DNA from: Minisyncoccota bacterium
GTDB lineage: Bacteria; Patescibacteriota; Minisyncoccia; UBA6257
Direction of reading: 5' to 3'
DNA length: 52,097 bases
Assembly (NCBI GenBank): GCA_028711005.1
Contig: JAQTTC010000002.1
Coordinates: 1 to 52,097 of the forward strand
Shown: positions 1-52,097 of the stretch, piece after piece
Numbering within the stretch: position 1 is the first letter of the stretch
Layout: each line of letters begins with the position of its first letter
Notes under the pieces: model-generated
What the model was told of the DNA's origin: nothing
What the model saw: only the letters and a program-made list of their open reading frames with translations
The model's database searches: none
Made by a program: the position numbers and the translations under genes

Positions 1-2
1 CT

Positions 3-380
3 CCTTATAATGATAAACTTTATTTAGAGCTTAATTATGATAATAAATTAAATAAAAACGTTAAAGTCAGAAAAATAGGTGGTTTTTGTATTGATTTATC
101 CCATTTTAAAGCTAGTATTGCCCATGGTACTAAAGAAGCTGAATATATATTTTTAAGAAAAGAAAAGAATATCTTTTTATGCAATCATCTTAATGGTTAT
201 GATCCTAATAAAAGAAAAGATAAACATATAATAACTAGTTTAAAAGATTTTGATTATCTAACTACTCTTCCTAAATTTGTTTTTGGAAAAATTATTGCTA
301 TTGAGATATACAACTCTATTAAAGAACAATTAGAATTTAAAAAACACTTGGAAGAAATTTTATTAAATTACTTAACTTAA
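3..380 (+). CDS. hypothetical protein, 3' fragment (5' end lies upstream of the window)
   Basis: Frame 3 is open from the window edge to TAA at 378-380 (...KIGGFCIDLSHFKASIAHGTKEAEY...LEEILLNYLT*). It is absent from the supplied track because no start codon lies inside the window. No family recognised. Confidence 0.45.
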   Translation, partial: PYNDKLYLELNYDNKLNKNVKVRKIGGFCIDLSHFKASIAHGTKEAEYIFLRKEKNIFLCNHLNGYDPNKRKDKHIITSLKDFDYLTTLPKFVFGKIIAIEIYNSIKEQLEFKKHLEEILLNYLT

Positions 381-389
381 AATACTAAT

Positions 390-878
390 ATGTCTAAAAA
401 AATCTCATCCATAAAACCATTAAATAAAGATAATTACCTAACAGTAATAAAAAATGCTTGCGGATCTAAAATGTGGGCTAACGCTTATTGCTTAGTAAAT
501 GGCAAGAAAAAAGATGTTCTTCGTGATGGTGATGTTTCCTGTGCTTTTTTTGTTAGCTCTATTTTAAAATTATTTGATGCTATTGAAAGGCTTCATTTTA
601 CTGTACAGGGCACAGAAAAAGATTTAAAAGAATCAGGTTGGAAAAGAACCCCAATTTCAAATAAAATGCCAAAAGGCAGTGTTTTGGTCTGGGAAAAACA
701 ATCATCTTCTAATAAAAAAAATACTGAGGAACATTATCATGTTGGATTTTATCTTGGTGAAGAAAAGGCTATTAGTACCTGGGCTTATAATAATTTCCCA
801 GTAATCCATCATTATTTAAATTGTGGAAAAACAAGAAAAATAATCAGGGCTTATTGGAATCCTAAAATCAAAAATTAA
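390..878 (+). CDS. hypothetical cytoplasmic protein with NlpC/P60-like (papain-fold) Cys...His signature
   Basis: 162-aa ORF. DVSCAFFVSSIL (candidate nucleophile Cys), KGSVLVW and HVGFYLGEEKAIS are ordered as in NlpC/P60-type cysteine peptidases/amidases. No signal peptide or TM segment. Confidence 0.6.
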   Translation: MSKKISSIKPLNKDNYLTVIKNACGSKMWANAYCLVNGKKKDVLRDGDVSCAFFVSSILKLFDAIERLHFTVQGTEKDLKESGWKRTPISNKMPKGSVLVWEKQSSSNKKNTEEHYHVGFYLGEEKAISTWAYNNFPVIHHYLNCGKTRKIIRAYWNPKIKN

Positions 879-1003
879 TGAAAAATTGGGCAAGAAAATT
901 TAATCCTCATAAAACAGCATATCGAACACCAGCTTTATTTAAAATTAGAAAGATAAATAAAATTAAAAAGACTAAAGCTAGAAAAACAAAAAAGGGCAAT
1001 TAA
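878..1003 (+). CDS. putative 41-aa polybasic peptide (MKNWARKFNPHKTAYRTPALFKIRKINKIKKTKARKTKKGN)
   Basis: The ATG overlaps the upstream TAA as TAATG (876-880). The ORF ends at TAA 1001-1003 inside the terminator hairpin. It is below the size cutoff of the supplied track. No homolog recognised; it may be chance in AT-rich DNA. Confidence 0.3.
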   Translation: MKNWARKFNPHKTAYRTPALFKIRKINKIKKTKARKTKKGN

Positions 1004-1018
1004 ACAATTGCCCTTTTT
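991..1018. terminator. bidirectional intrinsic terminator between convergent genes
   Basis: Perfect 11-bp stem aaagggcaatt/aattgcccttt (991-1001 pairs with 1006-1016) with a 4-nt loop. An A-run lies upstream and a T-run downstream, so it can act on both strands. Confidence 0.6.
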
Positions 1019-1317
1019 AAATAATACTCTTTTACTACTTTCTTTTTTTTACCTTTATTTTTTGTCGTTATGAATTTTATATATTTTTTTGTTTTTTTAC
1101 TATTCTGTACACTCTGCATCATATCATGATATGCAATACCAATGACTTTTCTAAATATTTCTGCTTCTTGTTTTCTATTATCATTATGATTTGTTTGATC
1201 TTCTAATGTTTCTTTGATTTTTTGAAGCTTTTCTAGGGTTTCTGGAAATAGGGAAATTCTATAAAAAAATGCTTTACGTTCTGTAGGTTGCGTAAAAATT
1301 TTAGTTAAAATATTCAT
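1000..1317 (-). CDS. small basic hypothetical protein, possible ribbon-helix-helix DNA-binding fold
   Basis: 105-aa ORF with GGAGG (1326-1330, minus) 8 nt before the ATG. The N-terminal ERKAFFYRISLFPETLEKLQKIKE reads as a strand followed by a helix, as in CopG/RHH proteins. The C-terminal tail is Lys-rich. Confidence 0.6.
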   Translation of the reverse strand: MNILTKIFTQPTERKAFFYRISLFPETLEKLQKIKETLEDQTNHNDNRKQEAEIFRKVIGIAYHDMMQSVQNSKKTKKYIKFITTKNKGKKKKVVKEYYLKRAIV

Positions 1318-1342
1318 TATTCATACCTCCTAAAATAAAATT

Positions 1343-1370
1343 TTCAAGATACTTTATATATTGTTATAAT
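1343..1370 (+). promoter_or_regulatory. candidate sigma-70 promoter for the amrS-amrB-amrA operon
   Basis: TTCAAG (1343-1348), a 16-nt spacer, then TGT-TATAAT (extended -10; TATAAT at 1365-1370). This leaves a roughly 60-nt leader containing AAGGA before the ATG at 1437. Confidence 0.4.
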
Positions 1371-1397
1371 AATACCATATTATTGTGGATCAATCAA
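1369..1397 (-). promoter_or_regulatory. candidate sigma-70 promoter for the 1000..1317 gene, overlapping the amrS promoter
   Basis: On the minus strand: TTGATT (1392-1397), a 17-nt spacer, then TGG-TATTAT (TATTAT at 1369-1374). Its -10 overlaps the -10 of the plus-strand promoter by 2 nt. Confidence 0.4.
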
Positions 1398-1436
1398 GGT
1401 ACCATATTTTGAGAGTTTTGGTATAATAAGGATAAT

Positions 1437-2468
1437 ATGAAAAAAGCAACACTCTATGAAAAACTAGGAAATAATAAAGTGCGTTGCTTAGCTTGTGCCC
1501 ATCAATGCTTAATTAATGATGGACAAGTTGGTCTTTGCGGTGTTCGTCAGAACAAAGGAGGAGAACTTTATTTATTAGTTTATGGTAAACCAATTAGTGT
1601 CAATGTAGAACCGATTGAAAAAAAGCCTCTTTTTCATTTTTTGCCTGGTCAGAAAGCTTTTTCTCTAGGAACTATTGGCTGTAATTTTGGCTGTGATTTT
1701 TGTCAAAATTGGGAAATTTCTCAATTACCAAAAACCATAGATAAGATAAAAGAGACTGGCTACGAAATGCAACATGAAAGCTGGCCACCTGAAGCGATAG
1801 TAGAACATTGCCTGGATTCTAATATTCCAATGATTGCCTATACATATAATGAACCTACTATTTGGACCGAGTATGCTTATGATATAATGAAACTAGCTAA
1901 AGAAAAGGGGATTAAGAATGTTTGGGTCTCTAATGGTTTTATGAGTAATAAAACACTTGAATTAATTAGTCCGTATTTAGATGCAATTAATATAGATTTA
2001 AAGAGTTTTTCTGATAATTTTTATCAGAAAATTTGTAAGGCTCACATAGAACCAGTAAAAGAAAATATTAAGAAGATTTGGAAAAAGGGGATCTGGATTG
2101 AAGTTACTTCTTTAATAATTCCAGGAAAAAATGATTCTAATCAAGAATTAAAACAAATAGCTGGATTTTTAAAAAGCATTTCCCCTGATTTACCCTGGCA
2201 TATTTCCGCATTTTATCCAGCTTATAAAATGAAAGATATTCCTCCAACTCCTAAAGAATCCTTAATTAGAGCTTATCAAACCGGTAAAGAAACTGGATTA
2301 AGATACGTTTACACCGGAAATATTCCTGATGCTAATTATGAAAGCACTTATTGCCCCAAATGTAATACCAAATTAATTACCAGACAGGGAACTAAGGTAA
2401 TAAATAATTTACTTATTAATAACAACCAATGTTTTCAATGCAAAGAAAAAATACCAATAATTTATTAA
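1437..2468 (+). CDS. amrS: AmmeMemoRadiSam system radical SAM enzyme
   Basis: CNFGCDFCQNW (CxxxCxxC radical-SAM cluster motif), overall pyruvate-formate-lyase-activase-like layout, and Cys pairs near both termini. Memo and AMMECR1 genes follow immediately. Confidence 0.9.
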   Translation: MKKATLYEKLGNNKVRCLACAHQCLINDGQVGLCGVRQNKGGELYLLVYGKPISVNVEPIEKKPLFHFLPGQKAFSLGTIGCNFGCDFCQNWEISQLPKTIDKIKETGYEMQHESWPPEAIVEHCLDSNIPMIAYTYNEPTIWTEYAYDIMKLAKEKGIKNVWVSNGFMSNKTLELISPYLDAINIDLKSFSDNFYQKICKAHIEPVKENIKKIWKKGIWIEVTSLIIPGKNDSNQELKQIAGFLKSISPDLPWHISAFYPAYKMKDIPPTPKESLIRAYQTGKETGLRYVYTGNIPDANYESTYCPKCNTKLITRQGTKVINNLLINNNQCFQCKEKIPIIY

Positions 2469-3280
2469 TTCGTCCTTCATCTGTTGCAGGGACTTTTTAT
2501 CCTGAGGATCCAGAAGAACTTAAAAAAACAATCCAGGGGCTTTTGAGTAAAGTTACTACCAAAGAAAAACAAAAGAATTTAAGATCTTTAATCCTTCCTC
2601 ATGCTGGATATATATATTCTGGACAAATTGCTGCTTATGGATACAAAACAATTAAGCCCGATACTTTTAATAGAGTTATTCTTTTAGGACCTAGCCATCA
2701 TTTTTCTTTTAAAGGATTAGCAGCTACTCCTGAAAGTTTCTGGAAGACTCCTTTAGGAAAAGTTAAGATAATAGCAAAAGATAAATTTGCAAAAATAAAA
2801 GAGGAAAAGAATATTGTTGAATCGATTGAATTCCATCGACCAGAACATTGCCTAGAAGTTCAATTACCATTTTTACAGATGACTTTGAGTAATTTTGAAT
2901 TATTCCCATTATTAATAGGGGAGATTGATACTAGTATTGCAGCTGATATCTTGATGCCAATTATTAATAAAAAAACTTTATTAATAGTTAGCTCTGATTT
3001 AAGCCATTATATGCCGTACTCTCAAGCAAAAATAGCAGATAAGGCTACTATTGATTCTATTTTAAAAAATGATATTGAACAATTTAATGAATATGGCAAT
3101 GCTTGTGGCAAGAAACCTATAGAAATTTTATTAGAAATTGCTAAAAGAAAAAAATGGAATTCTAAACTTTTATGTGCTATGAATTCCGGGGAAACAGTTG
3201 GCGGTATTTGCTTACCTCAAAAAAACGACCAAGATGAAAACCAAGTAGTAGGATATGCTAGTATTATGTTTTATGAATAG
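2429..3280 (+). CDS. amrB: AmmeMemoRadiSam system protein B (MEMO1 family)
   Basis: AGTFYPEDPEEL, LPHAGYIYSGQIAAYGY, LGPSHH and SSDLSHY blocks are typical of Memo-like proteins. It overlaps the amrS 3' end; the true start may be the ATG at 2438. Confidence 0.9.
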   Translation: MFSMQRKNTNNLLIRPSSVAGTFYPEDPEELKKTIQGLLSKVTTKEKQKNLRSLILPHAGYIYSGQIAAYGYKTIKPDTFNRVILLGPSHHFSFKGLAATPESFWKTPLGKVKIIAKDKFAKIKEEKNIVESIEFHRPEHCLEVQLPFLQMTLSNFELFPLLIGEIDTSIAADILMPIINKKTLLIVSSDLSHYMPYSQAKIADKATIDSILKNDIEQFNEYGNACGKKPIEILLEIAKRKKWNSKLLCAMNSGETVGGICLPQKNDQDENQVVGYASIMFYE

Positions 3281-3833
3281 AGAAGATCAAAAATATCTTT
3301 TACAATTAGCTAGAAGAACTCTTGAAAAACATTTTCAAGATAAAGAAATTCTTCAAATAGAAAGTGATGATTTACCAACTTCTTTAACTGAAATAAAGGG
3401 AGTTTTTGTTTCTCTATTTAAAAACGAAGAACTTAGAGGGTGCATAGGAAACTTAAAAGGTGATCAACCAATATTTCAAGGAGTTATTGAAAATAGTTTA
3501 GCCAGTGCTTTGTTTGATCCTCGATTTGAACCTCTAACAGAAGATGAATTAAATAATGTAAAGATAGAAATCTCTGTTATTGAACCAATGAAAGAAACAC
3601 CTGAATTTCAAAATCCTAAAGATCTCTTAGATTATTTAAATAAAAATCATCCGGGTATTTTAATAAAAAAAGAAGCTTTTCAAGCTACTTTTTTACCTCA
3701 AGTATGGAAAGAATTAACAACTGCTGAAGATTTCCTTTCTCATCTATGTATAAAAGCAGGTTTAGCTAAAGATGAATGGAAGAAAATGGATCTAGATATT
3801 TATGAATACAAAGTGAATAATTTTAAAGAGTAA
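3273..3833 (+). CDS. amrA: AmmeMemoRadiSam system protein A (AMMECR1 domain)
   Basis: LRGCIGNL and DPRF motifs of AMMECR1. I prefer the ATG at 3273 (8-nt overlap with the amrB stop) over the track start at 3255. Confidence 0.88.
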   Translation: MNREDQKYLLQLARRTLEKHFQDKEILQIESDDLPTSLTEIKGVFVSLFKNEELRGCIGNLKGDQPIFQGVIENSLASALFDPRFEPLTEDELNNVKIEISVIEPMKETPEFQNPKDLLDYLNKNHPGILIKKEAFQATFLPQVWKELTTAEDFLSHLCIKAGLAKDEWKKMDLDIYEYKVNNFKE

Positions 3834-4857
3834 CTAAAGCTTTATCTTCCAATATATAAGGATAAATAAGGTTTCTTAAAAAATCAGGGCTTACTCCAGG
3901 ACATTCAGTAGGCTTTTCTTTTATATCTATTTCCTGATGACCTTTAATAAAGTTTTCTGTCCATTCTCGGCCAGCTAAATTAGGTTTACGTAAATAAAAT
4001 TCTTTTTGAGATAAATCAAAATTGTATTCAGTGACTAAGTATTTAATTAAATTAATCAAAGATTTTTGCATTGAAGTATTTAATTCATCATGCCCAGGCC
4101 TAAAATCACCCATTAAAGAGATTGAAATTGTAGCATTATTATGACCATATGAATGGACGCCAACTGCATATTTACCACCTAAATTACCTTCATAAATGCG
4201 TCCAGCTCCATCAATTAAATAATGATAGCCAATATCTTGCCATTTTCTTTGTACAGCCTGCATTAAATAAATTCTACGCAACTCTTCCTTTGACTCTTCA
4301 AAATTAAAGGTAAAATTACCAGCAGTATGATGAATGATAATTTCTTCTATTGGTAAATAATAATAACGAAGACCATTTTCTTTCTCTAATGATTGACGGA
4401 AAAAACTATCAATTAATTGAAAATTTTGTCTGTAATTTAAAGCTAACTCCTTAGAATTCCAATATTCCTGTTTAGAAAAATTATCTTCAGGGTTATATCC
4501 TCCTGGATAACAAAAATTATTTTCACAAAAATCTTTTATAAAATCTAAACTAGCATATTGATTGTCAGCTCCCCATTGTTCTCGACTAATTATTTCCAGA
4601 TTTTCATTTCCTAAAAGTCTTTGCCCAAAACTTTTATAAAAATCAGTTAGATTAATATGCTGAGGAATATCAAGATTTAGATCATCTAAATCAGCATCTA
4701 TGCAAGAAGAATCTTTAATGGTTTCTGATTCAAATTGAATTAAAGAAGAGGTTAATTGATTGCTTGTTTTAAATTCTAAACTAATAGCAATTCCGGTAGC
4801 AGTAATAAAGAAAACAGCTAAAACTATTAAAATGAAAGATTTTTTTGATGAAAACAT
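3823..4857 (-). CDS. N-acetylmuramoyl-L-alanine amidase (Amidase_2/PGRP domain), membrane-anchored
   Basis: N-terminal TM helix (FILIVLAVFFITATGIAI). IIIHHTAG, IGYHYLIDGAGRIYEG and GHNNATISISLMGDF match the zinc amidase_2 fold. Start is coupled to the fmt stop as TAATG. Confidence 0.85.
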   Translation of the reverse strand: MFSSKKSFILIVLAVFFITATGIAISLEFKTSNQLTSSLIQFESETIKDSSCIDADLDDLNLDIPQHINLTDFYKSFGQRLLGNENLEIISREQWGADNQYASLDFIKDFCENNFCYPGGYNPEDNFSKQEYWNSKELALNYRQNFQLIDSFFRQSLEKENGLRYYYLPIEEIIIHHTAGNFTFNFEESKEELRRIYLMQAVQRKWQDIGYHYLIDGAGRIYEGNLGGKYAVGVHSYGHNNATISISLMGDFRPGHDELNTSMQKSLINLIKYLVTEYNFDLSQKEFYLRKPNLAGREWTENFIKGHQEIDIKEKPTECPGVSPDFLRNLIYPYILEDKALVTL

Positions 4858-5813
4858 TATAAACTATTATTTAAAACTTGATTAAGAATCCAACCATTAC
4901 CTCTAAGAAAATTCTCACTAGACATTGTTTGCTTCCCAGCTGGTTTTATTTGTTCAATCACATAAAATCCTTCACCGCATTTAACAGCTAGTTTATCATT
5001 GAAATTAAAAACCGTGCCTGGAATTTTTTCTGAACACTCTCTATTCCCTGGATAACCTTTTATTATCTTTAATATTAATTCATTACCTTGAGAATTAATA
5101 GTCTTAGTAAAAACACCTGGTTGAGGATTTAAAGCTCGTACTTTTCTATCAATTTTAATACATGTTTCATTCCATTGAATCTTTTCGTCTTTAGGTAATA
5201 TTTTCTGACAATAAGTAGCTAGAGAATGATCTTGAGGAATAGGAAATATTTCTTCTCTCAAATATTGTGGAACTGTTTTGATTATTAATTCAGCTCCTAG
5301 CACAGCTAATTCTGTTGATAACTCTTCATAATTTAATTTTTCATTCTGAATTTCGTATTTTGCACTTTGTATTATTGGTCCATGATCAACTTGTTCATCC
5401 ATCAAAATCAATGAAACACCAGTCTCTTTATCCCCATTTAAAATAGCTGATTGAATTGGTGTAGCTCCTCTCCACTGAGGAAGAAGCGAAGGATGAAGAT
5501 TAATAAATCCTTTAGTTGGAATATCTAACAATCTAGAGGGGATAATTTTACCATAAGCAGTTAGAATTACTAATTCTGGCTTTAATTTCTCAAATTCATT
5601 AATAAAAGCTTGATCATCTAATTTTTCAGGGGTAAGTATAGGTATATTATTCTCCTGAGCTAAGAGATGCACAGGAGTAGGGGCAAGAACGTGTTTTCTT
5701 CCTTTTTGCTTAGGAGGATTAGTAACCACTAAAAAAGGCTTCATTTGGGCCTTTAAAAGCTTTTTAAGGGTTATTTCTGCAAATTCTGAAGAACCAAAGA
5801 ATATAAAATGCAT
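4857..5813 (-). CDS. fmt: methionyl-tRNA formyltransferase
   Basis: FFGSSEFA N-terminus and HPSLLPQWRGATPIQSAIL. I chose the ATG at 5813 (MHFIFFGS), 1 nt after the def stop, instead of the track start at 5885, which runs into def. Confidence 0.9.
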   Translation of the reverse strand: MHFIFFGSSEFAEITLKKLLKAQMKPFLVVTNPPKQKGRKHVLAPTPVHLLAQENNIPILTPEKLDDQAFINEFEKLKPELVILTAYGKIIPSRLLDIPTKGFINLHPSLLPQWRGATPIQSAILNGDKETGVSLILMDEQVDHGPIIQSAKYEIQNEKLNYEELSTELAVLGAELIIKTVPQYLREEIFPIPQDHSLATYCQKILPKDEKIQWNETCIKIDRKVRALNPQPGVFTKTINSQGNELILKIIKGYPGNRECSEKIPGTVFNFNDKLAVKCGEGFYVIEQIKPAGKQTMSSENFLRGNGWILNQVLNNSL

Positions 5814-5814
5814 A

Positions 5815-6285
5815 TTATAAAGCTGTTGTTTGTCTTTTATCTTCTCTAATATTAGACGCTTTATCAATAAAAAGAATACCATCAAGATGATCTATTTCAT
5901 GCTGGACCACTCTTGCCAATAAGTCAAAGGCTTTAATTTTAACCTTTTTACCGTCCAAATTAGTTGCCTTAACTGTTACTTTCTCTGGTCTTTCTACTTC
6001 TCCATAAATACCAGGCAGACTTAAGCATCCTTCTTCAAAGGTTGAAGTTTCTGATGATAATTTTACTATTTCAGGATTAATAAGTGAGTACATTTTATCA
6101 TTAACTTCGCAAACAATAACTCTTAAAGGAACTCCTATTTGAATAGCTGCTAGTCCAATTCCATCATTCTCTTTCATTGTTTTCTGCATTTGGCTTATAA
6201 GAGCATGAAGGTCAGCATCCATCTTTTTAACAGGAAGGCTTTTTTGACGTAAAGTTTGATTGTCTTTTCCAATAACTAATTCCAT
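5815..6285 (-). CDS. def: peptide deformylase
   Basis: GLAAIQIG, EGCLSLPG and QHEIDHLDG, the three canonical PDF motifs. Confidence 0.95.
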   Translation of the reverse strand: MELVIGKDNQTLRQKSLPVKKMDADLHALISQMQKTMKENDGIGLAAIQIGVPLRVIVCEVNDKMYSLINPEIVKLSSETSTFEEGCLSLPGIYGEVERPEKVTVKATNLDGKKVKIKAFDLLARVVQHEIDHLDGILFIDKASNIREDKRQTTAL

Positions 6286-6293
6286 ATTTTTTA

Positions 6294-7406
6294 TTATAAC
6301 GTATCTTTGGGGTCTATATCAATCCTCCAGTTGTTTCTAAAAGAAATTGATTTTAGAACTTTGTTTCTTAAATTAAGTTCATTTTTAGTTGGTAAAGGAG
6401 AGAGAAGATTGAGACCTAGCAAAGGATCAATATTTTTTTGAATTTTGCTTTCAAAATATTTATATTTTATTAATATATTCCATTTATACACTCCTTTCTC
6501 TTTAAAAGTAAAAGCAGGGGCTGGACCTAAAATATTAAAGTTTTTTTGTAAGTCCTGAGGTACAATTTTTGAAATTGTTTCATCAAGTTTACTTCTCATA
6601 ATTGTTGCCATTTCATTTCCTTTATTTTCATCTGAATGAGAAAAAGTCAGCTTAATTAATTGAACAAAAGGTGGCCAGAGATAACTTTTGCGCCATTTTA
6701 ATTCTTCTTCAAAAAATTTCTTTTCCTGATGCTTAATCAAATATTGAAATACTTTATTTTCAGGAATTAATGTTTGAATAATTAATTTCTCTTTTGCTAT
6801 TCTTCTTAACCTTAAAAGATAAAAAAAGATTTTTTCTTCACTATTATAATCTGGTAGGAAAAGCAGGGGATCAATAGAAGCAACAATTACTAAATCAGCT
6901 TGTTCTAATTGAGGCCTTAATAATGCTTCAGTACCAATTAAAATTTTTATTTCACCTTTATTAAACTTATCAAAAATTTTTAATTCTTCATTATCAGGCA
7001 TTTCCCCTTCTATCAAATTAAGCTGAGGCAGGGGATTAATAAATTTTTTAATTTCCTCACTAATCCTTTCCATACCTATTCCTAAAGGTTTTAATCTATA
7101 TCCATGACAAGAAGGACAAGTGTTAGGCATTGGTATTTGATAGCCACAATGATGGCAAACTAGCTTAGCTGGCAAATGAAACCCTAGGGGAATATCACAA
7201 TAAGGACACTTTGGTACAAACCCACAATCCTGGCAAATAACACTTGTTGCTAGCCCTCTTCGATTTATAAAAATAGCAGCCTTTTTCCCTTCTTTTAAAG
7301 TATCTTGTAACTCATCAAGAGATTCTGGAGACATTGCTTGAAAAGGTCTCTTTTTCTCCTTTTTCTCTTTTGGATTAATAATTTTGATAACAGGTGATAT
7401 CGGCAT
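6294..7406 (-). CDS. priA: primosomal protein N' (PriA), C-terminal part: helicase lobe 2, Cys-rich zinc region, C-terminal domain
   Basis: FINRRGLATSVICQDCGFVPKCPYCDIPLGFH...CHHCGY...CPSCHG is the four-CxxC PriA zinc module. ILIGTEAL corresponds to the lobe-2 block. It lies in a +1 frame relative to the upstream fragment. Confidence 0.8.
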   Translation of the reverse strand: MPISPVIKIINPKEKKEKKRPFQAMSPESLDELQDTLKEGKKAAIFINRRGLATSVICQDCGFVPKCPYCDIPLGFHLPAKLVCHHCGYQIPMPNTCPSCHGYRLKPLGIGMERISEEIKKFINPLPQLNLIEGEMPDNEELKIFDKFNKGEIKILIGTEALLRPQLEQADLVIVASIDPLLFLPDYNSEEKIFFYLLRLRRIAKEKLIIQTLIPENKVFQYLIKHQEKKFFEEELKWRKSYLWPPFVQLIKLTFSHSDENKGNEMATIMRSKLDETISKIVPQDLQKNFNILGPAPAFTFKEKGVYKWNILIKYKYFESKIQKNIDPLLGLNLLSPLPTKNELNLRNKVLKSISFRNNWRIDIDPKDTL

Positions 7407-8223
7407 TATAGTAAAAAGATAAATAATTAGCTAGGGTAATAGAGTTATAATAAGGCTTTTGATCCCATGACTTATATGAAGAATTATTACCATCAATTGC
7501 AATAATTAAGCCTAAATCTTGCCAAGGCAAAAAAAGAGATGAACGTCTCCCTAAAACAACCAGAGATTCTTTAGAATTAACTTTTTGCCATAAAGCATTA
7601 AACTCTTTAACTTTTAAATCAGTTGAGGCAATTAAAATAGGTTCTTCAATCTCTCTCAATAGACGAGAATAATAATATTCCTGATGTAAAACAGTAGGAA
7701 CTAAAATTAATACTTGTTGTTTTTTTATTAAGCAATTCTTTATTTCTTTTAAAAGTAAATTGAAATCATTAGAAAAGTTAAAACTCTTTTGTTTTGTTTG
7801 AAAGTTTTTTAATTCAATAGGGGCTGAGATTTTAAAATATTCTGGAAAATCACTTAATGATAAATTTTCTGTATATTTTATTAAAGATTTAATTCTTGGA
7901 GGTAAAATAGTTTTTAAAGATAAAGAAATAGGAGAAAAATAATAACGAGAAATAAAATCTGCTAAGATAAAAAACAATGGGGGAACAATGGGTTTTGATG
8001 ATAATATCTTATCTATTGGTTTTAAAGAAAAATGCGCTGTTTTTAAAAAAGCTTTTCTTAAAGAAACATTATCAGATTTTAAAACAACTGCTGTAATTTT
8101 TCTTTTATTTAAAGAAACTTCAACTAAAATTCCTCTTTCAAGCTTGTCTTTAGAGAAATAAGAAAAAATTTGTGGTTGACCAATAGGAATATTGGTTAGA
8201 GGAACAACATCAAGAATAAACAT
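7375..8223 (-). CDS. priA: primosomal protein N' (PriA), N-terminal part: 3'-DNA-binding domain and degenerate helicase lobe 1
   Basis: ILDVVPL...GQPQIFSY...GILVEVSLNKRKITAVV is the PriA N-terminal fold. VLILVPTV, VVLGRRSSLFLP and LGLIIAIDGNNSSYK align to PriA lobe-1 blocks. It ends at TAA 7375-7377, 32 nt inside the next ORF. Confidence 0.8.
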   Translation of the reverse strand: MFILDVVPLTNIPIGQPQIFSYFSKDKLERGILVEVSLNKRKITAVVLKSDNVSLRKAFLKTAHFSLKPIDKILSSKPIVPPLFFILADFISRYYFSPISLSLKTILPPRIKSLIKYTENLSLSDFPEYFKISAPIELKNFQTKQKSFNFSNDFNLLLKEIKNCLIKKQQVLILVPTVLHQEYYYSRLLREIEEPILIASTDLKVKEFNALWQKVNSKESLVVLGRRSSLFLPWQDLGLIIAIDGNNSSYKSWDQKPYYNSITLANYLSFYYNADITCYQNY

Positions 8224-8229
8224 GTAGTA

Positions 8230-8787
8230 TTAAAATTCAAAAGTATTTAAGGTTGTATATTTTGGACCTTGAGAAGTTAGTTCACTTTCAATAATCGAGA
8301 TAGCTCCAATTTTAAAAAACTTATCTGTTTTTTCTTCAATTTCTAATAAAGACAATCCTTGATTGCACTCTTTATTTATTCTAGCCAAAGTAATGTGAGG
8401 CCTAAATAAATGATTTTCTATTTTAAAATTTACTCCATTATCTATAAGTTTTCTTTTTAAATTCTCGTGAAAATTACTTAATTCTTGAGAAGACTTGCCT
8501 TCTACCCAAACAAGACGAGGAAATTGGGGACTAGGTCCATAAGTAATCTTGTCTAACTGAACTGTGATTGGAAAGGCTGAATCCGTTGAAGATTGACAAG
8601 CTTGAATAACTTTTGATAAATCATTATCAAAAACATCACCAATAAAAATTAATGTTAGGTGTAAAGCTTGATCAGAGACTATTCGAAAACAAGAATCATT
8701 TAATTTTCTTTCTTGATAATCTATTAGAAAATGCTTTAAATTATCAGGTAAATGTGAGGCAATAAATATTCGATGTTGATGCTTCAT
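8230..8787 (-). CDS. thpR: RNA 2',3'-cyclic phosphodiesterase (2H phosphoesterase, LigT/ThpR family)
   Basis: Two HxTx motifs (HLTL in ALHLTLIFIG and HITL in RPHITLARI) at the expected spacing. Confidence 0.85.
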   Translation of the reverse strand: MKHQHRIFIASHLPDNLKHFLIDYQERKLNDSCFRIVSDQALHLTLIFIGDVFDNDLSKVIQACQSSTDSAFPITVQLDKITYGPSPQFPRLVWVEGKSSQELSNFHENLKRKLIDNGVNFKIENHLFRPHITLARINKECNQGLSLLEIEEKTDKFFKIGAISIIESELTSQGPKYTTLNTFEF

Positions 8788-8823
8788 ATACCTATTTTAT
8801 ATCATTTTACATATATTTTCCAA

Positions 8824-8853
8824 TTGACAACAAGGGCTTAAAAACTATATAAT
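8824..8853 (+). promoter_or_regulatory. candidate sigma-70 promoter of murC (leaderless geometry)
   Basis: TTGACA (8824-8829), an 18-nt spacer, TATAAT (8848-8853). Only 7 nt separate the -10 from the murC ATG at 8861, and there is no SD. Confidence 0.5.
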
Positions 8854-8860
8854 GATTTAA

Positions 8861-10255
8861 ATGACTACTAAAAAAGAGAAGATTCATTTAATTGGTATTG
8901 GCGGATCAGGAATGACATCTCTCGCCAACCTTCTTTTAGAAAAAGGATATTCTGTATCTGGCTCTGATAAAAATGATTTTGCTGTTAGAAAGTCATTAGA
9001 GAAAAAAGGAATTAAGATATATCTTAATCATCAAGCAAATAATTTAAAAAACCAAAAAGCTGTCATTTATTCTTCAGCAATTCCAAAAGATAATATTGAA
9101 CTTTTACAAGCAAAAAAAGAAAATATCCCTGTATTTAATCGTTTTGACTATTTAATAAAACTTTTAGCTGAAAAAAAGATAATTAGTATTGCCGGAACCC
9201 ATGGAAAGAGTACCACCACAGCAATGATTGCTCATCTTCTTGAAAAATCAGGTTTAGAACCAACGGTTTATTTAGGAGCTAAGAATAAAACATATCCTTT
9301 TGGAAGTTCTTGGGGAAAAGGGGAATATGCTGTTATAGAAACCGATGAGCACGACAAATCTTTTCTTAAAACTCCTTCTTTCTTATCTTTAATCAATAAC
9401 GTTGATAATGACCATTTATCAATTAAAGGTCCATATCAAGGGAAAATTTCTCTTCTAAAACAAGCTTTTCAAAAGTTTTCTGAAAAAAGCTACTTTGGAT
9501 TTATTGTTAATAATGATGACAATTTTTTAAGAAATTTAGGTAAAAAGAGTAAGAAGAATATCTTAAGTTTCGGTATTAATAAAAAAGCTGATCTTGTTGC
9601 AAGAAATATTTATTATCAAGGAAAAAATACTTTTGCTGATATATTTTTTCAAAACAAATTTGAAGATAAATTAAATCTTTCTATTCCAGGAAAAGAAAAT
9701 ATTTATAATGCCCTAGGTACAATCTGTGTTTCTCAAGTTATTGGTATTCTTTTTAAAGATTGTTTGAAACACTTAAAAAGCTTTTCTGGAATAAAAAGAA
9801 GATTTTCTGTCCTTTATAATAAAAATATAGCTGTAATTGATGATTATGCCCACCATCCTACTGAAATAAAAAGTGTTCTAGGAATGACTCACCAAGTCTT
9901 TCCTAAAAGAAGAATTATTTTAATTTTAGAACCACATCGTTATTCTCGAATTTCTTTTCTTTACAAAGAATATGCTCCAGCAGTAAAGAATTGTGATATC
10001 TTATTCTTGTTACCCATAGACCCTTCTAATGAAAAACCTATAAAAGGGGTGGAAAGTAAAAAAATATTTCAGGAAATATTAAAGAGCAAATCATTAAATA
10101 AAAGTAAAGTACATCTTATTGAAAACCAATCTGAATTATTTCAAAAACTTATTAAGCTTTTGAAAAAAGGAGATATTGTTCTTTTTGCTGGTCCAGGTAA
10201 AATATCAAATTTACCTTCTAAATTTATTAATTTTGTTAAAAGAAAAAAGATTTAA
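8861..10255 (+). CDS. murC: UDP-N-acetylmuramate--L-alanine ligase
   Basis: IHLIGIGGSGMTSLANLLLEKGYSVSGSD N-terminal Rossmann segment, GTHGKSTTTAMIAHLL P-loop, DDYAHHPTEI. Confidence 0.95.
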   Translation: MTTKKEKIHLIGIGGSGMTSLANLLLEKGYSVSGSDKNDFAVRKSLEKKGIKIYLNHQANNLKNQKAVIYSSAIPKDNIELLQAKKENIPVFNRFDYLIKLLAEKKIISIAGTHGKSTTTAMIAHLLEKSGLEPTVYLGAKNKTYPFGSSWGKGEYAVIETDEHDKSFLKTPSFLSLINNVDNDHLSIKGPYQGKISLLKQAFQKFSEKSYFGFIVNNDDNFLRNLGKKSKKNILSFGINKKADLVARNIYYQGKNTFADIFFQNKFEDKLNLSIPGKENIYNALGTICVSQVIGILFKDCLKHLKSFSGIKRRFSVLYNKNIAVIDDYAHHPTEIKSVLGMTHQVFPKRRIILILEPHRYSRISFLYKEYAPAVKNCDILFLLPIDPSNEKPIKGVESKKIFQEILKSKSLNKSKVHLIENQSELFQKLIKLLKKGDIVLFAGPGKISNLPSKFINFVKRKKI

Positions 10256-10266
10256 AATATATTTTT

Positions 10267-11505
10267 ATGAAGAAAAACTTAAAAAATTTCCTTCTCGCAC
10301 TCTTAGTTTTATTTTTATTTACCGCTATTTGGTTTTTAGGCTTTATTCATGGATCAAGCTGGGGGTGGCAAGCTAATTTACCTTCTCCATTTGAAAATTT
10401 AATTAACAAAGAAATACCTCAAGAAGTTCCTGAATCTGATATGAGCATTTTTTGGGACACTTGGAAAGTTGTTTTAGAAAAATATGTTGACAGACAAAAC
10501 TTAGATCCTGAAAAAATAATCTTAGGAGCAACTAGGGGATTAATAGAATCTTTAGAAGATCCTTATTCTGATTTTCTAACAGCTAAACAAACAAAAGAAC
10601 TTTCTGAAGAATTATCAGGAGAATTTTTTGGTGTCGGCATGGAAATTGGAAAACAAGATGGATACATAGTAGTTATTGCTCCTCTTCCTGGTACTCCAGC
10701 TGAAGAGGCAGGTATAAAACCAAATGATATAATATTAGCTATCGAAGAAACCGATACAGTGGATTTATCAACGACAGAAGCAGCTCAATTAATCAGAGGA
10801 AAACTAGGAACAAAGGTTACATTAACTGTTTATCGTTCTGCATGGAATGAAGCAAAAAAAATAGAGCTAACTAGAGATAAAATTACAATTCCTTCAACTT
10901 CCTGGGAAACGATAGAAGGAGATATTGCCTATCTTAAAATTTATAATTTTAATCAACCACTTACAATGGATTTTTATCAAACTGCTTTAGAAATTTCCTT
11001 TGCTAAACCAAAAGGCCTCATTATTGACCTTCGCAATAACCCTGGTGGATATTTAGACGCAGTTGTTGATATTAGTGGCTGGTTCTTATCAAATGGGGAT
11101 ATTATTCTTAAAGAAGATTTTGGTAATGGAGAAATTAAATCTTTTCGTGTTAGCCTTGGGCAATCCTTACTAAAGGATATTCCCACAGTTGTTCTAATAA
11201 ATGAAGGCACTGCCTCTGCTTCAGAAATACTAGCTGGTGCTTTAAGAGATAATCGAGGGGTAAAATTAATTGGTACCAAAAGTTTTGGTAAAGGTTCTGT
11301 TCAAGAATTGATTACTTTAAAAGATAATAATAGTGTAAAATTAACTATTTCTCGTTGGCTAACACCTAAGGGAACAATCATTCAAGGCAGTGGACTAGAA
11401 CCTGATATTGAAATAGAGAATGAAGAAGATTTTGGTACTTATTCTAAAATAGATCTAGAAAAAGACAAACAATTATTAACTGCTATTGCAGAATTAAAAA
11501 AATAA
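10267..11505 (+). CDS. carboxy-terminal processing peptidase (S41 family) with PDZ domain
   Basis: N-terminal TM/signal anchor, PDZ segment GVGMEIGKQDGYIVVIAPLPGTPAEEAGIKPNDIILAIE, and catalytic region NEGTASASEILAGALRD ... GKGSVQ. Confidence 0.9.
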   Translation: MKKNLKNFLLALLVLFLFTAIWFLGFIHGSSWGWQANLPSPFENLINKEIPQEVPESDMSIFWDTWKVVLEKYVDRQNLDPEKIILGATRGLIESLEDPYSDFLTAKQTKELSEELSGEFFGVGMEIGKQDGYIVVIAPLPGTPAEEAGIKPNDIILAIEETDTVDLSTTEAAQLIRGKLGTKVTLTVYRSAWNEAKKIELTRDKITIPSTSWETIEGDIAYLKIYNFNQPLTMDFYQTALEISFAKPKGLIIDLRNNPGGYLDAVVDISGWFLSNGDIILKEDFGNGEIKSFRVSLGQSLLKDIPTVVLINEGTASASEILAGALRDNRGVKLIGTKSFGKGSVQELITLKDNNSVKLTISRWLTPKGTIIQGSGLEPDIEIENEEDFGTYSKIDLEKDKQLLTAIAELKK

Positions 11506-11509
11506 AAAA

Positions 11510-11959
11510 ATGAAAATATATCTTTTAAAAGAAGTCTCACACTTAGGAAAACAAGGAGAGATAAAAGAAGTTTCTGATGGTTATGCTTTAAATTATCTTT
11601 TACCTAATAAAATAGCTAGAAGAGCTGATGCTAAAATTATAGAAAAAGTTTCTCAACAAAAAGAACAAAAAACAATTGAAGAAAAAAATAGAAAAGAAGA
11701 AGCTTTAAAATTAGCTGATGGTTTACAAGCAATGACTCTAGAAATTTCTCTTAAATTCTCAAAAAAAGGTAAGGAAGCTTATGATTCAGTAAATAGTAAA
11801 AGAATCATTGAAGAATTAAAAAACAAAGATATCAATTTGAAAGAAAGTCAGATTGAATTAAAAACCCCCATCAAGAAAGAAGGGGATTATGAAATACCAG
11901 TTATTTTAGATAAAGAAGTTAAAACATCTTTAAAAATTAAAGTTAAAGCTGCTGAATAA
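11510..11959 (+). CDS. rplI: 50S ribosomal protein L9
   Basis: MKIYLLKEVSHLGKQGEIKEVSDGYALNYLLPNKIARRA is the canonical L9 N-terminal domain. Confidence 0.95.
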   Translation: MKIYLLKEVSHLGKQGEIKEVSDGYALNYLLPNKIARRADAKIIEKVSQQKEQKTIEEKNRKEEALKLADGLQAMTLEISLKFSKKGKEAYDSVNSKRIIEELKNKDINLKESQIELKTPIKKEGDYEIPVILDKEVKTSLKIKVKAAE

Positions 11960-11961
11960 AA

Positions 11962-12255
11962 TTATTTCTTTTCTTTTCCTTCAGGAATAACATTAACTAA
12001 ACTTACTTTTTTCACTTTGCCAGTAAAATCTTTTTTTCTTTTAACAGAAAACTTTACAACTCCATCTTTAAGAGAAAAAATAGTATCATCTCTACCAATA
12101 TCTGTGTTCTTTCCAGGATGCCATTTAGTTCCTCTTTGTCTAATTAAAACATTACCGATTTCTACTTTCTGCCCATCAGCTCTTTTGACTCCTAGCCTTT
12201 TTGCCTTAGAGTCTCTACCTAATTTTGTTGAACCTCCTGATTTAGTATGTGCCAT
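11962..12255 (-). CDS. rpmA: 50S ribosomal protein L27
   Basis: [24 protein letters not shown]...[13 protein letters not shown]. Confidence 0.95.
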
Positions 12256-12303
12256 GTTTAAAAATTAATTATACAATAATTTAAATTTAATATTCTAAAA
12301 AAT

Positions 12304-12678
12304 ATGCCCCACTGTTTAAAAATTTTAACAAAGATTATCTCTTTTGTCAAAAAGCATTTCTGGCTTTACAGTTTTGCTTTTTTAATTACTAGTTTAGCTT
12401 TTTCCTCAGGAATTATCATTGGCGCTAATATTCTATCTCGGCCTCCAATGATTATAGAAAAAGAACTAATACTCAATTTAGAGGAAAGCCTAGCTGAAGT
12501 AGAAGCTAAAAATGAATCTTTAAAAGAATTCTCTTATGTAGCTAGTTCAAGAGGAAAATATTATTATCCAATAGATTGCAGTCTAGCAAAAAACTTAAAA
12601 GAAGAAAACAAGATATATTTTAAAACAAAAGAGGAAGCAGAAGACAAGGGATATATCTATAACACTAAATGTGACTAA
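12304..12678 (+). CDS. hypothetical membrane-anchored protein with C-terminal Ada-like/'sunset'-type small domain
   Basis: One TM helix (LYSFAFLITSLAFSSGIIIGANIL). The C-terminal YYYPIDCSLAKNLKEENKIYFKTKEEAEDKGYIYNTKC follows the Y-x-x-x-C...F-x-(S/T)-x-x-E-A-x-x-x-G-Y...C pattern. Confidence 0.55.
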   Translation: MPHCLKILTKIISFVKKHFWLYSFAFLITSLAFSSGIIIGANILSRPPMIIEKELILNLEESLAEVEAKNESLKEFSYVASSRGKYYYPIDCSLAKNLKEENKIYFKTKEEAEDKGYIYNTKCD

Positions 12679-12680
12679 TC

Positions 12681-13862
12681 TTATTCTAACTCTTCTTCCA
12701 CTTCTTTTTTACTAACATTATTTGAAGAAAGATATTTATATTCTTGTTCTATCTTTTCTGCCTCTTTTATTTTATCTCTTAATTCTTGAGGAATCTCTTT
12801 AAGAACTCTATCAAGTTTTTTAGGATCAATTGCTAATATTCTTTCCCATTTATCCAAAGGCTCTAAAACTTCCTTAAGTTTTTTAATGTTATATGAAACT
12901 TTATTTTTTGTGGTTCTACAAAAATATCCATTTTCTCCAAAAACACGTTTTAAACCTCTTTGATTGCAATAAACATCAATTAAATTTCTTAAACTTTCTA
13001 ATTCTTTTTCTATCCCTTCTCTTTTGTCTTTAAGCTCAAAATATTTATCAATCTTTTGTTTAATATCAAGTTCATTAACATCACTTTTTGATTGACCTTC
13101 ATAAAGATGCCTCCAAATTGGGCAAATATTACGATAACCACACCAACCGCATAGGGCTGAGGACCGAGGCTCAAAATTACTTTTTTCTATCTTATGAATT
13201 AATTGAATAACTTTTTCTTTACTTTCTTCTAGATCCTGTTCTGTTCTTTGAGTTTTAATCTTTTCATTGAATTTAAGAAAATACAAGCTAAGAGTTAATT
13301 TGTCTATCTTAGTTCTAGGCCAACGACTTTTTAATCCAATAGCATAAAAAGATAATTGATCATTCGAATCAACGCTTCTTTGAGAAGCAACACGTTTACC
13401 TGTTTTATAATCTATAATTTCAATTGTTCCGTCTGGTAATTTATCTATTCTATCAATAATTCCAGTCAAAATATGTTTACCATTTTGCTTGCCAGGATTC
13501 TCGTCAATAGTAACTTCAAATCTAGTTTCTAAATCAAGAATTGAGGTTTGGTGAGGAATATTTGCTTTATAATATTCTTCTAAAATTCTCATTCCTTCTT
13601 TGAAATAAGAATGTTCTTCTTCAGAATCTTGCCATTCAAATCCTTCAGATTTTTTAGGCCAATGTTCTTTATAATAATCAAGCAAGGCATCCAGAGTAGG
13701 GAAGTAAGGGTCTTTCTGATAAAACCATTTTAAAACTTTATGAATATAGGTACCAAAAACAGCCTCCTTACTTTTAGGCTCTTTTATTTTATCTATTTGT
13801 GAAAATTTATATTTTAGAGGACACTGTTTAAAATTTTCTAAACTGGAATAACTTATTCTCAT
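12681..13862 (-). CDS. PD-(D/E)XK nuclease, RecB/Cas4-like, with four-Cys (Fe-S type) signature
   Basis: N-terminal SLENFKQCPLKYKF. Nuclease core GIIDRIDKLPDGTIEIIDYKTGK (D...ExK-type). C-terminal CGWCGYRNIC, which with Cys14 gives the C...CxxCx5C pattern of Cas4/AddB nucleases. A roughly 130-aa Lys/Glu-rich helical tail follows. Confidence 0.85.
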   Translation of the reverse strand: MRISYSSLENFKQCPLKYKFSQIDKIKEPKSKEAVFGTYIHKVLKWFYQKDPYFPTLDALLDYYKEHWPKKSEGFEWQDSEEEHSYFKEGMRILEEYYKANIPHQTSILDLETRFEVTIDENPGKQNGKHILTGIIDRIDKLPDGTIEIIDYKTGKRVASQRSVDSNDQLSFYAIGLKSRWPRTKIDKLTLSLYFLKFNEKIKTQRTEQDLEESKEKVIQLIHKIEKSNFEPRSSALCGWCGYRNICPIWRHLYEGQSKSDVNELDIKQKIDKYFELKDKREGIEKELESLRNLIDVYCNQRGLKRVFGENGYFCRTTKNKVSYNIKKLKEVLEPLDKWERILAIDPKKLDRVLKEIPQELRDKIKEAEKIEQEYKYLSSNNVSKKEVEEELE

Positions 13863-13917
13863 AAATAATTAACAAAAATATGTTTCATTTTATCATGTAT
13901 TTAATATATTTTCTATA

Positions 13918-13946
13918 TTGACAGTTATTATAATTATTGATATAAT
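13918..13946 (+). promoter_or_regulatory. near-perfect consensus sigma-70 promoter of the small-gene cassette
   Basis: TTGACA (13918-13923), exactly 17 nt, TGA-TATAAT (extended -10; TATAAT at 13941-13946). Confidence 0.7.
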
Positions 13947-14000
13947 AAGGATATTTGTAACTTGAAAACCGAATAAAAAATAAAGAAAGGGGGATTAAGA

Positions 14001-14228
14001 ATGAATTATCAGATGGAATTGTTTGAAAGAATACCTAAGATTAAAAGAAATAAAAAGGATAAGAAAAAAAAGAAATATTTTCTTGTAACAATAGTAGAAG
14101 ATGATGGTAATGAAATTAAAACTGGAAGATGGGCGTATTCAGAAAACCAAGCAAAAAGGAATATAGCCAAAGATTATAACAAGAAAAAAGGATTTGTAGA
14201 AGATCACTACATTCAGTTTAAATTATGA
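14001..14228 (+). CDS. hypothetical 75-aa Lys-rich protein (cassette gene 1)
   Basis: AAGGGGG SD 7 nt before the ATG and a TGA stop. The N-terminus MNYQMELF precedes a KRNKKDKKKKK tract. No family recognised. Confidence 0.7.
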   Translation: MNYQMELFERIPKIKRNKKDKKKKKYFLVTIVEDDGNEIKTGRWAYSENQAKRNIAKDYNKKKGFVEDHYIQFKL

Positions 14229-14243
14229 AAAAGGAGGTAGGTG

Positions 14244-14495
14244 ATGCAACAACTAAATTTCTTTAGTCCAAAAAAAGGAAGCTATGTAGATATAACTGAT
14301 GGAAAAGAAAAACCATATAGAATCTGGCTATCAAAAAATAAAAAATTCTCTTTGAGCGAGGCAATACAAGAAGCTTTAAAAGTTTACAACAAAGAAAAAG
14401 GGATTAATTTAACTAAAGATAATAATCTTGTAGGATTTGGAGAAATTGTATTAAATGGAAAAATATTTAGAAAGAAGAAAAAGGAGGTAAGATAG
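14244..14495 (+). CDS. hypothetical 83-aa Lys-rich protein (cassette gene 2)
   Basis: AAGGAGG (14231-14237) lies 6 nt before the ATG at 14244; the track uses the GTG at 14241. N-terminus MQQLNFF. No family recognised. Confidence 0.7.
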   Translation: MQQLNFFSPKKGSYVDITDGKEKPYRIWLSKNKKFSLSEAIQEALKVYNKEKGINLTKDNNLVGFGEIVLNGKIFRKKKKEVR

Positions 14496-14496
14496 A

Positions 14497-14748
14497 TTGA
14501 AAGGAACATTCAACGGATGGTTTGATTTAAAAACCGGAGAAATCAATATTCATGTTTGCTATTCTCGTAATAAAGAAAGTTTAAAACTGATACAAGAAAT
14601 GAAAAAAGATTTTAGAAAATGGTGGAAGAAATTTGCTAAAAAAAATCCGGTAGAAAATATACAAGAAAAAAACTGTTCTTTTAAAGATTGTGAAATTTAT
14701 ATAAAGAAAAGAAAAAAATCAATTGACAACAAAGGATATAATGAGTAA
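14497..14748 (+). CDS. hypothetical 83-aa basic protein (cassette gene 3), TTG start
   Basis: AAGGAGG (14481-14487) lies 9 nt before the TTG at 14497, which is 1 nt after the previous stop. Sequence is Trp/Lys-rich (FRKWWKKFAKK). No family recognised. Confidence 0.62.
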   Translation: MKGTFNGWFDLKTGEINIHVCYSRNKESLKLIQEMKKDFRKWWKKFAKKNPVENIQEKNCSFKDCEIYIKKRKKSIDNKGYNE

Positions 14749-14755
14749 ATATATA

Positions 14756-14780
14756 GCGGCAGGAGATTGACTTCTGCCGC
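14756..14780 (+). terminator. GC-rich hairpin after cassette gene 3 (leaky terminator or RNA-stability/processing element)
   Basis: GCGGCAG (14756-14762) pairs with CTGCCGC (14774-14780) around an 11-nt loop. It is followed by AAAATTTT rather than a clean T-run, and the next SD starts 11 nt later. Confidence 0.4.
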
Positions 14781-14806
14781 AAAATTTTAGAAGGAGGGGT
14801 TAAAAA

Positions 14807-14971
14807 ATGATTTCCATTGGTATATCTCTTGTAATTATGGGAATTTTATTCACATGTTTTCTAAATATAGTATGGGAAAATATTGCTAACACTGAAAAAA
14901 TGAGCCCAATAATAGCCTTGGCCATAACCTTTCTTTTCTTGCTCCCAGGATTAATAATTATAAAATTATAA
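14807..14971 (+). CDS. 54-aa two-TM membrane protein (MISIGISLVIMGILFTCFLNIVWENIANTEKMSPIIALAITFLFLLPGLIIIKL), not in supplied track
   Basis: AAGGAGG (14791-14797) lies 9 nt before the ATG. There are two hydrophobic helices separated by WENIANTEKM. An intrinsic terminator begins 13 nt after the TAA. The track instead lists the antisense ORF 14800..14982, which has no SD. Confidence 0.62.
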   Translation: MISIGISLVIMGILFTCFLNIVWENIANTEKMSPIIALAITFLFLLPGLIIIKL

Positions 14972-14983
14972 TTCATTATCATT

Positions 14984-15015
14984 ACCGGTGAGGATTATTC
15001 CTAACCGGTTTTTTA
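14984..15015 (+). terminator. intrinsic terminator closing the small-gene cassette
   Basis: accggtgagga (14984-14994) pairs with tcctaaccggt (14999-15009), 10 of 11 bp, around a 4-nt loop. It is followed by TTTTT (15010-15014). Confidence 0.65.
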
Positions 15016-15025
15016 TTATAAAATT

Positions 15026-15976
15026 TTATCTTCCTCCTCCATGAAATTTTTGATGAATTTCCCGGAGTTTTTTGTTAGTAACATGAGCATAAATTTGAGT
15101 AGCAGCAATGTTTTTATGACCCAAAAACTCTTGAAGAATTCTTATATCTACTCCTTGAGCTAGAAGATCAGTGCTAAAAGAATGCCTCATAACATGGGGA
15201 GTAGTATTTAAAGGTAATCCAGCCATCACAACATATTTCTTCATTGATTTTTCAATAGAACGATTAGTTAATCTTCTGGATGCATTTTTCTTACTCCGAT
15301 AGTTTATGAACAGAGCCTTGTCATCATCTTTTCGAGTTTCTAAATACTTACTTAACCAATGGAGAGCTCTTTCTGAAAAATATACCGTTCTCATTCTATT
15401 TCCTTTACCAATAATGCTTAATTCTAGTTCCTCTTTGCTATTTGGTTTAATTTTAATTTGATTACGATCAAGAGCCGTGAGCTCTGAGATACGCATTCCA
15501 GTAGAAAAAAGTATTTCTAAGATAGCTCTATCGCGCAATCCTTGTATTTTTGAAACATCAGGTGCTTTAAATAATTTTTCTAATTGTTCTAACACTAAAA
15601 AGCGAACCTGTTTATCACCTTTATCTCTAGCTAATTGTATTTTCTCTGTTGGTAAAGATAAAATATCCTTATCAGCGAAATAATTCAAAAGGGACCTTAA
15701 GGCGATTAAATAATAATTCTGTGTAGTTTTCTTCAAAGGTTGACCAGAATGATTAACACATTGGCGAGATAAAAAAACTCTATAATTCCAAACATGATCA
15801 GAGGACAATTCATGAGGTTTTAGATTACTTAATTTATTCTTTTCTAGCCAATCTAAAAACCTCTTTAAAAACCTAGCGTAGTTTTCTTGAGATTTTGAAG
15901 ATAATCCTTTTTGAATTTCTAACCAATCCAAAAAATCGTTTAAATAGGAGGGGATTGATCTATTGCTTTTTTCCAT
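15026..15976 (-). CDS. tyrosine site-specific recombinase (XerC/XerD-like)
   Basis: N-terminal SAM-like core-binding domain (YLNDFLDWLEIQKGLSSKSQENYARFLKRF). Catalytic region GMRISEL ... HVMRHSFSTDLLAQGVDIRILQEFLGHKNIAATQIYAHV supplies the R, HxxR, H and Y residues. Confidence 0.9.
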   Translation of the reverse strand: MEKSNRSIPSYLNDFLDWLEIQKGLSSKSQENYARFLKRFLDWLEKNKLSNLKPHELSSDHVWNYRVFLSRQCVNHSGQPLKKTTQNYYLIALRSLLNYFADKDILSLPTEKIQLARDKGDKQVRFLVLEQLEKLFKAPDVSKIQGLRDRAILEILFSTGMRISELTALDRNQIKIKPNSKEELELSIIGKGNRMRTVYFSERALHWLSKYLETRKDDDKALFINYRSKKNASRRLTNRSIEKSMKKYVVMAGLPLNTTPHVMRHSFSTDLLAQGVDIRILQEFLGHKNIAATQIYAHVTNKKLREIHQKFHGGGR

Positions 15977-16086
15977 GATGATAAGAGACTCTTAACTTAA
16001 ATTATGCGAACTATAATATACTTTATTTTAACGCATTAAAATGCGTTGTCAATACTTCTCCCCAAAAACTAGGTTAACTTTATTAC

Positions 16087-16284
16087 TTAGCTTATAAGAA
16101 ACTTTAAAATCCTTATTAATGTTTCTAGCCCAATAATTATAAATTCAACCATTAATTTTAAAAAAGCTGTTACATGAAATATAATCTTTGATATGAAACC
16201 TGCAATAAGAGTTTCATTAACAAAATAGCTTATATCTTCCAAAATTTTTAAAATAAATTGTGATAATTGATCAAAATTATCCAT
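16087..16284 (-). CDS. hypothetical 65-aa hydrophobic protein, translationally coupled to gltX
   Basis: The ATG overlaps the gltX TAA as TAATG (16282-16286). The C-terminal half is hydrophobic (IIFHVTAFLKLMVEFIIIGLETLI). No family recognised. Confidence 0.5.
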   Translation of the reverse strand: MDNFDQLSQFILKILEDISYFVNETLIAGFISKIIFHVTAFLKLMVEFIIIGLETLIRILKFLIS

Positions 16285-17789
16285 TAAGAATTTAATTTAC
16301 TTAAAGCAAAATTAACTCTTTTAATACTTTCTTCTTTTCCTAAAATCTCTGCTATTTCAAAAGGACCAGGTGAAGCTTTTTTACCAGATAAAGCAACCCT
16401 TAAGGGCCAAAGCAATCTTCCTTTATCTTTTTTATAAAGATAACTCTCAGATATAAAATTATAAAAGCTTGTTTCAATCTTTGCTTTATTAAATTCTTTC
16501 TCAGGAATTTTTTCTAAAACAGCTAAGCAATCTTTTAATGAAGTTGGTATTTCTATCTCCTCCATTGTTTTCCATTTTAAATATTCTTTAGGATAATCAA
16601 TGTTTTCTTGAAAGAAAAATTCTGAAAACTCAAGAAAATCACTTAGTTTAGTAAGTCTAGGTGTTTCCAATTCAATTACTTTTTTAATATATTCCGGAGA
16701 ATAATTATCTAATATTTTAGGAGTTTTTGAGAAAGTTTTAATATACTCCCCTATTTTATCAAATAATTGATCTACTGATAGTGTTTTTAAATGTTGAGCA
16801 TTAAACCAATCTAGTCTTTTAATCTCAAAAATAGCTCCTCCTTTTTGAACACGATTTAAATCAAATTTATCAATAAGTTCTTCTAAATTAAAAATCTCTT
16901 TATCACCTAATGGATGCCATCCTAAAAATGCTAAAAAATTATTCATTGCTTCTGGCAAATATCCCATCTTTTTGTACTCATTTAGACCCATCGCTCCGTG
17001 CCTACTACTTAATTTAGACCTATCTGGCCCTAGAATCATCGGTAAATGCGCATAATTAGGCGTAGGAAGGCCTAATAGCTCCTGAATGACTATTTGCTTA
17101 GGGGTATTAGAAATATGGTCTTCTCCACGAATTACATGCGTTATTTTCATTAAATAATCATCAATTACCACAGCAAAATTATATAAAGGTTCATCTAAGC
17201 TTTTTGCTATTACTGTGTCCCCAATAAGATCTAAATTAAATTCAACTTCACCTCTAATAATATCATTAAATTTTATCACTTTTTTAGGCATTTTAAGCCT
17301 AATAACTGATGGCTTTCCTTGAGCTAAATATTCTTTTACTGTATTTTCTGGTAAATCACGGCATTTTCCTGAATATTTTGGTGGCATTCCCCGAGCAATC
17401 ATGTCTTCACGTTGTGCTTCTAATTCTTCTGGGGTACAAAAACAATAATATGCCTTGCCTTCTTCTAAAAGCTGGCTGAGATATTCTTTATAAATTTCTA
17501 TCCTGTCACTTTGATGATAAGGACCAAAAGAACCATCTTTCTCTGGGCCTTCATCCCATTCAACCCCAAGCCATTTTAATCCTTCTAACATATTTTCTTC
17601 ATACTCTTTTTTTGATCTTTCTTTATCTGTATCCTCTACCCTTAAAACAAATGTTCCCCCTGTTTTACGAGCAAATAAATAGTTAAAAAGACCTGTTCGA
17701 GCATTACCAACATGAAACCAACCTGTAGGGCTTGGTGCTAAGCGAACTCGAGGTCCAAATAATGATTGTGGTGTTTTAGGATCATTCAT
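16284..17789 (-). CDS. gltX: glutamyl-tRNA synthetase
   Basis: RLAPSPTGWFHVGNARTGLFNYLFARK (HIGH-type motif) and KLSSRHG (KMSKS equivalent), with class I GluRS layout throughout. Confidence 0.95.
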   Translation of the reverse strand: MNDPKTPQSLFGPRVRLAPSPTGWFHVGNARTGLFNYLFARKTGGTFVLRVEDTDKERSKKEYEENMLEGLKWLGVEWDEGPEKDGSFGPYHQSDRIEIYKEYLSQLLEEGKAYYCFCTPEELEAQREDMIARGMPPKYSGKCRDLPENTVKEYLAQGKPSVIRLKMPKKVIKFNDIIRGEVEFNLDLIGDTVIAKSLDEPLYNFAVVIDDYLMKITHVIRGEDHISNTPKQIVIQELLGLPTPNYAHLPMILGPDRSKLSSRHGAMGLNEYKKMGYLPEAMNNFLAFLGWHPLGDKEIFNLEELIDKFDLNRVQKGGAIFEIKRLDWFNAQHLKTLSVDQLFDKIGEYIKTFSKTPKILDNYSPEYIKKVIELETPRLTKLSDFLEFSEFFFQENIDYPKEYLKWKTMEEIEIPTSLKDCLAVLEKIPEKEFNKAKIETSFYNFISESYLYKKDKGRLLWPLRVALSGKKASPGPFEIAEILGKEESIKRVNFALSKLNS

Positions 17790-17835
17790 GATATTTATAT
17801 ATTATACTATACCACGAAACAAAGACTTAGGAAAG

Positions 17836-19062
17836 TTATAATTGATTAACTATTTCTTTAGCAATATCTTGAGCAGCATTAAGTTTAGCAAATTGAAAAG
17901 CTGCTGAACTCATTGCTTTTTTCTTTTTTTCATCAAAAAGTACCTGAAGAATAAGATCTGAAAAAATATTAGTTTTTAAATTATTTTCTTCAACTACTAT
18001 CGCTGCCCCATTTCTTGCATATTCATAAGCATTTCTCTTTTGATGACCTCGGCTCGCCCAAGGCAAAGGAATAAGAATAGAAGGTTTTTTAGAAGCAGCA
18101 ATTTCAAAAATTAAACCACTACCTGCTCGAGCAATAATTAAATCACTAACTAAATAAATATCTTTTAAGGAAGAAATATTTGGTGTTTTAGTTTCTTCAA
18201 AAAAAGGAACTGGGTGATAATATTTTTCGAATTCTTTATCCCTAATAATTTCTTGAAAAACAACAGTAGCCTCCCTAACAACCTTTTGATAATTATCTTT
18301 TCCGGTTTGATGAATAATCTCTGCTTTATTAATAACTCTTGGCAAAATATCTAAAATAAAATCATTAATATGACTAGACCCTTGAGATCCTCCAATAACT
18401 GTGATCACTGGCCTGTCTGAACTTAATTTTAATAATTCTTTAATATTTTGAGAATTATAACTCTCCCCTTCCCCTGAGAATAAATCTAACCTTATTGGAT
18501 TTCCTGTTAATAAACTTTTGTTTAAAGGAAAATATTTTTTTGTATAATCAAAAGAAATAAAAATTTTTCGACAAAACTTCCCAACAAGATGATTAACTAA
18601 CCCTGGAACAGCATCACTTTCATGAGTATAAGTTGGAATAAAGAAAATAATTCCCCAAAAAATCACCGGAAAAGCACCATAGCCTCCTTTTGAAAAAATA
18701 GCATCTGGCATCAAAATAAAAAGATAATAAAGTGACTGGAAAATACCTCCTAAGGTTTTAAATAAATTAACAAAAAAATTAATAAACCCTGACAACCTTC
18801 CATTTGAATCACCTTGACGATTTAATTTACCAGTAGTGATTTTTCTAATTGTTATCCCCTCTTCTTTTAAAATGTAAGGTAAAGTAAAGTCATTAGGTCC
18901 AATATAAATAATTTCATAAAGAAAATTTTTCTCTTGAGCTATTTTTTTAAATTCTCTAGCAACAGCAATTAAAGGAAAAGTATGCCCCCCAGAACCACCT
19001 CCGGTAAGAACCAAACGAATTGTTCTACTAAAAGATCTTGATTTTAAAAATGAAATATCCAT
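17836..19062 (-). CDS. murG: undecaprenyldiphospho-muramoylpentapeptide beta-N-acetylglucosaminyltransferase
   Basis: LTGGGSGGHTFPLIAVA glycine loop, THESDAVPGLVN, and C-terminal ARAGSGLIFEIAASKKPSILIPLP. Confidence 0.9.
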   Translation of the reverse strand: MDISFLKSRSFSRTIRLVLTGGGSGGHTFPLIAVAREFKKIAQEKNFLYEIIYIGPNDFTLPYILKEEGITIRKITTGKLNRQGDSNGRLSGFINFFVNLFKTLGGIFQSLYYLFILMPDAIFSKGGYGAFPVIFWGIIFFIPTYTHESDAVPGLVNHLVGKFCRKIFISFDYTKKYFPLNKSLLTGNPIRLDLFSGEGESYNSQNIKELLKLSSDRPVITVIGGSQGSSHINDFILDILPRVINKAEIIHQTGKDNYQKVVREATVVFQEIIRDKEFEKYYHPVPFFEETKTPNISSLKDIYLVSDLIIARAGSGLIFEIAASKKPSILIPLPWASRGHQKRNAYEYARNGAAIVVEENNLKTNIFSDLILQVLFDEKKKKAMSSAAFQFAKLNAAQDIAKEIVNQL

Positions 19063-19081
19063 TATTATTTATTGATTATTA

Positions 19082-20176
19082 TCATGTTTGTTTTGCTATA
19101 TTACTTAAAAGCCCGATACTAACTAAATTAATAATCAAAGAGGAACTACCATAACTAATAAAAGGCAAAGGAATACCTGTAATAGGAAAAATTTGACACA
19201 TTGCTCCGATATTAATAAAAGCCTGAAAACCAATATTACAAATTAATCCAACCGCTAAGAACTTACCAAATTCATCAGGCGCTCTCTTAGCTATTTTAAA
19301 ACCAATTGAAATTAAAATCAAAAAAAGAATAATAATTATTAAAGAACCGACAAAACCAAATTCTTCTGCAATAATTGAAAAAATCGCATCAGTATGACTC
19401 TCTGGAAGATAATTAAATTTTTGAATAGATCTTCCAAAACCAATTCCTAGCAAACCCCCGGAACCAATACCTAATAATGATTGAATAATATGATACCCTT
19501 GGCCTAAAGGATCTTGTTGGGGAGATAGAAAAGATGTAATTCTCTGCCAACGATAAGGGGTTACTTTAATAATAAAACCCAAGACTAAGGTTCCTACCAA
19601 TCCAAAAAATAAAAATTGAAAAATACTCAACCCAGCAGTTAAATAAACCATTAGACTCGATAGAGCAAGAACCACTAAGCTTCCAGTTGCTGGTTGTTGA
19701 ATAATGATATAACCAATCACAAACAAACTGATTAAGAAGCAAATAAAAGGAAAACCACCTAATTTTTTTCTTTTTTTAACTGAAAAACTGCTTAAAAGAG
19801 TCGCCAAAAAGAGAATATAGCTTATTTTTAAAAGTTCTGATGGTTGGAAGTTTATGAACCCAATATTAATCGATCGACTTGCTGTAACCCCAGAAGATTG
19901 AAAAGCAGGAACAAAACAAAGAAGCAACAAAGCAATATTAAGAATTAAAATAGCTAAAGCATATTTTTTCCAAAAATGATAATCAATCCTTGAAAAAACC
20001 CAAGCAGCAATTAACCCAATTAAAACTCCCTGGAAAAGCTGTCTTTTAACAAAATAATAGACATCACCATATCTCTGTTCACCAATTACAGCTGAAGCGC
20101 TTATTAAAGCTATTAAGCCAATAAATAAAATTAATAGACTAAAAGTGATAAGAAGTTGATTCAATTTGTTGCGCAT
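19082..20176 (-). CDS. ftsW: SEDS-family peptidoglycan glycosyltransferase (FtsW/RodA)
   Basis: Polytopic membrane protein with FQPSELLKISYILFLA and LPESHTDAIFSIIAEEFGFVG blocks. It lies adjacent to murG. Confidence 0.9.
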   Translation of the reverse strand: MRNKLNQLLITFSLLILFIGLIALISASAVIGEQRYGDVYYFVKRQLFQGVLIGLIAAWVFSRIDYHFWKKYALAILILNIALLLLCFVPAFQSSGVTASRSINIGFINFQPSELLKISYILFLATLLSSFSVKKRKKLGGFPFICFLISLFVIGYIIIQQPATGSLVVLALSSLMVYLTAGLSIFQFLFFGLVGTLVLGFIIKVTPYRWQRITSFLSPQQDPLGQGYHIIQSLLGIGSGGLLGIGFGRSIQKFNYLPESHTDAIFSIIAEEFGFVGSLIIIILFLILISIGFKIAKRAPDEFGKFLAVGLICNIGFQAFINIGAMCQIFPITGIPLPFISYGSSSLIINLVSIGLLSNIAKQT

Positions 20177-20264
20177 ATTGTATTAATACATTGTATAATA
20201 TTTTTCTTTGAATCTCAAACAAAATTAAGTTATAATACTAATAATATTAATCAATAAATATATT

Positions 20265-21584
20265 ATGAAGAAAATTCTACTTGTTTTTTTAATAATTATT
20301 ATCTTAGGAATTGGAGTATTTTTTGCTTTCTCTTATTATCAAAAAGATTCTGGCCCTCAAGGAATTTTAAGACTTAAAGCCTATCCTTCTGAAGCCATCT
20401 TAAAAATTAATAATAAAGATTACCAGGACAAACAAGGATCTTTTAATATTAAACTAAATCCTGGAAAATATAATATATTGTTATCTATTCCTGATTATTC
20501 TTTTATTGAGACTGGGATAAATATTGAAAGTGGAAAAATCGTTGATCTAGGAGAATATTTTCTTTTTCCTAATAATCCCAAAAAAGAAGATGTAATTCTT
20601 GATGAAGATATTAGTTATTTTTATTTAACACCTGATTCAAATCGTATTGTGTATATCAATAAATCGTCTAAATTTAAATGGTATCTTTTTAATCGAAACA
20701 CTCAAGAAAAAGAACTTTTCTGGGAAACATCTTCCTTACCTTTAGATATTAATTTTTCTTCTAAAAAGCTCGTAACTAATTTAGGTAATAATAATTGGCG
20801 AATCGCTTTTTTACCTAAAAGCTTAATTCAAAATAGTGTTTCCTTAACTGATGCTTTTAAAAAGGCGCTCACTGATGCTGAACTTAAGAAAGGAACAACC
20901 TCTCTCAATATTATTCAGGCCAATTTTTACTCTCAAGAAGATAGCAACTTAATTATTAGAACTGAAGATGCATTCTATCTTTTAAATTTTTTAACTGGGG
21001 ACATAGAAAGAATATATGAAGGAGAAAGTTCTCCATTCTTCGTAGATGAAAATTATGTATATTTTATAAAAGAAAACGGTGTTTTTACTAAAATATCTTT
21101 TGAAACAAAAGAAGAAAATCAAATTTCTTTATACAGTTTTTCAATTGAAAATCTAGAAGATACTAAAATTAGAAAGAAGAACGATAATGATGAATTTTTA
21201 ATTATTGAAGGCTCTCAAAAAGCTTCCTATCTTCAATCCCCTGAAAGTTTACCTTCTATCATTGGAGAAAATATTATTGACGGAAATTTCTCTTTGGATA
21301 AAAAAGAAATTCTTTTAGTTTCTAAAAATAAGATTGAAATTTATGATTTAGAAAAGGATATAAAATCTTCACAAACACTTTATAGTGATACCCCTGCCAT
21401 TTGGTTTCTTAATAATGATCATCTTTTATTTCTCAAAGATCAAAGTTTGAATATTTTCCTTGTTAAAGAAAATAAAATCTGGCCCTTAGCCAGTAATGTT
21501 AAAAACAATAATTTTATATACGATCCCTCAATAAATTATATTTTTTATCTCTCTGATGAAGGTATTTTAAAAATCGGGATTTAA
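20265..21584 (+). CDS. hypothetical membrane-anchored protein with PEGA domain
   Basis: N-terminal TM helix. GILRLKAYPSEAILKINNKDY...GKYNILLSIPDYSFIETGINIESGKIVDLG fits the PEGA beta-sandwich pattern. The long C-terminal region is repeat-like and beta-rich. Confidence 0.65.
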   Translation: MKKILLVFLIIIILGIGVFFAFSYYQKDSGPQGILRLKAYPSEAILKINNKDYQDKQGSFNIKLNPGKYNILLSIPDYSFIETGINIESGKIVDLGEYFLFPNNPKKEDVILDEDISYFYLTPDSNRIVYINKSSKFKWYLFNRNTQEKELFWETSSLPLDINFSSKKLVTNLGNNNWRIAFLPKSLIQNSVSLTDAFKKALTDAELKKGTTSLNIIQANFYSQEDSNLIIRTEDAFYLLNFLTGDIERIYEGESSPFFVDENYVYFIKENGVFTKISFETKEENQISLYSFSIENLEDTKIRKKNDNDEFLIIEGSQKASYLQSPESLPSIIGENIIDGNFSLDKKEILLVSKNKIEIYDLEKDIKSSQTLYSDTPAIWFLNNDHLLFLKDQSLNIFLVKENKIWPLASNVKNNNFIYDPSINYIFYLSDEGILKIGI

Positions 21585-21585
21585 T

Positions 21586-22842
21586 TTATTCATATCTTAA
21601 GGCTTCGATTGGACTTAACTCTGCTGCTTTACGAGCAGGATAAATACCAAAAACAATACCAATACCTGCAGCTACTCCAAAAGCTAAAACTATAGATTTT
21701 AAAGAAACTACAAATGACCATTGAGTTCCTAAGGCCATACTTAAAACAATAGCTGCAAGATAGGCAAAGACAATACCTAACAAAATTCCTATTATTCCAC
21801 CAAGACCAGTAAGAACAATGGCCTCAATTAGAAATTGATAAAGAATATCTTTTTTACGAGCGCCAACTGCCTTTCTTAAGCCAATTTCTCTAGTTCTTTC
21901 AACTACTGAAACTAACATAATATTCATAATTCCAATTCCACCAACCAATAAAGCAATTGCTGCTACGGAAGATAGAAGCATTGTTAAAATACCAGTTACA
22001 ATATTCATCATATCAGCACTTTCTTTAGCACTAACTACTTTAAAATCGTCTTTTGATAAATCACCTTCTGGATTATATATATTATGTCTTTCTCTTAAAA
22101 TCAGACGGATGCTTTCCATTGCTTCGTCAATTTTATCTTGACTTACTATTTTCACAGCTGAAGATTGAATATGGTTAATACCTAATAGGAATTTCTGAAC
22201 AGTAGTTATTGGAATATATACATAATCATCAACATTTAAAAACATTTGACTTCCCTGCTCCTCCATCACCCCAATAACTTTAAAATTTACATCCTTTATC
22301 CTTATTGTTTTACCAATAGGATTTTCATTTTGAAAAAAATCTTCATTTATTTTATAGCCCAAGACAGCGACTTTTGCCATACTCTGAACGTCGAAATCAT
22401 TAAAATTAGATCCTAATATAGTTCTACCTCCGGTTATTTCAGCATAGGCTGGACTGGTACCAAAAACAGTAACTTTTTTATCATTGTTCTTATAAACAAC
22501 TCTGGCTACATTTAAAACCATTGGAGCAACTGATTCAACTAAAGGATCTTTTTCTATTGCATCCATGTCATCTAAAGTTAATGTTTTTATATCCATTCCT
22601 TCCATCATTGCTTGAGTCATATCAGCTCCTTCTAGATCAAAAGAGCCTGGTTCAACATAAACATTATTTGGACCCATAGACATAATTTGTTTTAAAATTA
22701 AGCCTTGAGCTCCATCACCTAAAGACATCATTAAGATAACTGATGAAATCCCTATTACAATACCTAAAATCGTTAAAAATGAACGAGTTTTATTTGTTTT
22801 TAAACCAACAAGTGCTGTTTGAAAAGAATTACTTAATTTCAT
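21586..22842 (-). CDS. ABC transporter permease, MacB/FtsX type
   Basis: N-terminal TM helix, then a large extracytoplasmic domain and three C-terminal TM helices. TREIGLRKAVGARKKDI loop. It follows a MacB-type ATPase. Confidence 0.9.
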   Translation of the reverse strand: MKLSNSFQTALVGLKTNKTRSFLTILGIVIGISSVILMMSLGDGAQGLILKQIMSMGPNNVYVEPGSFDLEGADMTQAMMEGMDIKTLTLDDMDAIEKDPLVESVAPMVLNVARVVYKNNDKKVTVFGTSPAYAEITGGRTILGSNFNDFDVQSMAKVAVLGYKINEDFFQNENPIGKTIRIKDVNFKVIGVMEEQGSQMFLNVDDYVYIPITTVQKFLLGINHIQSSAVKIVSQDKIDEAMESIRLILRERHNIYNPEGDLSKDDFKVVSAKESADMMNIVTGILTMLLSSVAAIALLVGGIGIMNIMLVSVVERTREIGLRKAVGARKKDILYQFLIEAIVLTGLGGIIGILLGIVFAYLAAIVLSMALGTQWSFVVSLKSIVLAFGVAAGIGIVFGIYPARKAAELSPIEALRYE

Positions 22843-22846
22843 AGTT

Positions 22847-23560
22847 TTATTTAATTAAACCATCTTTAGCATAATGCCTTAAACTAACTAATTCATCGCT
22901 GAGTATTTTTCCATCTTTTAAAGAAATTATTCTTTTTGCCATCTCTGCAGTGTATTTTTCATGAGTTACTAAAATTATTGTATGACCTTGATCATTCAGC
23001 TTTTGGAAAATATCCATTATTTGTTGCCCAGATTTACTATCCAAATTACCAGTAGGTTCATCAGCAAAAATTACTGAAGGATGGTTAACAATTGCTCGAG
23101 CTATTGCTGTCTTTTGTTGTTCTCCCCCTGAAAGTTGATTAGGAAAGTGAAAAGCTCGATGGAAAATACCAACAGATTTTAAAGCTTGCTCTACTAATTC
23201 ATTTTCTTTTTCTTTAGAAAAACCTGTATAAATTAAAGGAAGTTTTACATTATCAAAAACATTTGTTCTTGATAAAAGATTATATGACTGAAAAACAAAA
23301 CCCATCTTTTTATTTCTAACTCTTGCTAATTCATCATCATTAAAATCATCTATACTTTTATCTTCAAACTTACATTGTCCATAAGTCGGTCTATCTAAAA
23401 AACACATAATATGCATTAAAGTCGATTTACCAGATCCTGAAGGACCCATAATAGAAACAAACTCTCCTGAAGAAATTTTAAAAGAAACCCCTTGTAAAGC
23501 AGGGGTTTTTACACTATTGTTACCATAAATTTTTTTAAGATTTTCTATTTCAAATAACAT
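22847..23560 (-). CDS. ABC transporter ATP-binding protein (MacB/LolD-like)
   Basis: Walker [11 protein letters not shown]-loop FVFQSYNL, signature [14 protein letters not shown], Walker [14 protein letters not shown]-loop VTHE. Confidence 0.95.
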
Positions 23561-25141
23561 TTATTTTCTAATAAAAGTAATTATTTCTTCCCCCTCTTCT
23601 AATCCTGATAAAATTTCAATATATCCTTCGGGGTTTCTTAAACCTGTTTGAACTTCTCTTTCTTCATAACCTTCTTCAGTATTATTAGGAACCCTAACTA
23701 ACATTTTTCCATTTTTTTCTATTATCGCCCTTTGGGGAATAAATAAAACATCTTCTTTTGAATCAATAATTATAGTTAAATCAGCTGTCATACCTACTTT
23801 TGCCTCTAAGCCCTCCGGATCAATAGAGCTTTTAACTTGATAATAAACAACTCCATCGATTATAGTTTCTGCGAAATCAATTTCTATTACTTTTCCCTTA
23901 AACTCCTTCCTAGGAAAAGCATCTAAAACTATTAAAGTATCATTCCCAATTTTAATTTTTGAAATATCAACTTCTGGAATATATGCCTTTATCTCTAATT
24001 CTTCTTGCTCGGACATCACGCTAACCAATGGAATATTAGCTGAAACTACTTCACCCTGCCTAATATCCATCTTAACAACAACTCCATCTCTTGGAGCACG
24101 AATAATTGTCTTTTCAATCAAAGCATAATAATTTGACACATTTGCCCGAGCAGATTTAACTCTTGATTCTTGAATAGCTATTTGCTCTGTCGTTGATCCA
24201 GCTAATAATAAATCTAATTCATTTTTCACTCTTTGAACTAATAGGTTTTGAGAAATAATATTATTTTCAATTGTATCAATGTTACTAATTGCACTAATAA
24301 TTAAATTTTTTCCATGACTAGCATTAACTCTATGAATATCTAAATAAGGATTGCTATATGAACAATCAGCTAATAAAACATTATTTAATTTATTAAAAAA
24401 GTCACTAAAAACTATTAAATGATTTTTTGCTCTTTGAATCGCTGAAATTAATTCTTCATAAGAAACATCATAATTTATTAGCATTAGCTCATCTTTCCAT
24501 TGCATAAGCTCTCTTTCCGACATTAATCTAGCATACCCTGCTGCTGAAGCTATCTCATTTGTTACGCAATAATCAAAAGTAAATGTATAACCACTTGCTG
24601 CTTCTGCTCCATAAAAAATATCTTTTATATCTATCTTGATCGCTTCTTCAGATTTTGAATAAGCATCATTTAAAGAATTAATAACAGTTTGATAATAATT
24701 ATTTAAATCCTGCTGAGCTTTTGATAGTTCTAACTCTTTTATATTTATTGTTTCCTGTCTTGTTCCCTTTTTTAATTCATTTAATTGAGCAATCTCTGCA
24801 TCGAGGCTTGCTTGAGCCTGCTCTAATTGAGACCAAAGATCATTATTCTCAAGGCTAGCTAAAACTTGCCCTGCTTTTACCTCGTCTCCGTTCTCAACCA
24901 TAATTTTTGATACATTTCCTGTAGCTCTAAAAGATAAATCAACCCTTCCAGCTGATTGAACTCTTCCAGTCACCGAGACTTCTTCTCTTATCGCCCCTCT
25001 TTCAACAAATGCTAAACTATATCCTGTCTCGTTATTGCCTTTTATTATAAAGAATAAAACAACTACTAAAAAGATAAGAACTCCTATGGCAATAAGTTTA
25101 TAATTAAGAATTTTTTGTATAATTTTTTGAATAAAATTCAT
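23561..25141 (-). CDS. efflux periplasmic adaptor (HlyD/MacA family) with very long coiled-coil hairpin
   Basis: N-terminal TM anchor, lipoyl-like half-motifs (GDEVKAGQVLASLE ... IRAPRDGVV) and C-terminal beta-barrel/MP domains. At 526 aa it has an extended helical insert. Confidence 0.8.
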   Translation of the reverse strand: MNFIQKIIQKILNYKLIAIGVLIFLVVVLFFIIKGNNETGYSLAFVERGAIREEVSVTGRVQSAGRVDLSFRATGNVSKIMVENGDEVKAGQVLASLENNDLWSQLEQAQASLDAEIAQLNELKKGTRQETINIKELELSKAQQDLNNYYQTVINSLNDAYSKSEEAIKIDIKDIFYGAEAASGYTFTFDYCVTNEIASAAGYARLMSERELMQWKDELMLINYDVSYEELISAIQRAKNHLIVFSDFFNKLNNVLLADCSYSNPYLDIHRVNASHGKNLIISAISNIDTIENNIISQNLLVQRVKNELDLLLAGSTTEQIAIQESRVKSARANVSNYYALIEKTIIRAPRDGVVVKMDIRQGEVVSANIPLVSVMSEQEELEIKAYIPEVDISKIKIGNDTLIVLDAFPRKEFKGKVIEIDFAETIIDGVVYYQVKSSIDPEGLEAKVGMTADLTIIIDSKEDVLFIPQRAIIEKNGKMLVRVPNNTEEGYEEREVQTGLRNPEGYIEILSGLEEGEEIITFIRK

Positions 25142-25186
25142 GATATCAATGAACTAAAATATAACATAAAACAACAGAATCTGCAA

Positions 25187-25222
25187 TAAAAAAGCCATTA
25201 ATACAATACAATATTAATGGCT
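25187..25222 (-). terminator. intrinsic terminator closing the pyrE/small-protein operon
   Basis: Perfect 11-bp stem agccattaata (25193-25203) / tattaatggct (25212-25222) with an 8-nt loop. On the minus strand it is followed by TTTTT (plus-strand A-run 25188-25192). Confidence 0.7.
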
Positions 25223-25234
25223 TTATTGCTTCAA

Positions 25235-25315
25235 TTATTTGCCCTCTGTTAAATATATAAAAATTAAGAATAAGAGAGATGATCCTGCAAGAAATTGCCA
25301 AAAAGAAGTAATCAT
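25235..25315 (-). CDS. 26-aa hydrophobic micropeptide (MITSFWQFLAGSSLLFLIFIYLTEGK), not in supplied track
   Basis: AAGGAGG (25322-25328, minus) lies 6 nt before the ATG at 25315; this SD overlaps the last codons and stop of the upstream gene. One TM-length hydrophobic stretch. The terminator begins 13 nt after the TAA. Confidence 0.5.
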   Translation of the reverse strand: MITSFWQFLAGSSLLFLIFIYLTEGK

Positions 25316-25318
25316 TTC

Positions 25319-25579
25319 CTACCTCCTTAAAAGAAAAAATTCATCAAAATCACGGAAATTTCCTTTTTCATCAATTATTATCTTTATTCCCTCTGGTAGT
25401 CTAGTAATTACAAAAATTTTCCCTTTACTAATATTAATGCCTTCATACCCAATAAGAATTTCTTTTACTTTTGTTTTTAATTTTTTTTCTGAAAAAAACG
25501 AATACTGTTTCTCAATAAACTTTCTTATAAATCTTTCTGCTATAACTATCTCTTTTACACCTTCTTTCAAAGCATTCAT
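25319..25579 (-). CDS. hypothetical 86-aa protein, paralog of the gene upstream
   Basis: AAGGAGGG (25587-25594, minus) lies 7 nt before the ATG at 25579; the track uses the TTG at 25585. It shares F-I-x-K-x-Y-S and I-D-x-x-G-x-F blocks with 25610..25819. Confidence 0.65.
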   Translation of the reverse strand: MNALKEGVKEIVIAERFIRKFIEKQYSFFSEKKLKTKVKEILIGYEGINISKGKIFVITRLPEGIKIIIDEKGNFRDFDEFFLLRR

Positions 25580-25609
25580 TTTCAAACCCTCCTTTATTTT
25601 TATTAATCT

Positions 25610-25819
25610 TTAAGTATTTACAAAAAATCCTTCCTTATCAATGCCAAAAAATCCTTTTCTATTTTTCTTATAAATTACTAAAATATCAATCTTTTCACCT
25701 TTTAATTTGCCTGCAATTCTTTGTCTATAATCTTTAATAATTTCTTGTTTTTCTTCTTCTGTACTATTAGAATAATTCTTTTTTATAAAATTATCTAAAA
25801 TTTCTTTTTCAAAAATCAT
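25610..25819 (-). CDS. hypothetical 69-aa protein, paralog of the gene downstream
   Basis: AGGAGAG (25826-25832, minus) directly abuts the pyrE stop and lies 6 nt before the ATG at 25819. The track's GTG at 25852 would overlap pyrE. Contains NFIKKNYS and GIDKEGFF blocks. Confidence 0.65.
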   Translation of the reverse strand: MIFEKEILDNFIKKNYSNSTEEEKQEIIKDYRQRIAGKLKGEKIDILVIYKKNRKGFFGIDKEGFFVNT

Positions 25820-25832
25820 TTCTGTCTCTCCT

Positions 25833-26426
25833 TTATAAATTATTAATATCACGACTACCTGGTTTGATTACGGGAACTCCTTTCTTACATAATGGACAAT
25901 CTTCTGGTCTATACACATCCATCTTTATGGTTAGCAATTTCTCATACTTTACCCCAAAGTTAATTTCTCCTCCGCTTCTATCAATTAAAGCACCAACACC
26001 AATTACCTTCCCCTGTCTCTCTTTAACAATATCTATTACCTCCCGAACTGAGCTTCCTGTAGTTGTTACGTCTTCAACTACTAAAACCTTTTCTCCTTTT
26101 TTAATTTGAAAACTTCTTCTTAAGGTCATTTTTCCATTTTCTCTTTCAGTAAAAATTGCCCTAACCCAAGAACCTAGAGCTAAAGCCATTACATGAGTCA
26201 TTATGATACCGCCGATTGCTGGACCTATAACTACCTCGACTTGGTCTTTCTTGAATCTTTTACCTAATTCATTGCATAAATTTTGAATAAATCCAGGGTA
26301 CTGCATGACCTGAGCACACTGAATGTATGTATCACTGTGAACACCAGAAGTTAGTTTAAAATGTCCTCTCAAAATAGCTCCTGCCTCTTCAAATTTTTCC
26401 ATCACTTCTTTTTCTTGAACCATCAT
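25833..26426 (-). CDS. pyrE: orotate phosphoribosyltransferase (short PyrE type)
   Basis: GHFKLTSGVHSDTYIQ, PRPP loop VLVVEDVTTTGSSV, and C-terminal CPLCKKGVPVIKPGSR, as in short-form OPRTases. AAGGAGG (26435-26441, minus) lies 8 nt before the ATG. Confidence 0.8.
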   Translation of the reverse strand: MMVQEKEVMEKFEEAGAILRGHFKLTSGVHSDTYIQCAQVMQYPGFIQNLCNELGKRFKKDQVEVVIGPAIGGIIMTHVMALALGSWVRAIFTERENGKMTLRRSFQIKKGEKVLVVEDVTTTGSSVREVIDIVKERQGKVIGVGALIDRSGGEINFGVKYEKLLTIKMDVYRPEDCPLCKKGVPVIKPGSRDINNL

Positions 26427-26486
26427 TTTTCTTACCTCCTTAAACTATAAAAATTTTCAAGTTGCAACTGATTTTTAATTTAAAAA

Positions 26487-26515
26487 ATAATACCACTAAT
26501 AACTTTTTTAGTCAA
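26487..26515 (-). promoter_or_regulatory. candidate sigma-70 promoter of the pyrE/small-protein operon
   Basis: On the minus strand: TTGACT (26510-26515), a 17-nt spacer, TGG-TATTAT (TATTAT at 26487-26492). It lies just downstream of the rpsI terminator. Confidence 0.55.
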
Positions 26516-26519
26516 TATT

Positions 26520-26544
26520 AAAATGCCTACTTAATAGGCATTTT
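26520..26544 (-). terminator. hairpin terminator after rpsI
   Basis: aatgccta (26522-26529) pairs with taggcatt (26535-26542) around a 5-nt loop and is extendable by flanking A/T pairs. It lies about 20 nt after the rpsI stop. Confidence 0.5.
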
Positions 26545-26563
26545 AATTAAACATTTAATTTTT

Positions 26564-27025
26564 TTATCGTTTACTCCATTGAGCGGCTTTTCTTGCTTTT
26601 TTCAATCCATATTTCTTTCTTTCAACTACTCGGGAATCCCTAGTTAAGAAACCTTTTTTTCTAAGAGTTGATTTGAACTTTTTTTCATCAATCTTAACTA
26701 GGCAACGACTTATTCCTAATCTAATAGCTTCTGCCTGCCCAAACAGTCCCCCTCCTTTTACTTTTACTGAAATGAAAAAATTCTTTTCTAAATCAGTTGA
26801 TTTCAAAGGGCTTAATATCTTCTGATGATGCCTTTCTAAAGGAAAATACTCTTCCATTGTTTTTTCATTGATAATAATACCGGGCTTGTCTTTAAAAAGC
26901 CTAACTCGAGCAACAGCCTCTTTCCTTCTACCAACTGCCTCAATATATTTTTTTCCTTTGGTTGTTGCTGTTTTTTTCTCTTCTTCCTTAGCTTCTGTTG
27001 TTTTTTTTGTCTTTTTTTCTACCAT
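26564..27025 (-). CDS. rpsI: 30S ribosomal protein S9 (with Lys/Glu-rich N-terminal extension)
   Basis: GRRKEAVARVRL ... GGGLFGQAEAIRLGISRCL ... LTRDSRVVERKKYGLKKARKAAQWSKR. Confidence 0.95.
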   Translation of the reverse strand: MVEKKTKKTTEAKEEEKKTATTKGKKYIEAVGRRKEAVARVRLFKDKPGIIINEKTMEEYFPLERHHQKILSPLKSTDLEKNFFISVKVKGGGLFGQAEAIRLGISRCLVKIDEKKFKSTLRKKGFLTRDSRVVERKKYGLKKARKAAQWSKR

Positions 27026-27045
27026 AAATTAAGTATTAAGTTATT

Positions 27046-27408
27046 TTATAAACGAATATCTAATCTTTTCATTCTTTTACTGCGTAACTTATTTTTCGGC
27101 AACATTCCTCGAACAGCCATTTGAAGAACTTTTTTAGGATCTTTTTCCCACATCTTTTCCAAACTAGTTTCTTTTAAATGACCAATATAGCCTGTATGTT
27201 TATAATAAATTTTTGTTTTAGATTTAGTTTCTCTAAAGGGTTTTATTTTACTAAAATTCTCTACCACTACAAATGTTTCTCCTTCTTTATTAGGAGCATA
27301 TTCTGGCTTATGCTTATCTTGAAGTAAAACAGCAATTCTTGAAGCTATCCTTCCTAAAGACTGACTTTCAGCATCTATAGTAACAATATTTTTATTCTGT
27401 TTTTCCAT
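27046..27408 (-). CDS. rplM: 50S ribosomal protein L13
   Basis: IDAESQSLGRIASRIAVLLQDKHKPEY ... AVRGMLPKNKL. It overlaps the rplQ 3' end by 17 nt. Confidence 0.9.
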   Translation of the reverse strand: MEKQNKNIVTIDAESQSLGRIASRIAVLLQDKHKPEYAPNKEGETFVVVENFSKIKPFRETKSKTKIYYKHTGYIGHLKETSLEKMWEKDPKKVLQMAVRGMLPKNKLRSKRMKRLDIRL

Positions 27409-27838
27409 TATTCTTTAATTTATTTTCTTTATTTTTCACGTTTTCTACTTGTTTTTTCTCTTTGTCAACGCTTTCCTTTAAAGGTTTTTCAACTAATTCT
27501 AAAATTACTATTAGAGAGGCATCCCTAACTTTTCTTTTTGCTGTTTTAATAATTCTAGTATAGCCACCTCTTCTTTTTTTATATAAGGGTGCGATTTCAT
27601 AATACACCTTATTTGCTGCTTTTTCCGGAAGCTTCTTTTTCAAGCTTCTTAAAGCAGCTAGATCTTGTTTCTTCGCAAGAGTTATCAATTTTTCTACAAT
27701 AATTTTTGTTTCTTTAGCTTTTTCTAAAGTTGTTTGAATCTTTTCTTGTAATATTAAGTTAGCAGCCAAACTTTTAAGTAATGCTTTTCTCTGATCTCTT
27801 TTTCTATGAAATTTTCTTCCTTTTTTTAAATGTTTCAT
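27392..27838 (-). CDS. rplQ: 50S ribosomal protein L17 (with Lys/Glu-rich C-terminal tail)
   Basis: MKHLKKGRKFHRKRDQRKALLKSLAANLILQEKIQTTLEKAKE ... GGYTRIIK. Confidence 0.93.
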   Translation of the reverse strand: MKHLKKGRKFHRKRDQRKALLKSLAANLILQEKIQTTLEKAKETKIIVEKLITLAKKQDLAALRSLKKKLPEKAANKVYYEIAPLYKKRRGGYTRIIKTAKRKVRDASLIVILELVEKPLKESVDKEKKQVENVKNKENKLKNNGKTE

Positions 27839-28776
27839 TTTAAAGTATACTCTAAATCTTTAATAATCTTTTTAACTTCATCTAAAGACTTTTCTCCTAA
27901 GCCTTCAAGTTCAGATAAAGTCTCTTCTCGATATCTCAAAAGACCAGCTAATGTTTTAATTCCATTATTAATCAAAGCTTTTTTTGTTCGTTGGCTTAAA
28001 TCTAATTCTTCAATCAAAATATCTTTTGGTTCTTTTTTTTGCTTTTTTGAAAGACCTTTCTTTTCTTCCTTAGGCAATTGTTTTGATTCTTCAGGAATAA
28101 ATTTTTCTTCTATTAATTTAAAATGATCTTTTAAAATAATAGCTGCTTGACCTAAAGCTTCTTCAGCTGAAACAGAACCATCCGTTTCTATAGTAATAAT
28201 TAAACGATTATAATTAGTCTTTTCTCCAACTCTCATATCTTCTACTTGAAAATTAATTTTTTGAACTGGAGAAAAAATAGCATCAACAGCAATAGTACCA
28301 ATAGGTATTTTTTCTTCTTTTCTTTCTTCTACCTGAGAATAACCTAATCCTTTTTCAACTACCACTTCTAAATCTAATTTCCCTTTTTTACTAGTACTAT
28401 TGGCTATTACTAATTCAGGATTCATTATCTCCACCATAGTATTAGGATCAAAATCTTTAGCCGTTATTTCTTTTTCTCCTTCTACCTTTAATTTTAATAC
28501 CTGAGACTCCTCACCATGAAGCTTAACTCTTAATTGTTTTAGATTAAGCATAATATCTAAAACACTTTCTTGAATATTTGGAATTGTTGAAAACTCATGA
28601 TGAACTCCTTTAATTTTAAAAGAAGTAACTGCTGCACCTTCTATAGAAGAAAGCAAAACACGTCTCAAAGCGTTTCCAATTGTCAATCCATAACCAGGAT
28701 ACAAACCTTCTATCGCAAATTTTTCATAATTTGCTTTTTTTTCAATGCTTTTTATTGATAAAGGTAAATGAAACAT
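27835..28776 (-). CDS. rpoA: DNA-directed RNA polymerase subunit alpha
   Basis: N-terminal domain GYGLTIGNALRRVLLSSIEGAAVTS and C-terminal domain IEELDLSQRTKKALINNGIKTLAGLL. Canonical position between rpsD and rplQ. Confidence 0.95.
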   Translation of the reverse strand: MFHLPLSIKSIEKKANYEKFAIEGLYPGYGLTIGNALRRVLLSSIEGAAVTSFKIKGVHHEFSTIPNIQESVLDIMLNLKQLRVKLHGEESQVLKLKVEGEKEITAKDFDPNTMVEIMNPELVIANSTSKKGKLDLEVVVEKGLGYSQVEERKEEKIPIGTIAVDAIFSPVQKINFQVEDMRVGEKTNYNRLIITIETDGSVSAEEALGQAAIILKDHFKLIEEKFIPEESKQLPKEEKKGLSKKQKKEPKDILIEELDLSQRTKKALINNGIKTLAGLLRYREETLSELEGLGEKSLDEVKKIIKDLEYTLK

Positions 28777-28801
28777 ATTAATAAATATTTTAAAAATTTA
28801 A

Positions 28802-29419
28802 TTATCTGCTATAGAACTCTACAATTGAAGTAAAATCAAATGGTAATTGTAGCTCTTGCAAATCTGGCTCAGCAATAATTTTACCCTCCATTTTTTTCTC
28901 ATCCACCTGAAGATGTTTTGGTGGATTGTATTTCTTCATTGTTTCTTTTATTGCCTTGAATGGTTCTTTATTTAAACTTTGAGGTCTAATAGAAATGATA
29001 TCTCCTTTTTTAAGAATACTAGAAGGAACATCATGCCTTCTTCCATTCAATAAAAAATGACCATGACTAGCTAGATGACGAGCACTTGTTCTTGAAGGAG
29101 CAAATCCTAAACGAAAAATAGTATTATCAAATCGGTTTTCTAATAATTGAGCAAAAGCATCTGGAGTAGATGTTTCTTTCTTAAGAGCTAATTTAAAATA
29201 TCTTCTAAATTGTTGCTCTCTTATTCCATAAGTTAGCTTAACTTTCTGTTTTTCAATTAACTGTTTACCATAAGCAGTTGGAGCTTTTCTTCTTTTCTGC
29301 TTTCCAGAAATAGCAAAGCCTCTCCTTATTAAGGCACATTTCGGAGTAAAACATCTTTCTCCTTTTAAGAACAGTTTTTCTCCAACTGCCCTACATTTTT
29401 TACACTTATTATCTAACAT
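28802..29419 (-). CDS. rpsD: 30S ribosomal protein S4 (zinc-ribbon type N-terminus)
   Basis: CKKCRAVGEKLFLKGERCFTPKC four-Cys N-terminus, YGIREQQFRRYF, and S4 RNA-binding domain RLGFAPSRTSARHLASHGHFLLNGRRHDVPS. Confidence 0.95.
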   Translation of the reverse strand: MLDNKCKKCRAVGEKLFLKGERCFTPKCALIRRGFAISGKQKRRKAPTAYGKQLIEKQKVKLTYGIREQQFRRYFKLALKKETSTPDAFAQLLENRFDNTIFRLGFAPSRTSARHLASHGHFLLNGRRHDVPSSILKKGDIISIRPQSLNKEPFKAIKETMKKYNPPKHLQVDEKKMEGKIIAEPDLQELQLPFDFTSIVEFYSR

Positions 29420-29446
29420 ACCAATTTGATTAAAAAATTTATTTTA

Positions 29447-29890
29447 TTATACTCTTCTTGGTTTTTTAGGCCGAGGACCATTATGAGGAACAGGAGTTAC
29501 ATCTTTAACCATTGTTATATCTAACCCTTGATTAGCAAAAGAACGAATAGCCATATCTCGACCACCACCAATACCTTTTAAATAAACCTCTACAGTTTTT
29601 AATCCAGTCTTTTTAATTTTTTCCATTAAAACGCCTACAACTTTTGAAGCAGCAAAAGGAGTAGCTTTCTTAGGTCCTCTAAATCCTAAAGATCCTGCTG
29701 AAGACCAAGCAATAGCATTACCTTTTAAATCAGTGATAAGAATAACTGTATTGTTATAAGAAGCATTAACATAAATCCTCCCTTTTTCTATTGTTTTTTT
29801 GATTGAGGACTTTGATTTTGCAGAAGAAAATTTATCTTCTGCCTTACCGCTTTCTTCACCTGTTTTAGTAATAACTCTTTTTTTTCCCAT
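29447..29890 (-). CDS. rpsK: 30S ribosomal protein S11
   Basis: GRIYVNASYNNTVILITDLKGNAIAWSSAGSLGFRGPKKATPFAA ... GGGRDMAIRSF ... DVTPVPHNGPRPKKPRRV. Confidence 0.95.
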   Translation of the reverse strand: MGKKRVITKTGEESGKAEDKFSSAKSKSSIKKTIEKGRIYVNASYNNTVILITDLKGNAIAWSSAGSLGFRGPKKATPFAASKVVGVLMEKIKKTGLKTVEVYLKGIGGGRDMAIRSFANQGLDITMVKDVTPVPHNGPRPKKPRRV

Positions 29891-29905
29891 AAGAATATAT
29901 ATTTA

Positions 29906-30298
29906 TTATGTTGGGCTTACCGCTTTTCTTTTCCCTGAACCTACGGTTCTTCTTACATTACCTCTTGTGGTTCTTGAGTTTCTTTTTGTTCTTTGTCCTT
30001 TTGTTGGCAACCTTTTAATATGTCTTGTTCCTCGATAGCTGCTTATATTAATCAATCTTTTTATATTAACTCTTACTTCTCTTTTCAAATCACCTTCAGT
30101 TTTAATTTCTTTTTTCTCAAGAATTTCTTTAATAGTATTTAATTCCGCTGGAGTTAAATCTTTTGCTTTTTTTGTAAAATCAATACCCGCTTCTTTTAAA
30201 AGCTCCTCGGATAAATATTTCCCTATTCCATAGATATAAGTAAGGGCAATATTAATATTTTTATTGTCTGGAATATTAATTCCTAAAAAACGAACCAT
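29906..30298 (-). CDS. rpsM: 30S ribosomal protein S13
   Basis: MVRFLGINIPDNKNINIALTYIYGIG ... SYRGTRHIKRLPTKGQRTKRNSRT. Confidence 0.95.
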   Translation of the reverse strand: MVRFLGINIPDNKNINIALTYIYGIGKYLSEELLKEAGIDFTKKAKDLTPAELNTIKEILEKKEIKTEGDLKREVRVNIKRLINISSYRGTRHIKRLPTKGQRTKRNSRTTRGNVRRTVGSGKRKAVSPT

Positions 30299-30322
30299 AA
30301 AATTATTGTTTTTAAAAATAAT

Positions 30323-30436
30323 TTAACCCTGTCTTTGTTTATGTTTAGGGTTAGTACAAATTACATATAAGCGACCTTTTCTTCTCACTATTTTACAGTT
30401 TCTGCAAAGTTTTTTTACTGAAGCTCTAACTTTCAT
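30323..30436 (-). CDS. rpmJ: 50S ribosomal protein L36 (zinc type), not in supplied track
   Basis: My minus-strand translation gives [37 protein letters not shown]. Canonical position between infA and rpsM. Confidence 0.93.
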
Positions 30437-30479
30437 AATATTTCATAATAATTGAAGGTTTTATCTAAAGAAAACCCCT

Positions 30480-30701
30480 TTATAGCCGATAAACAATACG
30501 ACCGCGAGTAGAATCATAAGGCGACATCTCAACTACAACCTTGTCGCCAGGAAGAACTTTAATAAAATGAAGACGAAGCTTGCCAGCTAAGTGAGCTAAA
30601 ACTTCTTCCCCTCCTTCATTCAAGCGAACGCGAAACATAGTATTTCGTAAAGACTCGACAATAACTCCTTCTTTACGAATCGCTTCTTTTTTCTGTGCCA
30701 T
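30480..30701 (-). CDS. infA: translation initiation factor IF-1
   Basis: [62 protein letters not shown] (S1-like fold). Confidence 0.95.
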
Positions 30702-30733
30702 AAAGTGTTATTAGTTTATCAAAATAACGTATT

Positions 30734-32194
30734 TTAGTCAATATTTGCCTCTTCTTCAAAGTCAGCATCAATTAAAATATTAATTTTTTGCAAAGAGTTA
30801 GGAACTTTTTTAATCCAAAAAGGCCAAAACTTTATTTTTACTTCATCAATCCCAGGATTATTCTTAAAAATTTCATCTAATTCTTCTTGATTTTTTCCAA
30901 TAACCGAACTTTTTATTTCATCTAAATCAAGCTGATGACATAAGGTTTGATTAACTTTTATAGTCACCTTAAGAGTTCCTTTATCAAAATCTGTTTCCAG
31001 ATCTGAATATTCTATTTCTAAATCCTTACAAAAATTATAATTTTCGTCTCTATCTTCTTCTAAAACTCCCTGAACATATTTAATAATATTATTTTCATCA
31101 AAAGCAATAACTTTTACCGTCATTTCTGCTTCAACAGTAAATTTATCTACATAATCGCCTAATTCAGCATTACTGCTTAGCTTGCTAATATTAACACCAC
31201 TTTTTGCTCCTGTTAAAATTGTTAATCCTTGAGGAACTTTATTTTCTAAGTCTTGGTTTATTGAATTTATTACTTTATCTAAAATAACACTCTCTGCATT
31301 TTTAATATCTTCTGAAGAAACTACTGGTACTGAGCCTGAACTACCTCCAGCCATTGCATTTTTAGAAACCCCATAAAAACCATCAAACTCTGGCATTCCT
31401 TTAAACCCAGGAATACTAAATTTACAATCAGGTAAATTACAAGCTTCTATATTATAGTCTGCCCCAGGTTGATCAGCTGTAACTTTTACATCTATTGTTG
31501 AAGGAACTAATTTCCCATTTTCAGTAGTTGCTCCAGGAACAACAGTTCTAGAATCTAAACGAAATATTTTATGATCAGGTGTTTCAAAACGAGTTGTTGC
31601 TACTAAAATCTGCGGTGAAGTAGAGTAGTTGTTATAAATTGTAATTATACCTTTTGCTTTTTTTTCATCTTTGCCTTGACCAGTACTTGTAAATTCCTCT
31701 GTTTCCGTAGAATTAAAAGAAAATAGATTACCGGGAATTATTGCTTTAGTAGTATCAATTGAAGAAACATTAGTATCAACTAAAATCTCTTTTGAAAAAG
31801 GAATTTCCATCTTCCGGCTACTAATCAGGATTTCAGCTCGAGCTAACCCTATAAACCCTAAATAATACAAAAATGCCAGAGTAACTGGAATCATAAAATA
31901 CATAAACATTCTTAATCCTTTTTTCTTTTTCTCTTGTGATGAAGAATCAATAATCATTGGTTCTTCTGACTGTTTTTCTTCTCTTATTTTTTTAATCTCT
32001 TCTTGCGTTTCTGGACTAGTTTCCATTCGTGTAATCATGATTGATTCTTCTTTCATGCTTAAGCTTATTTCATTTTCTTCTTGTATTTCTGGCTCTTCAT
32101 TTTCTTCAATCTCTTCAGAAAAAAAATTAGACTTCAATTCATGAGGCGAAAAAATATCTTTAACTTTTTTTCTTTTTTGTGGAGAATTTTCCAT
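30734..32194 (-). CDS. hypothetical bitopic membrane protein with acidic N-terminus and large extracytoplasmic beta-rich domain
   Basis: 486 aa. The Glu-rich cytoplasmic head is followed by one TM helix (MFMYFMIPVTLAFLYYLGFIGL) and about 370 aa with no catalytic motif I recognise. Confidence 0.7.
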   Translation of the reverse strand: MENSPQKRKKVKDIFSPHELKSNFFSEEIEENEEPEIQEENEISLSMKEESIMITRMETSPETQEEIKKIREEKQSEEPMIIDSSSQEKKKKGLRMFMYFMIPVTLAFLYYLGFIGLARAEILISSRKMEIPFSKEILVDTNVSSIDTTKAIIPGNLFSFNSTETEEFTSTGQGKDEKKAKGIITIYNNYSTSPQILVATTRFETPDHKIFRLDSRTVVPGATTENGKLVPSTIDVKVTADQPGADYNIEACNLPDCKFSIPGFKGMPEFDGFYGVSKNAMAGGSSGSVPVVSSEDIKNAESVILDKVINSINQDLENKVPQGLTILTGAKSGVNISKLSSNAELGDYVDKFTVEAEMTVKVIAFDENNIIKYVQGVLEEDRDENYNFCKDLEIEYSDLETDFDKGTLKVTIKVNQTLCHQLDLDEIKSSVIGKNQEELDEIFKNNPGIDEVKIKFWPFWIKKVPNSLQKINILIDADFEEEANID

Positions 32195-32251
32195 TATTTT
32201 TTAAAATTTAATTTAGTATAGCATAAATACACAAATCATGACAAGATATTT

Positions 32252-34174
32252 TTATTCTAAAATAGCTTTAACCCTTCTAATGCCTGCTCCTGATGATTCT
32301 TGCTTTATAATCTTAAAATAACCAAGATTACCAATTGACTTTACATGAGGACCCCCACAGATTTCTTTTGAAAAAAAATTATCTTTCTCTCCTATAGTAT
32401 AGACTTTAACTTTTTCTCCATACTTTGATTCAAAAACCCCGCTTGCTCCTTGTTTTTTTGCATCTTCTAAGGACATTTCTTCAAAAGTAATTGGTAAATT
32501 ATTTTTAATTGCTTTATTAACTATTTCTTCTATCTCCTTGATTTGTTCATTAGTTAATTTTTCAGAATGAGAAAAATCAAAACGCAATCTTTCAGCAGTA
32601 ATATTAGAACCTTTTTGCTCCACATGATTTCCTAACACTTTTCTTAGAGCAGCTAACAAAAGATGGCAAGCAGTATGAAGTTTTGTAGTTTGCTCAGAAG
32701 TATCAGCTAATCCACCTTTAAATTTACCAGCTGCAGCAGTTCGAGAAAGTTCTTGATGTTTTTTAATTTCTTCTTGAAATAAATTTAAGAAATTTTCTTC
32801 CATATCTTTTGATATAGGAACTCCTCCATATTGAATTCTTTTCTTATTTATTTCTTCAATACTTAGCTCCACAGGAAAACCATATGTTTGATATAAATTA
32901 AATAAATTTTCTACTTCTAAATAAAATTCTTTAAAATCACCTTTATAATGACTAAACAATTTTTCAAATTCTTTTAATCCTTTTTCTAGTGTTTTACCAA
33001 ATTTAATTTCTTCTTTTTCTAAATTATTCATTATAAACTTAGAATTTTTAAACAATTCAGGATAGACTGATTTATAATCATCAATAATAACTTGGGATAC
33101 TTCCTGAATCCATAAATCTTTTTTAATATCTAGCTGTCTACCATAACGAATAGCTCTTCTAATTAAACGACGAACAATATATCCTTGGTCAATATTAGAA
33201 GGCATCACTCCTTTATCATCACCCATAATAAAAGTGGCTGCCCTGAGATGATCAGCAATTACTTCAAATGCTGACATATTATCTGCATATTTTAATCCTG
33301 ACAAATCTTCAATTTTTTTAATAATATTAATAAATAAATCTGTTTCAAAAATATTATTTTTACCTTGTAAAACCATTGAAATCCTTTCTAACCCACCACC
33401 AAAATCTACATTCTTTTGAGGTAAAGGATCAAACCTCTTCTCTGAACGAATAAATTCTATAAAAACGCTATTACCAATTTCAATAAAACGCCCACAACCA
33501 CAATTAATATGACAAGGTTGGTCTTTGTACTCAGAATTTTCATGTCTTTTTAAGTCTTCTCCTAAATCATAAAAAATTTCACTATCTGGTCCACCAATCT
33601 CTCCAATTGGCATATTGACAGGAATTCCTGAGCGTGACCACCAATTTTTAGTTTCATCATAATAAAAAATACGACCATCCTGCATTCCATTTTTTTCAGC
33701 AAAATCTATATCATTAGCTTCAATATTATAATTTTTAAAAATATCTTTCCAAATCTCAACTGATTTTGAATCTTTTTCAATACCGATTTCTTTATTTCCT
33801 CTAAAAACAGAGACATAAAGTCTTTTTGGGTCTAGCTGTATTTCTTTAACTAAAAATTCAAAAATCCAATTTAATTGTTCTTTTTTGAAATAATCGCCTA
33901 AAGACCAATTGCCCATCATCTCAAAGAAAGTAGTATGTCGATTGTCTCCTACTTCTTCAATGTCTTCAGCTCGAAATGATTTTTGAATATCAACTAATCT
34001 TTTCCCTTGAGAGTGAGGCTCTCCCATTAAATAAGGCACCAAGGGTTGCATTCCAGAACCAGTAAATAGAGTTGTCGAATCGTTTTCTGGAATTAAAGAA
34101 GCTGAAGGAATAATTTTGTGCCCTCTTTCTTCAAAAAACTTTAAAAATTTATTTCTTAATTCTTTAGAACCCAT
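32252..34174 (-). CDS. alaS: alanyl-tRNA synthetase, short form lacking the C-terminal C-Ala/DHHA1 region
   Basis: Class II core FFEERGHKIIPSASL, FTGSGMQPLVPY. Editing-domain motifs HTACHLLLAAL and CGGPHV. The protein ends about 30 aa after the latter (640 aa). Confidence 0.9.
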   Translation of the reverse strand: MGSKELRNKFLKFFEERGHKIIPSASLIPENDSTTLFTGSGMQPLVPYLMGEPHSQGKRLVDIQKSFRAEDIEEVGDNRHTTFFEMMGNWSLGDYFKKEQLNWIFEFLVKEIQLDPKRLYVSVFRGNKEIGIEKDSKSVEIWKDIFKNYNIEANDIDFAEKNGMQDGRIFYYDETKNWWSRSGIPVNMPIGEIGGPDSEIFYDLGEDLKRHENSEYKDQPCHINCGCGRFIEIGNSVFIEFIRSEKRFDPLPQKNVDFGGGLERISMVLQGKNNIFETDLFINIIKKIEDLSGLKYADNMSAFEVIADHLRAATFIMGDDKGVMPSNIDQGYIVRRLIRRAIRYGRQLDIKKDLWIQEVSQVIIDDYKSVYPELFKNSKFIMNNLEKEEIKFGKTLEKGLKEFEKLFSHYKGDFKEFYLEVENLFNLYQTYGFPVELSIEEINKKRIQYGGVPISKDMEENFLNLFQEEIKKHQELSRTAAAGKFKGGLADTSEQTTKLHTACHLLLAALRKVLGNHVEQKGSNITAERLRFDFSHSEKLTNEQIKEIEEIVNKAIKNNLPITFEEMSLEDAKKQGASGVFESKYGEKVKVYTIGEKDNFFSKEICGGPHVKSIGNLGYFKIIKQESSGAGIRRVKAILE

Positions 34175-34197
34175 AATTATTATATAATCAAGATAAT

Positions 34198-35469
34198 TTA
34201 ATACCCCTCTTCTTTTAAAATCTCTCTCGTTATTTCTCTATCATCAAAAGGAACTGTTTTAGCCCCATAATCCATAATTTTTTCATTCCCCCTACCTAAA
34301 ATAACAATCAAATCACCTTTTTTAGCCAATTTAATTGCTTTTCTAATTGCCTCTCTTCTTTTAGCAATAGCTATATATTTTTCTGTTGAAATATTTTCTT
34401 TCTTAACAAAATTCAAAAAATCATCAATACTTGGTTGTGGAGACAACTCTTGAGGGTCATCTTCAGTAATAATAGTTAAATCAAAAAAATCCGTTGCTAT
34501 TGTAGCTAATTTTTCTCTTTCTTCTCTTGGACTTTCTCCAAAATTTCCATAAACTGCAATCTTTCTCTTTACATTTAAAATTTTAATAAAATCTATTATA
34601 CCACAAAATGCAGCAGGTGTATTAGCCTTATCAACGATAACAGAGAATGGCTGCCCTTCTACTATATGCTCTAATCTTCCAGGAATACTCCTTATTTTTT
34701 CTAAACCTTTTTTAATTCCTTCAGAAGTAAAAGAAAACTTCTCAACTGCACCAATTGCAGCTAAGGCATTAAAAACATTAAAAACACCTGGCAAAGGCAA
34801 ATCAACAGAAAAAGAATCATTGTTATGATAAATAATAACTTTATTTTTCTCCTTGGTAATTTCTTCTATTTTAAGCCATAAATCACAACTTTTATCTTGT
34901 CCAAATTTAATAATCTTAGCCTTAGTATTTTTTGCAAATAAATTAAGATATTCATTTTCTTTAGGCAAAACAGCTATAGCTGTTTTTTTTAATTGTTGGA
35001 ATAATTTTAATTTTGAAAAAACATATTGCTCCATATTTCCATGAATAACCAAATGATGGTTATAAGAAATATTTGTCAAAACAGCTGCCGAAAAATTAAG
35101 ACCAAAGACCCTTTCATACATTAAGCCAAAAGAAGAAACTTCCATTACCACCACCTTTATTCCTTTTGTCTTCATCTTTTTTATTAAGAAATAAAGAAAA
35201 AACGGATCAGGCGTTGTCGATGGAGTATGTGCCTTTGGATAGATTATTTCATCACCAATATAAAAACCAGCTGTACTAATCAAACCAGTTTTTATACCAT
35301 TACTTTCTAAAATACTTTTTATCATAAAACAGGTTGTTGTCTTGCCAGTAGTTCCTGTCACTCCAATAATAGTTAGGTCTCGCCCAGGAAAACCAAATCT
35401 TAAATTAGCTAAAAAAGCAATTAATTTTCTAAGTAAAGAATTTCTTTTTATTTTTTCTAAAAAATTCAT
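34198..35469 (-). CDS. Mur ligase family protein, MurE-like, with truncated N-terminal domain
   Basis: P-loop GVTGTTGKTTT near residue 38 (counted from the ATG at 35469; residue 41 from the TTG track start). EVSSFGL, TNISYNHH, SKLKLF, and C-terminal GRGNEKIM...VPFDDRE. I chose the ATG at 35469 (MNFLEK); the track start at 35478 is a TTG. Confidence 0.75.
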   Translation of the reverse strand: MNFLEKIKRNSLLRKLIAFLANLRFGFPGRDLTIIGVTGTTGKTTTCFMIKSILESNGIKTGLISTAGFYIGDEIIYPKAHTPSTTPDPFFLYFLIKKMKTKGIKVVVMEVSSFGLMYERVFGLNFSAAVLTNISYNHHLVIHGNMEQYVFSKLKLFQQLKKTAIAVLPKENEYLNLFAKNTKAKIIKFGQDKSCDLWLKIEEITKEKNKVIIYHNNDSFSVDLPLPGVFNVFNALAAIGAVEKFSFTSEGIKKGLEKIRSIPGRLEHIVEGQPFSVIVDKANTPAAFCGIIDFIKILNVKRKIAVYGNFGESPREEREKLATIATDFFDLTIITEDDPQELSPQPSIDDFLNFVKKENISTEKYIAIAKRREAIRKAIKLAKKGDLIVILGRGNEKIMDYGAKTVPFDDREITREILKEEGY

Positions 35470-35489
35470 AGATAACAATTATTCAATCA

Positions 35490-36791
35490 CTATTTCAAAA
35501 ACTCTTTTAATCTTTTTGATTGAGCATGTTCTTTAAGCTTTTCTAATGTTTTTGCTTCAATTTGCCTTATTCTTTCTCTAGTGACTCCAAATGCTTTTCC
35601 TACCTCTTCTAATGTATGCGTCATTTCATCATTCAAACCAAATCTCATTTTAATTATCTCTCTCTCACGTTCAGATAATTCTTGCATAATCTTTTTTAAT
35701 TCATCTTTTAAAAGTTCTCGTGTAGCATGATTATCAGGGGTAATTGTTTTCGTATCAGAAATAAAATCAGCTAATTCACTTCCTCCATCCTCGTCTCCTA
35801 ATGGCTGATTTAAAGATGAAGTGCTTTGAGAAATCTGCATTAAATAAAGAATTTCTTCAACATCTTTTTCCATTTCAGCAGCTATTTCTTCTGGCAAAGG
35901 ATCTCTTCCTAAAACCTGAGCCAAAGATCTTCTAGTTTTTAAGTACTTAGTAATTGTTTCTACCATATGAACAGGAATTCTAATCGTTCGGCCTTGATCT
36001 GCTAAAGCTCGTGTAATTGCCTGTCTAATCCACCAAGTAGCATAAGTAGAAAATTTAAACCCTTTCTTGTAATTAAATTTATTAACCGCCTTAGAAAGAC
36101 CAATATTTCCTTCTTGAATTAAATCTAATAAATTTAAATTACTGCTTCTACCAATATATCTCTTAGCAATAGAAACTACTAAACGTAAATTAGCTTCAAT
36201 CATTTGTTTTCTTGCCTGTTCATCTCCTTCACTCACTTTTTTAGCTAAAGCCCTTTCTTCTTCTGGGTTCAATAAAGAGACTTTTCCTATTTCTCTCAAG
36301 TATGATTGAACAGCTCCTGACAAAACTGAGGGACCTGATATCTTTAAAGCATCTTTCAACTCTCTATCAGATACTTCCTTTTCCGGAATTAATAAATCTC
36401 CGCTTTCCATTACTTCAATATTAGATTCGGCTAAAGAATCATAAAGTTTTTCCAAAAATTCAATATCTTCCTCTACTCTCGGAAAATATTTTAAAACTTC
36501 ATCTTGAGTAATAAAGCCTCGTGATTTTCCTCTTTCTATCAATATTTTTATACCATCAACAATCTTTTTATCTTTAGGGACTTTTTTACTTTTTGAAGTA
36601 ACTTTTTTCTCTTTTATTTTCTTTATCTTTTTTTTCGTAGATCGAGGAGAAGTCTTTTTCTGTGTCTTTTTTTTAGAATTAATTTTCTTAACTTTTTTTA
36701 CACTCTTTGTCTTTCCTTTGGGTTTAATTTTAGATGCCTTTTTAATTTTTTTAATATCTTTTTTCTTTGGTGATTTCTTTTGTTTTTTCAT
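35490..36791 (-). CDS. rpoD: RNA polymerase primary sigma factor (sigma-70 family) with polybasic N-terminus
   Basis: Region 2 [41 protein letters not shown]. Region 4.2 [28 protein letters not shown]. The first 80 or so residues are almost entirely Lys/Ser/Thr/Pro. Confidence 0.93.
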
Positions 36792-36829
36792 CTTTAATAT
36801 ATTAATTTTAAATAATCATCGACCAAATT

Positions 36830-38680
36830 TTAACTTAATAATTCTTTTGATAATTGATTAAATTTTTTAATCAACTCTTCTAAAACTTTCTTATTATTTT
36901 CTTTTTCTGCTATTTGGATTTCTTTTTCTATCTCGTTTAATTTATTTTTTATTGCTTCTCTTTTCAATTCTTTTAATTCTTTTAATAATTCTTCTTCAAA
37001 AGAAACTTTAAACTTTTCCACAATCTCTGTTTCGTAATCAGCTCTTAAGGCTAATTGATTTATTTTCTCAACCAAATTTTCTGATAAATTTAATCTTCTA
37101 AGATTTTCTCCGCATAACTCTTCTGAAGAAGAAATGTTTTTCATTATTTCAAAAATCTTCTGAAAACTTTGAGGAAAATATTCTTCATAATCCAAAGCTT
37201 CTTTTATTAATGATGGAAATTTTATTAAAAAAGAAATGATTCTTTCTGCTATTCCTTCTATTCGTGGCTGAAGCTGAGTAGTTGGGAATTGATATAAAGA
37301 CTCATCTTTATCTATAATTTCTGTTAAGGAACTCTCTTTTGAAATCCTATTTAATTCATCTCCTAAAGCCTGTTCAGAAATATTTAAAAAACGAGAAAGT
37401 TTATTAAGCCAAAATGACCTATCTAATGCATTAGTTAATTTTTTAATTTTTGGAAGGAAATATGAAGCTATTGCTTTTTTCCCTTCAATATTACTTTCAT
37501 TCCCAATTTTTTGAGCTCTTTCAAAATAAAAATCCATTATTGACTCAGCTTGCTTTATTAATTTATCTTTCCCTTTTCTTTCTTTATTTAAAAGATAATC
37601 GGCCAAATCTTTTCCTTCTTCTAATCGAAGAATTTTTACACTAAATTCTTTAGCTAATGCTAATTCAATAGTCCTTTCTGCTGCTCCCTCCCCTGCTTCA
37701 TCCATATCAAAACCTAAAATTAAAGTATTGTTATATCTTTTAAGAATTTTTAATTGATAAGGGGTTAAAGCTGTTCCAGAAGTAGCAATTGTATTTTTAA
37801 TTCCTTCCTGCCAAGCAGCTAAAAAATCCATTTGACCCTCTACTAATAAAGTCTCTTCTTCTGAATGTAAATAAGGTTTACTTTTAGAAAGTCCGTAAAG
37901 AACAGTACTTTTATCAAAAATTAAAGTTTGAGGACTATTTACGTATTTACCAATTCTTTCAATATCTTTAATTGTTTTTAATGGTTGTTTTCCTTGAAAA
38001 ACTCTACCAGTAAAACCTACTATTTGTTGAGAAGGATTATCTATTGGAAACATGATTCGAGCACGGAAACGATCATATATATCTTTTTCTTGTATTACAT
38101 ATTCTGTTTTCTGTGATTTACTACTAATATTAATCGGCTCTTTTTTAGAAATAGCTAAGCCAGCAGCTACTATTTCTTCTGGCTTGAATCCCTTTTTAGT
38201 TAAAAAGCTGCTAAGGACCTGCCAATCATCTAAAGCCCAACCAAGATGAAATTCCTTTATTGTTTCATCTTTTAATCCTCTCTGATGTAAATACTCAACT
38301 ACTTCTTTATTCTGCCATAGATTCTTTTCAAAAAAACTAACTGCTTCCTTGTTAATATCAATTAATCTTTGCTTTTGAGAACGAGCTTGAGGGCTTTCTT
38401 GAATTAATCTTACTCCTGCTTTCTTAGCTAACATCTCTAAAGCTTCCTTAAATTCAATATTCTCAATCTTCATTACAAAAGTAAAAATATCTCCTCCAGT
38501 GTTACATCCAAAACAATGCCAAATTTGACGAGCTGGAGAAACAAGAAAAGAAGGAGTTTTCTCCTTATGAAAAGGACAAAGAGCTTTATAATTAGCTCCT
38601 ACTTTTTGTAATTTCAAATACTGACCAATGACTTCGACAATATCTAGTTTGTTTTTAATTTCTTCTGAAGGCGACAACAT
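36830..38680 (-). CDS. dnaG: DNA primase
   Basis: Zinc finger CPFHKEKTPSFLVSPARQIWHCFGCNTGGD, RNA-polymerase core, and TOPRIM LLVEGQMDFLA ... GFDMDEAG. Classic rpoD-dnaG adjacency. Confidence 0.93.
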   Translation of the reverse strand: MLSPSEEIKNKLDIVEVIGQYLKLQKVGANYKALCPFHKEKTPSFLVSPARQIWHCFGCNTGGDIFTFVMKIENIEFKEALEMLAKKAGVRLIQESPQARSQKQRLIDINKEAVSFFEKNLWQNKEVVEYLHQRGLKDETIKEFHLGWALDDWQVLSSFLTKKGFKPEEIVAAGLAISKKEPINISSKSQKTEYVIQEKDIYDRFRARIMFPIDNPSQQIVGFTGRVFQGKQPLKTIKDIERIGKYVNSPQTLIFDKSTVLYGLSKSKPYLHSEEETLLVEGQMDFLAAWQEGIKNTIATSGTALTPYQLKILKRYNNTLILGFDMDEAGEGAAERTIELALAKEFSVKILRLEEGKDLADYLLNKERKGKDKLIKQAESIMDFYFERAQKIGNESNIEGKKAIASYFLPKIKKLTNALDRSFWLNKLSRFLNISEQALGDELNRISKESSLTEIIDKDESLYQFPTTQLQPRIEGIAERIISFLIKFPSLIKEALDYEEYFPQSFQKIFEIMKNISSSEELCGENLRRLNLSENLVEKINQLALRADYETEIVEKFKVSFEEELLKELKELKREAIKNKLNEIEKEIQIAEKENNKKVLEELIKKFNQLSKELLS

Positions 38681-38686
38681 ATTAAT

Positions 38687-39052
38687 TTAAATTAATGCAA
38701 AAATTTTAGGAAGAAAAATTATCGCTCCAAAGACTAAAGCCGTTAAGCAAGCAATAAAGACAGAACCAGCAATAATATCTTTAATTTCTTTAATTTTTGG
38801 AGATCTATTTGGTTCTATAAAATCTAGGGTTGTTTCCATCACTGTATTAAGCATTTCCAAACTGAGAATAAAACCAATTATAACAATTAAAAGCAGCCAT
38901 TCAAAATATGATATTTTTAACCAAAAACCAAAACCTATGCTCCCAATGGCTAGAAGAGTCATTAAGAAAAAATTTTGTTGAGAAATACCATATTTTATTC
39001 CTTCAAAGGCATTAAAAATACTCCAAATTAATCTTCTTAAATAAATTTTCAT
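38687..39052 (-). CDS. dgkA: diacylglycerol/undecaprenol kinase (DgkA family)
   Basis: 121-aa protein with three TM helices. SIFNAFEGIKYG amphipathic head and EMLNTVMETTLD block. Confidence 0.8.
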   Translation of the reverse strand: MKIYLRRLIWSIFNAFEGIKYGISQQNFFLMTLLAIGSIGFGFWLKISYFEWLLLIVIIGFILSLEMLNTVMETTLDFIEPNRSPKIKEIKDIIAGSVFIACLTALVFGAIIFLPKIFALI

Positions 39053-39060
39053 AGAATATT

Positions 39061-40158
39061 TTAGTTATAAGAAAATCTAAGTTTATTCTTTTCATTATGA
39101 CTTTCTATTGCTAATTGCACAAGCTTATCTAAAAGCTTGGAATATTTTATTCCAGAAACTTCCCATAGTTTAGGATACATACTAATTTGAGTAAATCCTG
39201 GAATTGTATTTACTTCATTCACTATTAATTGACCATTCGATTTTAAAAAACAGTCTATTCGCGCCATCCCTTTTAATTCTAAAGCCTTAAAAGTCTCAAT
39301 GCTTAATTTCTGTATTTGAGCAATTTGTTTTTTATCTAAAGGAGCAGGCACCAATAGCTTTGCTTCATGTTCATCCAAATACTTCGCTTTATAAGAATAA
39401 AAATCAACTGATTTAATCTCACCAGGCAAAGAAGCCTTCGGATTGTCGTTACCTAAAACAGAACATTCTATTTCTCTTCCTTTAACAAATTTTTCAATTA
39501 TAATTTTATGATCATACTGAAAAGCTTCTTTAATTGCCCTTTTAACATCTTTTTTAGAACAAACTTTAGTAATACCAACTGAAGAACCTAATGATACTGG
39601 TTTTATAAATAAAGGAAAATCAAATTGTTTTATTGCTGTTTTAATTTTTTCTTCTTTTTCTTTTAACGAATCTTCTCTTTTAATGATAACAAATTTTGTC
39701 ACCGGGATTTTATCAATCATTAATATTTTTTTTGTTACTTCCTTGTCCATACCTACGGCTGAACCAATTACATTAGCCCCTACATAAGGAACATCTAAAA
39801 GTTCAAAAAACCCTTGTAAGCACCCATCTTCACCATATGTACCATGAATTAAAGGAAAGAAAATATTTATCTTTGTTATTATCTTTTTTTTCTTTAAACT
39901 TAAAATTTGACTACCATTTTTAGATTTTAACAGAACAATTTCCTCTAAATGTGGTTTTAATTTCCACAGAAGATCTCGAGTATCAACCAAGTCTTTAAAA
40001 TTACGACCAAAAAACCAATTACCTTTTTTATCAATGGCTAAAATCACTACCTGATATTTTTTCTTATCTAAATTGTTATAAACATAAAAAGCTGAGCGCA
40101 AAGAAACTTCATGCTCACCACTTTTACCTCCACAAACAACTGCTATTGTTTTTTTCAT
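39061..40158 (-). CDS. ddl: D-alanine--D-alanine ligase
   Basis: CGGKSGEHEVSLRSA, HGTYGEDGCLQGFFELLDVPYVG, and ATP-grasp C-terminal ARIDCFL...NEVNTIPGFT. Confidence 0.93.
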   Translation of the reverse strand: MKKTIAVVCGGKSGEHEVSLRSAFYVYNNLDKKKYQVVILAIDKKGNWFFGRNFKDLVDTRDLLWKLKPHLEEIVLLKSKNGSQILSLKKKKIITKINIFFPLIHGTYGEDGCLQGFFELLDVPYVGANVIGSAVGMDKEVTKKILMIDKIPVTKFVIIKREDSLKEKEEKIKTAIKQFDFPLFIKPVSLGSSVGITKVCSKKDVKRAIKEAFQYDHKIIIEKFVKGREIECSVLGNDNPKASLPGEIKSVDFYSYKAKYLDEHEAKLLVPAPLDKKQIAQIQKLSIETFKALELKGMARIDCFLKSNGQLIVNEVNTIPGFTQISMYPKLWEVSGIKYSKLLDKLVQLAIESHNEKNKLRFSYN

Positions 40159-40161
40159 TAT

Positions 40162-41709
40162 TTAATTATCTTGATGAAAAATATTCTTAATTATATTTTT
40201 AATTTCTCCTTGATTTGGTTGTACTTTAGGTTTTGATGGTTTCATTGTTTCAGATCCTGGATTTTTGTTCTGAGCTCTTTTTATTTCCCGAAAACAATCT
40301 TCACAATAAACAGGTCTAGAAGGATCAGGCTTAAAAGGAACAATGATTCTTTTACCGCACTGAGAGCAAGTTGCTTCCCAACCTTCTTTAGTTCCAAACT
40401 TCTCATCTCTTGATTTTGTCTCTCTACTAGGAGAAAAATCTAAAAGCTCCCAATGAGCAATGTTTCTTTCTACTTCTTGCCGTGGAGCAGAATATTGATT
40501 TCGGGAATATTCTATTATTTCTTGAATGTAAGATTTTTGAGGCAAACTTGATGGAGGAATATTCATAGCTGAAAAACTCTTAGATAAAACCCCGTCAATC
40601 ATTAACTTTATATAAAAATTATAATTAGGAAGGTTTATTAAATCTTCTTTAACAAATTCAGGGGCAAAATATTTTTCTAAAAATTCTGCATCTTCAGGAC
40701 CCAACCTAAAAGAAACTAAGGTACCAATATTACCAAAAATTGAATCTTTAACTTTTTCATTAAGCTGAGCAATATATTGATGAGCTAAAGCTAAATTTAA
40801 ACGATATTTTCTAGCTTCAGCAAAAATATTAGCAAATGATTCAGTAGAAAAATTTTGAAATTCATCTACATACAAATAAAAATCTTTTCTTTGTTCTTCT
40901 AAAATCTCTACTCTCTCCATAGCTGCTAATTGTATCTTTGTAATTAAAAGAGCACCTAATAGAGTAGAATTATCTTCGCCAACCAATCCTTTGGATAAAT
41001 TAGCTAAAAGAATCTTTCCTCCGTTCATAATTTCTTTAATATCAATCTTTGGTTCTTTTTGTCCAATAATATTTCTAATCAAAGGATTTGAAATAAACTG
41101 ACCTACTTTATTTTGAATTGGAGCAATTGCTTCTGTAGCAAAACGAGTGTTATAACGAGCAAATTCTCTTTCCCAAAAAGATCTTACTATTGGATCAGTT
41201 ACTTTTTTCATTACTGCCTGGCGAAAATCTTCATCAGCTAATAAACGATTAATACTTAATAAAGTTGAATCTGGGTATTCTAATAAGGCTAATAAGGCGT
41301 TATTCAAAATATATTCCATTCTTGCTGACCAAACATCAGGCCAAATCTTTTTAAAAACTCCCATCAATCCAGCAACAACTAAATGACGATGTTCCAAAGG
41401 AACATTTTCAATTACGTTAAAAGCAATCGGCCATTCAACATCACCAGGATTAAAATAGATAACATCTTTTATTCTATTCTCTGGAATAAAATAAAGGATA
41501 CGATTAACTAACTCTCCGTGAGGATCAATTACTCCAACACCTTTTCCATTATTAATATCCTGAATAATCATATTTTCCATCATTGTTGTCTTTCCAACGC
41601 CACTCTTTCCTACAAAATACATATGCCGACGTCGATCATCAGGCTTAATACCAAATCTTTGGTATTCATCTCTAAAATTTGTTATTCCGATATAATTTAT
41701 GTCTTCCAT
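40162..41709 (-). CDS. TraD/TraG/VirD4-like (type IV coupling protein-like) P-loop ATPase, no TM anchor, C-terminal zinc ribbon
   Basis: Walker A FVGKSGVGKTT, Walker B FYLYVDEFQNF, ARKYRLNLALAHQYIAQL block. No hydrophobic N-terminus. C-terminal CSQCGKRIIVPFKPDPSRPVYCEDC (CxxC-x17-CxxC). Confidence 0.75.
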   Translation of the reverse strand: MEDINYIGITNFRDEYQRFGIKPDDRRRHMYFVGKSGVGKTTMMENMIIQDINNGKGVGVIDPHGELVNRILYFIPENRIKDVIYFNPGDVEWPIAFNVIENVPLEHRHLVVAGLMGVFKKIWPDVWSARMEYILNNALLALLEYPDSTLLSINRLLADEDFRQAVMKKVTDPIVRSFWEREFARYNTRFATEAIAPIQNKVGQFISNPLIRNIIGQKEPKIDIKEIMNGGKILLANLSKGLVGEDNSTLLGALLITKIQLAAMERVEILEEQRKDFYLYVDEFQNFSTESFANIFAEARKYRLNLALAHQYIAQLNEKVKDSIFGNIGTLVSFRLGPEDAEFLEKYFAPEFVKEDLINLPNYNFYIKLMIDGVLSKSFSAMNIPPSSLPQKSYIQEIIEYSRNQYSAPRQEVERNIAHWELLDFSPSRETKSRDEKFGTKEGWEATCSQCGKRIIVPFKPDPSRPVYCEDCFREIKRAQNKNPGSETMKPSKPKVQPNQGEIKNIIKNIFHQDN

Positions 41710-41721
41710 AAAAATTAATTT

Positions 41722-42945
41722 TTATCCTGTTGGTAATCCTATTGGTGGCTCTCCTTTCTTGCTTAAGACTCTAGTAAGAACTGGGGTTTTCATTTGCATT
41801 GTTGGAAAATGATAAATTGTTGCTAATTCTTCTGGCGTTAAAATCATTGATTTTTTCTCTGGTTTTCTTTTAGAAGCTGCCTGGTAAAAATTTCTTTTTT
41901 TAAGAAATGCTCTTCTTGTTTTAAATAACTTTGCTTTACTTTCTGTTGTAGCTTCTTTATTAACTTTAAAAGCATTTAAGTTCTTAGAATTAAACTGCTT
42001 TAAGAAAGCCATAAAACCAATAGCTTTTGATTCATTAAAAATTTTATTAGGAGCAACATAGATCACTCTAATCCCTGTCTTAAAAGACAATTGATTTATT
42101 TTTTTATCAATAGCATTAATTATTTCCTTTTTTCCTGAAGAGACTTCTTTTGGAGAATCTTCTTTTTTTTCTCCTTCTCCTGGCCAAACTGGAGCTACTG
42201 CTATTGCCACTAAAAGATTTTTAATAAAAGCTGCTATCCATTCTGGCCAAGTAGCTGCTTTTTTCTCTTTTTTCCCTAATAATTTATCTGTTTCTTTTTT
42301 TCCTTCTTCTGCTAATTTTTTCTCTTCATCCTCAGATAAAGGCTTAAGAAAGATTTGAAAAATACACCATTCTGATCTTTCTAAACTACCAAAAGTTTCT
42401 GCTAAACTAGCCATAGGGTCAATTCTTCTTTCTTCTTTTTTTTCTTCGAAATATGAATAAGTTTTAATCGGATAACAATTTGCTTTATTAAAAATAATTT
42501 CTGTTCCCCATAAATTAAGTTCTTTGTTAGGTAAATTTGGAGCTACACTTAAAAAATAATCATCAATTTCTTTTAACTCTATTTCTGGATATTGAGAATA
42601 AAATTGAGAAATTACCAAGTTTTTATATTCTTTAGGAGCCCGAATAATAAAATGTATTTCTCGATTAATACCAACTATCTCTAAACAAATACACCCTTTT
42701 TCAATAACACTCAAGCTATTAAATACCTGCTCCATTGCTTTTGGAGTTTGTAAAATTTCACGATTAATCTTTGCCTCTAAAATTACCCAGTCTTTTGGTT
42801 CTTTTTTTTCTTTCTTTACTTTTTTTTGATATTCTCTTCTTAAATTAATATAAAATCGCCCTAAAATAATCAGGGCAATAAGCCACCAAAACTCCCGGAA
42901 AATCTCCAAGAAAAAAAATGAAACTTCTTTTAAAAAGTAAGGCAT
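41722..42945 (-). CDS. hypothetical N-terminally anchored membrane protein partnered with the coupling-ATPase-like gene
   Basis: 407 aa with a single N-terminal TM helix (FWWLIALIILGRFYI). A Lys/Glu-rich soluble body carries a second hydrophobic patch (WIAAFIKNLLVAIAVAPVW). The start overlaps the upstream stop as TAATG. No family recognised. Confidence 0.7.
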   Translation of the reverse strand: MPYFLKEVSFFFLEIFREFWWLIALIILGRFYINLRREYQKKVKKEKKEPKDWVILEAKINREILQTPKAMEQVFNSLSVIEKGCICLEIVGINREIHFIIRAPKEYKNLVISQFYSQYPEIELKEIDDYFLSVAPNLPNKELNLWGTEIIFNKANCYPIKTYSYFEEKKEERRIDPMASLAETFGSLERSEWCIFQIFLKPLSEDEEKKLAEEGKKETDKLLGKKEKKAATWPEWIAAFIKNLLVAIAVAPVWPGEGEKKEDSPKEVSSGKKEIINAIDKKINQLSFKTGIRVIYVAPNKIFNESKAIGFMAFLKQFNSKNLNAFKVNKEATTESKAKLFKTRRAFLKKRNFYQAASKRKPEKKSMILTPEELATIYHFPTMQMKTPVLTRVLSKKGEPPIGLPTG

Positions 42946-44057
42946 TAAACCTCAAGTATTTTATACGACTTTACTAAAGTATAACACTTATTCGGCAATT
43001 TCTTAAAATATTTTTTATTATGAAGATTAAGAATAATAGTATTATCTTTAGCCATTCTTCTGTTTTTTACTTCTTTAATAATTTCTTCTTGTTTTAAAGG
43101 TTTTCCTGCTTCTTTCAAAACATCCTGGATAACATTAACTATTTTACCTGGTTTATACCCTCTTTCTTTAAGAGCATAAATACCTCGGCCAATTAAAACA
43201 AACCTTGAGTCTCTAATTAATTCATTGTGAACTGTTTGAACACAAACTCTTTTTTGCCAAGAGTGAGAAGACAAACGAGGATAAACCGGAGATTTATTTA
43301 TTTCATTTAATAATTTTGTAATCTTTGAAAAATGCAATGGTTCTTCAGCGTGCTTCATTGCTAAATATGCTCTGTCTCGAGCTCCTGAAGGATCAATCTC
43401 TGCCCAATTAAATAAACCATATTCTCCAAAAGGATTCATTCCAATCTTTTTAGATATTCTAAAATAGGCTTGTAACTCTTCTTCATTTGTGCTAGAAGAC
43501 ATATTTTTTTTAGCCCAAGACAAGATCTCTTCTAATAAACAAGCTTTCTTTCTATCCTTTAAATATTTTTCTAATACTTTGATATTTTTATTAATCTTAT
43601 CTTTAGAAAGATTAGTGAAATGCCAAAAACTATAATTTAATCTATTCTCTTCTTCTCTTATAAAATCAGGATTAAGAATTAATAAAAATTTAATTGCTGA
43701 AAGATTTCCTTTAGATTCATTTTTAGCACCAAAACTTCTATCTATTTTTTTAAGAAATTCTTCCTCTTCTTCTAATCCTCCACTTTTTTTTAAGAGCAAC
43801 TTGCTTGTATTAAAAAAACCACCGACCATTTCTGAAAGCGGTTGTTTTCGAATAGTTTTTAAAGCTGCTTCTATAATTTGCCTCACTCTTTCCCGAGTAA
43901 TTGTATAATCCCGACCCACTGCTTCTAATGTTTTAGGCTTATTATCATCTAGTCCAAATCTTTTTCTAACAATACTCTGAGTTCGGGAAGGAAGAATAGC
44001 AATAATTTGTAAAGATAATTGCTGAGGGTTATTTTGATTTAAAAATTCTTTATTCAT
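42945..44057 (-). CDS. DNA-binding protein: sigma-70 region-4-like HTH followed by two HARE-HTH-like winged helices
   Basis: RKRFGLDDNKPKTLEAVGRDYTITRERVRQIIEAALKTIRK matches the sigma region 4.2 pattern, but no region 2 or 3 is present. ARDRAYLAMKHAEEPLHFSKI...RFVLIGRGIYALKE and IVNVIQDVLKEAGKPLKQEEIIKEV resemble HARE-HTH. Confidence 0.7.
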   Translation of the reverse strand: MNKEFLNQNNPQQLSLQIIAILPSRTQSIVRKRFGLDDNKPKTLEAVGRDYTITRERVRQIIEAALKTIRKQPLSEMVGGFFNTSKLLLKKSGGLEEEEEFLKKIDRSFGAKNESKGNLSAIKFLLILNPDFIREEENRLNYSFWHFTNLSKDKINKNIKVLEKYLKDRKKACLLEEILSWAKKNMSSSTNEEELQAYFRISKKIGMNPFGEYGLFNWAEIDPSGARDRAYLAMKHAEEPLHFSKITKLLNEINKSPVYPRLSSHSWQKRVCVQTVHNELIRDSRFVLIGRGIYALKERGYKPGKIVNVIQDVLKEAGKPLKQEEIIKEVKNRRMAKDNTIILNLHNKKYFKKLPNKCYTLVKSYKILEV

Positions 44058-44065
44058 GTTTATTA

Positions 44066-44094
44066 ATTAAAGCAAAATTTAGCTTAAAAGTCAA
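44066..44094 (-). promoter_or_regulatory. candidate sigma-70 promoter of the HTH/membrane/ATPase trio (leaderless geometry)
   Basis: On the minus strand: TTGACT (44089-44094), a 17-nt spacer, TTTAAT (44066-44071). Only 8 nt remain to the ATG at 44057, and there is no SD. Confidence 0.45.
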
Positions 44095-44120
44095 CCCCAT
44101 TTCACTCTCTTTACTCTCTT

Positions 44121-45008
44121 TTAAGCCTTTTTTATAGACCACTCATATAATAAAGGAGCAGCAAGAAAGACAGAAGAATAAGTTCCAATAATAACACCAC
44201 TAATCATAGCAACAACTAATATTTTAATAGAAAGAGGTCCAAAAAAATATAGTGTTAATAAAGGAAAAATCGTAGTTAAAGAAGTATTTAAAGATCTAAC
44301 TAAAGTTTGTTGAATACTTAAATTAATAATATTCTCTAAGCTATCTTTAATTTTTAATTTAAAGTTTTCCCTAATCCTATCAAAAACAACAATTGTATCA
44401 TGGACAGAATAACCAATAACTACCAATAAAGCTACCAAAAAATCAGAATTTACTTCCCATCCTTGAAATTTTCCTAAAATTACAAACAACCCTATTATAA
44501 AAATAGCATCATGCATTAAAACTAAAACTGCTAAAATTCCATATCTATAAGAAGGTACTCTTAATGAAGAATGACGAAAAGCATACCAGAGATATGTTAA
44601 AATTCCAAAGAAAACTAGAATAATCGCCCAAATAGATTTTGTTTTTAATTCCTGACCAATAGAAGGCCCAATAGATTCAAACCTTCTTTCTTCAATAGAA
44701 GGAATGATTTCTTTTAATTCTCCTAATAATTTAATATGTTTTTCTTCTGAAATATTTGAAAAACGTAAAATTAAACTATTCTCACTTGTTGTTTGAATAT
44801 CAACTTGACCTAAATCACTTTCTTTTAAGTAATTATTAATTTTTTCTGTTGATTGATTTATATTTTCTGCTACTGATAATTCCCAAAGAGAACCACCGGT
44901 AAAATCTATCCCAAAATTAAACCCCCAGATTAAAAGGCTTAATAAAGAAATCGTTATTATTATTCCTGAAAAACTATAAAATATTTTGCTCTTTTGAATA
45001 AAATTCAT
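44121..45008 (-). CDS. secF: protein translocase subunit SecF
   Basis: GIDFTGGS, six-TM layout, HDAIFIIGLF and VVFDRIREN blocks. It directly follows secD. Confidence 0.93.
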   Translation of the reverse strand: MNFIQKSKIFYSFSGIIITISLLSLLIWGFNFGIDFTGGSLWELSVAENINQSTEKINNYLKESDLGQVDIQTTSENSLILRFSNISEEKHIKLLGELKEIIPSIEERRFESIGPSIGQELKTKSIWAIILVFFGILTYLWYAFRHSSLRVPSYRYGILAVLVLMHDAIFIIGLFVILGKFQGWEVNSDFLVALLVVIGYSVHDTIVVFDRIRENFKLKIKDSLENIINLSIQQTLVRSLNTSLTTIFPLLTLYFFGPLSIKILVVAMISGVIIGTYSSVFLAAPLLYEWSIKKA

Positions 45009-45010
45009 TA

Positions 45011-46303
45011 TTACTGTTTATTTATTATAAATGTTTGTAAAAATATTCTTGTAATATAAATCGCTGTCAACAATCCTGCCCCTACTCCTATAGCTAATGT
45101 AAGCGCAAATCCCCTAATCATACTTGAGCTGAAATAATAAAGAATGATAGCTGAAATAATTGTAGCAATATTAGAATCACGAATAGCTGACCATGATCTT
45201 TGAAATCCATCTTCCATTGAAATCCACATTGGTTTATTTTTTCTCATCTCTTCTTTAGCATACTCAAAAATTAGAACGTTAGCATCAACTGCCATACCAA
45301 TAGAGAGAATAAAACCAGTTACTCCAGCTAAAGTAAGTGTTACTGGAATAAATTTAAAAATACTCAAAACTAAAATAACATAAATAATTAAAGAAATTGA
45401 AGCTAATAACCCTGGAAAACGGTAAAAAATACTCATAAATAAAATCACCAAAAGAAAACCAAACAAAGCAGCTTGACTGATCTTTTTAATTGATTCCTCT
45501 CCTAAAATAGCGCCAACAGATTGTTGAGAAATTAAACTAATTGGCACTGGTAAAGCTCCTTGGTTTAACCTTGCTGCCAACTCTCTAGCTTCAGCTAAGG
45601 TAAATTCTCCGGAAATCTGGGCAATACCTGAAGGAATTTCTTCACGCACTACTGGAATACTAATTGGGTAATCATCAAGATAAATAGCTAATGGATTACC
45701 AATATTATTTTTTGTTAACTCAGCAAAAATTTTTGAACCCTCATCATTAAATTTTAAATTAATTACTGGTAAAGAAGTTGTCTGATCAAAATCTATATCT
45801 GCTCTTTCTAAATATTTTCCTGTCAAAGCAGTGGCTTTAAAATATGGATCAACATCTGTTAACTCTTCGTTTTCTAATATAGCTTCAGTTTCTTCTTCTG
45901 AACGAATTTCTTTAAATTCTAAATACGGAGTTTCTCCAATCATTTTTATTGCCTCTTGAATATCCTTGATTCCAGCCAATTCAACTGTTAAGCGCCAGGC
46001 TTCTCCGCTTTTATTTACAGTTACTCGCGGTTCTCTCACCCCTGAATAATTAATTCTTCTTTCTATAACATCTCTTAAACCAGTCATAGCTGAAGAATAA
46101 TCAGCAGAATCAACATTACTTAAATCAGCCTCATAAATCAAAAGAGTCCCTCCAGAAATATCTAAACCAAAATTAAAATCTTTATAAAAAAAATCAGGTA
46201 GTTTTATTCCCCTAGCCGTCATTCCTTGAGGATAAATAAAAACTCCCAATAAAATGGTTGCAATAAAAATTCCAAAGATAATTAATATTTTTTTGTAATT
46301 CAT
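45011..46303 (-). CDS. secD: protein translocase subunit SecD
   Basis: GLDISGGT, large periplasmic domain, and C-terminal TM bundle with GMAVDANVLIFE. Confidence 0.93.
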   Translation of the reverse strand: MNYKKILIIFGIFIATILLGVFIYPQGMTARGIKLPDFFYKDFNFGLDISGGTLLIYEADLSNVDSADYSSAMTGLRDVIERRINYSGVREPRVTVNKSGEAWRLTVELAGIKDIQEAIKMIGETPYLEFKEIRSEEETEAILENEELTDVDPYFKATALTGKYLERADIDFDQTTSLPVINLKFNDEGSKIFAELTKNNIGNPLAIYLDDYPISIPVVREEIPSGIAQISGEFTLAEARELAARLNQGALPVPISLISQQSVGAILGEESIKKISQAALFGFLLVILFMSIFYRFPGLLASISLIIYVILVLSIFKFIPVTLTLAGVTGFILSIGMAVDANVLIFEYAKEEMRKNKPMWISMEDGFQRSWSAIRDSNIATIISAIILYYFSSSMIRGFALTLAIGVGAGLLTAIYITRIFLQTFIINKQ

Positions 46304-46429
46304 CCTGATTATCCTATCAAAAAATTAAATATAAAACAACCATTAGGTCCTATCTACCTGCTTTTTTATATTTTTAAGTTTCTCATTAAAAAGCTTTTCT
46401 AAATGGATTTTTTCATTTAAAACCAATGA

Positions 46430-46603
46430 CTAGATCCCAATCTGAATTGTTACTTTTAAAAAGTACAAAATTATAGCTAAAAAAATTAAGGTCGCAAAGA
46501 CCCCAGCAATAAACCCAGAAAGAGAAGAAGCTATAGTTGTTCCAATTTTAAATTTAAAATCTCGTGGCTCTTCAGAAACAAAATCTCTAGTTAGTTTAGA
46601 CAT
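46430..46603 (-). CDS. possible 57-aa tail-anchored membrane peptide (MSKLTRDFVSEEPRDFKFKIGTTIASSLSGFIAGVFATLIFLAIILYFLKVTIQIGI)
   Basis: The only sizeable ORF in the 459-bp gap between secD and tRNA-Lys. It has a charged head plus one TM helix. The RBS is weak (AAAGG), there is no clear promoter, and it is below the track cutoff. Confidence 0.3.
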   Translation of the reverse strand: MSKLTRDFVSEEPRDFKFKIGTTIASSLSGFIAGVFATLIFLAIILYFLKVTIQIGI

Positions 46604-46720
46604 TTATTTTATTACTGCCTTTGTATTTAACAATTGGCAGATTTTTTAATTTAAATTTTAGACCGTTTTCATATATCGACCTAAATTTACTATTAACATA
46701 TTATACCTAAATAAAAAATC

Positions 46721-46741
46721 AAATACAATTAAATTGTATTT
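46721..46741 (-). terminator. AT-only inverted repeat after tRNA-Lys (weak terminator candidate)
   Basis: aaatacaatt / aattgtattt inverted repeat, followed on the minus strand by GATTTTTTAT. The stem has no GC pairs, so stability is doubtful. Confidence 0.3.
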
Positions 46742-46762
46742 AAAATTAAAACTTTTTAAATG

Positions 46763-46835
46763 TGCCCCCGCCGCGACTCGAACGCGGAACCACTAGCTTA
46801 AAAGGCTATTGCTCTACCAATTGAGCTACGGGGGC
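46763..46835 (-). tRNA. tRNA-Lys (anticodon UUU)
   Basis: I folded the minus strand by hand. Acceptor GCCCCCG/CGGGGGC, D-arm GCTC-AATTGGTA-GAGC, anticodon arm ATAGC-CTTTTAA-GCTAG (one A/G mismatch at 27-43), variable loop TGGTT, T-arm CCGCG-TTCGAGT-CGCGG, discriminator A. No encoded CCA. Confidence 0.9.
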
Positions 46836-46846
46836 AATTAATATAT

Positions 46847-47323
46847 TTATTTTTTATTCTCCTGTATTTTATCAATTTTGTCTTCTACTTTCTTTTCAAT
46901 CGGCAAAACAACAATATTAATAAAAAGAACTAAAAAAGTAGTAAAAATAGCCAACCAATACAACCCCAATCCAACTGTCGCTCCAATTGCTGCTGTGACC
47001 CACATCATCGCTGCGGTGGTCAAATTTCTTACTATTCCATCTTGAGTTCTGAAAATAATTATACCTGCTCCTAAAAATCCAATTCCTACAATAATCTGAC
47101 CTAAAGTTCGGGATGGATCTAAGCTTGAAACACTTAAATATTGTCCAAAACTTAAATGAGAAACGATTACAAAAAGAGCTGCTCCTAAACTAATCATTGA
47201 AAAAGTCCTTGTTCCAGCTTCTTTTCTTGCCCACTCTCTTTCAATTCCAATCAGAGCGCCAAGAGCTGCTGCTAATAATAAACTTTTAAAACTTAACAAT
47301 AAAACACTTGACGAAATATCCAT
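46847..47323 (-). CDS. MgtC/SapB family membrane protein
   Basis: LLAAALGALIGIEREWARKEAGTRTFSMISLGAALFVIV and the following TM helices match the MgtC N-terminal membrane domain. Confidence 0.85.
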   Translation of the reverse strand: MDISSSVLLLSFKSLLLAAALGALIGIEREWARKEAGTRTFSMISLGAALFVIVSHLSFGQYLSVSSLDPSRTLGQIIVGIGFLGAGIIIFRTQDGIVRNLTTAAMMWVTAAIGATVGLGLYWLAIFTTFLVLFINIVVLPIEKKVEDKIDKIQENKK

Positions 47324-47371
47324 TAGATAATACTATATCATTAGAAAAAATAAAAATCAAATTAAAATATT

Positions 47372-47932
47372 ATGATATCTACATCTGATTTCGAAAAAGG
47401 CATTGTTATTAAAATCGATAATGAAGCTTGGCAAATTATTAATTTTGAATTCTATAAACCAGGCAAAGGAGGAGCAGTCATGAGAACTCAATTAAAAAAC
47501 TTCCAGACTGGAAAAACTTTAGAAAGAACATTTCGTTCTGGAGACAAATTTGAGGAGATTGAAGTTGATTATCAGGAAGCTCTTTATCTTTATGCTGATA
47601 GAAGATCAGCAGTTTTCCAATTTAAAAAGAATCAGGAAAGGATTAGCTTTGACTTAGAAAAAGTACAAGACTTAATTAAGTTTATAAAAGAACGAACAGA
47701 AGTTTCTATTATTTTTCTTGATGAAAAGCCTGTCTCAATTAAAATCCCTATCAAAATGGAATTATTAGTTACTGAAGCTCCAGAAGCAATAAAAGGCAAT
47801 ACTGTCAGTGGGGCTATAAAAACTGTTACATTAGAAAATGGATTAAAAATAAATACACCTCTTTTTGTAAAAGAGGGCGATAGAATCATCATTAATACTG
47901 AAACTGGTCAATACGTTGAAAGAGCAAAATAA
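47372..47932 (+). CDS. efp: elongation factor P
   Basis: ISTSDFEKGIVIKIDNEAWQIINFEFYKPGKGGAVMRTQLKN with the KPGKG loop, and three-domain length (186 aa). Confidence 0.95.
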   Translation: MISTSDFEKGIVIKIDNEAWQIINFEFYKPGKGGAVMRTQLKNFQTGKTLERTFRSGDKFEEIEVDYQEALYLYADRRSAVFQFKKNQERISFDLEKVQDLIKFIKERTEVSIIFLDEKPVSIKIPIKMELLVTEAPEAIKGNTVSGAIKTVTLENGLKINTPLFVKEGDRIIINTETGQYVERAK

Positions 47933-47934
47933 GA

Positions 47935-49731
47935 CTATTTAACAGTTACGCTCTTTGCTAAATTACGAGGTTTATCAGGGTCAATACCTTTTTCTAAAGC
48001 GATGTAATAACTTAAAAGTTGAATTGGTGGAACATTCATTAAAAGAGAAAATATTTCTGAAACTTCTGGCACCGTAATAAAGAAATCAAAATCTTTTTTC
48101 TTCTCTGGACCAATGCCAATGATATAAGCACCACGACTTTGTAATTCCATTGCATTAATTAAAGTATTTTCCTCTTCCTCACTTTTAGATAAATGAATAA
48201 TACATGGTGTTCCTTTTTCAATTAAGGCAATGACTCCATGCTTCAATTCTCCTCCAGCAAAAGCCTCGGCATGAACATAACAACCTTCTTTAATCTTTAA
48301 AGCAGTTTCTAAAGTAGTTGGGTAATTATAGCTGCGACCAATAACAAAAAGATGATCAACAGAAGATAATTTTTTAGCTAACTGTTTTATCTGAGCAATG
48401 AATTTTTTATCTTCCAATAACAAGCCTATCTGACGGCTGATTTTTTTTAATTCTCTTTCACCTTCACTATGTTTATCTAAAACAGCAAAAAGAATTAAAA
48501 TGATCAAACTCAACTGAGCTAAATAACTTTTTGTCGCTAAAACACATTTTTCCGGACCAGCGTTAATCATTAAAACATAATCACTAATCCTGGTTAAAGT
48601 TGATCCCATGACATTAACCAAAGAAACAACCTTAATCCCCTTTTCTTTAGCCATTCTTACAGCTTCAAGAGTATCAATAGTCTCTCCACTCTGAGAAACT
48701 GCAATTAACAAAGTTTTTTTATCTAAAGCTGGAAGAAAATTCTTAAATTCACTAGCCACACTAAATCCAGTTCGCCTTCCCAATAAAGAAGAAAACAAAT
48801 ACTGACCAGCTAAACAAGAATGACCAGCAGTGCCACAAGCAACAAAAAAAACACTTGAACTTTTCTTAATTAAATTCGCAACTGATTTTAATGTTTTTTT
48901 ATCTTGCCAAGCAGCTTTCTTTATTACTTCTGGAATTTCTTTAATCTCTTTAATCATAAAATGGGGATATTTTCCTTTTTCTGCCTCTTCCTTGGTCCAT
49001 TTAATAATATTAATTTTCTTTTTTAAAGTTTTTTTAGAAATTAAATTCCTAATTATATATTCTTGATTATTAATAAAATGAACCATATCTCCGTCGTCTA
49101 AAAAGATAACTTTATTTGTTTTATCTAAAAAAGCAGGAATATCAGAAGCCAAGAAAAGTCCTTGATTGCCTATACCCATTACTAAAGGTGAGCCTTTTCG
49201 AGTGCCAATAATTTGACCAGTTTCTTTATCTAAAACCACAATAGCAAACAAACCATCTAATCGATTAAAAGTTTTTTCACAAGAAATAACAAAACTATAT
49301 TTCTTTCTGTATTCTTCAATTAAATGAGGGATAACTTCAGTATCAGTTTCTGAAACAAAACGATGTCCTTTTTTAACTAATTCTTCTTTTAAACTTTCAT
49401 AATTTTCAACAATTCCATTATGAACTACAAAGATTTTCTGGTCACAAGAAAAATGGGGATGAGCATTTGCTTCTGTCACACTTCCATGTGTTGCCCATCT
49501 TGAGTGACCAATTCCAATTTCCCCTTCTAACATTTCATCATGAGCCTGTTTCTTCTTAACTTCTCGCAACAAGTTTTCTACTTTACCTGTTTTTTTAATT
49601 AAAAATGTTTTATTTTTTGAAACTACACAAAGACCAGCAGAGTCATATCCTCTGTATTCAAGATGCCTTAAACCGTCCATTACAATTTGAACAGCATTCT
49701 CTTTTCCTTTATAAGCAATAATGCCACACAT
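47935..49731 (-). CDS. glmS: glutamine--fructose-6-phosphate aminotransferase (isomerizing)
   Basis: N-terminal MCGIIAY nucleophile, GIGHSRWATHG, two SIS domains, and C-terminal DKPRNLAKSVTVK. Confidence 0.95.
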   Translation of the reverse strand: MCGIIAYKGKENAVQIVMDGLRHLEYRGYDSAGLCVVSKNKTFLIKKTGKVENLLREVKKKQAHDEMLEGEIGIGHSRWATHGSVTEANAHPHFSCDQKIFVVHNGIVENYESLKEELVKKGHRFVSETDTEVIPHLIEEYRKKYSFVISCEKTFNRLDGLFAIVVLDKETGQIIGTRKGSPLVMGIGNQGLFLASDIPAFLDKTNKVIFLDDGDMVHFINNQEYIIRNLISKKTLKKKINIIKWTKEEAEKGKYPHFMIKEIKEIPEVIKKAAWQDKKTLKSVANLIKKSSSVFFVACGTAGHSCLAGQYLFSSLLGRRTGFSVASEFKNFLPALDKKTLLIAVSQSGETIDTLEAVRMAKEKGIKVVSLVNVMGSTLTRISDYVLMINAGPEKCVLATKSYLAQLSLIILILFAVLDKHSEGERELKKISRQIGLLLEDKKFIAQIKQLAKKLSSVDHLFVIGRSYNYPTTLETALKIKEGCYVHAEAFAGGELKHGVIALIEKGTPCIIHLSKSEEEENTLINAMELQSRGAYIIGIGPEKKKDFDFFITVPEVSEIFSLLMNVPPIQLLSYYIALEKGIDPDKPRNLAKSVTVK

Positions 49732-49733
49732 AA

Positions 49734-50096
49734 TTATCCTCTAGGATCAATTTTAATACCGTCTTTAAAATAGCGTGGAACAACATGGATATGAGGACGA
49801 TGAGCAATACCAGACTGAGCTGCTTCGCCCTGATTAATCAAGAGATTGTATCCATCAGCTTTTATCTCTTTAATATGTTTTTCTGCTAAATCACGGGCTA
49901 AAGAGCAAATCTTTTGCCATTCTTCTTTTGGCATTTCTCCAACATTAGCATAATGATTTTTTGAAAACAAAACAAAATGCCCTTCACTAATAGGACTAAT
50001 ATCAAAAATGGCTAAAAAATTATCATCCTCATAATATTTTTGTGAAGGAATTTCTCCTTTAATGATTTTACAAAAAATACAATTTGGATCTAACAT
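49734..50096 (-). CDS. HIT family hydrolase
   Basis: CIFCKIIKGEIPS N-terminus and histidine-triad region AHRPHIHVVPR. The first His of HxHxH is displaced. Confidence 0.85.
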   Translation of the reverse strand: MLDPNCIFCKIIKGEIPSQKYYEDDNFLAIFDISPISEGHFVLFSKNHYANVGEMPKEEWQKICSLARDLAEKHIKEIKADGYNLLINQGEAAQSGIAHRPHIHVVPRYFKDGIKIDPRG

Positions 50097-50107
50097 ATTT
50101 TTTATTA

Positions 50108-51118
50108 TTAAATTAAATTTTTTAATTCATTATTTAAATAACCATTAATATTTTCCATTGTTGTTATTAAAATATTTTCCAAAGCTTCTTTTGTGTTAAA
50201 AGCATTATGAGGAGAAATAATAACATTATCTAAATCAATAAAAATATGATTGGCTAAAAGAGTTTTTAATTTCTCTGTTGTAATATCTTGTTTTTCTGCC
50301 AACATTCTTTGTTCTTCCTTTAAATCCCCTTCTTCTTCTAAAACATCTAAGGCAGCACCAGCAAGATGATTTTTCTTTAAGGCTTGATAAAGAGCATCTG
50401 TTTCTATTACTCCACCTCGAGAAGTATTAATGATATAAGCACCTGGTTTAATTTTTAAAATATTATCTTTATTAATTAAATGATGAGTTTCTTCTGTATA
50501 AGGAACATGCAAACTGATAACATCTGATTGAGCTAATAAATCTTCTAAATTAAAATATTCAAATTCTAACTCTTCAGCTAAATCTTCCTGAGGGTATTTA
50601 TCATAAGCAATCACTTTCATTGAAAAACCTTTAGCTATCTTTATTACTTCCCGTCCAATTTTCCCTGTGCCAATTACTCCTAAAGTTTTATTAAACAATT
50701 CTTCTCCTTGTAACCCTTCTAAAGAAAAACTCCCTGTTTCTCTTACTTGATGATAAGCATTATAGACTTTTCTTATTAAGCATAAGAGTAAAGCAAAAGT
50801 ATATTCTGCTACTGTATGATCTCCATAATTAGGTACACTGGAAACTGAAATACCATTTTCTTTACAATAATCTAAATCAATATGATCAAAGCCTGTAGAA
50901 CGAGTAGCAATAAACTTCAAATTATTTAACTGACTTAATACTTGTTGAGATAATTGAGAACCAATGAAAACTGAGATAATCTCATAATCTTTAAATTCTC
51001 CAGCATTTTTATGAGTCAATTTCTCTTCACTAAAATCAACTAAATTAAAAAAATCAGGATATTTTTGAAGAATATTCTTTTCTTTTTCAGTTGCCTCAAA
51101 AAAGATTATTTTTTTCAT
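50108..51118 (-). CDS. D-isomer-specific 2-hydroxyacid dehydrogenase (D-lactate dehydrogenase-like)
   Basis: NAD-binding GVIGTGKIGREV. Catalytic-region blocks INTSRGGVIE, AALDVLEEE and ISPHNAFNT. Confidence 0.88.
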   Translation of the reverse strand: MKKIIFFEATEKEKNILQKYPDFFNLVDFSEEKLTHKNAGEFKDYEIISVFIGSQLSQQVLSQLNNLKFIATRSTGFDHIDLDYCKENGISVSSVPNYGDHTVAEYTFALLLCLIRKVYNAYHQVRETGSFSLEGLQGEELFNKTLGVIGTGKIGREVIKIAKGFSMKVIAYDKYPQEDLAEELEFEYFNLEDLLAQSDVISLHVPYTEETHHLINKDNILKIKPGAYIINTSRGGVIETDALYQALKKNHLAGAALDVLEEEGDLKEEQRMLAEKQDITTEKLKTLLANHIFIDLDNVIISPHNAFNTKEALENILITTMENINGYLNNELKNLI

Positions 51119-52097
51119 CTTTGATTATATATATTTACTAACCTATTATATTTTACCATTCTTTCCTCTGGTTGAGGAGCCCCAGATTTTAAGGCCCAAG
51201 CTTTACTTGCCCAAGCTAAATCAGCAATAAAATCATCTTCAGTTTCTGCGCTTCGATGGCTAACAATAATCTTTATCTTGTTTTCAATTGCCAAATTAAT
51301 AGTCTTTAAAGTTTCTGAAATCGTACCAATCTGAGTTGGTTTAATAATCACCCCGTTAATAGCTTTCATCTTAATTGCCTCTTCAACTAATTCATAATTA
51401 GTTGCTGTTAAATCATCGCCGATTACTATGGTTTTTGATTTTCTAGCAGCCGCTAATGCTTTAAAACTTTCTAAATCTTTTTCCTCAAAAGGATCTTCTA
51501 AAGAAAGAATATCATGTTGAGTTATTAATTTTTTATAAATTTCTAATAACTCTTGTTTAGAAACCGCTTTATCTTCTTCTAGTAAATACTGTTCTTTATC
51601 TTTATCATAAAAAAAATTAGCAGCCACATCTAAAGAAAACTTGATTTTCCCCTTTAGATTTAATTTATCTCTAATCTCTTCAAAAATTTCTAGAGGTTGT
51701 TCGTAATTTTCTCCGGGAAATAATAACCCTCCCTCATCTCCAAATTTATTATCTCCAAACTCTTTTTTAAAATATTCTTTTAAACCAGTAAAAAATATCT
51801 GTGCAGTTTCTAAAGAAACCTTAGGACCGTCTACTTGAGGAACAATCATATATTCTTGAATCCTAGGACCGTAAGGAGCATGCAAACCTCCATTAATTAA
51901 ATTGAATAAAAATAGAGGAATCTGTTTTTTATCATCAACAGAAAGATATGTTTCTAAGTACTGCCAAAGCTCTATTCCTTCTTTTTTAGCTGCTAAACGA
52001 CAAAATGCCTGAGACAAAACTAAAATTAAATTTCCTCCAAGAACACTTTTAATCTTTGTACCATCTAGTTCCATTAGAAAATTATCAAAATCATTAA
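51115..52097 (-). CDS. eno: enolase (partial; N-terminus beyond window end)
   Basis: LDGTKIKSVLGGNLILVLSQA, IGDDLTATN, IKPTQIGTISET, SHRSAETEDDFIADLA, KSGAPQPEERMVKYNRL. The frame stays open upstream of the track's Met to position 52097. The TGA overlaps the next ATG as ATGA. Confidence 0.9.
   Translation of the reverse strand, partial: NDFDNFLMELDGTKIKSVLGGNLILVLSQAFCRLAAKKEGIELWQYLETYLSVDDKKQIPLFLFNLINGGLHAPYGPRIQEYMIVPQVDGPKVSLETAQIFFTGLKEYFKKEFGDNKFGDEGGLLFPGENYEQPLEIFEEIRDKLNLKGKIKFSLDVAANFFYDKDKEQYLLEEDKAVSKQELLEIYKKLITQHDILSLEDPFEEKDLESFKALAAARKSKTIVIGDDLTATNYELVEEAIKMKAINGVIIKPTQIGTISETLKTINLAIENKIKIIVSHRSAETEDDFIADLAWASKAWALKSGAPQPEERMVKYNRLVNIYNQR

Follow-up and report, generated by a model that had tools for sequence, protein, structure and literature searches.

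What reads a perfect Shine-Dalgarno (SD) site in a group of bacteria without an anti-SD? The question is raised by a 52,097-nt stretch of DNA (the window) from a ~0.45-Mb CPR/Patescibacteria-type bacterium, where such sites are preserved before a small class of genes.

A small class of SD-led genes

The initial annotation reported strong SD motifs before nine ORFs of the window, and re-reading of the sequence placed all nine where described, each 6-9 nt from the start of a real ORF. The window contains 62 called genes of at least 40 aa, and none of the others has GGAGG or AGGAG at -19..-5; the only two weak GAGG matches precede 41722..42945 and glmS. Pfam searches confirm murC, rplI, gltX, ftsW, rpsI, rpoA, efp and glmS among the SD-less window genes.

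The same division is seen across the 454-kb genome (G000), in which genes were called from the first ATG by our own simple ORF and codon-score caller rather than by a standard gene finder. GGAGG starts at -15..-10 of 19 of 462 genes, nine times at -13, compared with four occurrences in total over the 25 positions -40..-16. When AGGAG is included, 27/462 genes have a motif at -19..-5, against 8/462 at -40..-26 and 6/470 at +6..+20, and the pattern, with its peak at -13, is thus beyond chance. Start miscalling does not hide further SDs: in 18 of 442 non-SD genes an SD precedes some alternative start no more than 40 codons away, and most of these cases have the appearance of internal coding matches. 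Related genomes behave similarly. In the same-genus genome G006, 11 of 527 genes carry GGAGG at -14..-11, and in the same-order G021 (49% GC) it is the top enriched 5-mer (9 vs 0). In each of the 31 genomes searched, AAGGAGG-N4-9-ATG is commoner than the reversed pattern used as a control, if by just 1.2- to 1.4-fold in G007, G014 and G027.

About 6% of genes constitute this SD-led second class, which is short, fast-evolving, and lineage-specific or accessory. Its units comprise 1-4 genes, each unit having a sigma-70-type promoter, a leader of ~50 nt and a terminator to itself and an extended, AGAAAGGAGGT-type SD 5-10 nt before each start, and they are small insertions among SD-less core genes, as exemplified by tmk-HD-thyX between rplK and gatB (contig C28). 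Purine runs around GGAG reach median lengths of 10 nt (G000) and 13 nt (G006), where composition predicts an extension of ~1.3 nt per side.

It is extremely improbable that binning, gene calling or chance has merely simulated the class, an explanation that is by now largely refuted. Our use of our own caller, the presence of some SD-led genes on short, possibly mis-binned contigs (C12, C27, C36) and a foreign-looking contig of 61.6% GC (C24) would favor an artefact. Against this, the nine SD-led ORFs lie between core genes of the 52-kb window, the pattern recurs in the 6-contig G006, controls are far lower, and orthologous SDs reappear across independent assemblies. Mis-binning of SD-led contigs or insertions in particular is unlikely because many SD-led genes sit between core genes of long contigs.

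Leaders of the non-SD genes are A-rich and G-poor. TANAAT starts at -15..-11 of 56/432 non-SD genes (13%) and of 0/30 SD-led genes (control windows, 19-28/462), and a sizeable share of the non-SD genes accordingly look leaderless, with a -10 box that would end ~7 nt before the ATG.

SD-led units at the start of the window

The first SD-led gene (1000..1317, minus strand) encodes a 105-aa protein with no Pfam family above cut-off. Its GGAGG (1326-1330, minus strand) lies 8 nt upstream of the ATG, and its G006 orthologue, at 44% identity, retains TAGGAGGG.

Four further ORFs, all on the plus strand, are served by a promoter-like TTGACA-17-TATAAT (13918..13946; 12/12 with TG), downstream of which is a leader of ~50 nt. 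AAGGGGG (13987-13993) precedes ORF 14001..14228 (75 aa, Lys-rich), a homologue of which (34% identity) occupies the same site in G006. AAGGAGG motifs at 14231-14237 and 14481-14487 precede two 83-aa ORFs, 14244..14495 and the TTG-initiated 14497..14748; the former motif is part of an exact 13-mer, GAAAAAGGAGGTA, with a second copy at 14477-14489. At the site corresponding to 14497..14748, G006 has an SD-led 101-aa ORF (48074..48379) whose N-terminus looks alike by eye, and the only structural lead for 14497..14748 is a weak one to DUF2997 (Atlas). The last motif, AAGGAGG at 14791-14797 within GAAGGAGGGG (14790..14799), precedes a hydrophobic, membrane-like 54-aa ORF (14807..14971). A terminator-like hairpin (ACCGGT...ACCGGT, then a run of T; 14984..15015, plus strand) was read by eye, its 14-nt loop exceeding the limit of the hairpin scan, which does not include it.

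These four ORFs had been termed a cassette, a wording that the integron tests do not bear out. An integron-like cassette array was rejected as the recombinase gene (15026..15976) converges on the ORFs rather than diverging from them, and the SD 13-mer is the only repeat between the ORFs, with nothing of the attC type there. The unit is an ordinary operon with one promoter and one terminator. Contigs from RNA libraries (4 runs, 3 studies) match it with 0 mismatches over their whole length at 14015-14281, 14326-14537, 14492-14734 and 14717-14902, which provides a weak hint of expression, given that the runs were selected by this very stretch and that DNA carry-over is possible.

The 16S 3' tail lacks CCUCC

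The initial annotation had assumed a CCUCC anti-SD, which proved absent from all relatives whose 16S is assembled. The 16S gene is missing from the window's own assembly, and its tail was deduced from those of two genomes of the genus and of relatives in the family and order. In the same-genus tail, GAAACUUUUCUUUUAUAG (G005, G006), UUUCU takes the place of CCUCC, and Infernal aligns the model's ACCUCC to UUUUCU. Of ten tails read across genus, family and order (nine plus G009), none has CCUCC at the canonical place, and a search of 201 order genomes for TAACAAGG-N20-45-CCTCC returned 46 matches in 44 genomes, none of them 16S-like. Tails vary within the family and order (UUUUAUUUU in G014, AUUUAUAUU in G009, CAACUACACAG in G021), and SD-led genes are present in G014 and G021 despite their unlike tails. 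The uL1 protein (PF00687) was likewise not found in this genome, which is rated 98.57% complete, whereas the control search was positive in 14/14 genomes. The absence of CCUCC, listed beforehand as grounds for rejecting the split in translation signals, leaves the observation standing and deepens the puzzle of the conserved SDs.

GGAGG could be recognized by another reader, namely a protein or RNA on the 30S platform, a second, unassembled 16S with a canonical tail, or foreign (host) ribosomes. This seems unlikely. The persistence of SD-led genes in relatives with unlike tails would suit it, as would the frequent lack of a complete 16S in these assemblies (absent from the window's genome and the 2-contig G008, cut at contig ends in G005 and G006), the conserved Gs of the motif and its flanking T (see below). 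A precedent is Alteromonas, for which specialized ribosomes have been proposed and whose 16S is described as falling into two conserved classes that differ in their anti-SD (PMC6107228). On the other side stand the lack of canonical tails in the ten tails read and in the 201-genome search and the absence of any CCTCC from the full-length 16S of G007, G014, G020, G023 and G025; a single, differently placed CCTCC is found in the 16S of G021 and G027 and in the G006 fragment. Matches to GGATCACCTCCTT (at most 2 mismatches) exist in G000 and G005-G008, but in G005, G006 and G007 none coincides with the 3' end of the 16S as mapped. Four such sites in G006, inspected on the opposite strand, have no start codon after them and are coding-like. 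CsrA was not found in the genome and no candidate factor was identified.

SD-led genes are partly acquired and partly conserved

The pyrE unit (25191..26515, minus strand) exemplifies both horizontal arrival and retention. A promoter-like TTGACT-17-TATTAT (26487..26515; 10/12 with TG) serves the unit, and AAGGAGG at 26435-26441 precedes an accessory pyrE-like phosphoribosyltransferase gene (25833..26426, 197 aa). Only 1/6 same-genus genomes has a true pyrE orthologue. The closest kin outside the lineage are in Atribacterota MAGs (72-79% amino-acid identity), to whose genes pyrE is horizontally related. The Atribacterota GGAGG is embedded in the end of the preceding gene, whereas the window's pyrE SD is in a new intergenic leader common to three CPR genomes; the SD is retained in G002 and in the CPR-labelled MAG L091.

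The remaining genes of the unit, also on the minus strand, are small. AGGAGAG (25826-25832) precedes a genus-conserved 69-aa ORF (25610..25819), with GGAGA kept in 5/5 species compared. AAGGAGGG (25587-25594) precedes an 86-aa ORF (25319..25579), and this SD is kept in 9/9 intact homologues from two genera. A profile search of 1.84 billion representatives found 11 clusters of the 86-aa family, which is restricted to the lineage, and its SD has therefore been maintained inside anti-SD-less hosts. Within the end of the 86-aa ORF, AAGGAGG (25322-25328) precedes an ORF for a 26-aa hydrophobic peptide (25235..25315), with counterparts of 21-26 aa in G002, G003, G005 and G006, and a terminator-like hairpin (25191..25224) closes the unit.

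SDs of this kind might be inherited baggage, imported with genes from SD-using donors or mobile elements, near-inert, not yet decayed and replenished by a steady inflow. Several properties of the class point in this direction. It is accessory and island-like: reciprocal-best orthologues in G006 exist for 13/31 SD-led genes vs 360/434 others, and contigs shorter than 12 kb carry 17/31 vs 115/434. In G014, G007 and G006, SD-led genes also stand in groups of 2-3 neighbors, and GC3 is 0.208 vs 0.177-0.181 in core genes, a rise shared by other accessory genes. The Atribacterota-like pyrE and an extended consensus, GGAGGT(G), that matches a canonical tail absent from these cells are further points in its favor.

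Inheritance of inert motifs is nonetheless improbable, given how the SDs are retained. Orthologues of G000 and G006 agree in SD state (table [[8,5],[4,356]]), and GGAG is kept in 7/11 SD-led orthologue pairs; upstream of non-SD genes, purine 4-mers are kept in 10/81 cases and GC-rich 4-mers in 19/82, and comparable G-containing 4-mers before other genes persist in 9-23%. A three-gene operon adjoining rpsI has a GGAG-type SD at 15/15 starts in five species, with proteins just 40-53% identical, and the SD is retained in a second genus too; the genomes G001, G004, G034 and G008 keep it. The GGAG core is invariant among the orthologues compared, and SDs survive where orthologous proteins have dropped to 26-51% identity. 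The confinement of the 86-aa family to the lineage and a pyrE SD that is not the donor's also speak against baggage.

The distinction drawn initially holds. Of the two readings attached to it, both are partly right. Acquisition from an SD-dependent source gains support, for part of the class, from pyrE, the few orthologues, the small contigs and GC3; a reserved expression class gains support from the conservation of SDs across orthologues, five species and a second genus.

The degenerate tail as a candidate reader

With confidence a little short of even, we propose that the SDs are kept by selection and read by the degenerate 16S tail, most genes being SD-free. CCUCC is gone from the tail in the order, most genes would have given up SD initiation, and accessory short-gene units, some of which arrived horizontally, would have retained extended SDs. 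If selection maintains the SD, it would therefore still help this organism to recruit ribosomes. The pyrimidine-rich tail could form 8-9 contiguous A-U, G-U and G-C pairs with the purine tract through wobble. Such pairing would be weak, only very long SDs would bind usefully and short ones would have decayed, which would account for the all-or-none split. In favor of this reader, computed pairing with the derived tail averages -7.25 kcal/mol for SD-led leaders vs -2.45 for other leaders, and the purine runs around GGAG are longer than composition predicts.

Several observations fit this proposal poorly. The U-rich tail would bind an A-rich tract more strongly (AAAGAAAAG at -7.1 vs AAAGGAGGU at -4.2 kcal/mol), and wobble pairing does not explain the Gs, since mutation pressure favors A and yet the GGAG core is constant. 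The base after an SD-positioned GGAGG is T in 23/38 cases and A in 6/38, compared with T in 59/228 and A in 105/228 at neighboring positions, and this T fits canonical ACCUCC rather than derived UUUUCU. Upstream of starts in the remaining 926 genes of the two genomes G000 and G006 there is no pairing dip to the derived tail (CUUUUCUUUU), pairing there being weaker than in the flanks, and scans of both genomes identified no complementary A-rich motif positioned before starts.

The motif might instead be an SD look-alike, a purine-rich element that keeps the leader unstructured, stabilizes mRNA or binds a regulator. Long purine tracts cannot self-fold, and the 10-13-nt runs are consistent with such a role. 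We nevertheless consider it quite doubtful: an exact GGAG core at a fixed distance from the start (peak at -13) is an SD trait, Gs persist although A-only tracts would be equally unstructured and favored by mutation, and a separate motif precedes each gene inside the units.

Comparison with known systems

Measured against SD/anti-SD initiation, the class has a motif 4-10 nt upstream of the start and positional enrichment, and the relatives' 16S lacks CCUCC. Retention of the motif among orthologues is indirect evidence that it raises translation initiation. A conserved minority of SD-led genes in genomes that lack the anti-SD is described in no printed account that we found.

Among Parcubacteria, an anti-SD motif is reported to be detected in 48%, the lineages without it overlapping the uL1-less group, and SD helices are thought not to form in those without (Tsurumaki et al., 2022, RNA 28:1041, PMC9297842). 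The present genome resembles the anti-SD-less, uL1-less Parcubacteria in its small CPR genome, relatives' 16S without CCUCCU and uL1 not found. It differs in its conserved SD-bearing minority, which the portion of that account considered here does not mention (PMC9297842). Placement near Parcubacteria is by likeness only, and one same-genus record is labelled 'uncultured Candidatus Saccharibacteria bacterium'.

Organisms without a CCUCCU anti-SD were reportedly also the subject of work by Lim et al. in 2012, as cited by Amin et al. By a genome-wide consensus method, such organisms are described as also lacking a recognizable SD (Amin et al., 2018, PMC6107228). There as here, bulk genes have lost the SD where the anti-SD is lost or altered, and a 3-6% SD class like the present one would escape the consensus method as that paper outlines it.

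Bacteroidia are described as having 'SD-blind' ribosomes, with the SD reserved for rpsU and prfB (PMC9976891, PMC10798248, PMC7797042, PMC6847099). As here, most of their genes are SD-less with A-rich leaders and a few keep a strong, functional SD. According to these descriptions, however, Bacteroidia retain an anti-SD that ribosomal proteins sequester, whereas here the sequence itself is gone, and the SD class consists of accessory small-gene units rather than rpsU and prfB. In this genome, rpsU has no SD and an upstream sequence that is all A/T, and RF2 is short and without a frameshift site. Bacteroidia-type SD blindness was rejected on the absence of the anti-SD in the relatives read and on the SD-less rpsU.

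Bacteria and archaea rich in leaderless mRNAs are known, and the SD-less majority resembles them in having a -10 box directly before the ATG, as judged here from sequence. What is unusual here is that a conserved SD class coexists with an absent anti-SD.

Shine-Dalgarno motifs mark two small-gene units of the window

All nine Shine-Dalgarno (SD) motifs proposed in the initial annotation are present where it had placed them, each 6-9 nt 5' of an ORF start. Four small forward-strand ORFs (14001..14228, 14244..14495, 14497..14748 with a TTG start, and 14807..14971), here called the cassette, form one operon, with the genes of a PD-(D/E)XK nuclease and a tyrosine recombinase on its two sides. The operon follows a perfect TTGACA-17-TATAAT promoter (13918-13946, forward strand) and ends in what reads by eye as a terminator-like hairpin with a T run (14984-15015, forward strand). 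An integron array was ruled out, as the recombinase converges on the operon and the ORFs are not separated by attC-like repeats. The reverse-strand pyrE unit (promoter 26515-26487, terminator 25224-25191) encodes pyrE and ORFs of 69, 86 and 26 aa, the last of them hydrophobic; all four have an SD of their own. Window genes other than those behind the nine motifs show neither GGAGG nor AGGAG at -19 to -5, and Pfam identities were upheld for SD-less murC, rplI, gltX, ftsW, rpsI, rpoA, efp and glmS.

The spacer between the nuclease and recombinase genes differs within the genus (window 13863-15025 compared with loci L034-L041). It spans 1123 bp with four ORFs here; in the same-genus genome G006 it spans ~712 bp, with two ORFs, of which the 101-aa one is SD-led and the 82-aa one follows only a weak GAGG, and in G002, also of the genus, its content is partly different. 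A tRNA-Lys (UUU) gene at 46762-46835 is the sole RNA gene in the window.

In each of four RNA-library runs, drawn from three studies, a whole contig matches a segment of the cassette without differences (14015-14281, 14326-14537, 14492-14734 and 14717-14902), and further whole-contig pieces correspond to ribosomal-protein genes and to ~30337-30700, where a 73-aa ORF lies (30480..30701). Because the runs were chosen via the cassette stretch, their cover of it is biased. Contigs cannot rank expression, and uncovered parts are uninformative. These contigs are a weak hint that the cassette is transcribed, with DNA carry-over also possible.

The split extends across the genome and probably into leader architecture

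The window is contig C6 of its genome (G000; 454,053 bases in 36 contigs, ~30% G+C, completeness rating 98.57%), in which a simple caller based on ORFs and codon scores predicted 483 genes. Contigs C7 and C24 were excluded from the counts; C24 (6.6 kb) has 61.6% G+C against ~30% elsewhere and probably does not belong in the bin. Upstream-composition and motif scans of the G000 genes revealed no general SD: G makes up as little as 5-12% of the bases 5' of starts, and A increases to 56% at -3. GGAGG begins at -15 to -10 in 19 of 462 genes, nine times at -13, while the 25 positions from -40 to -16 hold four such starts in total. GGAGG or AGGAG occurs at -19 to -5 in 27/462 genes, compared with 8/462 and 6/470 in control windows at -40 to -26 and +6 to +20. 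The split between SD-led and SD-less genes is real and sharp, and that it is an artefact is scarcely credible.

A TANAAT box begins at -15 to -11 in 56/432 genes without an SD and in none of 30 SD-led genes (control windows, 19-28/462). At murC (window 8810-8863; start 8861), a TTGACA-17-TATAAT promoter ends 7 nt before the ATG. A -10 box abutting the ATG has the geometry of a leaderless mRNA, which suggests that leaderless mRNAs are widespread in G000. The SD units have promoters ~50 nt upstream. From this difference in promoter position we infer that the split probably also concerns leader architecture, with the starts of transcription predicted from promoter sequence.

In G021, a genome of the same order with 49% G+C (loci L144-L163), AGTAA, GTAAT and TAATT are enriched at -18 to -9 (AGTAA, 19 vs 1). 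They may represent a -10-like box near the start or another initiation motif; the positional scan gave no sharp peak.

SD-led genes belong to a flexible gene pool

A slightly wider definition (class 2 or higher) separates 31 SD-led genes of G000 from 434 that lack any SD-like motif. The SD-led genes are shorter than the others (median 101 vs 236.5 aa), lie more often on contigs below 12 kb (17/31 vs 115/434), less often have a reciprocal-best orthologue in G006 (13/31 vs 360/434) and share less identity with it where they do (median 37% vs 73%). Overall G+C is 0.305 in SD-led genes and 0.304 in the others; GC3 is 0.208, compared with 0.177-0.181 in core and 0.195 in other accessory genes.

The class contains tmk, thyX, one gene resembling pyrE and one resembling a guanylate-kinase gene. 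It also contains two radical-SAM genes, of which one has a SPASM domain and both adjoin a Cys-rich small ORF, and many family-less small ORFs, some with lipoprotein-like or hydrophobic N-termini. The radical-SAM genes and their 52-55-aa Cys-rich neighbors make up RiPP-like pairs on contigs C27 (190-1688) and C36 (1044-2589; loci L078 and L080). All four genes of these pairs have a strong SD. SD-led genes occur as insertions of one to three genes amid SD-less core genes. For example, a tmk-HD-thyX cassette, in which tmk and thyX are SD-led and the HD label comes from sequence reading only, is inserted between rplK and gatB (C28, 4111-6087; locus L079); G006 has no counterpart of it.

A phage origin of the small ORFs was rejected, as no PHROG match was obtained apart from one at E = 0.0097. 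Viral-contig relatives of two small ORFs were sought and none found, and structural leads in the Atlas are sub-threshold (a viral cluster at TM 0.56; DUF2997 at TM 0.45-0.51).

An SD in such CPR genomes marks a flexible, host-interaction-type gene pool, which comprises nucleotide-salvage enzymes, RiPP-like clusters and small peptides that are secreted or membrane-bound. A gene finder that fits one RBS model per genome will misplace starts in one class or the other.

The pyrE gene (window 25833-26426; compared with loci L087-L096, L114 and L140) has a true orthologue in only one (G002) of six same-genus genomes. Its nearest relatives elsewhere are in Atribacterota MAGs, at 72-79% protein identity; other close matches are in Methanosarcinales- and Nanoarchaeia-labelled MAGs (66-75% identical) and in one more CPR-labelled MAG. 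In Atribacterota, the GGAGG before pyrE lies within the coding end of the preceding gene; in three CPR genomes, pyrE has a new intergenic leader bearing AAGGAGG. Judging from these relationships, we take pyrE to be a cross-phylum transfer, and the link points to gene exchange with Atribacterota. The pyrE relatives may hint at partner organisms of the CPR bacterium; alternatively, some contigs of the MAGs concerned may be mis-binned.

SD motifs are conserved in the lineage

Three small ORFs adjoining rpsI are found in G000 and four same-genus genomes (G002, G003, G005 and G006), and a GGAG-type SD is kept at all 15 of their starts amid differing flanks. Identity among the 86-aa proteins of these genomes is 40-53%. 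Ten of 27 family genomes, from two genera, encode a homologue of this protein; the intact homologues in G001, G004, G034 and G008 have GGGGG, GGAGG or GGAGA before the start, while the rpsI genes adjoining them have no SD. A word-based search recovered four proteins of the 86-aa family and a full profile search 11 clusters among 1.84 billion representatives; to judge from these searches, the family is restricted to this lineage.

Orthologues of G000 and G006 agree in SD state: eight pairs are SD-led in both genomes, five in G000 only, four in G006 only and 356 in neither. GGAG is kept in 7 of 11 SD-led pairs (a few doubtful orthologues left in), compared with retention 5' of other genes of 10/81 for purine 4-mers and 19/82 for GC-rich 4-mers. 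The motifs could be neutral baggage, a reading we consider unlikely; a neutral SD relic would not be expected to outlast such divergence under A+T pressure.

In G006, whose own assembly shows the UUUCU tail, GGAGG occurs at -14 to -11 in 11 of 527 genes and a general SD is absent. In G021, which has an unlike tail, GGAGG is the top enriched 5-mer at -18 to -9 (9 vs 0; 347 genes, 345 kb sampled). The sampled parts of G014 and G007, both of the same family, have fewer SD-led genes, often two or three neighbors, with 2-6 SD-positioned GGAGG each. The pattern AAGGAGG-N4-9-ATG occurs 7-53 times per genome in 31 relatives and its reversed control 3-21 times; against this noisy control, G007 has 21 vs 16 and G014 14 vs 10, and the excess in G007, G014 and G027 is 1.2- to 1.4-fold. 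The SD-led pattern is lineage-wide, and the observation made in the window is confirmed and extended beyond it. The initial annotation had offered acquisition from an SD-dependent source or a reserved expression class; the first holds in part, and the second also in part, through SD conservation.

The canonical anti-SD has been lost from the 16S tails read

The CCUCC anti-SD that the initial annotation had presumed, and whose absence it had named as grounds for refutation, is absent from the relatives' 16S tails read. Searches of G000 with RF00177, motifs or blastn using the same-genus rRNA region found no 16S gene; C7 (2.8 kb, 45% G+C) is by eye the start of a 23S gene and holds no 16S end. 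In same-genus G005 and G006, the 16S ends in GGUGAAACUUUUCUUUUAUAG. Infernal aligns ACCUCC of the model to UUUUCU of this tail, and CCUCC has therefore become UUUCU through three C-to-U changes. Other family tails read CUUUUCUUUAUAG (G007), CUUUUAUUUUAAAA (G014) and GAGACAUUUAUAUU (G009), and five more tails from the order lack CCUCC at the canonical place.

A search of 201 order genomes for a canonical-tail pattern, TAACAAGG-N20-45-CCTCC, gave 46 matches in 44 genomes, none of them 16S-like, though it is blind to 16S genes that are unassembled or bear insertions at this point, as in G012, G016 and G026. GGATCACCTCCTT, with up to two mismatches, matched in G000 and G005-G008, never at mapped 16S 3' ends, and four sites inspected in G006 resemble coding sequence. 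Of seven relatives whose 16S was read over its full length, five have no CCUCC; G021, G027 and the G006 16S fragment have one CCUCC each, at differing places.

In G012, G016 and G026 (loci L165, L166 and L169), a 16S insertion lies right after GTCATAA and before helix 45, near the 3' end; the tails of these three therefore lie further downstream. In G005 and G006 (loci L009 and L010, with a contig break mid-16S), the 16S is followed by two hairpins and then by apparently unrelated sequence with no 23S gene. The same-genus stretch downstream of 16S gave no blastn match in G000, including the 23S start on C7. The rRNA genes thus seem to be unlinked in the genus.

Candidate readers of the SD

A tentative reading, to which we give somewhat less than an even chance, is that the degenerate tail reads the SD by wobble pairing. 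The pyrimidine-rich derived tail (CUUUUCUUUU) could pair in register with AAAGGAGG through one G-C, four A-U and three G-U pairs. Predicted pairing with this tail averages -7.25 kcal/mol for SD-led leaders vs -2.45 for other leaders, and the purine run around GGAG is long (median 10 nt for G000, 13 nt for G006). If a weak tail responded to very long SDs alone, the all-or-none split would be explained. Four observations count against wobble pairing. A-rich tracts would pair better with the derived tail, yet the Gs stay unchanged. T follows GGAGG at 23 of 38 sites, in keeping with canonical ACCUCC. SD-led genes persist in relatives whose tails differ from one another. Lastly, other genes show no pairing preference for the derived tail: an energy profile of 926 non-SD genes had no dip in pairing 5' of starts. 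A-rich SDs matched to the derived tail were also rejected, as AGAAA, AAAGA and AAGAA have no positional peak.

Another reader would accommodate a motif that still matches ACCUCC, but a second canonical tail was not found at mapped 16S 3' ends or by the order-wide pattern search, and we regard this alternative as improbable. CsrA was rejected as a GGA reader, since it was not found in G000. Less probable again is another role for the motif. The RF2-like release factor (C20, 5246-5995; loci L073/L077) is a short form, with its start inside the PCRF domain and no programmed frameshift site; prfB therefore gives no internal SD test.

A bolder and rather doubtful proposition is that an order without an anti-SD since long ago keeps the canonical SD by purifying selection; if the derived tail is not the reader, an anti-SD-independent reader would be required. 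The SD would be kept on a small set of leadered, lineage-specific operons, in which even the SD flanks complement the lost 16S tail. Candidate readers would be a protein of the platform, a specialised ribosome or a different RNA and, more remotely, SD-led messages could be meant for another cell's ribosomes, such as those of an episymbiont's host.

Comparison with known systems

These data provide a comparative case for selection on the SDs of a gene class of ~3-6% in an anti-SD-less lineage. They also offer a natural system in which to ask whether SD-like leaders can act without Watson-Crick pairing to CCUCC, how 'SD-blind' hosts express horizontally acquired genes and how work is divided between leaderless and leadered initiation in ultra-small genomes.

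Anti-SD loss is in print for a CPR lineage of this kind, in the available portion of that report (Tsurumaki et al., 2022; PMC9297842). G000, in which uL1 was not found and bS21 and S1-domain proteins were, agrees with the anti-SD-less, uL1-less Parcubacteria subgroup described there, and the anti-SD loss itself is therefore already known. Within the accessible text of the literature searched, no publication describes a minority of genes with conserved SDs in genomes that have lost the anti-SD; tails or SD motifs of similar lineages may be listed in the supplementary tables of PMC9297842 and PMC6107228. According to textbooks and surveys, a genome lacking the anti-SD lacks SDs as well, a conclusion that one survey gives in its accessible text (PMC6107228), whereas this lineage keeps textbook SDs on ~3-6% of its genes. 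In the Bacteroidia, as described in the portions available of four reports (PMC9976891, PMC10798248, PMC7797042 and PMC6847099), the anti-SD is retained but hidden and the SD is reserved for rpsU, whereas rpsU of G000 has no SD.

Follow-up and report, generated by a model that had tools for sequence, protein, structure and literature searches.

Genomic organization of the locus

The region described here lies in a 52,097-nucleotide stretch of DNA from a Minisyncoccota bacterium, referred to below as the window. It contains four small open reading frames, o1 to o4, in the interval (the slot) between a gene for a nuclease and a gene for a tyrosine recombinase, xer (Table 1).

Table 1. Features of the nuclease-xer slot and its borders.
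Feature	Position	Strand	Remarks
PD-(D/E)XK nuclease	12681..13862	-	left border of slot, core gene; divergent from operon
Nuclease-gene promoter-like site, TAGAAA-17-TGnTAAAAT	13887..13915	-	scan 9/12, TG present
Slot promoter, TTGACA-N14-TGATATAAT	13918..13946	+	consensus sigma-70; 12/12 plus TG
5' leader element, TTGTAACTTGAAAAC	13955..13969	+	two or three TTGnAAy direct repeats; conserved in alignment A3
o1	14001..14228	+	75 aa; Group A of o1 mini-domain family; N-terminal QMELF motif, Lys-rich disordered linker, beta-hairpin + helix core
o2	14244..14495	+	83 aa from ATG; diverged o1 paralog; N-terminal QLNFF; aligns with o1 family in A1 and A8
o3	14497..14748	+	83 aa; TTG start
Internal GC-rich hairpin (o3/o4 gap)	14756..14780	+	dG -18.5 kcal/mol, z -4.2
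o4	14807..14971	+	54 aa; two-TM small membrane protein
Intrinsic terminator	14984..15015	+	closes operon just before convergent xer stop codon
XerC/XerD-like tyrosine recombinase (xer)	15026..15976	-	right border of slot, core gene
Inverted repeat upstream of xer, (G/C)TTCGCwTAA-N6-TTATGCGAA(C/G)	15986..16011		10 loci compared

The three reading frames of 75, 83 and 83 amino acids in the original prediction are present, including the TTG start of o3 1 nt beyond the stop codon of o2. An alternative GTG start for o2 exists at 14241, and public gene calls take the 83-aa form. An AGGAGG-class Shine-Dalgarno sequence had been claimed for each frame. All four frames have a Shine-Dalgarno sequence, with GGAGG 6 nt ahead of the ATG of o2, GGAGG 9 nt ahead of the TTG of o3 and GGAGGGG 7-9 nt ahead of the ATG of o4, but that of o1 (AAAGGGGGA, 7 nt ahead of the ATG) is G-rich and not the canonical AGGAGG. 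The small proteins had also been described as rich in lysine, and o1 to o3 contain 19-22% of this residue, against approximately 10% in the proteome of the window, with pI values of 9.65-9.95.

The fourth frame, which the original prediction had picked out as a 54-aa protein with two hydrophobic helices, is a genuine gene for a two-TM protein. Its product has two hydrophobic segments by hydropathy, the sense frame is intact at 54 aa in the loci of three other species (L011, L103 and L107), the antisense frame has gained a stop in two of the three, and dN/dS (omega) in the sense frame is 0.21, with dS equal to that of the flanks. Gene calls of the ENA, JGI and Logan assemblies include it; the NCBI annotation leaves it out. 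For o3, omega is 0.45, again with dS as in the flanks. On sequence evidence, all four tiny reading frames are real genes.

The textbook promoter that had been predicted is there, with a spacing of 17 between TTGACA and TATAAT. The string TTGACA-N14-TGnTATAAT has this sole zero-mismatch occurrence in the 52 kb, and 6 matches when two mismatches are allowed (1.17 expected). Alignment A3 shows no change in either hexamer or in the TG across 8 relatives, irrespective of cargo, among them the two slots that lack the o1 family: L015, which has no o1 gene, and L016, whose cargo is a DUF218 gene. The leader element recurs 3' of the pyrE promoter at 26453-26467(-). An Rfam search gave no match. On the opposite strand, the -10 block TTTTATCAT of the site ahead of the nuclease gene is kept in the relatives whose sequences were compared, and this site may serve as the promoter of that gene.

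The hairpin in the o3/o4 gap is followed by AAAAUUUU and not by a U-run, in line with the original description of a GC hairpin that lacks a proper T-run. It probably acts by partial termination, or by stabilising or processing the RNA, so that o4 is expressed less than o1 to o3. By eye, it is similar to the hairpin of the terminal terminator in L021, L016 and L091, and also to an internal hairpin of L118 that lies ahead of a membrane-protein gene. The terminator predicted at the end of the unit proved sound: its hairpin (14984-15009, dG -14.9 kcal/mol, z -4.2) runs into a T-run, and an equivalent hairpin with T-run is found in every relative's slot. A simple terminator scan overlooked both hairpins, presumably because the first has no T-run and the second has a stem mismatch.

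The nuclease matches Pfam PDDEXK_1 (1.4e-39) and DUF7376 (2.2e-06), PHROG 69 exonuclease (5e-40) and, under the model's cut-off, the Cas4 model TIGR00372 (4.5e-12). Its translation contains C14 and CGWCGYRNIC, which together give the predicted Cas4/AddB-type pattern of four cysteines (Cys...CxxCx5C), and it carries a C-terminal coiled-coil extension. The gene is syntenic in all relatives, with 53-92% identity, alongside L27 and L9. The convergent gene is a tyrosine recombinase as predicted, with matches to Phage_integrase (Pfam, 2.6e-39), an N-terminal SAM-like domain (SAM_1) and the NCBIfam models XerC (1.4e-62) and XerD (2.2e-62), both below the equivalog cut-offs; it is syntenic with p65-gltX-murG-ftsW in all relatives.

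The o1 family and its N-terminal extension

By sequence comparison, o1 and o2 are paralogs of which o2 has diverged: their pairwise E value is 8e-4 and the o1-family profile matches o2 at 9.6e-10. In another species (L117/L118 context) the position of o2 is taken by its ortholog P0078, with 66% identity. An exhaustive HMMER search of 1.84 billion proteins recovered 33 representative clusters of the o1 family, against 14 clusters in a word-indexed search, and the family has no match in Pfam, PDB or BFVD. The shared domain, of approximately 55 aa, is undescribed and is built of a beta-hairpin, a helix and a strand. Confidence in the AF2 models is no more than moderate (pLDDT 66.6 in o1, 61.5 in o3); in o1 the core reaches approximately 80, residues 1-10 fall below 50, and block means to residue 20 are low (44, 53). 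The o3 model has a beta-hairpin, a long helix, a strand and a disordered C-terminal tail with a conserved GGYNE (alignment A6), of which GYNE forms the end; the o3 family comprises only 7 clusters. None of the fold matches of the small proteins is significant (best E 0.055); the non-significant likenesses are to small ribosomal proteins and a phage RNA-polymerase inhibitor, both beta-beta-alpha-beta.

In other lineages the core of the o1 family occurs as a stand-alone chromosomal gene (L094, L113 and L116). One Group B gene, also of another lineage, adjoins a DNA glycosylase gene. In the clade of the window the domain has acquired a disordered N-terminal extension, in which Q-[LIM]-x-[LF]-F precedes a Lys-rich linker. 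The motif falls within the first 16 residues of 15/16 Group A members and of 0/24 Group B members; its chance of arising from composition is approximately 7e-4 per protein N-terminus, and o1 and o2 are the only proteins of the window that carry it there. For its glutamine, 8 genes use CAA and 7 use CAG, its leucine positions use TTA, TTG and CTA, and it is retained also where the o1-family gene is the second in the operon. The mixed synonymous codons and this retention indicate that the motif is conserved as protein.

The consensus for binding to the beta-sliding clamp is QL[S/D]LF or QxxLF, in which positions 1, 4 and 5 are critical (PMC12309361; PMC4549789), and the motif of the o1/o2 family agrees with it at all three. 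We infer that the N-terminal extension carries a putative beta-sliding-clamp-binding motif; because QxxLF is short, it may instead bind another partner or act as a degron. Group B lacks the motif and the slots of L015 and L016 lack the whole family, so the function must be dispensable.

Conservation of the slot and turnover of its cargo

A gene of the o1 family is present in 29/31 related loci, always in the slot between the nuclease gene and xer, and every o1-family member of the clade that was looked up lies there in the same orientation. The o1-family gene is the near-constant resident of the slot. The expression frame (promoter, leader, strong Shine-Dalgarno sequence and terminal terminator) is conserved across species despite differing cargo, and o2, o3-type, o4-type and other genes have been gained, lost or swapped by recombination inside it. 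Comparison with the near-identical relative L107 shows such a replacement: the two sequences match at 92-93% over 13875-14028 and 14476-15554, and between sharp breakpoints L107 has 195 bp with one canonical o1 gene in place of 14029-14475. The species of the window has an o1+o2 allele where its closest relatives have a single canonical o1 gene. The dS of o1 against L011 is 1.8, compared with 0.52-0.86 in the flanks.

The original prediction had proposed to look for an insertion at 13.9-15.0 kb. Since flanks, promoter, leader, terminator and o1-family gene have the same order in 29/31 loci, the unit is not an insertion. The conserved order that had been named as the mark of a core locus holds through the clade for the flanks, the frame and the o1-family gene but not for the companions (o2, o3, o4 and others), which turn over. 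The original prediction is borne out in that the unit, a strongly promoted operon of small, lineage-restricted proteins, lies outside core metabolism and varies in content between relatives. The best explanation of the region is that it represents a chromosomally fixed small-protein operon, predicted to be highly expressed and retained by a clade of Paceibacteria in the interval from a RecB/Cas4-like nuclease gene to xer.

Possible functions

As a whole, the best explanation is that o1 and o2 of this fixed, clade-kept operon are clamp-tethered small basic proteins, which we propose tentatively, at somewhat short of an even chance. The N-terminal extension of o1 and o2 would bind the beta-sliding clamp, and these abundant proteins would therefore be tethered to DnaN on DNA, where they could modulate the factors of replication and repair or compete with them. 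We would guess that o3 is a soluble partner acting via its conserved GGYNE tail and that less o4 is produced, its hairpin upstream attenuating read-through.

A rather unlikely alternative, with the same anatomy and evolution, is that these are abundant nucleic-acid-binding or regulatory proteins whose QxxLF tail is a degron or binds another partner, such as the nuclease next door, RNA polymerase, the ribosome or a protease adaptor. The basic, Lys-rich composition, the strong promoter and Shine-Dalgarno sequences, the conserved layout divergent from the nuclease gene, the glycosylase gene beside a Group B member and the weak likeness to ribosomal proteins and the polymerase inhibitor would all suit it. 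Against it, no fold match reaches significance, distant homologs of the nuclease have no such neighbour, and the motif agrees with the clamp consensus at every critical position.

It is improbable that the operon is a chromosomal addiction or competition module, in which o1 and o2 would inhibit replication by binding the clamp, as the SocB toxin and clamp inhibitors of phages do, o3 or another product would neutralise them, and strain-level allele turnover would reflect conflict. The clamp-type motif, the gap of just 1 nt between o2 and o3, and the allelic replacement and deep divergence of o1 are consistent with such a module. Group A o1 genes often co-occur with an o3-type partner, but the o1 family lacks o3 in many slots and also occurs alone; moreover, o1 and o3 are both basic, the window has no acidic antitoxin-like partner, the promoter is a constitutive consensus one with no obvious operator, and known toxin-antitoxin or defence domains are absent.

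The original prediction favoured a phage- or plasmid-derived accessory module between nuclease and recombinase, with a toxin/immunity, defence/counter-defence or holin-like role. This now appears quite improbable, even though the cargo varies between species, alleles have been swapped in near-identical backgrounds and constraint is relaxed (omega up to 0.45-0.51). Searches of IMG/VR, GenBank phages and PHROGs gave no relative of either small-protein family, a PADLOC defence search gave no matches, GC content is uniform, and the operon is flanked by core genes (L9, L27, gltX, murG and ftsW). The slot, its promoter and the o1 family date back to the ancestor of the clade, in which they were never found at any other place. 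The nuclease resembles phage exonucleases, and both it and the recombinase had been cited as evidence of mobile origin, but both are encoded by syntenic core genes and the recombinase is XerC/XerD-like. Inspection by eye showed neither flanking repeats nor att sites, and no second dif-like copy flanks the cassette, the sole dif-like sequence being on the far side of xer. The small membrane protein at the 3' end would fit a mobile module, but its holin-like reading is unsupported, as o4 has neither a charged C-terminal tail nor a lysin neighbour; the toxin/immunity role has no positive evidence, and L094, L113 and L116 have the o1 core by itself.

It is very improbable that some or all of the small frames are non-genic, with a non-coding RNA as the product of the conserved promoter, since the absence of o4 from the NCBI annotation and the leader conserved at the DNA level are set against omega values under 1 and a normal dS in o3 and o4, a motif kept as protein despite synonymous codon variation, Shine-Dalgarno sequences ahead of every frame, families recovered by protein profiles, and no match in Rfam.

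Relation to known systems

The preferred reading, of clamp-tethered proteins, would place o1 and o2 among proteins with a clamp-binding motif. They share with these the pentapeptide (Q at position 1, aliphatic at 2, L/F at 4, F at 5) in a terminal disordered segment, where it is kept while the surrounding sequence diverges. Characterised motifs of this kind are mostly C-terminal or internal, N-terminal ones such as that of Hda being rarer; in o1 and o2 the motif is at the extreme N-terminus before a Lys-rich linker, the carriers are 75-85 aa with an undescribed mini-domain and no enzymatic domain, and their binding to DnaN is a prediction. Small inhibitors that target the clamp include the Caulobacter toxin SocB and staphylococcal phage proteins that bind DnaN. 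Like these, o1 and o2 are small, are proposed to act via the peptide-binding cleft of the clamp and belong to a variable locus, but they have no sequence or fold relationship to them, and they lie in a clade-wide fixed chromosomal operon with a constitutive-looking consensus promoter and no identifiable antidote or protease adaptor. They belong to an undescribed family of mini-proteins, in a strongly promoted slot of a clade of Paceibacteria (CPR bacteria), whose tail matches a sliding-clamp-binding motif.

With variable hotspots flanked by core genes, islets that homologous recombination exchanges between their conserved flanks, the slot has in common its conserved flanks, varying cargo and, between L107 and the window, sharp breakpoints within conserved sequence. 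It differs in that the conserved frame includes promoter, leader and terminator, the o1 family is nearly always retained, and the cargo consists of lineage-specific mini-proteins, not of known defence or mobile genes.

The inverted repeat beyond xer is context outside the operon; it may be a dif site or, just as well, an xer operator or a 5'-UTR hairpin. In single-recombinase Xer systems, such as XerS/difSL and XerH/difH, dif lies beside xer, and the xer of the window likewise has a conserved imperfect inverted repeat immediately upstream, of which the arm TTCGCATAA resembles the XerC arm of dif. Unlike in those systems, the repeat is separated from the operon by xer, no second copy flanks the cassette, and GC3 skew shows no terminus at this locus. 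The sequence TTATGCGAAC occurs once in the window, at this repeat, whose left arm is degenerate here; across loci the arms covary (GTTCGC/GCGAAC versus CTTCGC/GCGAAG).

Organization of the operon

The original prediction placed four small open reading frames, o1 to o4, between a nuclease gene (nuc) and a tyrosine recombinase gene (xer), and all four are present where it put them (see table). The promoter ahead of o1 matches the consensus at 12 of 12 positions, carries the TG extension, and is the sole perfect match in the window. Each of the four ORFs has a Shine-Dalgarno sequence 6-9 nt upstream; that of o1 is present as described, but it reads AAAGGGGGA and does not belong to the AGGAGG class that had been assigned to it. 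An alternative GTG start lies 3 nt upstream of the o2 ATG, the ATG having the better spacing and being the form used in public gene calls.

Both hairpins of the cassette fold stably (z approximately -4.2 for each). The one after o4 is GC-rich and directly followed by a U-run, and is thus an intrinsic, Rho-independent terminator by definition; the internal one has no U-run and, although it folds well, falls outside that definition because AAAAUUUU comes next. Compared by eye, this internal hairpin, which precedes o4, resembles both the terminal terminator of relatives without o4 and a hairpin 5' of a membrane-protein gene in the related locus L118, suggesting that expression of the membrane component o4 is attenuated. 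The o4 protein is hydrophobic, with two predicted transmembrane (TM) segments and no charged tail. Its 54-aa sense ORF is intact in three other species, and the antisense ORF is interrupted. At gathering thresholds the only Rfam match in the whole window was a tRNA-Lys, and a permissive scan of the operon returned only sub-threshold noise.

Coordinates of the operon and of neighbouring features on the contig
Feature	Position	Strand	Remark
priA, first ORF	6294-7406	-	overlaps second ORF
priA, second ORF	7375-8223	-	overlaps first ORF
124-aa protein gene	12304-12678	+	clade-conserved, without family
nuc	12681-13862	-	PD-(D/E)XK nuclease
Slot promoter	13918-13946		with TG extension
Leader element	13955-13969	+	after -10 of slot promoter
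o1	14001-14228	+	small ORF
o2	14244-14495	+	small ORF
o3	14497-14748	+	small ORF
o4	14807-14971	+	small ORF, two predicted TM segments
Internal hairpin	14756-14780		without U-run
Intrinsic terminator	14984-15015		hairpin and T-run
xer	15026-15976	-	tyrosine recombinase
Imperfect inverted repeat	15986-16011		upstream of xer
xer promoter	16025-16052		TTGACA-16-TAAAAT
Second palindrome	16030-16047		within spacer of xer promoter
65-aa protein gene	16087-16284	-	clade-conserved, hydrophobic, without family
Leader element, second copy	26453-26467	-	after -10 of pyrE promoter
pyrE promoter	26487-26515	-

Flanking genes

The left flank consists of murC, ctpB, the L9 and L27 genes, the gene for a 124-aa membrane protein and nuc, and the right flank of xer, the gene for a 65-aa hydrophobic protein, gltX, murG and ftsW. 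The nuclease is a PD-(D/E)XK enzyme (PDDEXK_1, 1.4e-39) whose translation contains the Cas4/AddB-type Cys...CxxCx5C pattern, as had been read from the DNA. Against the Cas4 model TIGR00372 it scores 46.2 bits, below the cut-off of 65, and there are no cas genes among its neighbours. Residues 255-393 form a C-terminal coiled-coil extension specific to the clade, which matches DUF7376 (28.1 bits, cut-off 27) and has a weaker match to the Mu Gam/Sipho_Gp157-like domain of TOTE conflict systems (E 1.8e-4); in distant homologs the alignment covers residues 3-250 only. The recombinase contains an integrase catalytic domain and an N-terminal SAM-like domain (Pfam). Its best NCBIfam matches are XerC (1.4e-62) and XerD (2.2e-62), but at approximately 212 bits it falls below the curated equivalog cut-offs of 330-335, and it is therefore named 'Xer-like'.

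When 185,579 species-representative genomes were scanned with the nuclease, relatives grading from 90% to 53% identity were found, with both flanks strictly syntenic throughout the series. Among more distant homologs of the nuclease, which belong to other CPR classes or to other phyla, none of 64 has the window neighbours; two have only a weak xer-like match several kilobases off, and a nuclease-slot link beyond the clade was rejected. Since these homologs lack the neighbours, the arrangement of nuc, the intervening slot and xer is a property of a single Paceibacteria clade. Exact-protein look-ups place the window in Candidatus Paceibacterota MAGs.

Other features of the flanks were observed in passing. 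The 124-aa protein has an N-terminal TM segment and a Cys-containing C-terminal domain with weak similarity to Ada_Zn_binding (E 0.011), and the gene for the 65-aa protein lies between gltX and xer. The priA gene is present as two overlapping ORFs, a 282-aa 3'-DNA-binding-domain piece and a 370-aa Zn-ribbon/C-terminal piece. Strains and a distant relative (L094) show the same division, so that the gene appears to be conserved in split or frameshifted form and the division does not look like an error of assembly.

A conserved slot with changing cargo

The nuc-xer slot is occupied in every relative, with a length of 762-2649 bp. The promoter, TTGACA-N14-TGATATAAT, is invariant in 8 of the 10 relatives examined and is followed by a leader element, TTGyAAyTTGAAAAy; both are kept in one locus (L016) though its cargo is a DUF218 gene, and in another (L015) with four ORFs, none of them o1, o3 or o4. 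A GC hairpin with a T-run closes every slot just before the xer stop codon. In a census of 31 loci, several of them near-duplicates, the o1 family was found in 29. The recurring slot families are an o1-type with the QxxLF motif, an o2-type, a core-only form of the o1 family, an o3-type with a GGYNE tail, a 'W-EIGK' type, an acidic coiled-coil protein, a basic helical protein, an o4-type two-TM protein, a larger TM protein, a 260-aa protein and DUF218.

These comparisons show a fixed, strongly promoted operon with an o1-family resident, whose modular cargo is traded by recombination in conserved sequence. The locus is similar to the variable hotspots found between core genes, with the difference that its regulatory frame and one family, o1, are also conserved. 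It is a clear case of a conserved 'expression slot', in which promoter, leader and terminator are fixed and the mini-protein cargo is traded between near-identical genomes, and it would be useful as a marker for strain-level recombination in uncultured episymbionts.

The leader element, TTG(C/T)AACTTGAAAA(T/C), also follows the -10 of the pyrE promoter, and its genome-wide enrichment is not significant (3 matches, 2.3 expected). A role as a slot-specific regulator was dropped on these grounds; the organism may use the element more generally, as a 5'-leader or regulatory feature.

The expectation that the cassette would be a non-core, variable small-protein module is borne out by the slot comparison. 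That it would be a phage- or plasmid-derived insertion bracketed by mobile-element enzymes is not supported: both xer and the nuclease gene keep their synteny in all relatives, none of which has an empty slot, and the GC content is uniform at approximately 29% throughout the window, without a compositional island. A prophage or integrative element is rejected likewise, and no repeats bracketing the cassette were seen by eye. Phage homologs of the cargo were not found, with nothing significant in PHROGs, nothing in IMG/VR scans, and in tblastn searches of GenBank phages nothing for o1 and E 0.5 at best for o3; the best BFVD fold match, to o1, had an E-value of 0.055. The profile of A1, an o1-family alignment, was too diverse for a pattern-based viral scan. 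A nuclease, an integrase and small ORFs side by side invite mis-annotation as a mobile element, where here they form a core Xer neighbourhood. A known defence or toxin-antitoxin family fared no better, as PADLOC assigned no family to any of o1 to o4 and neither Pfam nor NCBIfam had a match. The suggestion of a holin fails because the C-terminus of o4, ...PGLIIIKL, has a single Lys, the adjacent genes are o3 and xer, and the nearest amidase gene is approximately 10 kb off.

Selection and the allele swap

Selection was estimated against L011, a related locus with xer 95% and nuc 90% identical to the window. The flanking genes gave omega values of 0.04-0.22 (dS 0.52-0.86), o3 gave 0.45 (dS 0.49) and o4 gave 0.21 (dS 0.74), so that o3 and o4 are orthologous genes under purifying selection. 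For o1, omega was 0.26 with a dS of 1.8, roughly threefold the flank value, and L011 has no o2. A further locus, L107, shares 92-93% identity with the window in the segments 13875-14028 and 14476-15554, with an o3 protein 96% identical; between these segments it has 195 bp, containing one canonical o1 gene, in place of the 447 bp that hold the rest of o1 and o2 in the window. The canonical gene of L107 is 80% identical in DNA to that of L011. Because another species (L117/L118) has an o2 ortholog (66% identity) as the second gene of its slot, the o1+o2 arrangement is an alternative allele of long standing, not the product of a recent duplication.

In L118 the o3-type gene is intact (3486-3797, 103 aa), and in the near-identical L117 it is split into ORFs of 59 and 49 aa (5602-5917), suggesting a frameshift and hence that the o3-type component is dispensable. 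Strain-level dN/dS was uninformative because the contigs, chosen by an exact o1 match, carry no cassette variation. Two strains, L006 and L008, have a cassette 100% identical to that of the window, but the last 190-270 nt of xer, where their contigs stop, are only 90-93% identical (L006 11026-11292; L008 11020-11210), suggesting a recombination mosaic or strain heterogeneity at the slot border.

The o3 and o1/o2 families

The o3 family comprises 7 clusters only. Its AF2 model (pLDDT 61.5) shows a hairpin followed by a long helix and a strand, with a disordered C-terminal tail, the end of which, G-Y-N-E, is invariant in alignment A6 with codons that vary by species (AAT/AAC, GAG/GAA, GGA/GGC). 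No known docking motif could be assigned to this tail. Comparison of the o3 and W-EIGK types gave a probability of 7%, and the idea of o1 and o3 as one superfamily was abandoned when hhalign found no match between them.

The o1 family was recovered as 14 clusters in word-indexed searches of 5.8 billion proteins and as 33 representatives in an exhaustive HMMER search of 1.84 billion representatives; a single-sequence search with o1 found its own cluster only, and the alignment-based query reached more. The family has no Pfam, NCBIfam, PHROG, PADLOC or PDB-sequence match, and Pfam scans of all 40 members and a profile search against PDB sequences found nothing. Fold searches of the PDB with o1 and o3, and of BFVD with o1, gave no match at E 0.001 or better. 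The o1 AF2 model is only moderately confident (pLDDT 66.6): the N-terminus is disordered, residues 1-10 scoring below pLDDT 50 and the first 24 residues having no secondary structure, the core of two strands and a helix reaches approximately 80, and the C-terminal end, where the alignment suggests one more strand, is of low confidence.

The family falls into two groups. Group B members have the core alone, and some occur in genomes of 46-53% GC as a stand-alone gene among ordinary chromosomal neighbours. Group A is limited to the nuc-xer slot clade and carries an N-terminal extension with the motif Q-[LIM]-x-[LF]-F; [DES]-[ILV]-P-E and a basic linker often come next. The motif lies within the first 16 residues of 15 of the 16 Group A proteins and of none of the 24 in Group B; the chance of its arising from composition is approximately 7e-4 per protein N-terminus. 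It reads QMELF in o1 and QLNFF, with F at position 4, in o2. Since its Q and L codons vary synonymously and it is kept in genes that are not first in the operon, the motif is selected as protein and not as a translation-initiation or recombination sequence.

Possible function of o1 and o2

For function, the tail of o1 and o2 offers the best clue at present. The bacterial clamp-binding consensus is QL[S/D]LF or QxxLF, with Q1, L4 and F5 mattering most (PMC12309361; PMC4549789). The Group A motif fits this consensus and sits in a segment that the AF2 model predicts to be flexible; the comparisons show an N-terminal short linear motif of clamp-binding type under protein-level selection. The likeness to clamp-binding proteins extends to the motif only, whereas the domain that carries it in o1 and o2 is undescribed. 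It is possible that o1 and o2 dock on DnaN via this tail, which would leave the Lys-rich linker and basic mini-domain on or near DNA, and that, if expressed as strongly as the promoter implies, they would modulate other clamp clients or compete with them.

We regard the anatomical and evolutionary part of this explanation as highly probable and the predicted clamp-binding step as rather doubtful; the overall statement, a fixed small-protein operon with predicted clamp-docking o1 and o2, falls a little short of an even call. A more far-reaching reading, which we think unlikely, is that o1 and o2 constitute a new class of beta-clamp-binding proteins, very small, highly expressed and specific to one Paceibacteria clade, each a mini-domain with an N-terminal clamp tail. 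They would adjust or inhibit replication and repair at the clamp, with the strain-level allelic turnover in a fixed slot reflecting ongoing conflict between strains or with clamp-targeting phages. The function may be housekeeping modulation or that of a conflict module of inhibitor-with-antidote style.

The small-protein families themselves are new, and the function proposed for them is a prediction from sequence. CPR/Patescibacteria genomes are tiny and contain many unannotated small ORFs, and the regulation of replication and repair in them is almost unknown. The clamp prediction makes an orphan family testable, as a peptide of approximately 10 residues is predicted to bind DnaN, and culture of the organism is not needed. 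The locus will be of interest mainly to CPR biologists and to those who study clamp interactions.

A dif-like repeat and GC skew

Upstream of xer is a conserved imperfect inverted repeat, (G/C)TTCGCwTAA-N6-TTATGCGAA(C/G); across 10 relatives its arms covary. The arm TTCGCATAA is similar to the XerC arm of dif, and the repeat could be a dif site next to xer, an xer operator or a 5'-UTR hairpin. The second palindrome, in the spacer of the xer promoter, also covaries. Window-scale GC skew hinted at a switch near 12-15 kb, but per-gene GC3 skew is negative on both sides of the locus, with no sign change. As an explanation for the cassette, a replication terminus or an IMEX at dif was dropped on this evidence and because the sole dif-like repeat is upstream of xer and not around the cassette. 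From 15000 to 52000 nearly all genes are on the minus strand, and GC3 skew is strongly negative irrespective of gene orientation (-0.2 to -0.7); to the left of 12 kb it is weaker and of the same sign. The locus lies where skew magnitude and gene orientation change.

Follow-up and report, generated by a model that had tools for sequence, protein, structure and literature searches.

Homologues of type IV coupling proteins (T4CPs) are widespread in the Patescibacteria. In a survey of 3,035 genomes, they were present in 2,918, and VirB4, the ATPase of the type IV secretion system (T4SS), in 2,417, where it is encoded elsewhere on the chromosome than the locus described here (PMC12102498). The 5,713 VirD4-type matches in the 2,918 genomes correspond to about two per genome (Quinonero-Coronel et al. 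2025, PMC12102498). Only 148 of them lie near virB4, and the survey authors suggested that the orphan homologues may have been exapted (PMC12102498). In Ca. S. epibionticum, the t4cp homologue is not essential, whereas the T4SS genes are (as stated in PMC12102498), and the T4SS cluster of this organism has no recognisable coupling or relaxase protein (Wang et al.).

The window analysed here, a stretch of 52,097 nucleotides from a Minisyncoccota bacterium, contains on its minus strand a trio of genes, one of which encodes such a homologue. The features of the trio are as follows.

44066–44094, minus strand: promoter-like element of the sigma-70 type, read from the sequence
42945–44057, minus strand: gene 1, ORF of 370 aa
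43845–44003, minus strand: sigma-70 region 4 domain of gene 1 (residues 19–71; Pfam Sigma70_r4, E = 1.5e-10)
42948–43376, minus strand: HARE-HTH-like region of gene 1, two winged helices (residues ~228–370)
41722–42945, minus strand: gene 2, ORF of 407 aa
40162–41709, minus strand: gene 3, ORF of 515 aa
41587–41610, minus strand: Walker A motif GKSGVGKT of gene 3 (residues 34–41)
40285–40383, minus strand: treble-clef zinc ribbon of gene 3, CxxC-x17-CxxC (residues 443–475)

The layout given in an earlier note on this DNA was found as described, with a TAATG overlap between genes 1 and 2 at 42945 and a 12-nt gap between genes 2 and 3 (41710–41721), and the motifs that it had listed (TLEAVGRDYTITRERVRQIIEAAL, GKSGVGKT, YVDEFQNF, ARKYRLNLALAHQ, and CSQC...CEDC) were all located in the translations. 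Overlapping stop and start codons or very short gaps between trio genes were also seen in many of the other loci. The gap from gene 3 to ddl is only 3 nt, and close packing is not unique to the trio.

The promoter that had been proposed for gene 1 is likewise present in the sequence, as a -35-like TTGACT (44094–44089), a 17-nt spacer, and a -10-like TTTAAT (44071–44066), 8 nt before the ATG at 44057. It was absent from the list of a simple scan because position 2 of its -10 hexamer is not the consensus A. A TTGAC[AT] hexamer occurs in the 130 nt preceding gene 1 in 57 of 66 related loci (7.8% of random windows), and the complete -35/-10 pattern in 27 of 66 (1.25% of random windows). The putative promoter is thus supported by conservation among relatives, and a transcript starting from it would be nearly leaderless.

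The trio is flanked by secD and secF upstream and by ddl-dgkA-dnaG-rpoD downstream, and no T4SS or relaxase Pfam family was recorded among the called genes of the window, in line with the absence claimed earlier. The description of the trio as embedded in a housekeeping operon holds for this genome, in which ddl-dgkA-dnaG-rpoD follow, but not in general, as the downstream genes differ by lineage and in most relatives are pgk, a recJ-like gene, and rnhA.

Homologues of all three proteins number from hundreds to thousands, and a close relative was found in at least 592 species genomes. Gene 2 lies immediately upstream of gene 3 in 72 of 76 related species loci, and gene 1 lies upstream in 67 of 72, indicating that the trio is conserved as a neighbourhood. 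Its position and order are unchanged in dozens of species from two classes, and in the Paceibacteria and the ABY1-class Patescibacteria it is now a core module of the chromosome, inherited vertically. This vertical conservation largely refutes the proposal that the trio is what remains of an integrated mobile element or of an anti-phage defence system, which we regard as highly improbable. Relatives on plasmids and weak PADLOC matches of gene 3 (mad8, E = 1.7e-12, and HerA) and gene 1 (MzaA and AbiLi) would fit such an origin. However, the matches come without other components of the same systems, the MzaA match is limited to the sigma region 4 stretch, and the AbiLi match is weak and falls in the middle region of gene 1. 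In addition, the neighbouring genes include no further parts of defence systems or mobile elements, and the GC content of the trio matches its flanks.

Gene 3 encodes a soluble P-loop ATPase. Its nucleotide-binding domain carries an all-alpha insertion, and at the C-terminal end the chain has a zinc ribbon and a basic tail. Pfam TrwB_AAD_bind matches residues 22–337 (E = 2.9e-9), TraG-D_C and the TraD and VirD4-like models of NCBIfam match as well, and TrwB and DotL were the sole matches of the family profile against the PDB sequences. The AF2 model (pLDDT 86.5) has DotL, Cag-beta, HerA, and TrwB as its best fold matches and superimposes on TrwB with TM scores of 0.60–0.65. DotL and Cag-beta are protein handlers, and these matches leave room for a protein substrate. 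The Walker A residues G34, G37, G39, and K40 are invariant among the homologues. The zinc ribbon is recognized by Pfam zf_Tbcl_2 (E = 8.4e-14; 51.4 bits against a cut-off of 27) and by its equivalent TIGR04272 (53.1 bits against a cut-off of 36), and its four Cys residues are at least 90% conserved. Zinc binding by this type of ribbon domain has been demonstrated for small proteins of M. mazei (PMC12704099). A hydrophobicity scan of the 515 residues detected no hydrophobic segment, and neither an FtsK_SpoIIIE Pfam match nor a gamma domain was found. These results bear out the earlier assignment of gene 3 as a TraD/TraG/VirD4-type ATPase that lacks the membrane anchor and carries a zinc ribbon. 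Both the sequence and the predicted fold place it with VirD4, TrwB, DotL, and Cag-beta, within the HerA/FtsK superfamily, rather than with an unrelated P-loop family.

Gene 2 begins with an N-terminal hydrophobic transmembrane (TM) helix (~residues 8–30), as had been noted. The remainder, which had been considered unassignable, belongs to PF26449 (DUF8128) by precomputed match, a family of 3,566 representative clusters. The C-terminal motif EELATIYHFP is conserved, and a second hydrophobic stretch or helix at residues 235–255 was not mentioned in the earlier note. For the AF2 model (pLDDT 81.6), the best 13 Foldseek matches in the PDB were all TrwK/VirB4 chains (E = 1e-5 to 1e-3, probability 0.98–1.0), with modest TM scores of 0.32–0.40, and no sequence similarity was found between gene 2 and VirB4-like N-domains. 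The Foldseek comparison gives moderate confidence that the predicted fold resembles VirB4/TrwK.

The relationship between genes 2 and 3 is indicated by their fused relatives. At L067:17796-20240, a colinear 814-aa fusion contains DUF8128 at residues 67–367 and the ATPase at 370–795. The fused paralogue of ~800 aa is widespread, with at least 285 metagenome loci, and was intact in 75 of the 80 examined. On a plasmid of Bacillus sp. CMF21, an 870-aa protein (USK31504.1) joins the same two modules in the same order, its N-domain being DUF8128-like (hhalign 97.5%, E = 6e-12) and its ATPase gene 3-like, and is encoded beside conjugal-transfer genes. On a Haladaptatus plasmid, the two modules are adjacent genes in the same order, the DUF8128-like one (hhalign 96.4%) lying directly upstream of the coupling-protein gene and beside a VirB4-like ATPase (WP_227356090.1 and WP_227356091.1). 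Because of the colinear fusions and the haloarchaeal pairing, it is very probable that gene 2 represents the N-terminal portion that the ATPase lacks. The fusions thereby lend strong support to the earlier proposal that gene 2 supplies the anchor in trans.

The closest relatives of the pair outside the Patescibacteria lie inside conjugation-like clusters, which makes a channel-coupled role ancestral, and such a role may persist. The trio could accordingly encode an ordinary T4SS coupling protein, merely located away from virB4, in which genes 2 and 3 would dock on VirB3/VirB6/VirB8/VirB4 and feed substrates to the channel, and gene 1 would be a substrate adaptor replacing a relaxosome protein. 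About 80% of the Patescibacteria have VirB4, and their t4cp genes are often located apart from virB4 (PMC12102498). Gene 3 finds its closest structural counterparts in true coupling proteins, and the VirB4-like N-domain of gene 2 could take a VirB4-like place on the channel. Conversely, a search of 80 loci detected no VirB4-like gene within 10 kb of the trio, few of the survey homologues lie near virB4, and the dispensable t4cp homologue and the T4SS cluster of Ca. S. epibionticum also speak against this role. Across the loci, the median identity is higher for gene 3 (58%) than for SecD (49%) or SecF (41%), which is unusual for conjugation-type coupling proteins.

Furthermore, the source genomes of L083, L044, L058, and L085 carry an intact, highly conserved trio, and all four are listed as VirB4-negative in Table S1 of PMC12102498, although these are draft MAGs and the survey HMM may miss a divergent VirB4. 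Three of the four are Wildermuthbacteria, for which 11 of the 13 rows examined in that table are VirB4-negative. The minimal translocation module proposed earlier stays tentative, but the presence of the trio in these genomes favours independence from the channel. We consider an ordinary coupling protein possible but the less probable reading. As a core chromosomal unit of many related species, some of which have no detectable secretion channel, the trio is probably a housekeeping module.

Gene 1 consists of a sigma-70 region 4 domain, a helical middle, and two HARE-HTH-like winged helices. A role as a sigma factor is ruled out, as regions 2 and 3 are absent. The family profile matched region 4 of primary sigma factors in the PDB (E = 5e-20). 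The recognition helix keeps the residues TRERVRQI throughout the family, and R55, E56, R57, R59, and Q60 are invariant. For the C-terminal part, the N-terminal RNAP-delta model of NCBIfam covers residues 228–299 (E = 1e-7; 31.9 bits, below the 42-bit cut-off), and Pfam HARE-HTH matches residues 308–338 only weakly in this copy. It is nevertheless present in 34 of 35 family members (best E = 3e-16), and the motif QTVHNELIxDxRFVLxGRGxYAL is conserved, so that both domain types claimed for gene 1 are confirmed. In some sources, the family goes by the name 'RNA polymerase delta subunit'.

Gene 1 might provide DNA recognition for the motor, but domains of these types are just as characteristic of factors that associate with RNA polymerase. 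Genes 2 and 3 alone could thus be the unit, with gene 1 an unrelated factor, delta-like or a region 4 decoy binding the beta-flap or -35 DNA, that merely shares the syntenic block and the promoter. Both of its domain types are known RNA polymerase binders. No gene 1 lies between secF and gene 2 in L046 and L089. Gene 1 is also absent beside the fused paralogue and the plasmid homologues, and inserted genes separate it from gene 2 in L045 and L062. Adjacency alone is weak functional evidence, because the whole block is syntenic, including the functionally unrelated secDF, pgk, recJ-like gene, and rnhA. However, gene 1 still adjoins genes 2 and 3 where either flank has been replaced, as in L100, which keeps the trio without secDF upstream, and in L093, L094, and L099, which have different downstream genes. 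The conserved promoter-like element, moreover, precedes gene 1 and not gene 2, and the stop/start overlaps and very short gaps recur in many loci. We tentatively rate an unrelated gene 1 as rather unlikely.

The linkage to secD-secF, seen in 58 of 65 loci, and the nearby secA in ABY1-type loci raise the alternative that the motor handles proteins rather than DNA, as an unfoldase or receptor working together with Sec or a different route of export. DotL and Cag-beta, the closest structural matches, function in the secretion of effector proteins. On the other hand, the trio persists where the secDF linkage has been lost, in L100 and several other loci, gene 1 is preceded by a separate promoter-like element, and a zinc ribbon, a basic tail, and a partner rich in HTH domains are features that suggest nucleic acid. 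We know of no example of a T4CP coupled to Sec. A protein motor is therefore improbable in our estimation.

Overall, we favour, with about even confidence, a reading in which genes 2 and 3 form a two-piece, membrane-anchored motor of the type IV coupling type, with gene 1 as its DNA-binding partner or regulator, the whole being a core module independent of VirB4. Gene 2 would be the N-terminal half of the motor, with the TM helix and a DUF8128 domain of VirB4/TrwK-like predicted fold, and gene 3 the C-terminal half, with the VirD4/TrwB-like nucleotide-binding and all-alpha domains, the zinc ribbon, and the basic tail. Analogy with TrwB and HerA suggests an ATPase ring that would be tethered to the membrane via gene 2 and would spend ATP on moving a polymer, most likely DNA. 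Gene 1, presumably co-transcribed with genes 2 and 3 from its own conserved TTGACA-type promoter, retains the -35-reading residues of sigma region 4 and may act on DNA through these and its two winged helices. The trio would most likely work without a VirB4-based type IV secretion channel.

The orphan T4CP homologues of the Patescibacteria, known since 2025 (PMC12102498), are almost certainly the same proteins as gene 3. The DUF8128 partner, the split or fused pair, the zinc ribbon, and the sigma region 4/HARE-HTH neighbour are apparently undescribed in that account. Its main text and the supplements searched do not mention sigma or SecD, and their passages on TrsD and N-terminal regions concern VirB4-linked proteins. 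The searched literature yielded no mention of DUF8128, nor of the split architecture, the partners, or the persistence without VirB4.

Compared with the type IV coupling proteins (VirD4, TrwB, TraD, DotL, and Cag-beta), which are its best sequence and fold matches, gene 3 shares the P-loop domain with the all-alpha insertion, the Walker A and B motifs, and the ARKYRL...HQ block. It differs in that its chain has no TM anchor and has gained a C-terminal zinc ribbon. The N-terminal part is a separate DUF8128 protein of ~400 aa instead of a short two-TM segment, and the trio is core-chromosomal, has no relaxase or VirB genes nearby, and occurs in VirB4-negative genomes. The plasmid homologues of monoderms and archaea, in contrast, belong to conjugation-like clusters that also encode VirB4-like ATPases and replication-relaxation proteins, and have neither a zinc ribbon match nor a gene 1 partner.

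With VirB4/TrwK (R388), the likeness lies in gene 2, whose top PDB matches are exclusively these proteins, and in the layout of genes 2 and 3 read together, an N-domain followed by a RecA-like ATPase. The ATPase half, however, is VirD4-like, and VirB4 is missing from the best 50 fold matches of gene 3. Gene 1 resembles sigma-70 in its genuine region 4 and RNA polymerase delta (RpoE) in its HARE-HTH modules, whereas it lacks regions 2 and 3 of the former and the acidic tail of the latter, and scores below the cut-off of the delta model. Finally, FtsK/SpoIIIE, of the same ATPase superfamily, are membrane-anchored ring motors with winged-helix DNA recognition and offer an analogy only, as the anchor and the DNA-binding parts of the trio are separate proteins.

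The trio consists of three genes on the minus strand:
42945-44057, minus strand, gene 1, protein with sigma region 4 and HARE-HTH-like segments
41722-42945, minus strand, gene 2, membrane-anchored DUF8128 protein
40162-41709, minus strand, gene 3, VirD4/TrwB-type ATPase

The coordinates, overlaps, gaps and motifs quoted for these genes in the earlier note were all correct on re-reading. The G+C content of the window is ~29% throughout. Identical copies of its proteins are found on the assemblies GCA_028716545.1 and GCA_028691035.1 as well as on several metagenome contigs, and their homologues carry the names Paceibacterota, Minisyncoccia or Parcubacteria, which places the organism in the Patescibacteria (CPR). 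According to the Pfam records, the called genes have housekeeping functions only (among them fmt/def, priA, mur genes, ftsW, the ribosomal cluster, rpoA, alaS, rpoD, dnaG, ddl, secDF, efp and glmS). No type IV secretion system (T4SS) or relaxase family is recorded among the called genes of the 52-kb window, in agreement with the initial reading that relaxase and VirB genes are absent from it.

Several other features of the window were observed. The priA gene (6294-8223, minus strand) is divided, also in the gene calls of a public assembly, between two ORFs that overlap. The first (282 aa) carries the 3'-DNA-binding domain, and the second (370 aa) has a Cys-rich region together with PriA_C and a weak match to Helicase_C; a clear DEAD-box lobe was not detected in these two ORFs. 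Positions 12681-15976, flanked by ribosomal protein genes and gltX, hold a DUF2800-type PD-(D/E)XK nuclease (393 aa), three small ORFs (75-83 aa) and a tyrosine recombinase resembling XerC/D, a set that may be the remnant of an integrated element. Two conserved ORFs have no Pfam family (30734-32194, minus strand, 486 aa; 20265-21584, plus strand, 439 aa). Directly upstream of secD, a called 57-aa single-TM ORF without a family match (46430-46603, minus strand) might encode a YajC-like Sec accessory protein.

Gene 3 matches TrwB_AAD_bind, TraG-D_C and DUF87 in Pfam and NCBIfam, and its P-loop carries Walker A (GKSGVGKT) at residue 34 and Walker B (FYLYVDE) at residue 277. TrwB_AAD_bind spans residues 22-337, within which a helical insertion, as expected for the all-alpha insertion, is predicted at ~105-230. 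The AF2 model (pLDDT 86.5) has DotL, Cag-beta, HerA and TrwB among its fold matches (E ~1e-12) and aligns to TrwB missing its N-terminal 70 residues with a TM score of 0.60-0.65, and the family profile retrieves only TrwB and DotL from the PDB sequences. These sequence and fold matches therefore identify gene 3 as a coupling-protein-type member of the HerA/FtsK superfamily, and the grouping with an unrelated P-loop family that had been named as a possible objection was not found. VirB4 was not among the best 50 fold matches of the model, CagE_TrbE_VirB and AAA_10 (the VirB4-type C-terminal ATPase) gave no Pfam match in gene 3, and the NCBIfam matches to VirB4_plasma (2e-6) and CD1110 (0.0066) were weak compared to that of TraD (6e-13). 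FtsK_SpoIIIE and Ftsk_gamma gave no Pfam match in gene 3 at E up to 0.1.

The ATPase had been described as anchorless and as carrying a zinc ribbon, and both features were confirmed. No hydrophobic segment is present in gene 3 (maximum Kyte-Doolittle mean, 1.17), and the treble-clef ribbon CxxC-x17-CxxC (PF23477/TIGR04272) scored above the cut-offs (51.4 bits vs 27, and 53.1 vs 36), with C448, C451, C469 and C472 at least 90% conserved. Domains of this type bind zinc in small proteins of M. mazei (PMC12704099). The gene 3 family has at least 8,000 matches, the best 120 of which are all at least 56% identical, and a close relative occurs in at least 592 species genomes.

Gene 2 begins with a TM helix. 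Its body, which could be assigned to no family from the sequence alone, is in fact DUF8128: PF26449 is the precomputed match for the exact gene 2 protein and for all listed homologues, and was not returned for gene 2 by the local Pfam scan. DUF8128 is not mentioned in the literature searched. For the AF2 model of gene 2 (pLDDT 81.6, pTM 0.74), the best 13 Foldseek matches in the PDB were all chains of TrwK/VirB4 from the R388 T4SS (probability 0.98-1.0; E 1e-5 to 1e-3; TM 0.32-0.40), followed at lower probability by unrelated flavoenzymes. A sequence link between DUF8128 and the VirB4 N-domains was sought and not found, with no PDB match even at E 10, no Pfam match in 65 DUF8128 members, and hhalign probabilities of 0.1-0.2% against the Bacillus and Haladaptatus VirB4-like proteins. 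Because the sequence methods give no support, the evidence that the modelled gene 2 fold resembles VirB4/TrwK is rated as moderate. If this reading of the fold is right, genes 2 and 3 together would form a VirB4-like layout with a VirD4-like motor.

A second hydrophobic helix of gene 2, WIAAFIKNLLVAIAVAPVWP (residues 235-255; window 42237-42183), has a conserved PVWP motif and lies within DUF8128, in a lower-confidence insert that the haloarchaeal homologue does not have; this helix may be re-entrant or embedded in the membrane. Two terminator-like hairpins (42855-42912, minus strand) were seen within the 5' end of gene 2, over the TM-coding stretch. Terminator-like sites are more frequent at 34-47 kb than in shuffled sequences (13 vs 4.7 +/- 2.0), and these hairpins may be compositional.

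In 72 of the 76 related loci with enough sequence, gene 2 immediately precedes gene 3, and the two also occur as a single protein. One related locus (L067) contains a second gene (17796-20240) encoding an 814-aa colinear fusion, in which a TM helix is followed by DUF8128 (residues 67-367) and the ATPase (370-795), and in which a conserved EE(I/L)A..(F/Y)HFP motif at the junction leads straight into the ATPase N-terminus. This fused paralogue (~800 aa) is a conserved family found at no fewer than 285 metagenome loci, intact in 75 of the 80 examined; it has no zinc ribbon, and its conserved upstream partner is a helical protein of 125-148 aa without a family match. GtrA-like and dnaX genes often lie downstream of it. 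The split trio and the fused paralogue are within 8 kb of each other at six loci, and the occurrence of both in the same genomes fits the approximately two coupling protein homologues per genome in a survey of Patescibacteria (PMC12102498).

Related arrangements are present on plasmids. In an 870-aa protein of a Bacillus plasmid, a DUF8128-like N-domain (hhalign 97.5%, E 6e-12) is joined to a gene 3-like ATPase, and the genes beside it encode a replication-relaxation protein, conjugal-transfer functions and an ATPase resembling VirB4. On a Haladaptatus plasmid, a DUF8128-like gene (hhalign 96.4%) lies directly between a VirB4-like ATPase upstream and a coupling-protein gene downstream. The Haladaptatus cluster (Haladaptatus salinisoli NZ_CP085328.1, 167896-182267) consists of a weak T4SS-pilin-like ORF, a 410-aa unassigned protein, the VirB4-like ATPase (1,072 aa), the DUF8128-like protein and the coupling protein (930 aa). 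The plasmid record carries the type 'non-mobilizable'; the cluster may encode a haloarchaeal apparatus of conjugation type that has yet to be described. The N-terminal extension of an Embleya plasmid coupling protein was rejected as a DUF8128 relative, the similarity being weak (31%).

The fusions of gene 2 to gene 3 in relatives imply that the anchor is supplied in trans. The proposal in the earlier note that gene 2 may provide the missing anchor is thus strongly supported, as a prediction from sequence, by these Rosetta-stone fusions and the conserved pairing. Genes 2 and 3 of the window share a reading frame, with TAA and four codons between them (41710-41724, minus strand). Read-through of this in-frame stop was considered and rejected: the same frame is common to about one third of the relatives, which is the chance rate, and is probably not a read-through signal.

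For gene 1, the matches are to Sigma70_r4 (E 1.5e-10) and to HARE-HTH-like segments in Pfam and NCBIfam. Sigma70_r4 was found in all 35 family members compared and HARE-HTH in 34 of them, in line with the two winged helices recognized at the outset. Against the PDB, the family profile finds region 4 of primary sigma factors (E 5e-20), and the TRERVRQI residues, which are conserved in the family, are those that contact the -35 element in published sigma4/-35 structures. The NCBIfam sigma models all align solely to residues ~6-84, and Sigma70_r4 is the sole Pfam sigma match in the 35 members, with neither region 2 nor region 3 in gene 1. Gene 1 is therefore not a sigma factor, as had been argued from its lack of regions 2 and 3. 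The RNA polymerase delta subunit (RpoE) has an N-terminal HARE-HTH and a long acidic C-terminal tail, whereas in gene 1 the match to the delta model TIGR04567 is internal (residues 228-299) and below the cut-off (31.9 bits vs 42), and the protein stops right after the second winged helix. Equivalence of gene 1 to the replication-relaxation proteins beside the plasmid homologues was ruled out (hhalign 0.2%).

The sequence of the promoter noted before gene 1 (TTGACT-17-TTTAAT) is correct, and the element is conserved although a simple promoter scan skips it, because the second position of its -10 is not an A; this A+T-rich region shows no enrichment of promoter-like sites. In 57 of 66 loci, the 130 nt before gene 1 contain TTGAC[AT], as compared to 7.8% of random windows, and the full -35/-10 pattern occurs in 27 of 66, as compared to 1.25%. 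In loci L011-L090 the sequence is commonly TTGACA-17-T(T/A)AAAT, and a TG often precedes the -10. The distance from promoter to ATG is frequently just 6-11 nt; the trio therefore apparently starts its own near-leaderless transcription unit, which suggests that gene 1 is translated leaderless or near-leaderless in this lineage.

In the 80 species loci compared, secD and secF are usually followed by gene 1, an optional 2-TM ORF of ~73 aa, genes 2 and 3, pgk, a DHH gene resembling recJ, and rnhA. The whole secD-rnhA block is syntenic, so that a conserved gene order is by itself a weak argument for function; ddl starts 3 nt after gene 3, so that tight packing is not specific to the trio. The breakpoints are more informative about the trio itself. 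The lineage of the window has ddl-dgkA-dnaG in place of the usual downstream genes, ABY1-type loci have mnmA/alaS/ftsA downstream, and one locus (L100) has gatCA upstream instead of secDF; at all of these, genes 1-2-3 remain together. The trio is thus conserved as a neighbourhood, with its order kept even where the flanks change. As exceptions, gene 1 is missing in two loci (L046 and L089), other genes are placed between genes 1 and 2 in L045 and L062, and the ATPase gene occurs without gene 2 in L022, L068 and L073.

The optional ORF, of ~73-84 aa with two hydrophobic helices, was seen between genes 1 and 2 in ~18 of the 80 loci, for example:
L045, 8351-8569, 2-TM ORF
L028, 8474-8695, 2-TM ORF
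L100, 7020-7274, 2-TM ORF

The window, in which genes 1 and 2 overlap, has no such ORF. Neither this ORF nor the other small neighbours gave a Pfam match, and the conserved 2-TM ORF might be a further membrane subunit.

Overall, the trio comprises a soluble coupling-type ATPase, a membrane protein that in relatives makes up the N-terminal half of this ATPase, and the sigma-r4/HARE-HTH protein, behind one conserved promoter, and it is core-chromosomal and vertically inherited. The PADLOC matches were partial P-loop or HTH matches only, and membership in a defence system was rejected.

In a limited phmmer test, no VirB4-like gene was found within 10 kb in 80 loci. In the published survey, VirB4 is present in 2,417 of 3,035 Patescibacteria genomes, and homologues of VirD4-type coupling proteins (T4CPs) in 2,918 genomes (96%; 5,713 proteins), just 148 of them near virB4 (PMC12102498). 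Relaxases are rare, and the authors allow for exaptation of the T4CP homologues, which the survey does not place functionally (PMC12102498). GCA_028716545.1 and GCA_028691035.1 are not in the survey tables. The loci were cross-referenced with Table S1, and the seven genomes set out below all carry the trio.

VirB4 records in Table S1 of PMC12102498 for the genomes of seven trio loci
Locus, lineage, VirB4
L083, Azambacteria GW2011_GWA2_42_9, No
L044, Wildermuthbacteria, No
L058, Wildermuthbacteria, No
L085, Wildermuthbacteria, No
L032, Nealsonbacteria, Yes
L049, Nealsonbacteria, Yes
L082, Portnoybacteria, Yes

Among the Wildermuthbacteria rows listed from Table S1, 11 of 13 are VirB4-negative, and for Azambacteria GW2011_GWA2_42_9, Table S3 gives two t4cp1 matches and one TrsD match, with no VirB4, VirB3, VirB6 or VirB2 (PMC12102498). 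The VirB4-negative genomes with the trio are drafts, in which the absence of VirB4 is thus not proven; in the rows listed, the lineage-wide pattern argues for a function of the trio that does not need VirB4. The median identity across loci, which is higher for gene 3 (58%) than for SecD (49%) and SecF (41%), points to the same VirB4-independent function.

In the mechanism we propose, gene 2 would tether the gene 3 ring at the membrane, the ring would move DNA, and the zinc ribbon and basic tail of gene 3, with gene 1, would give nucleic-acid recognition or regulation. The module might handle the chromosome at division, exchange or take up DNA at host contact, or deliver substrates to the T4SS where one exists. 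It is conceivable, if rather unlikely, that the trio is a core patescibacterial membrane DNA translocase independent of any T4SS channel: a split hybrid with a VirB4-like N-domain and a VirD4-like zinc-ribbon motor on separate proteins, with guidance from a protein in which the -35-reading domain of the housekeeping sigma factor is reused. Such a translocase could serve FtsK-like chromosome handling at division or DNA exchange or uptake at host contact, and might keep a VirB4-VirD4 intermediate state.

Patescibacteria make up a large part of bacterial diversity and have tiny genomes in which few non-essential genes are kept. The existence of orphan T4CP homologues in this group is already published. 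The literature searched contained no report of the two-gene architecture, the VirB4-like DUF8128 fold, the fused paralogue or the zinc ribbon, nor of the gene 1 partner with its conserved promoter or the persistence of the trio in VirB4-negative genomes; it offered nothing useful on TrwB_AAD_bind in Patescibacteria and nothing on FtsK presence or absence in Paceibacteria. To the orphan T4CP, the present analysis adds the two-gene protein, a possible VirB4-like fold of its membrane half, gene 1 and the promoter, the fused paralogue and the VirB4-negative persistence, and the orphan thereby becomes a defined, testable module. Should the trio prove to be a DNA motor that works without the channel, conjugation machinery would have been put to a new housekeeping use, and the finding would bear on VirB4/VirD4 divergence; if the trio is the missing coupling protein, it would help to explain what the essential patescibacterial T4SS transports.

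Like the T4CPs VirD4, TraD, TraG and TrwB, gene 3 has the P-loop, the Walker A and B motifs and the all-alpha fold. Whereas those proteins own an N-terminal TM anchor on the same chain, gene 3 has none and the anchor is on the gene 2 protein; and whereas T4CP genes go with relaxase and VirB4-type mating-pair-formation genes, gene 3 does not, either in the window or, by the limited phmmer test, within 10 kb in the 80 loci. Gene 3 is thus a predicted T4CP-like motor that is not a standard member by architecture or context.
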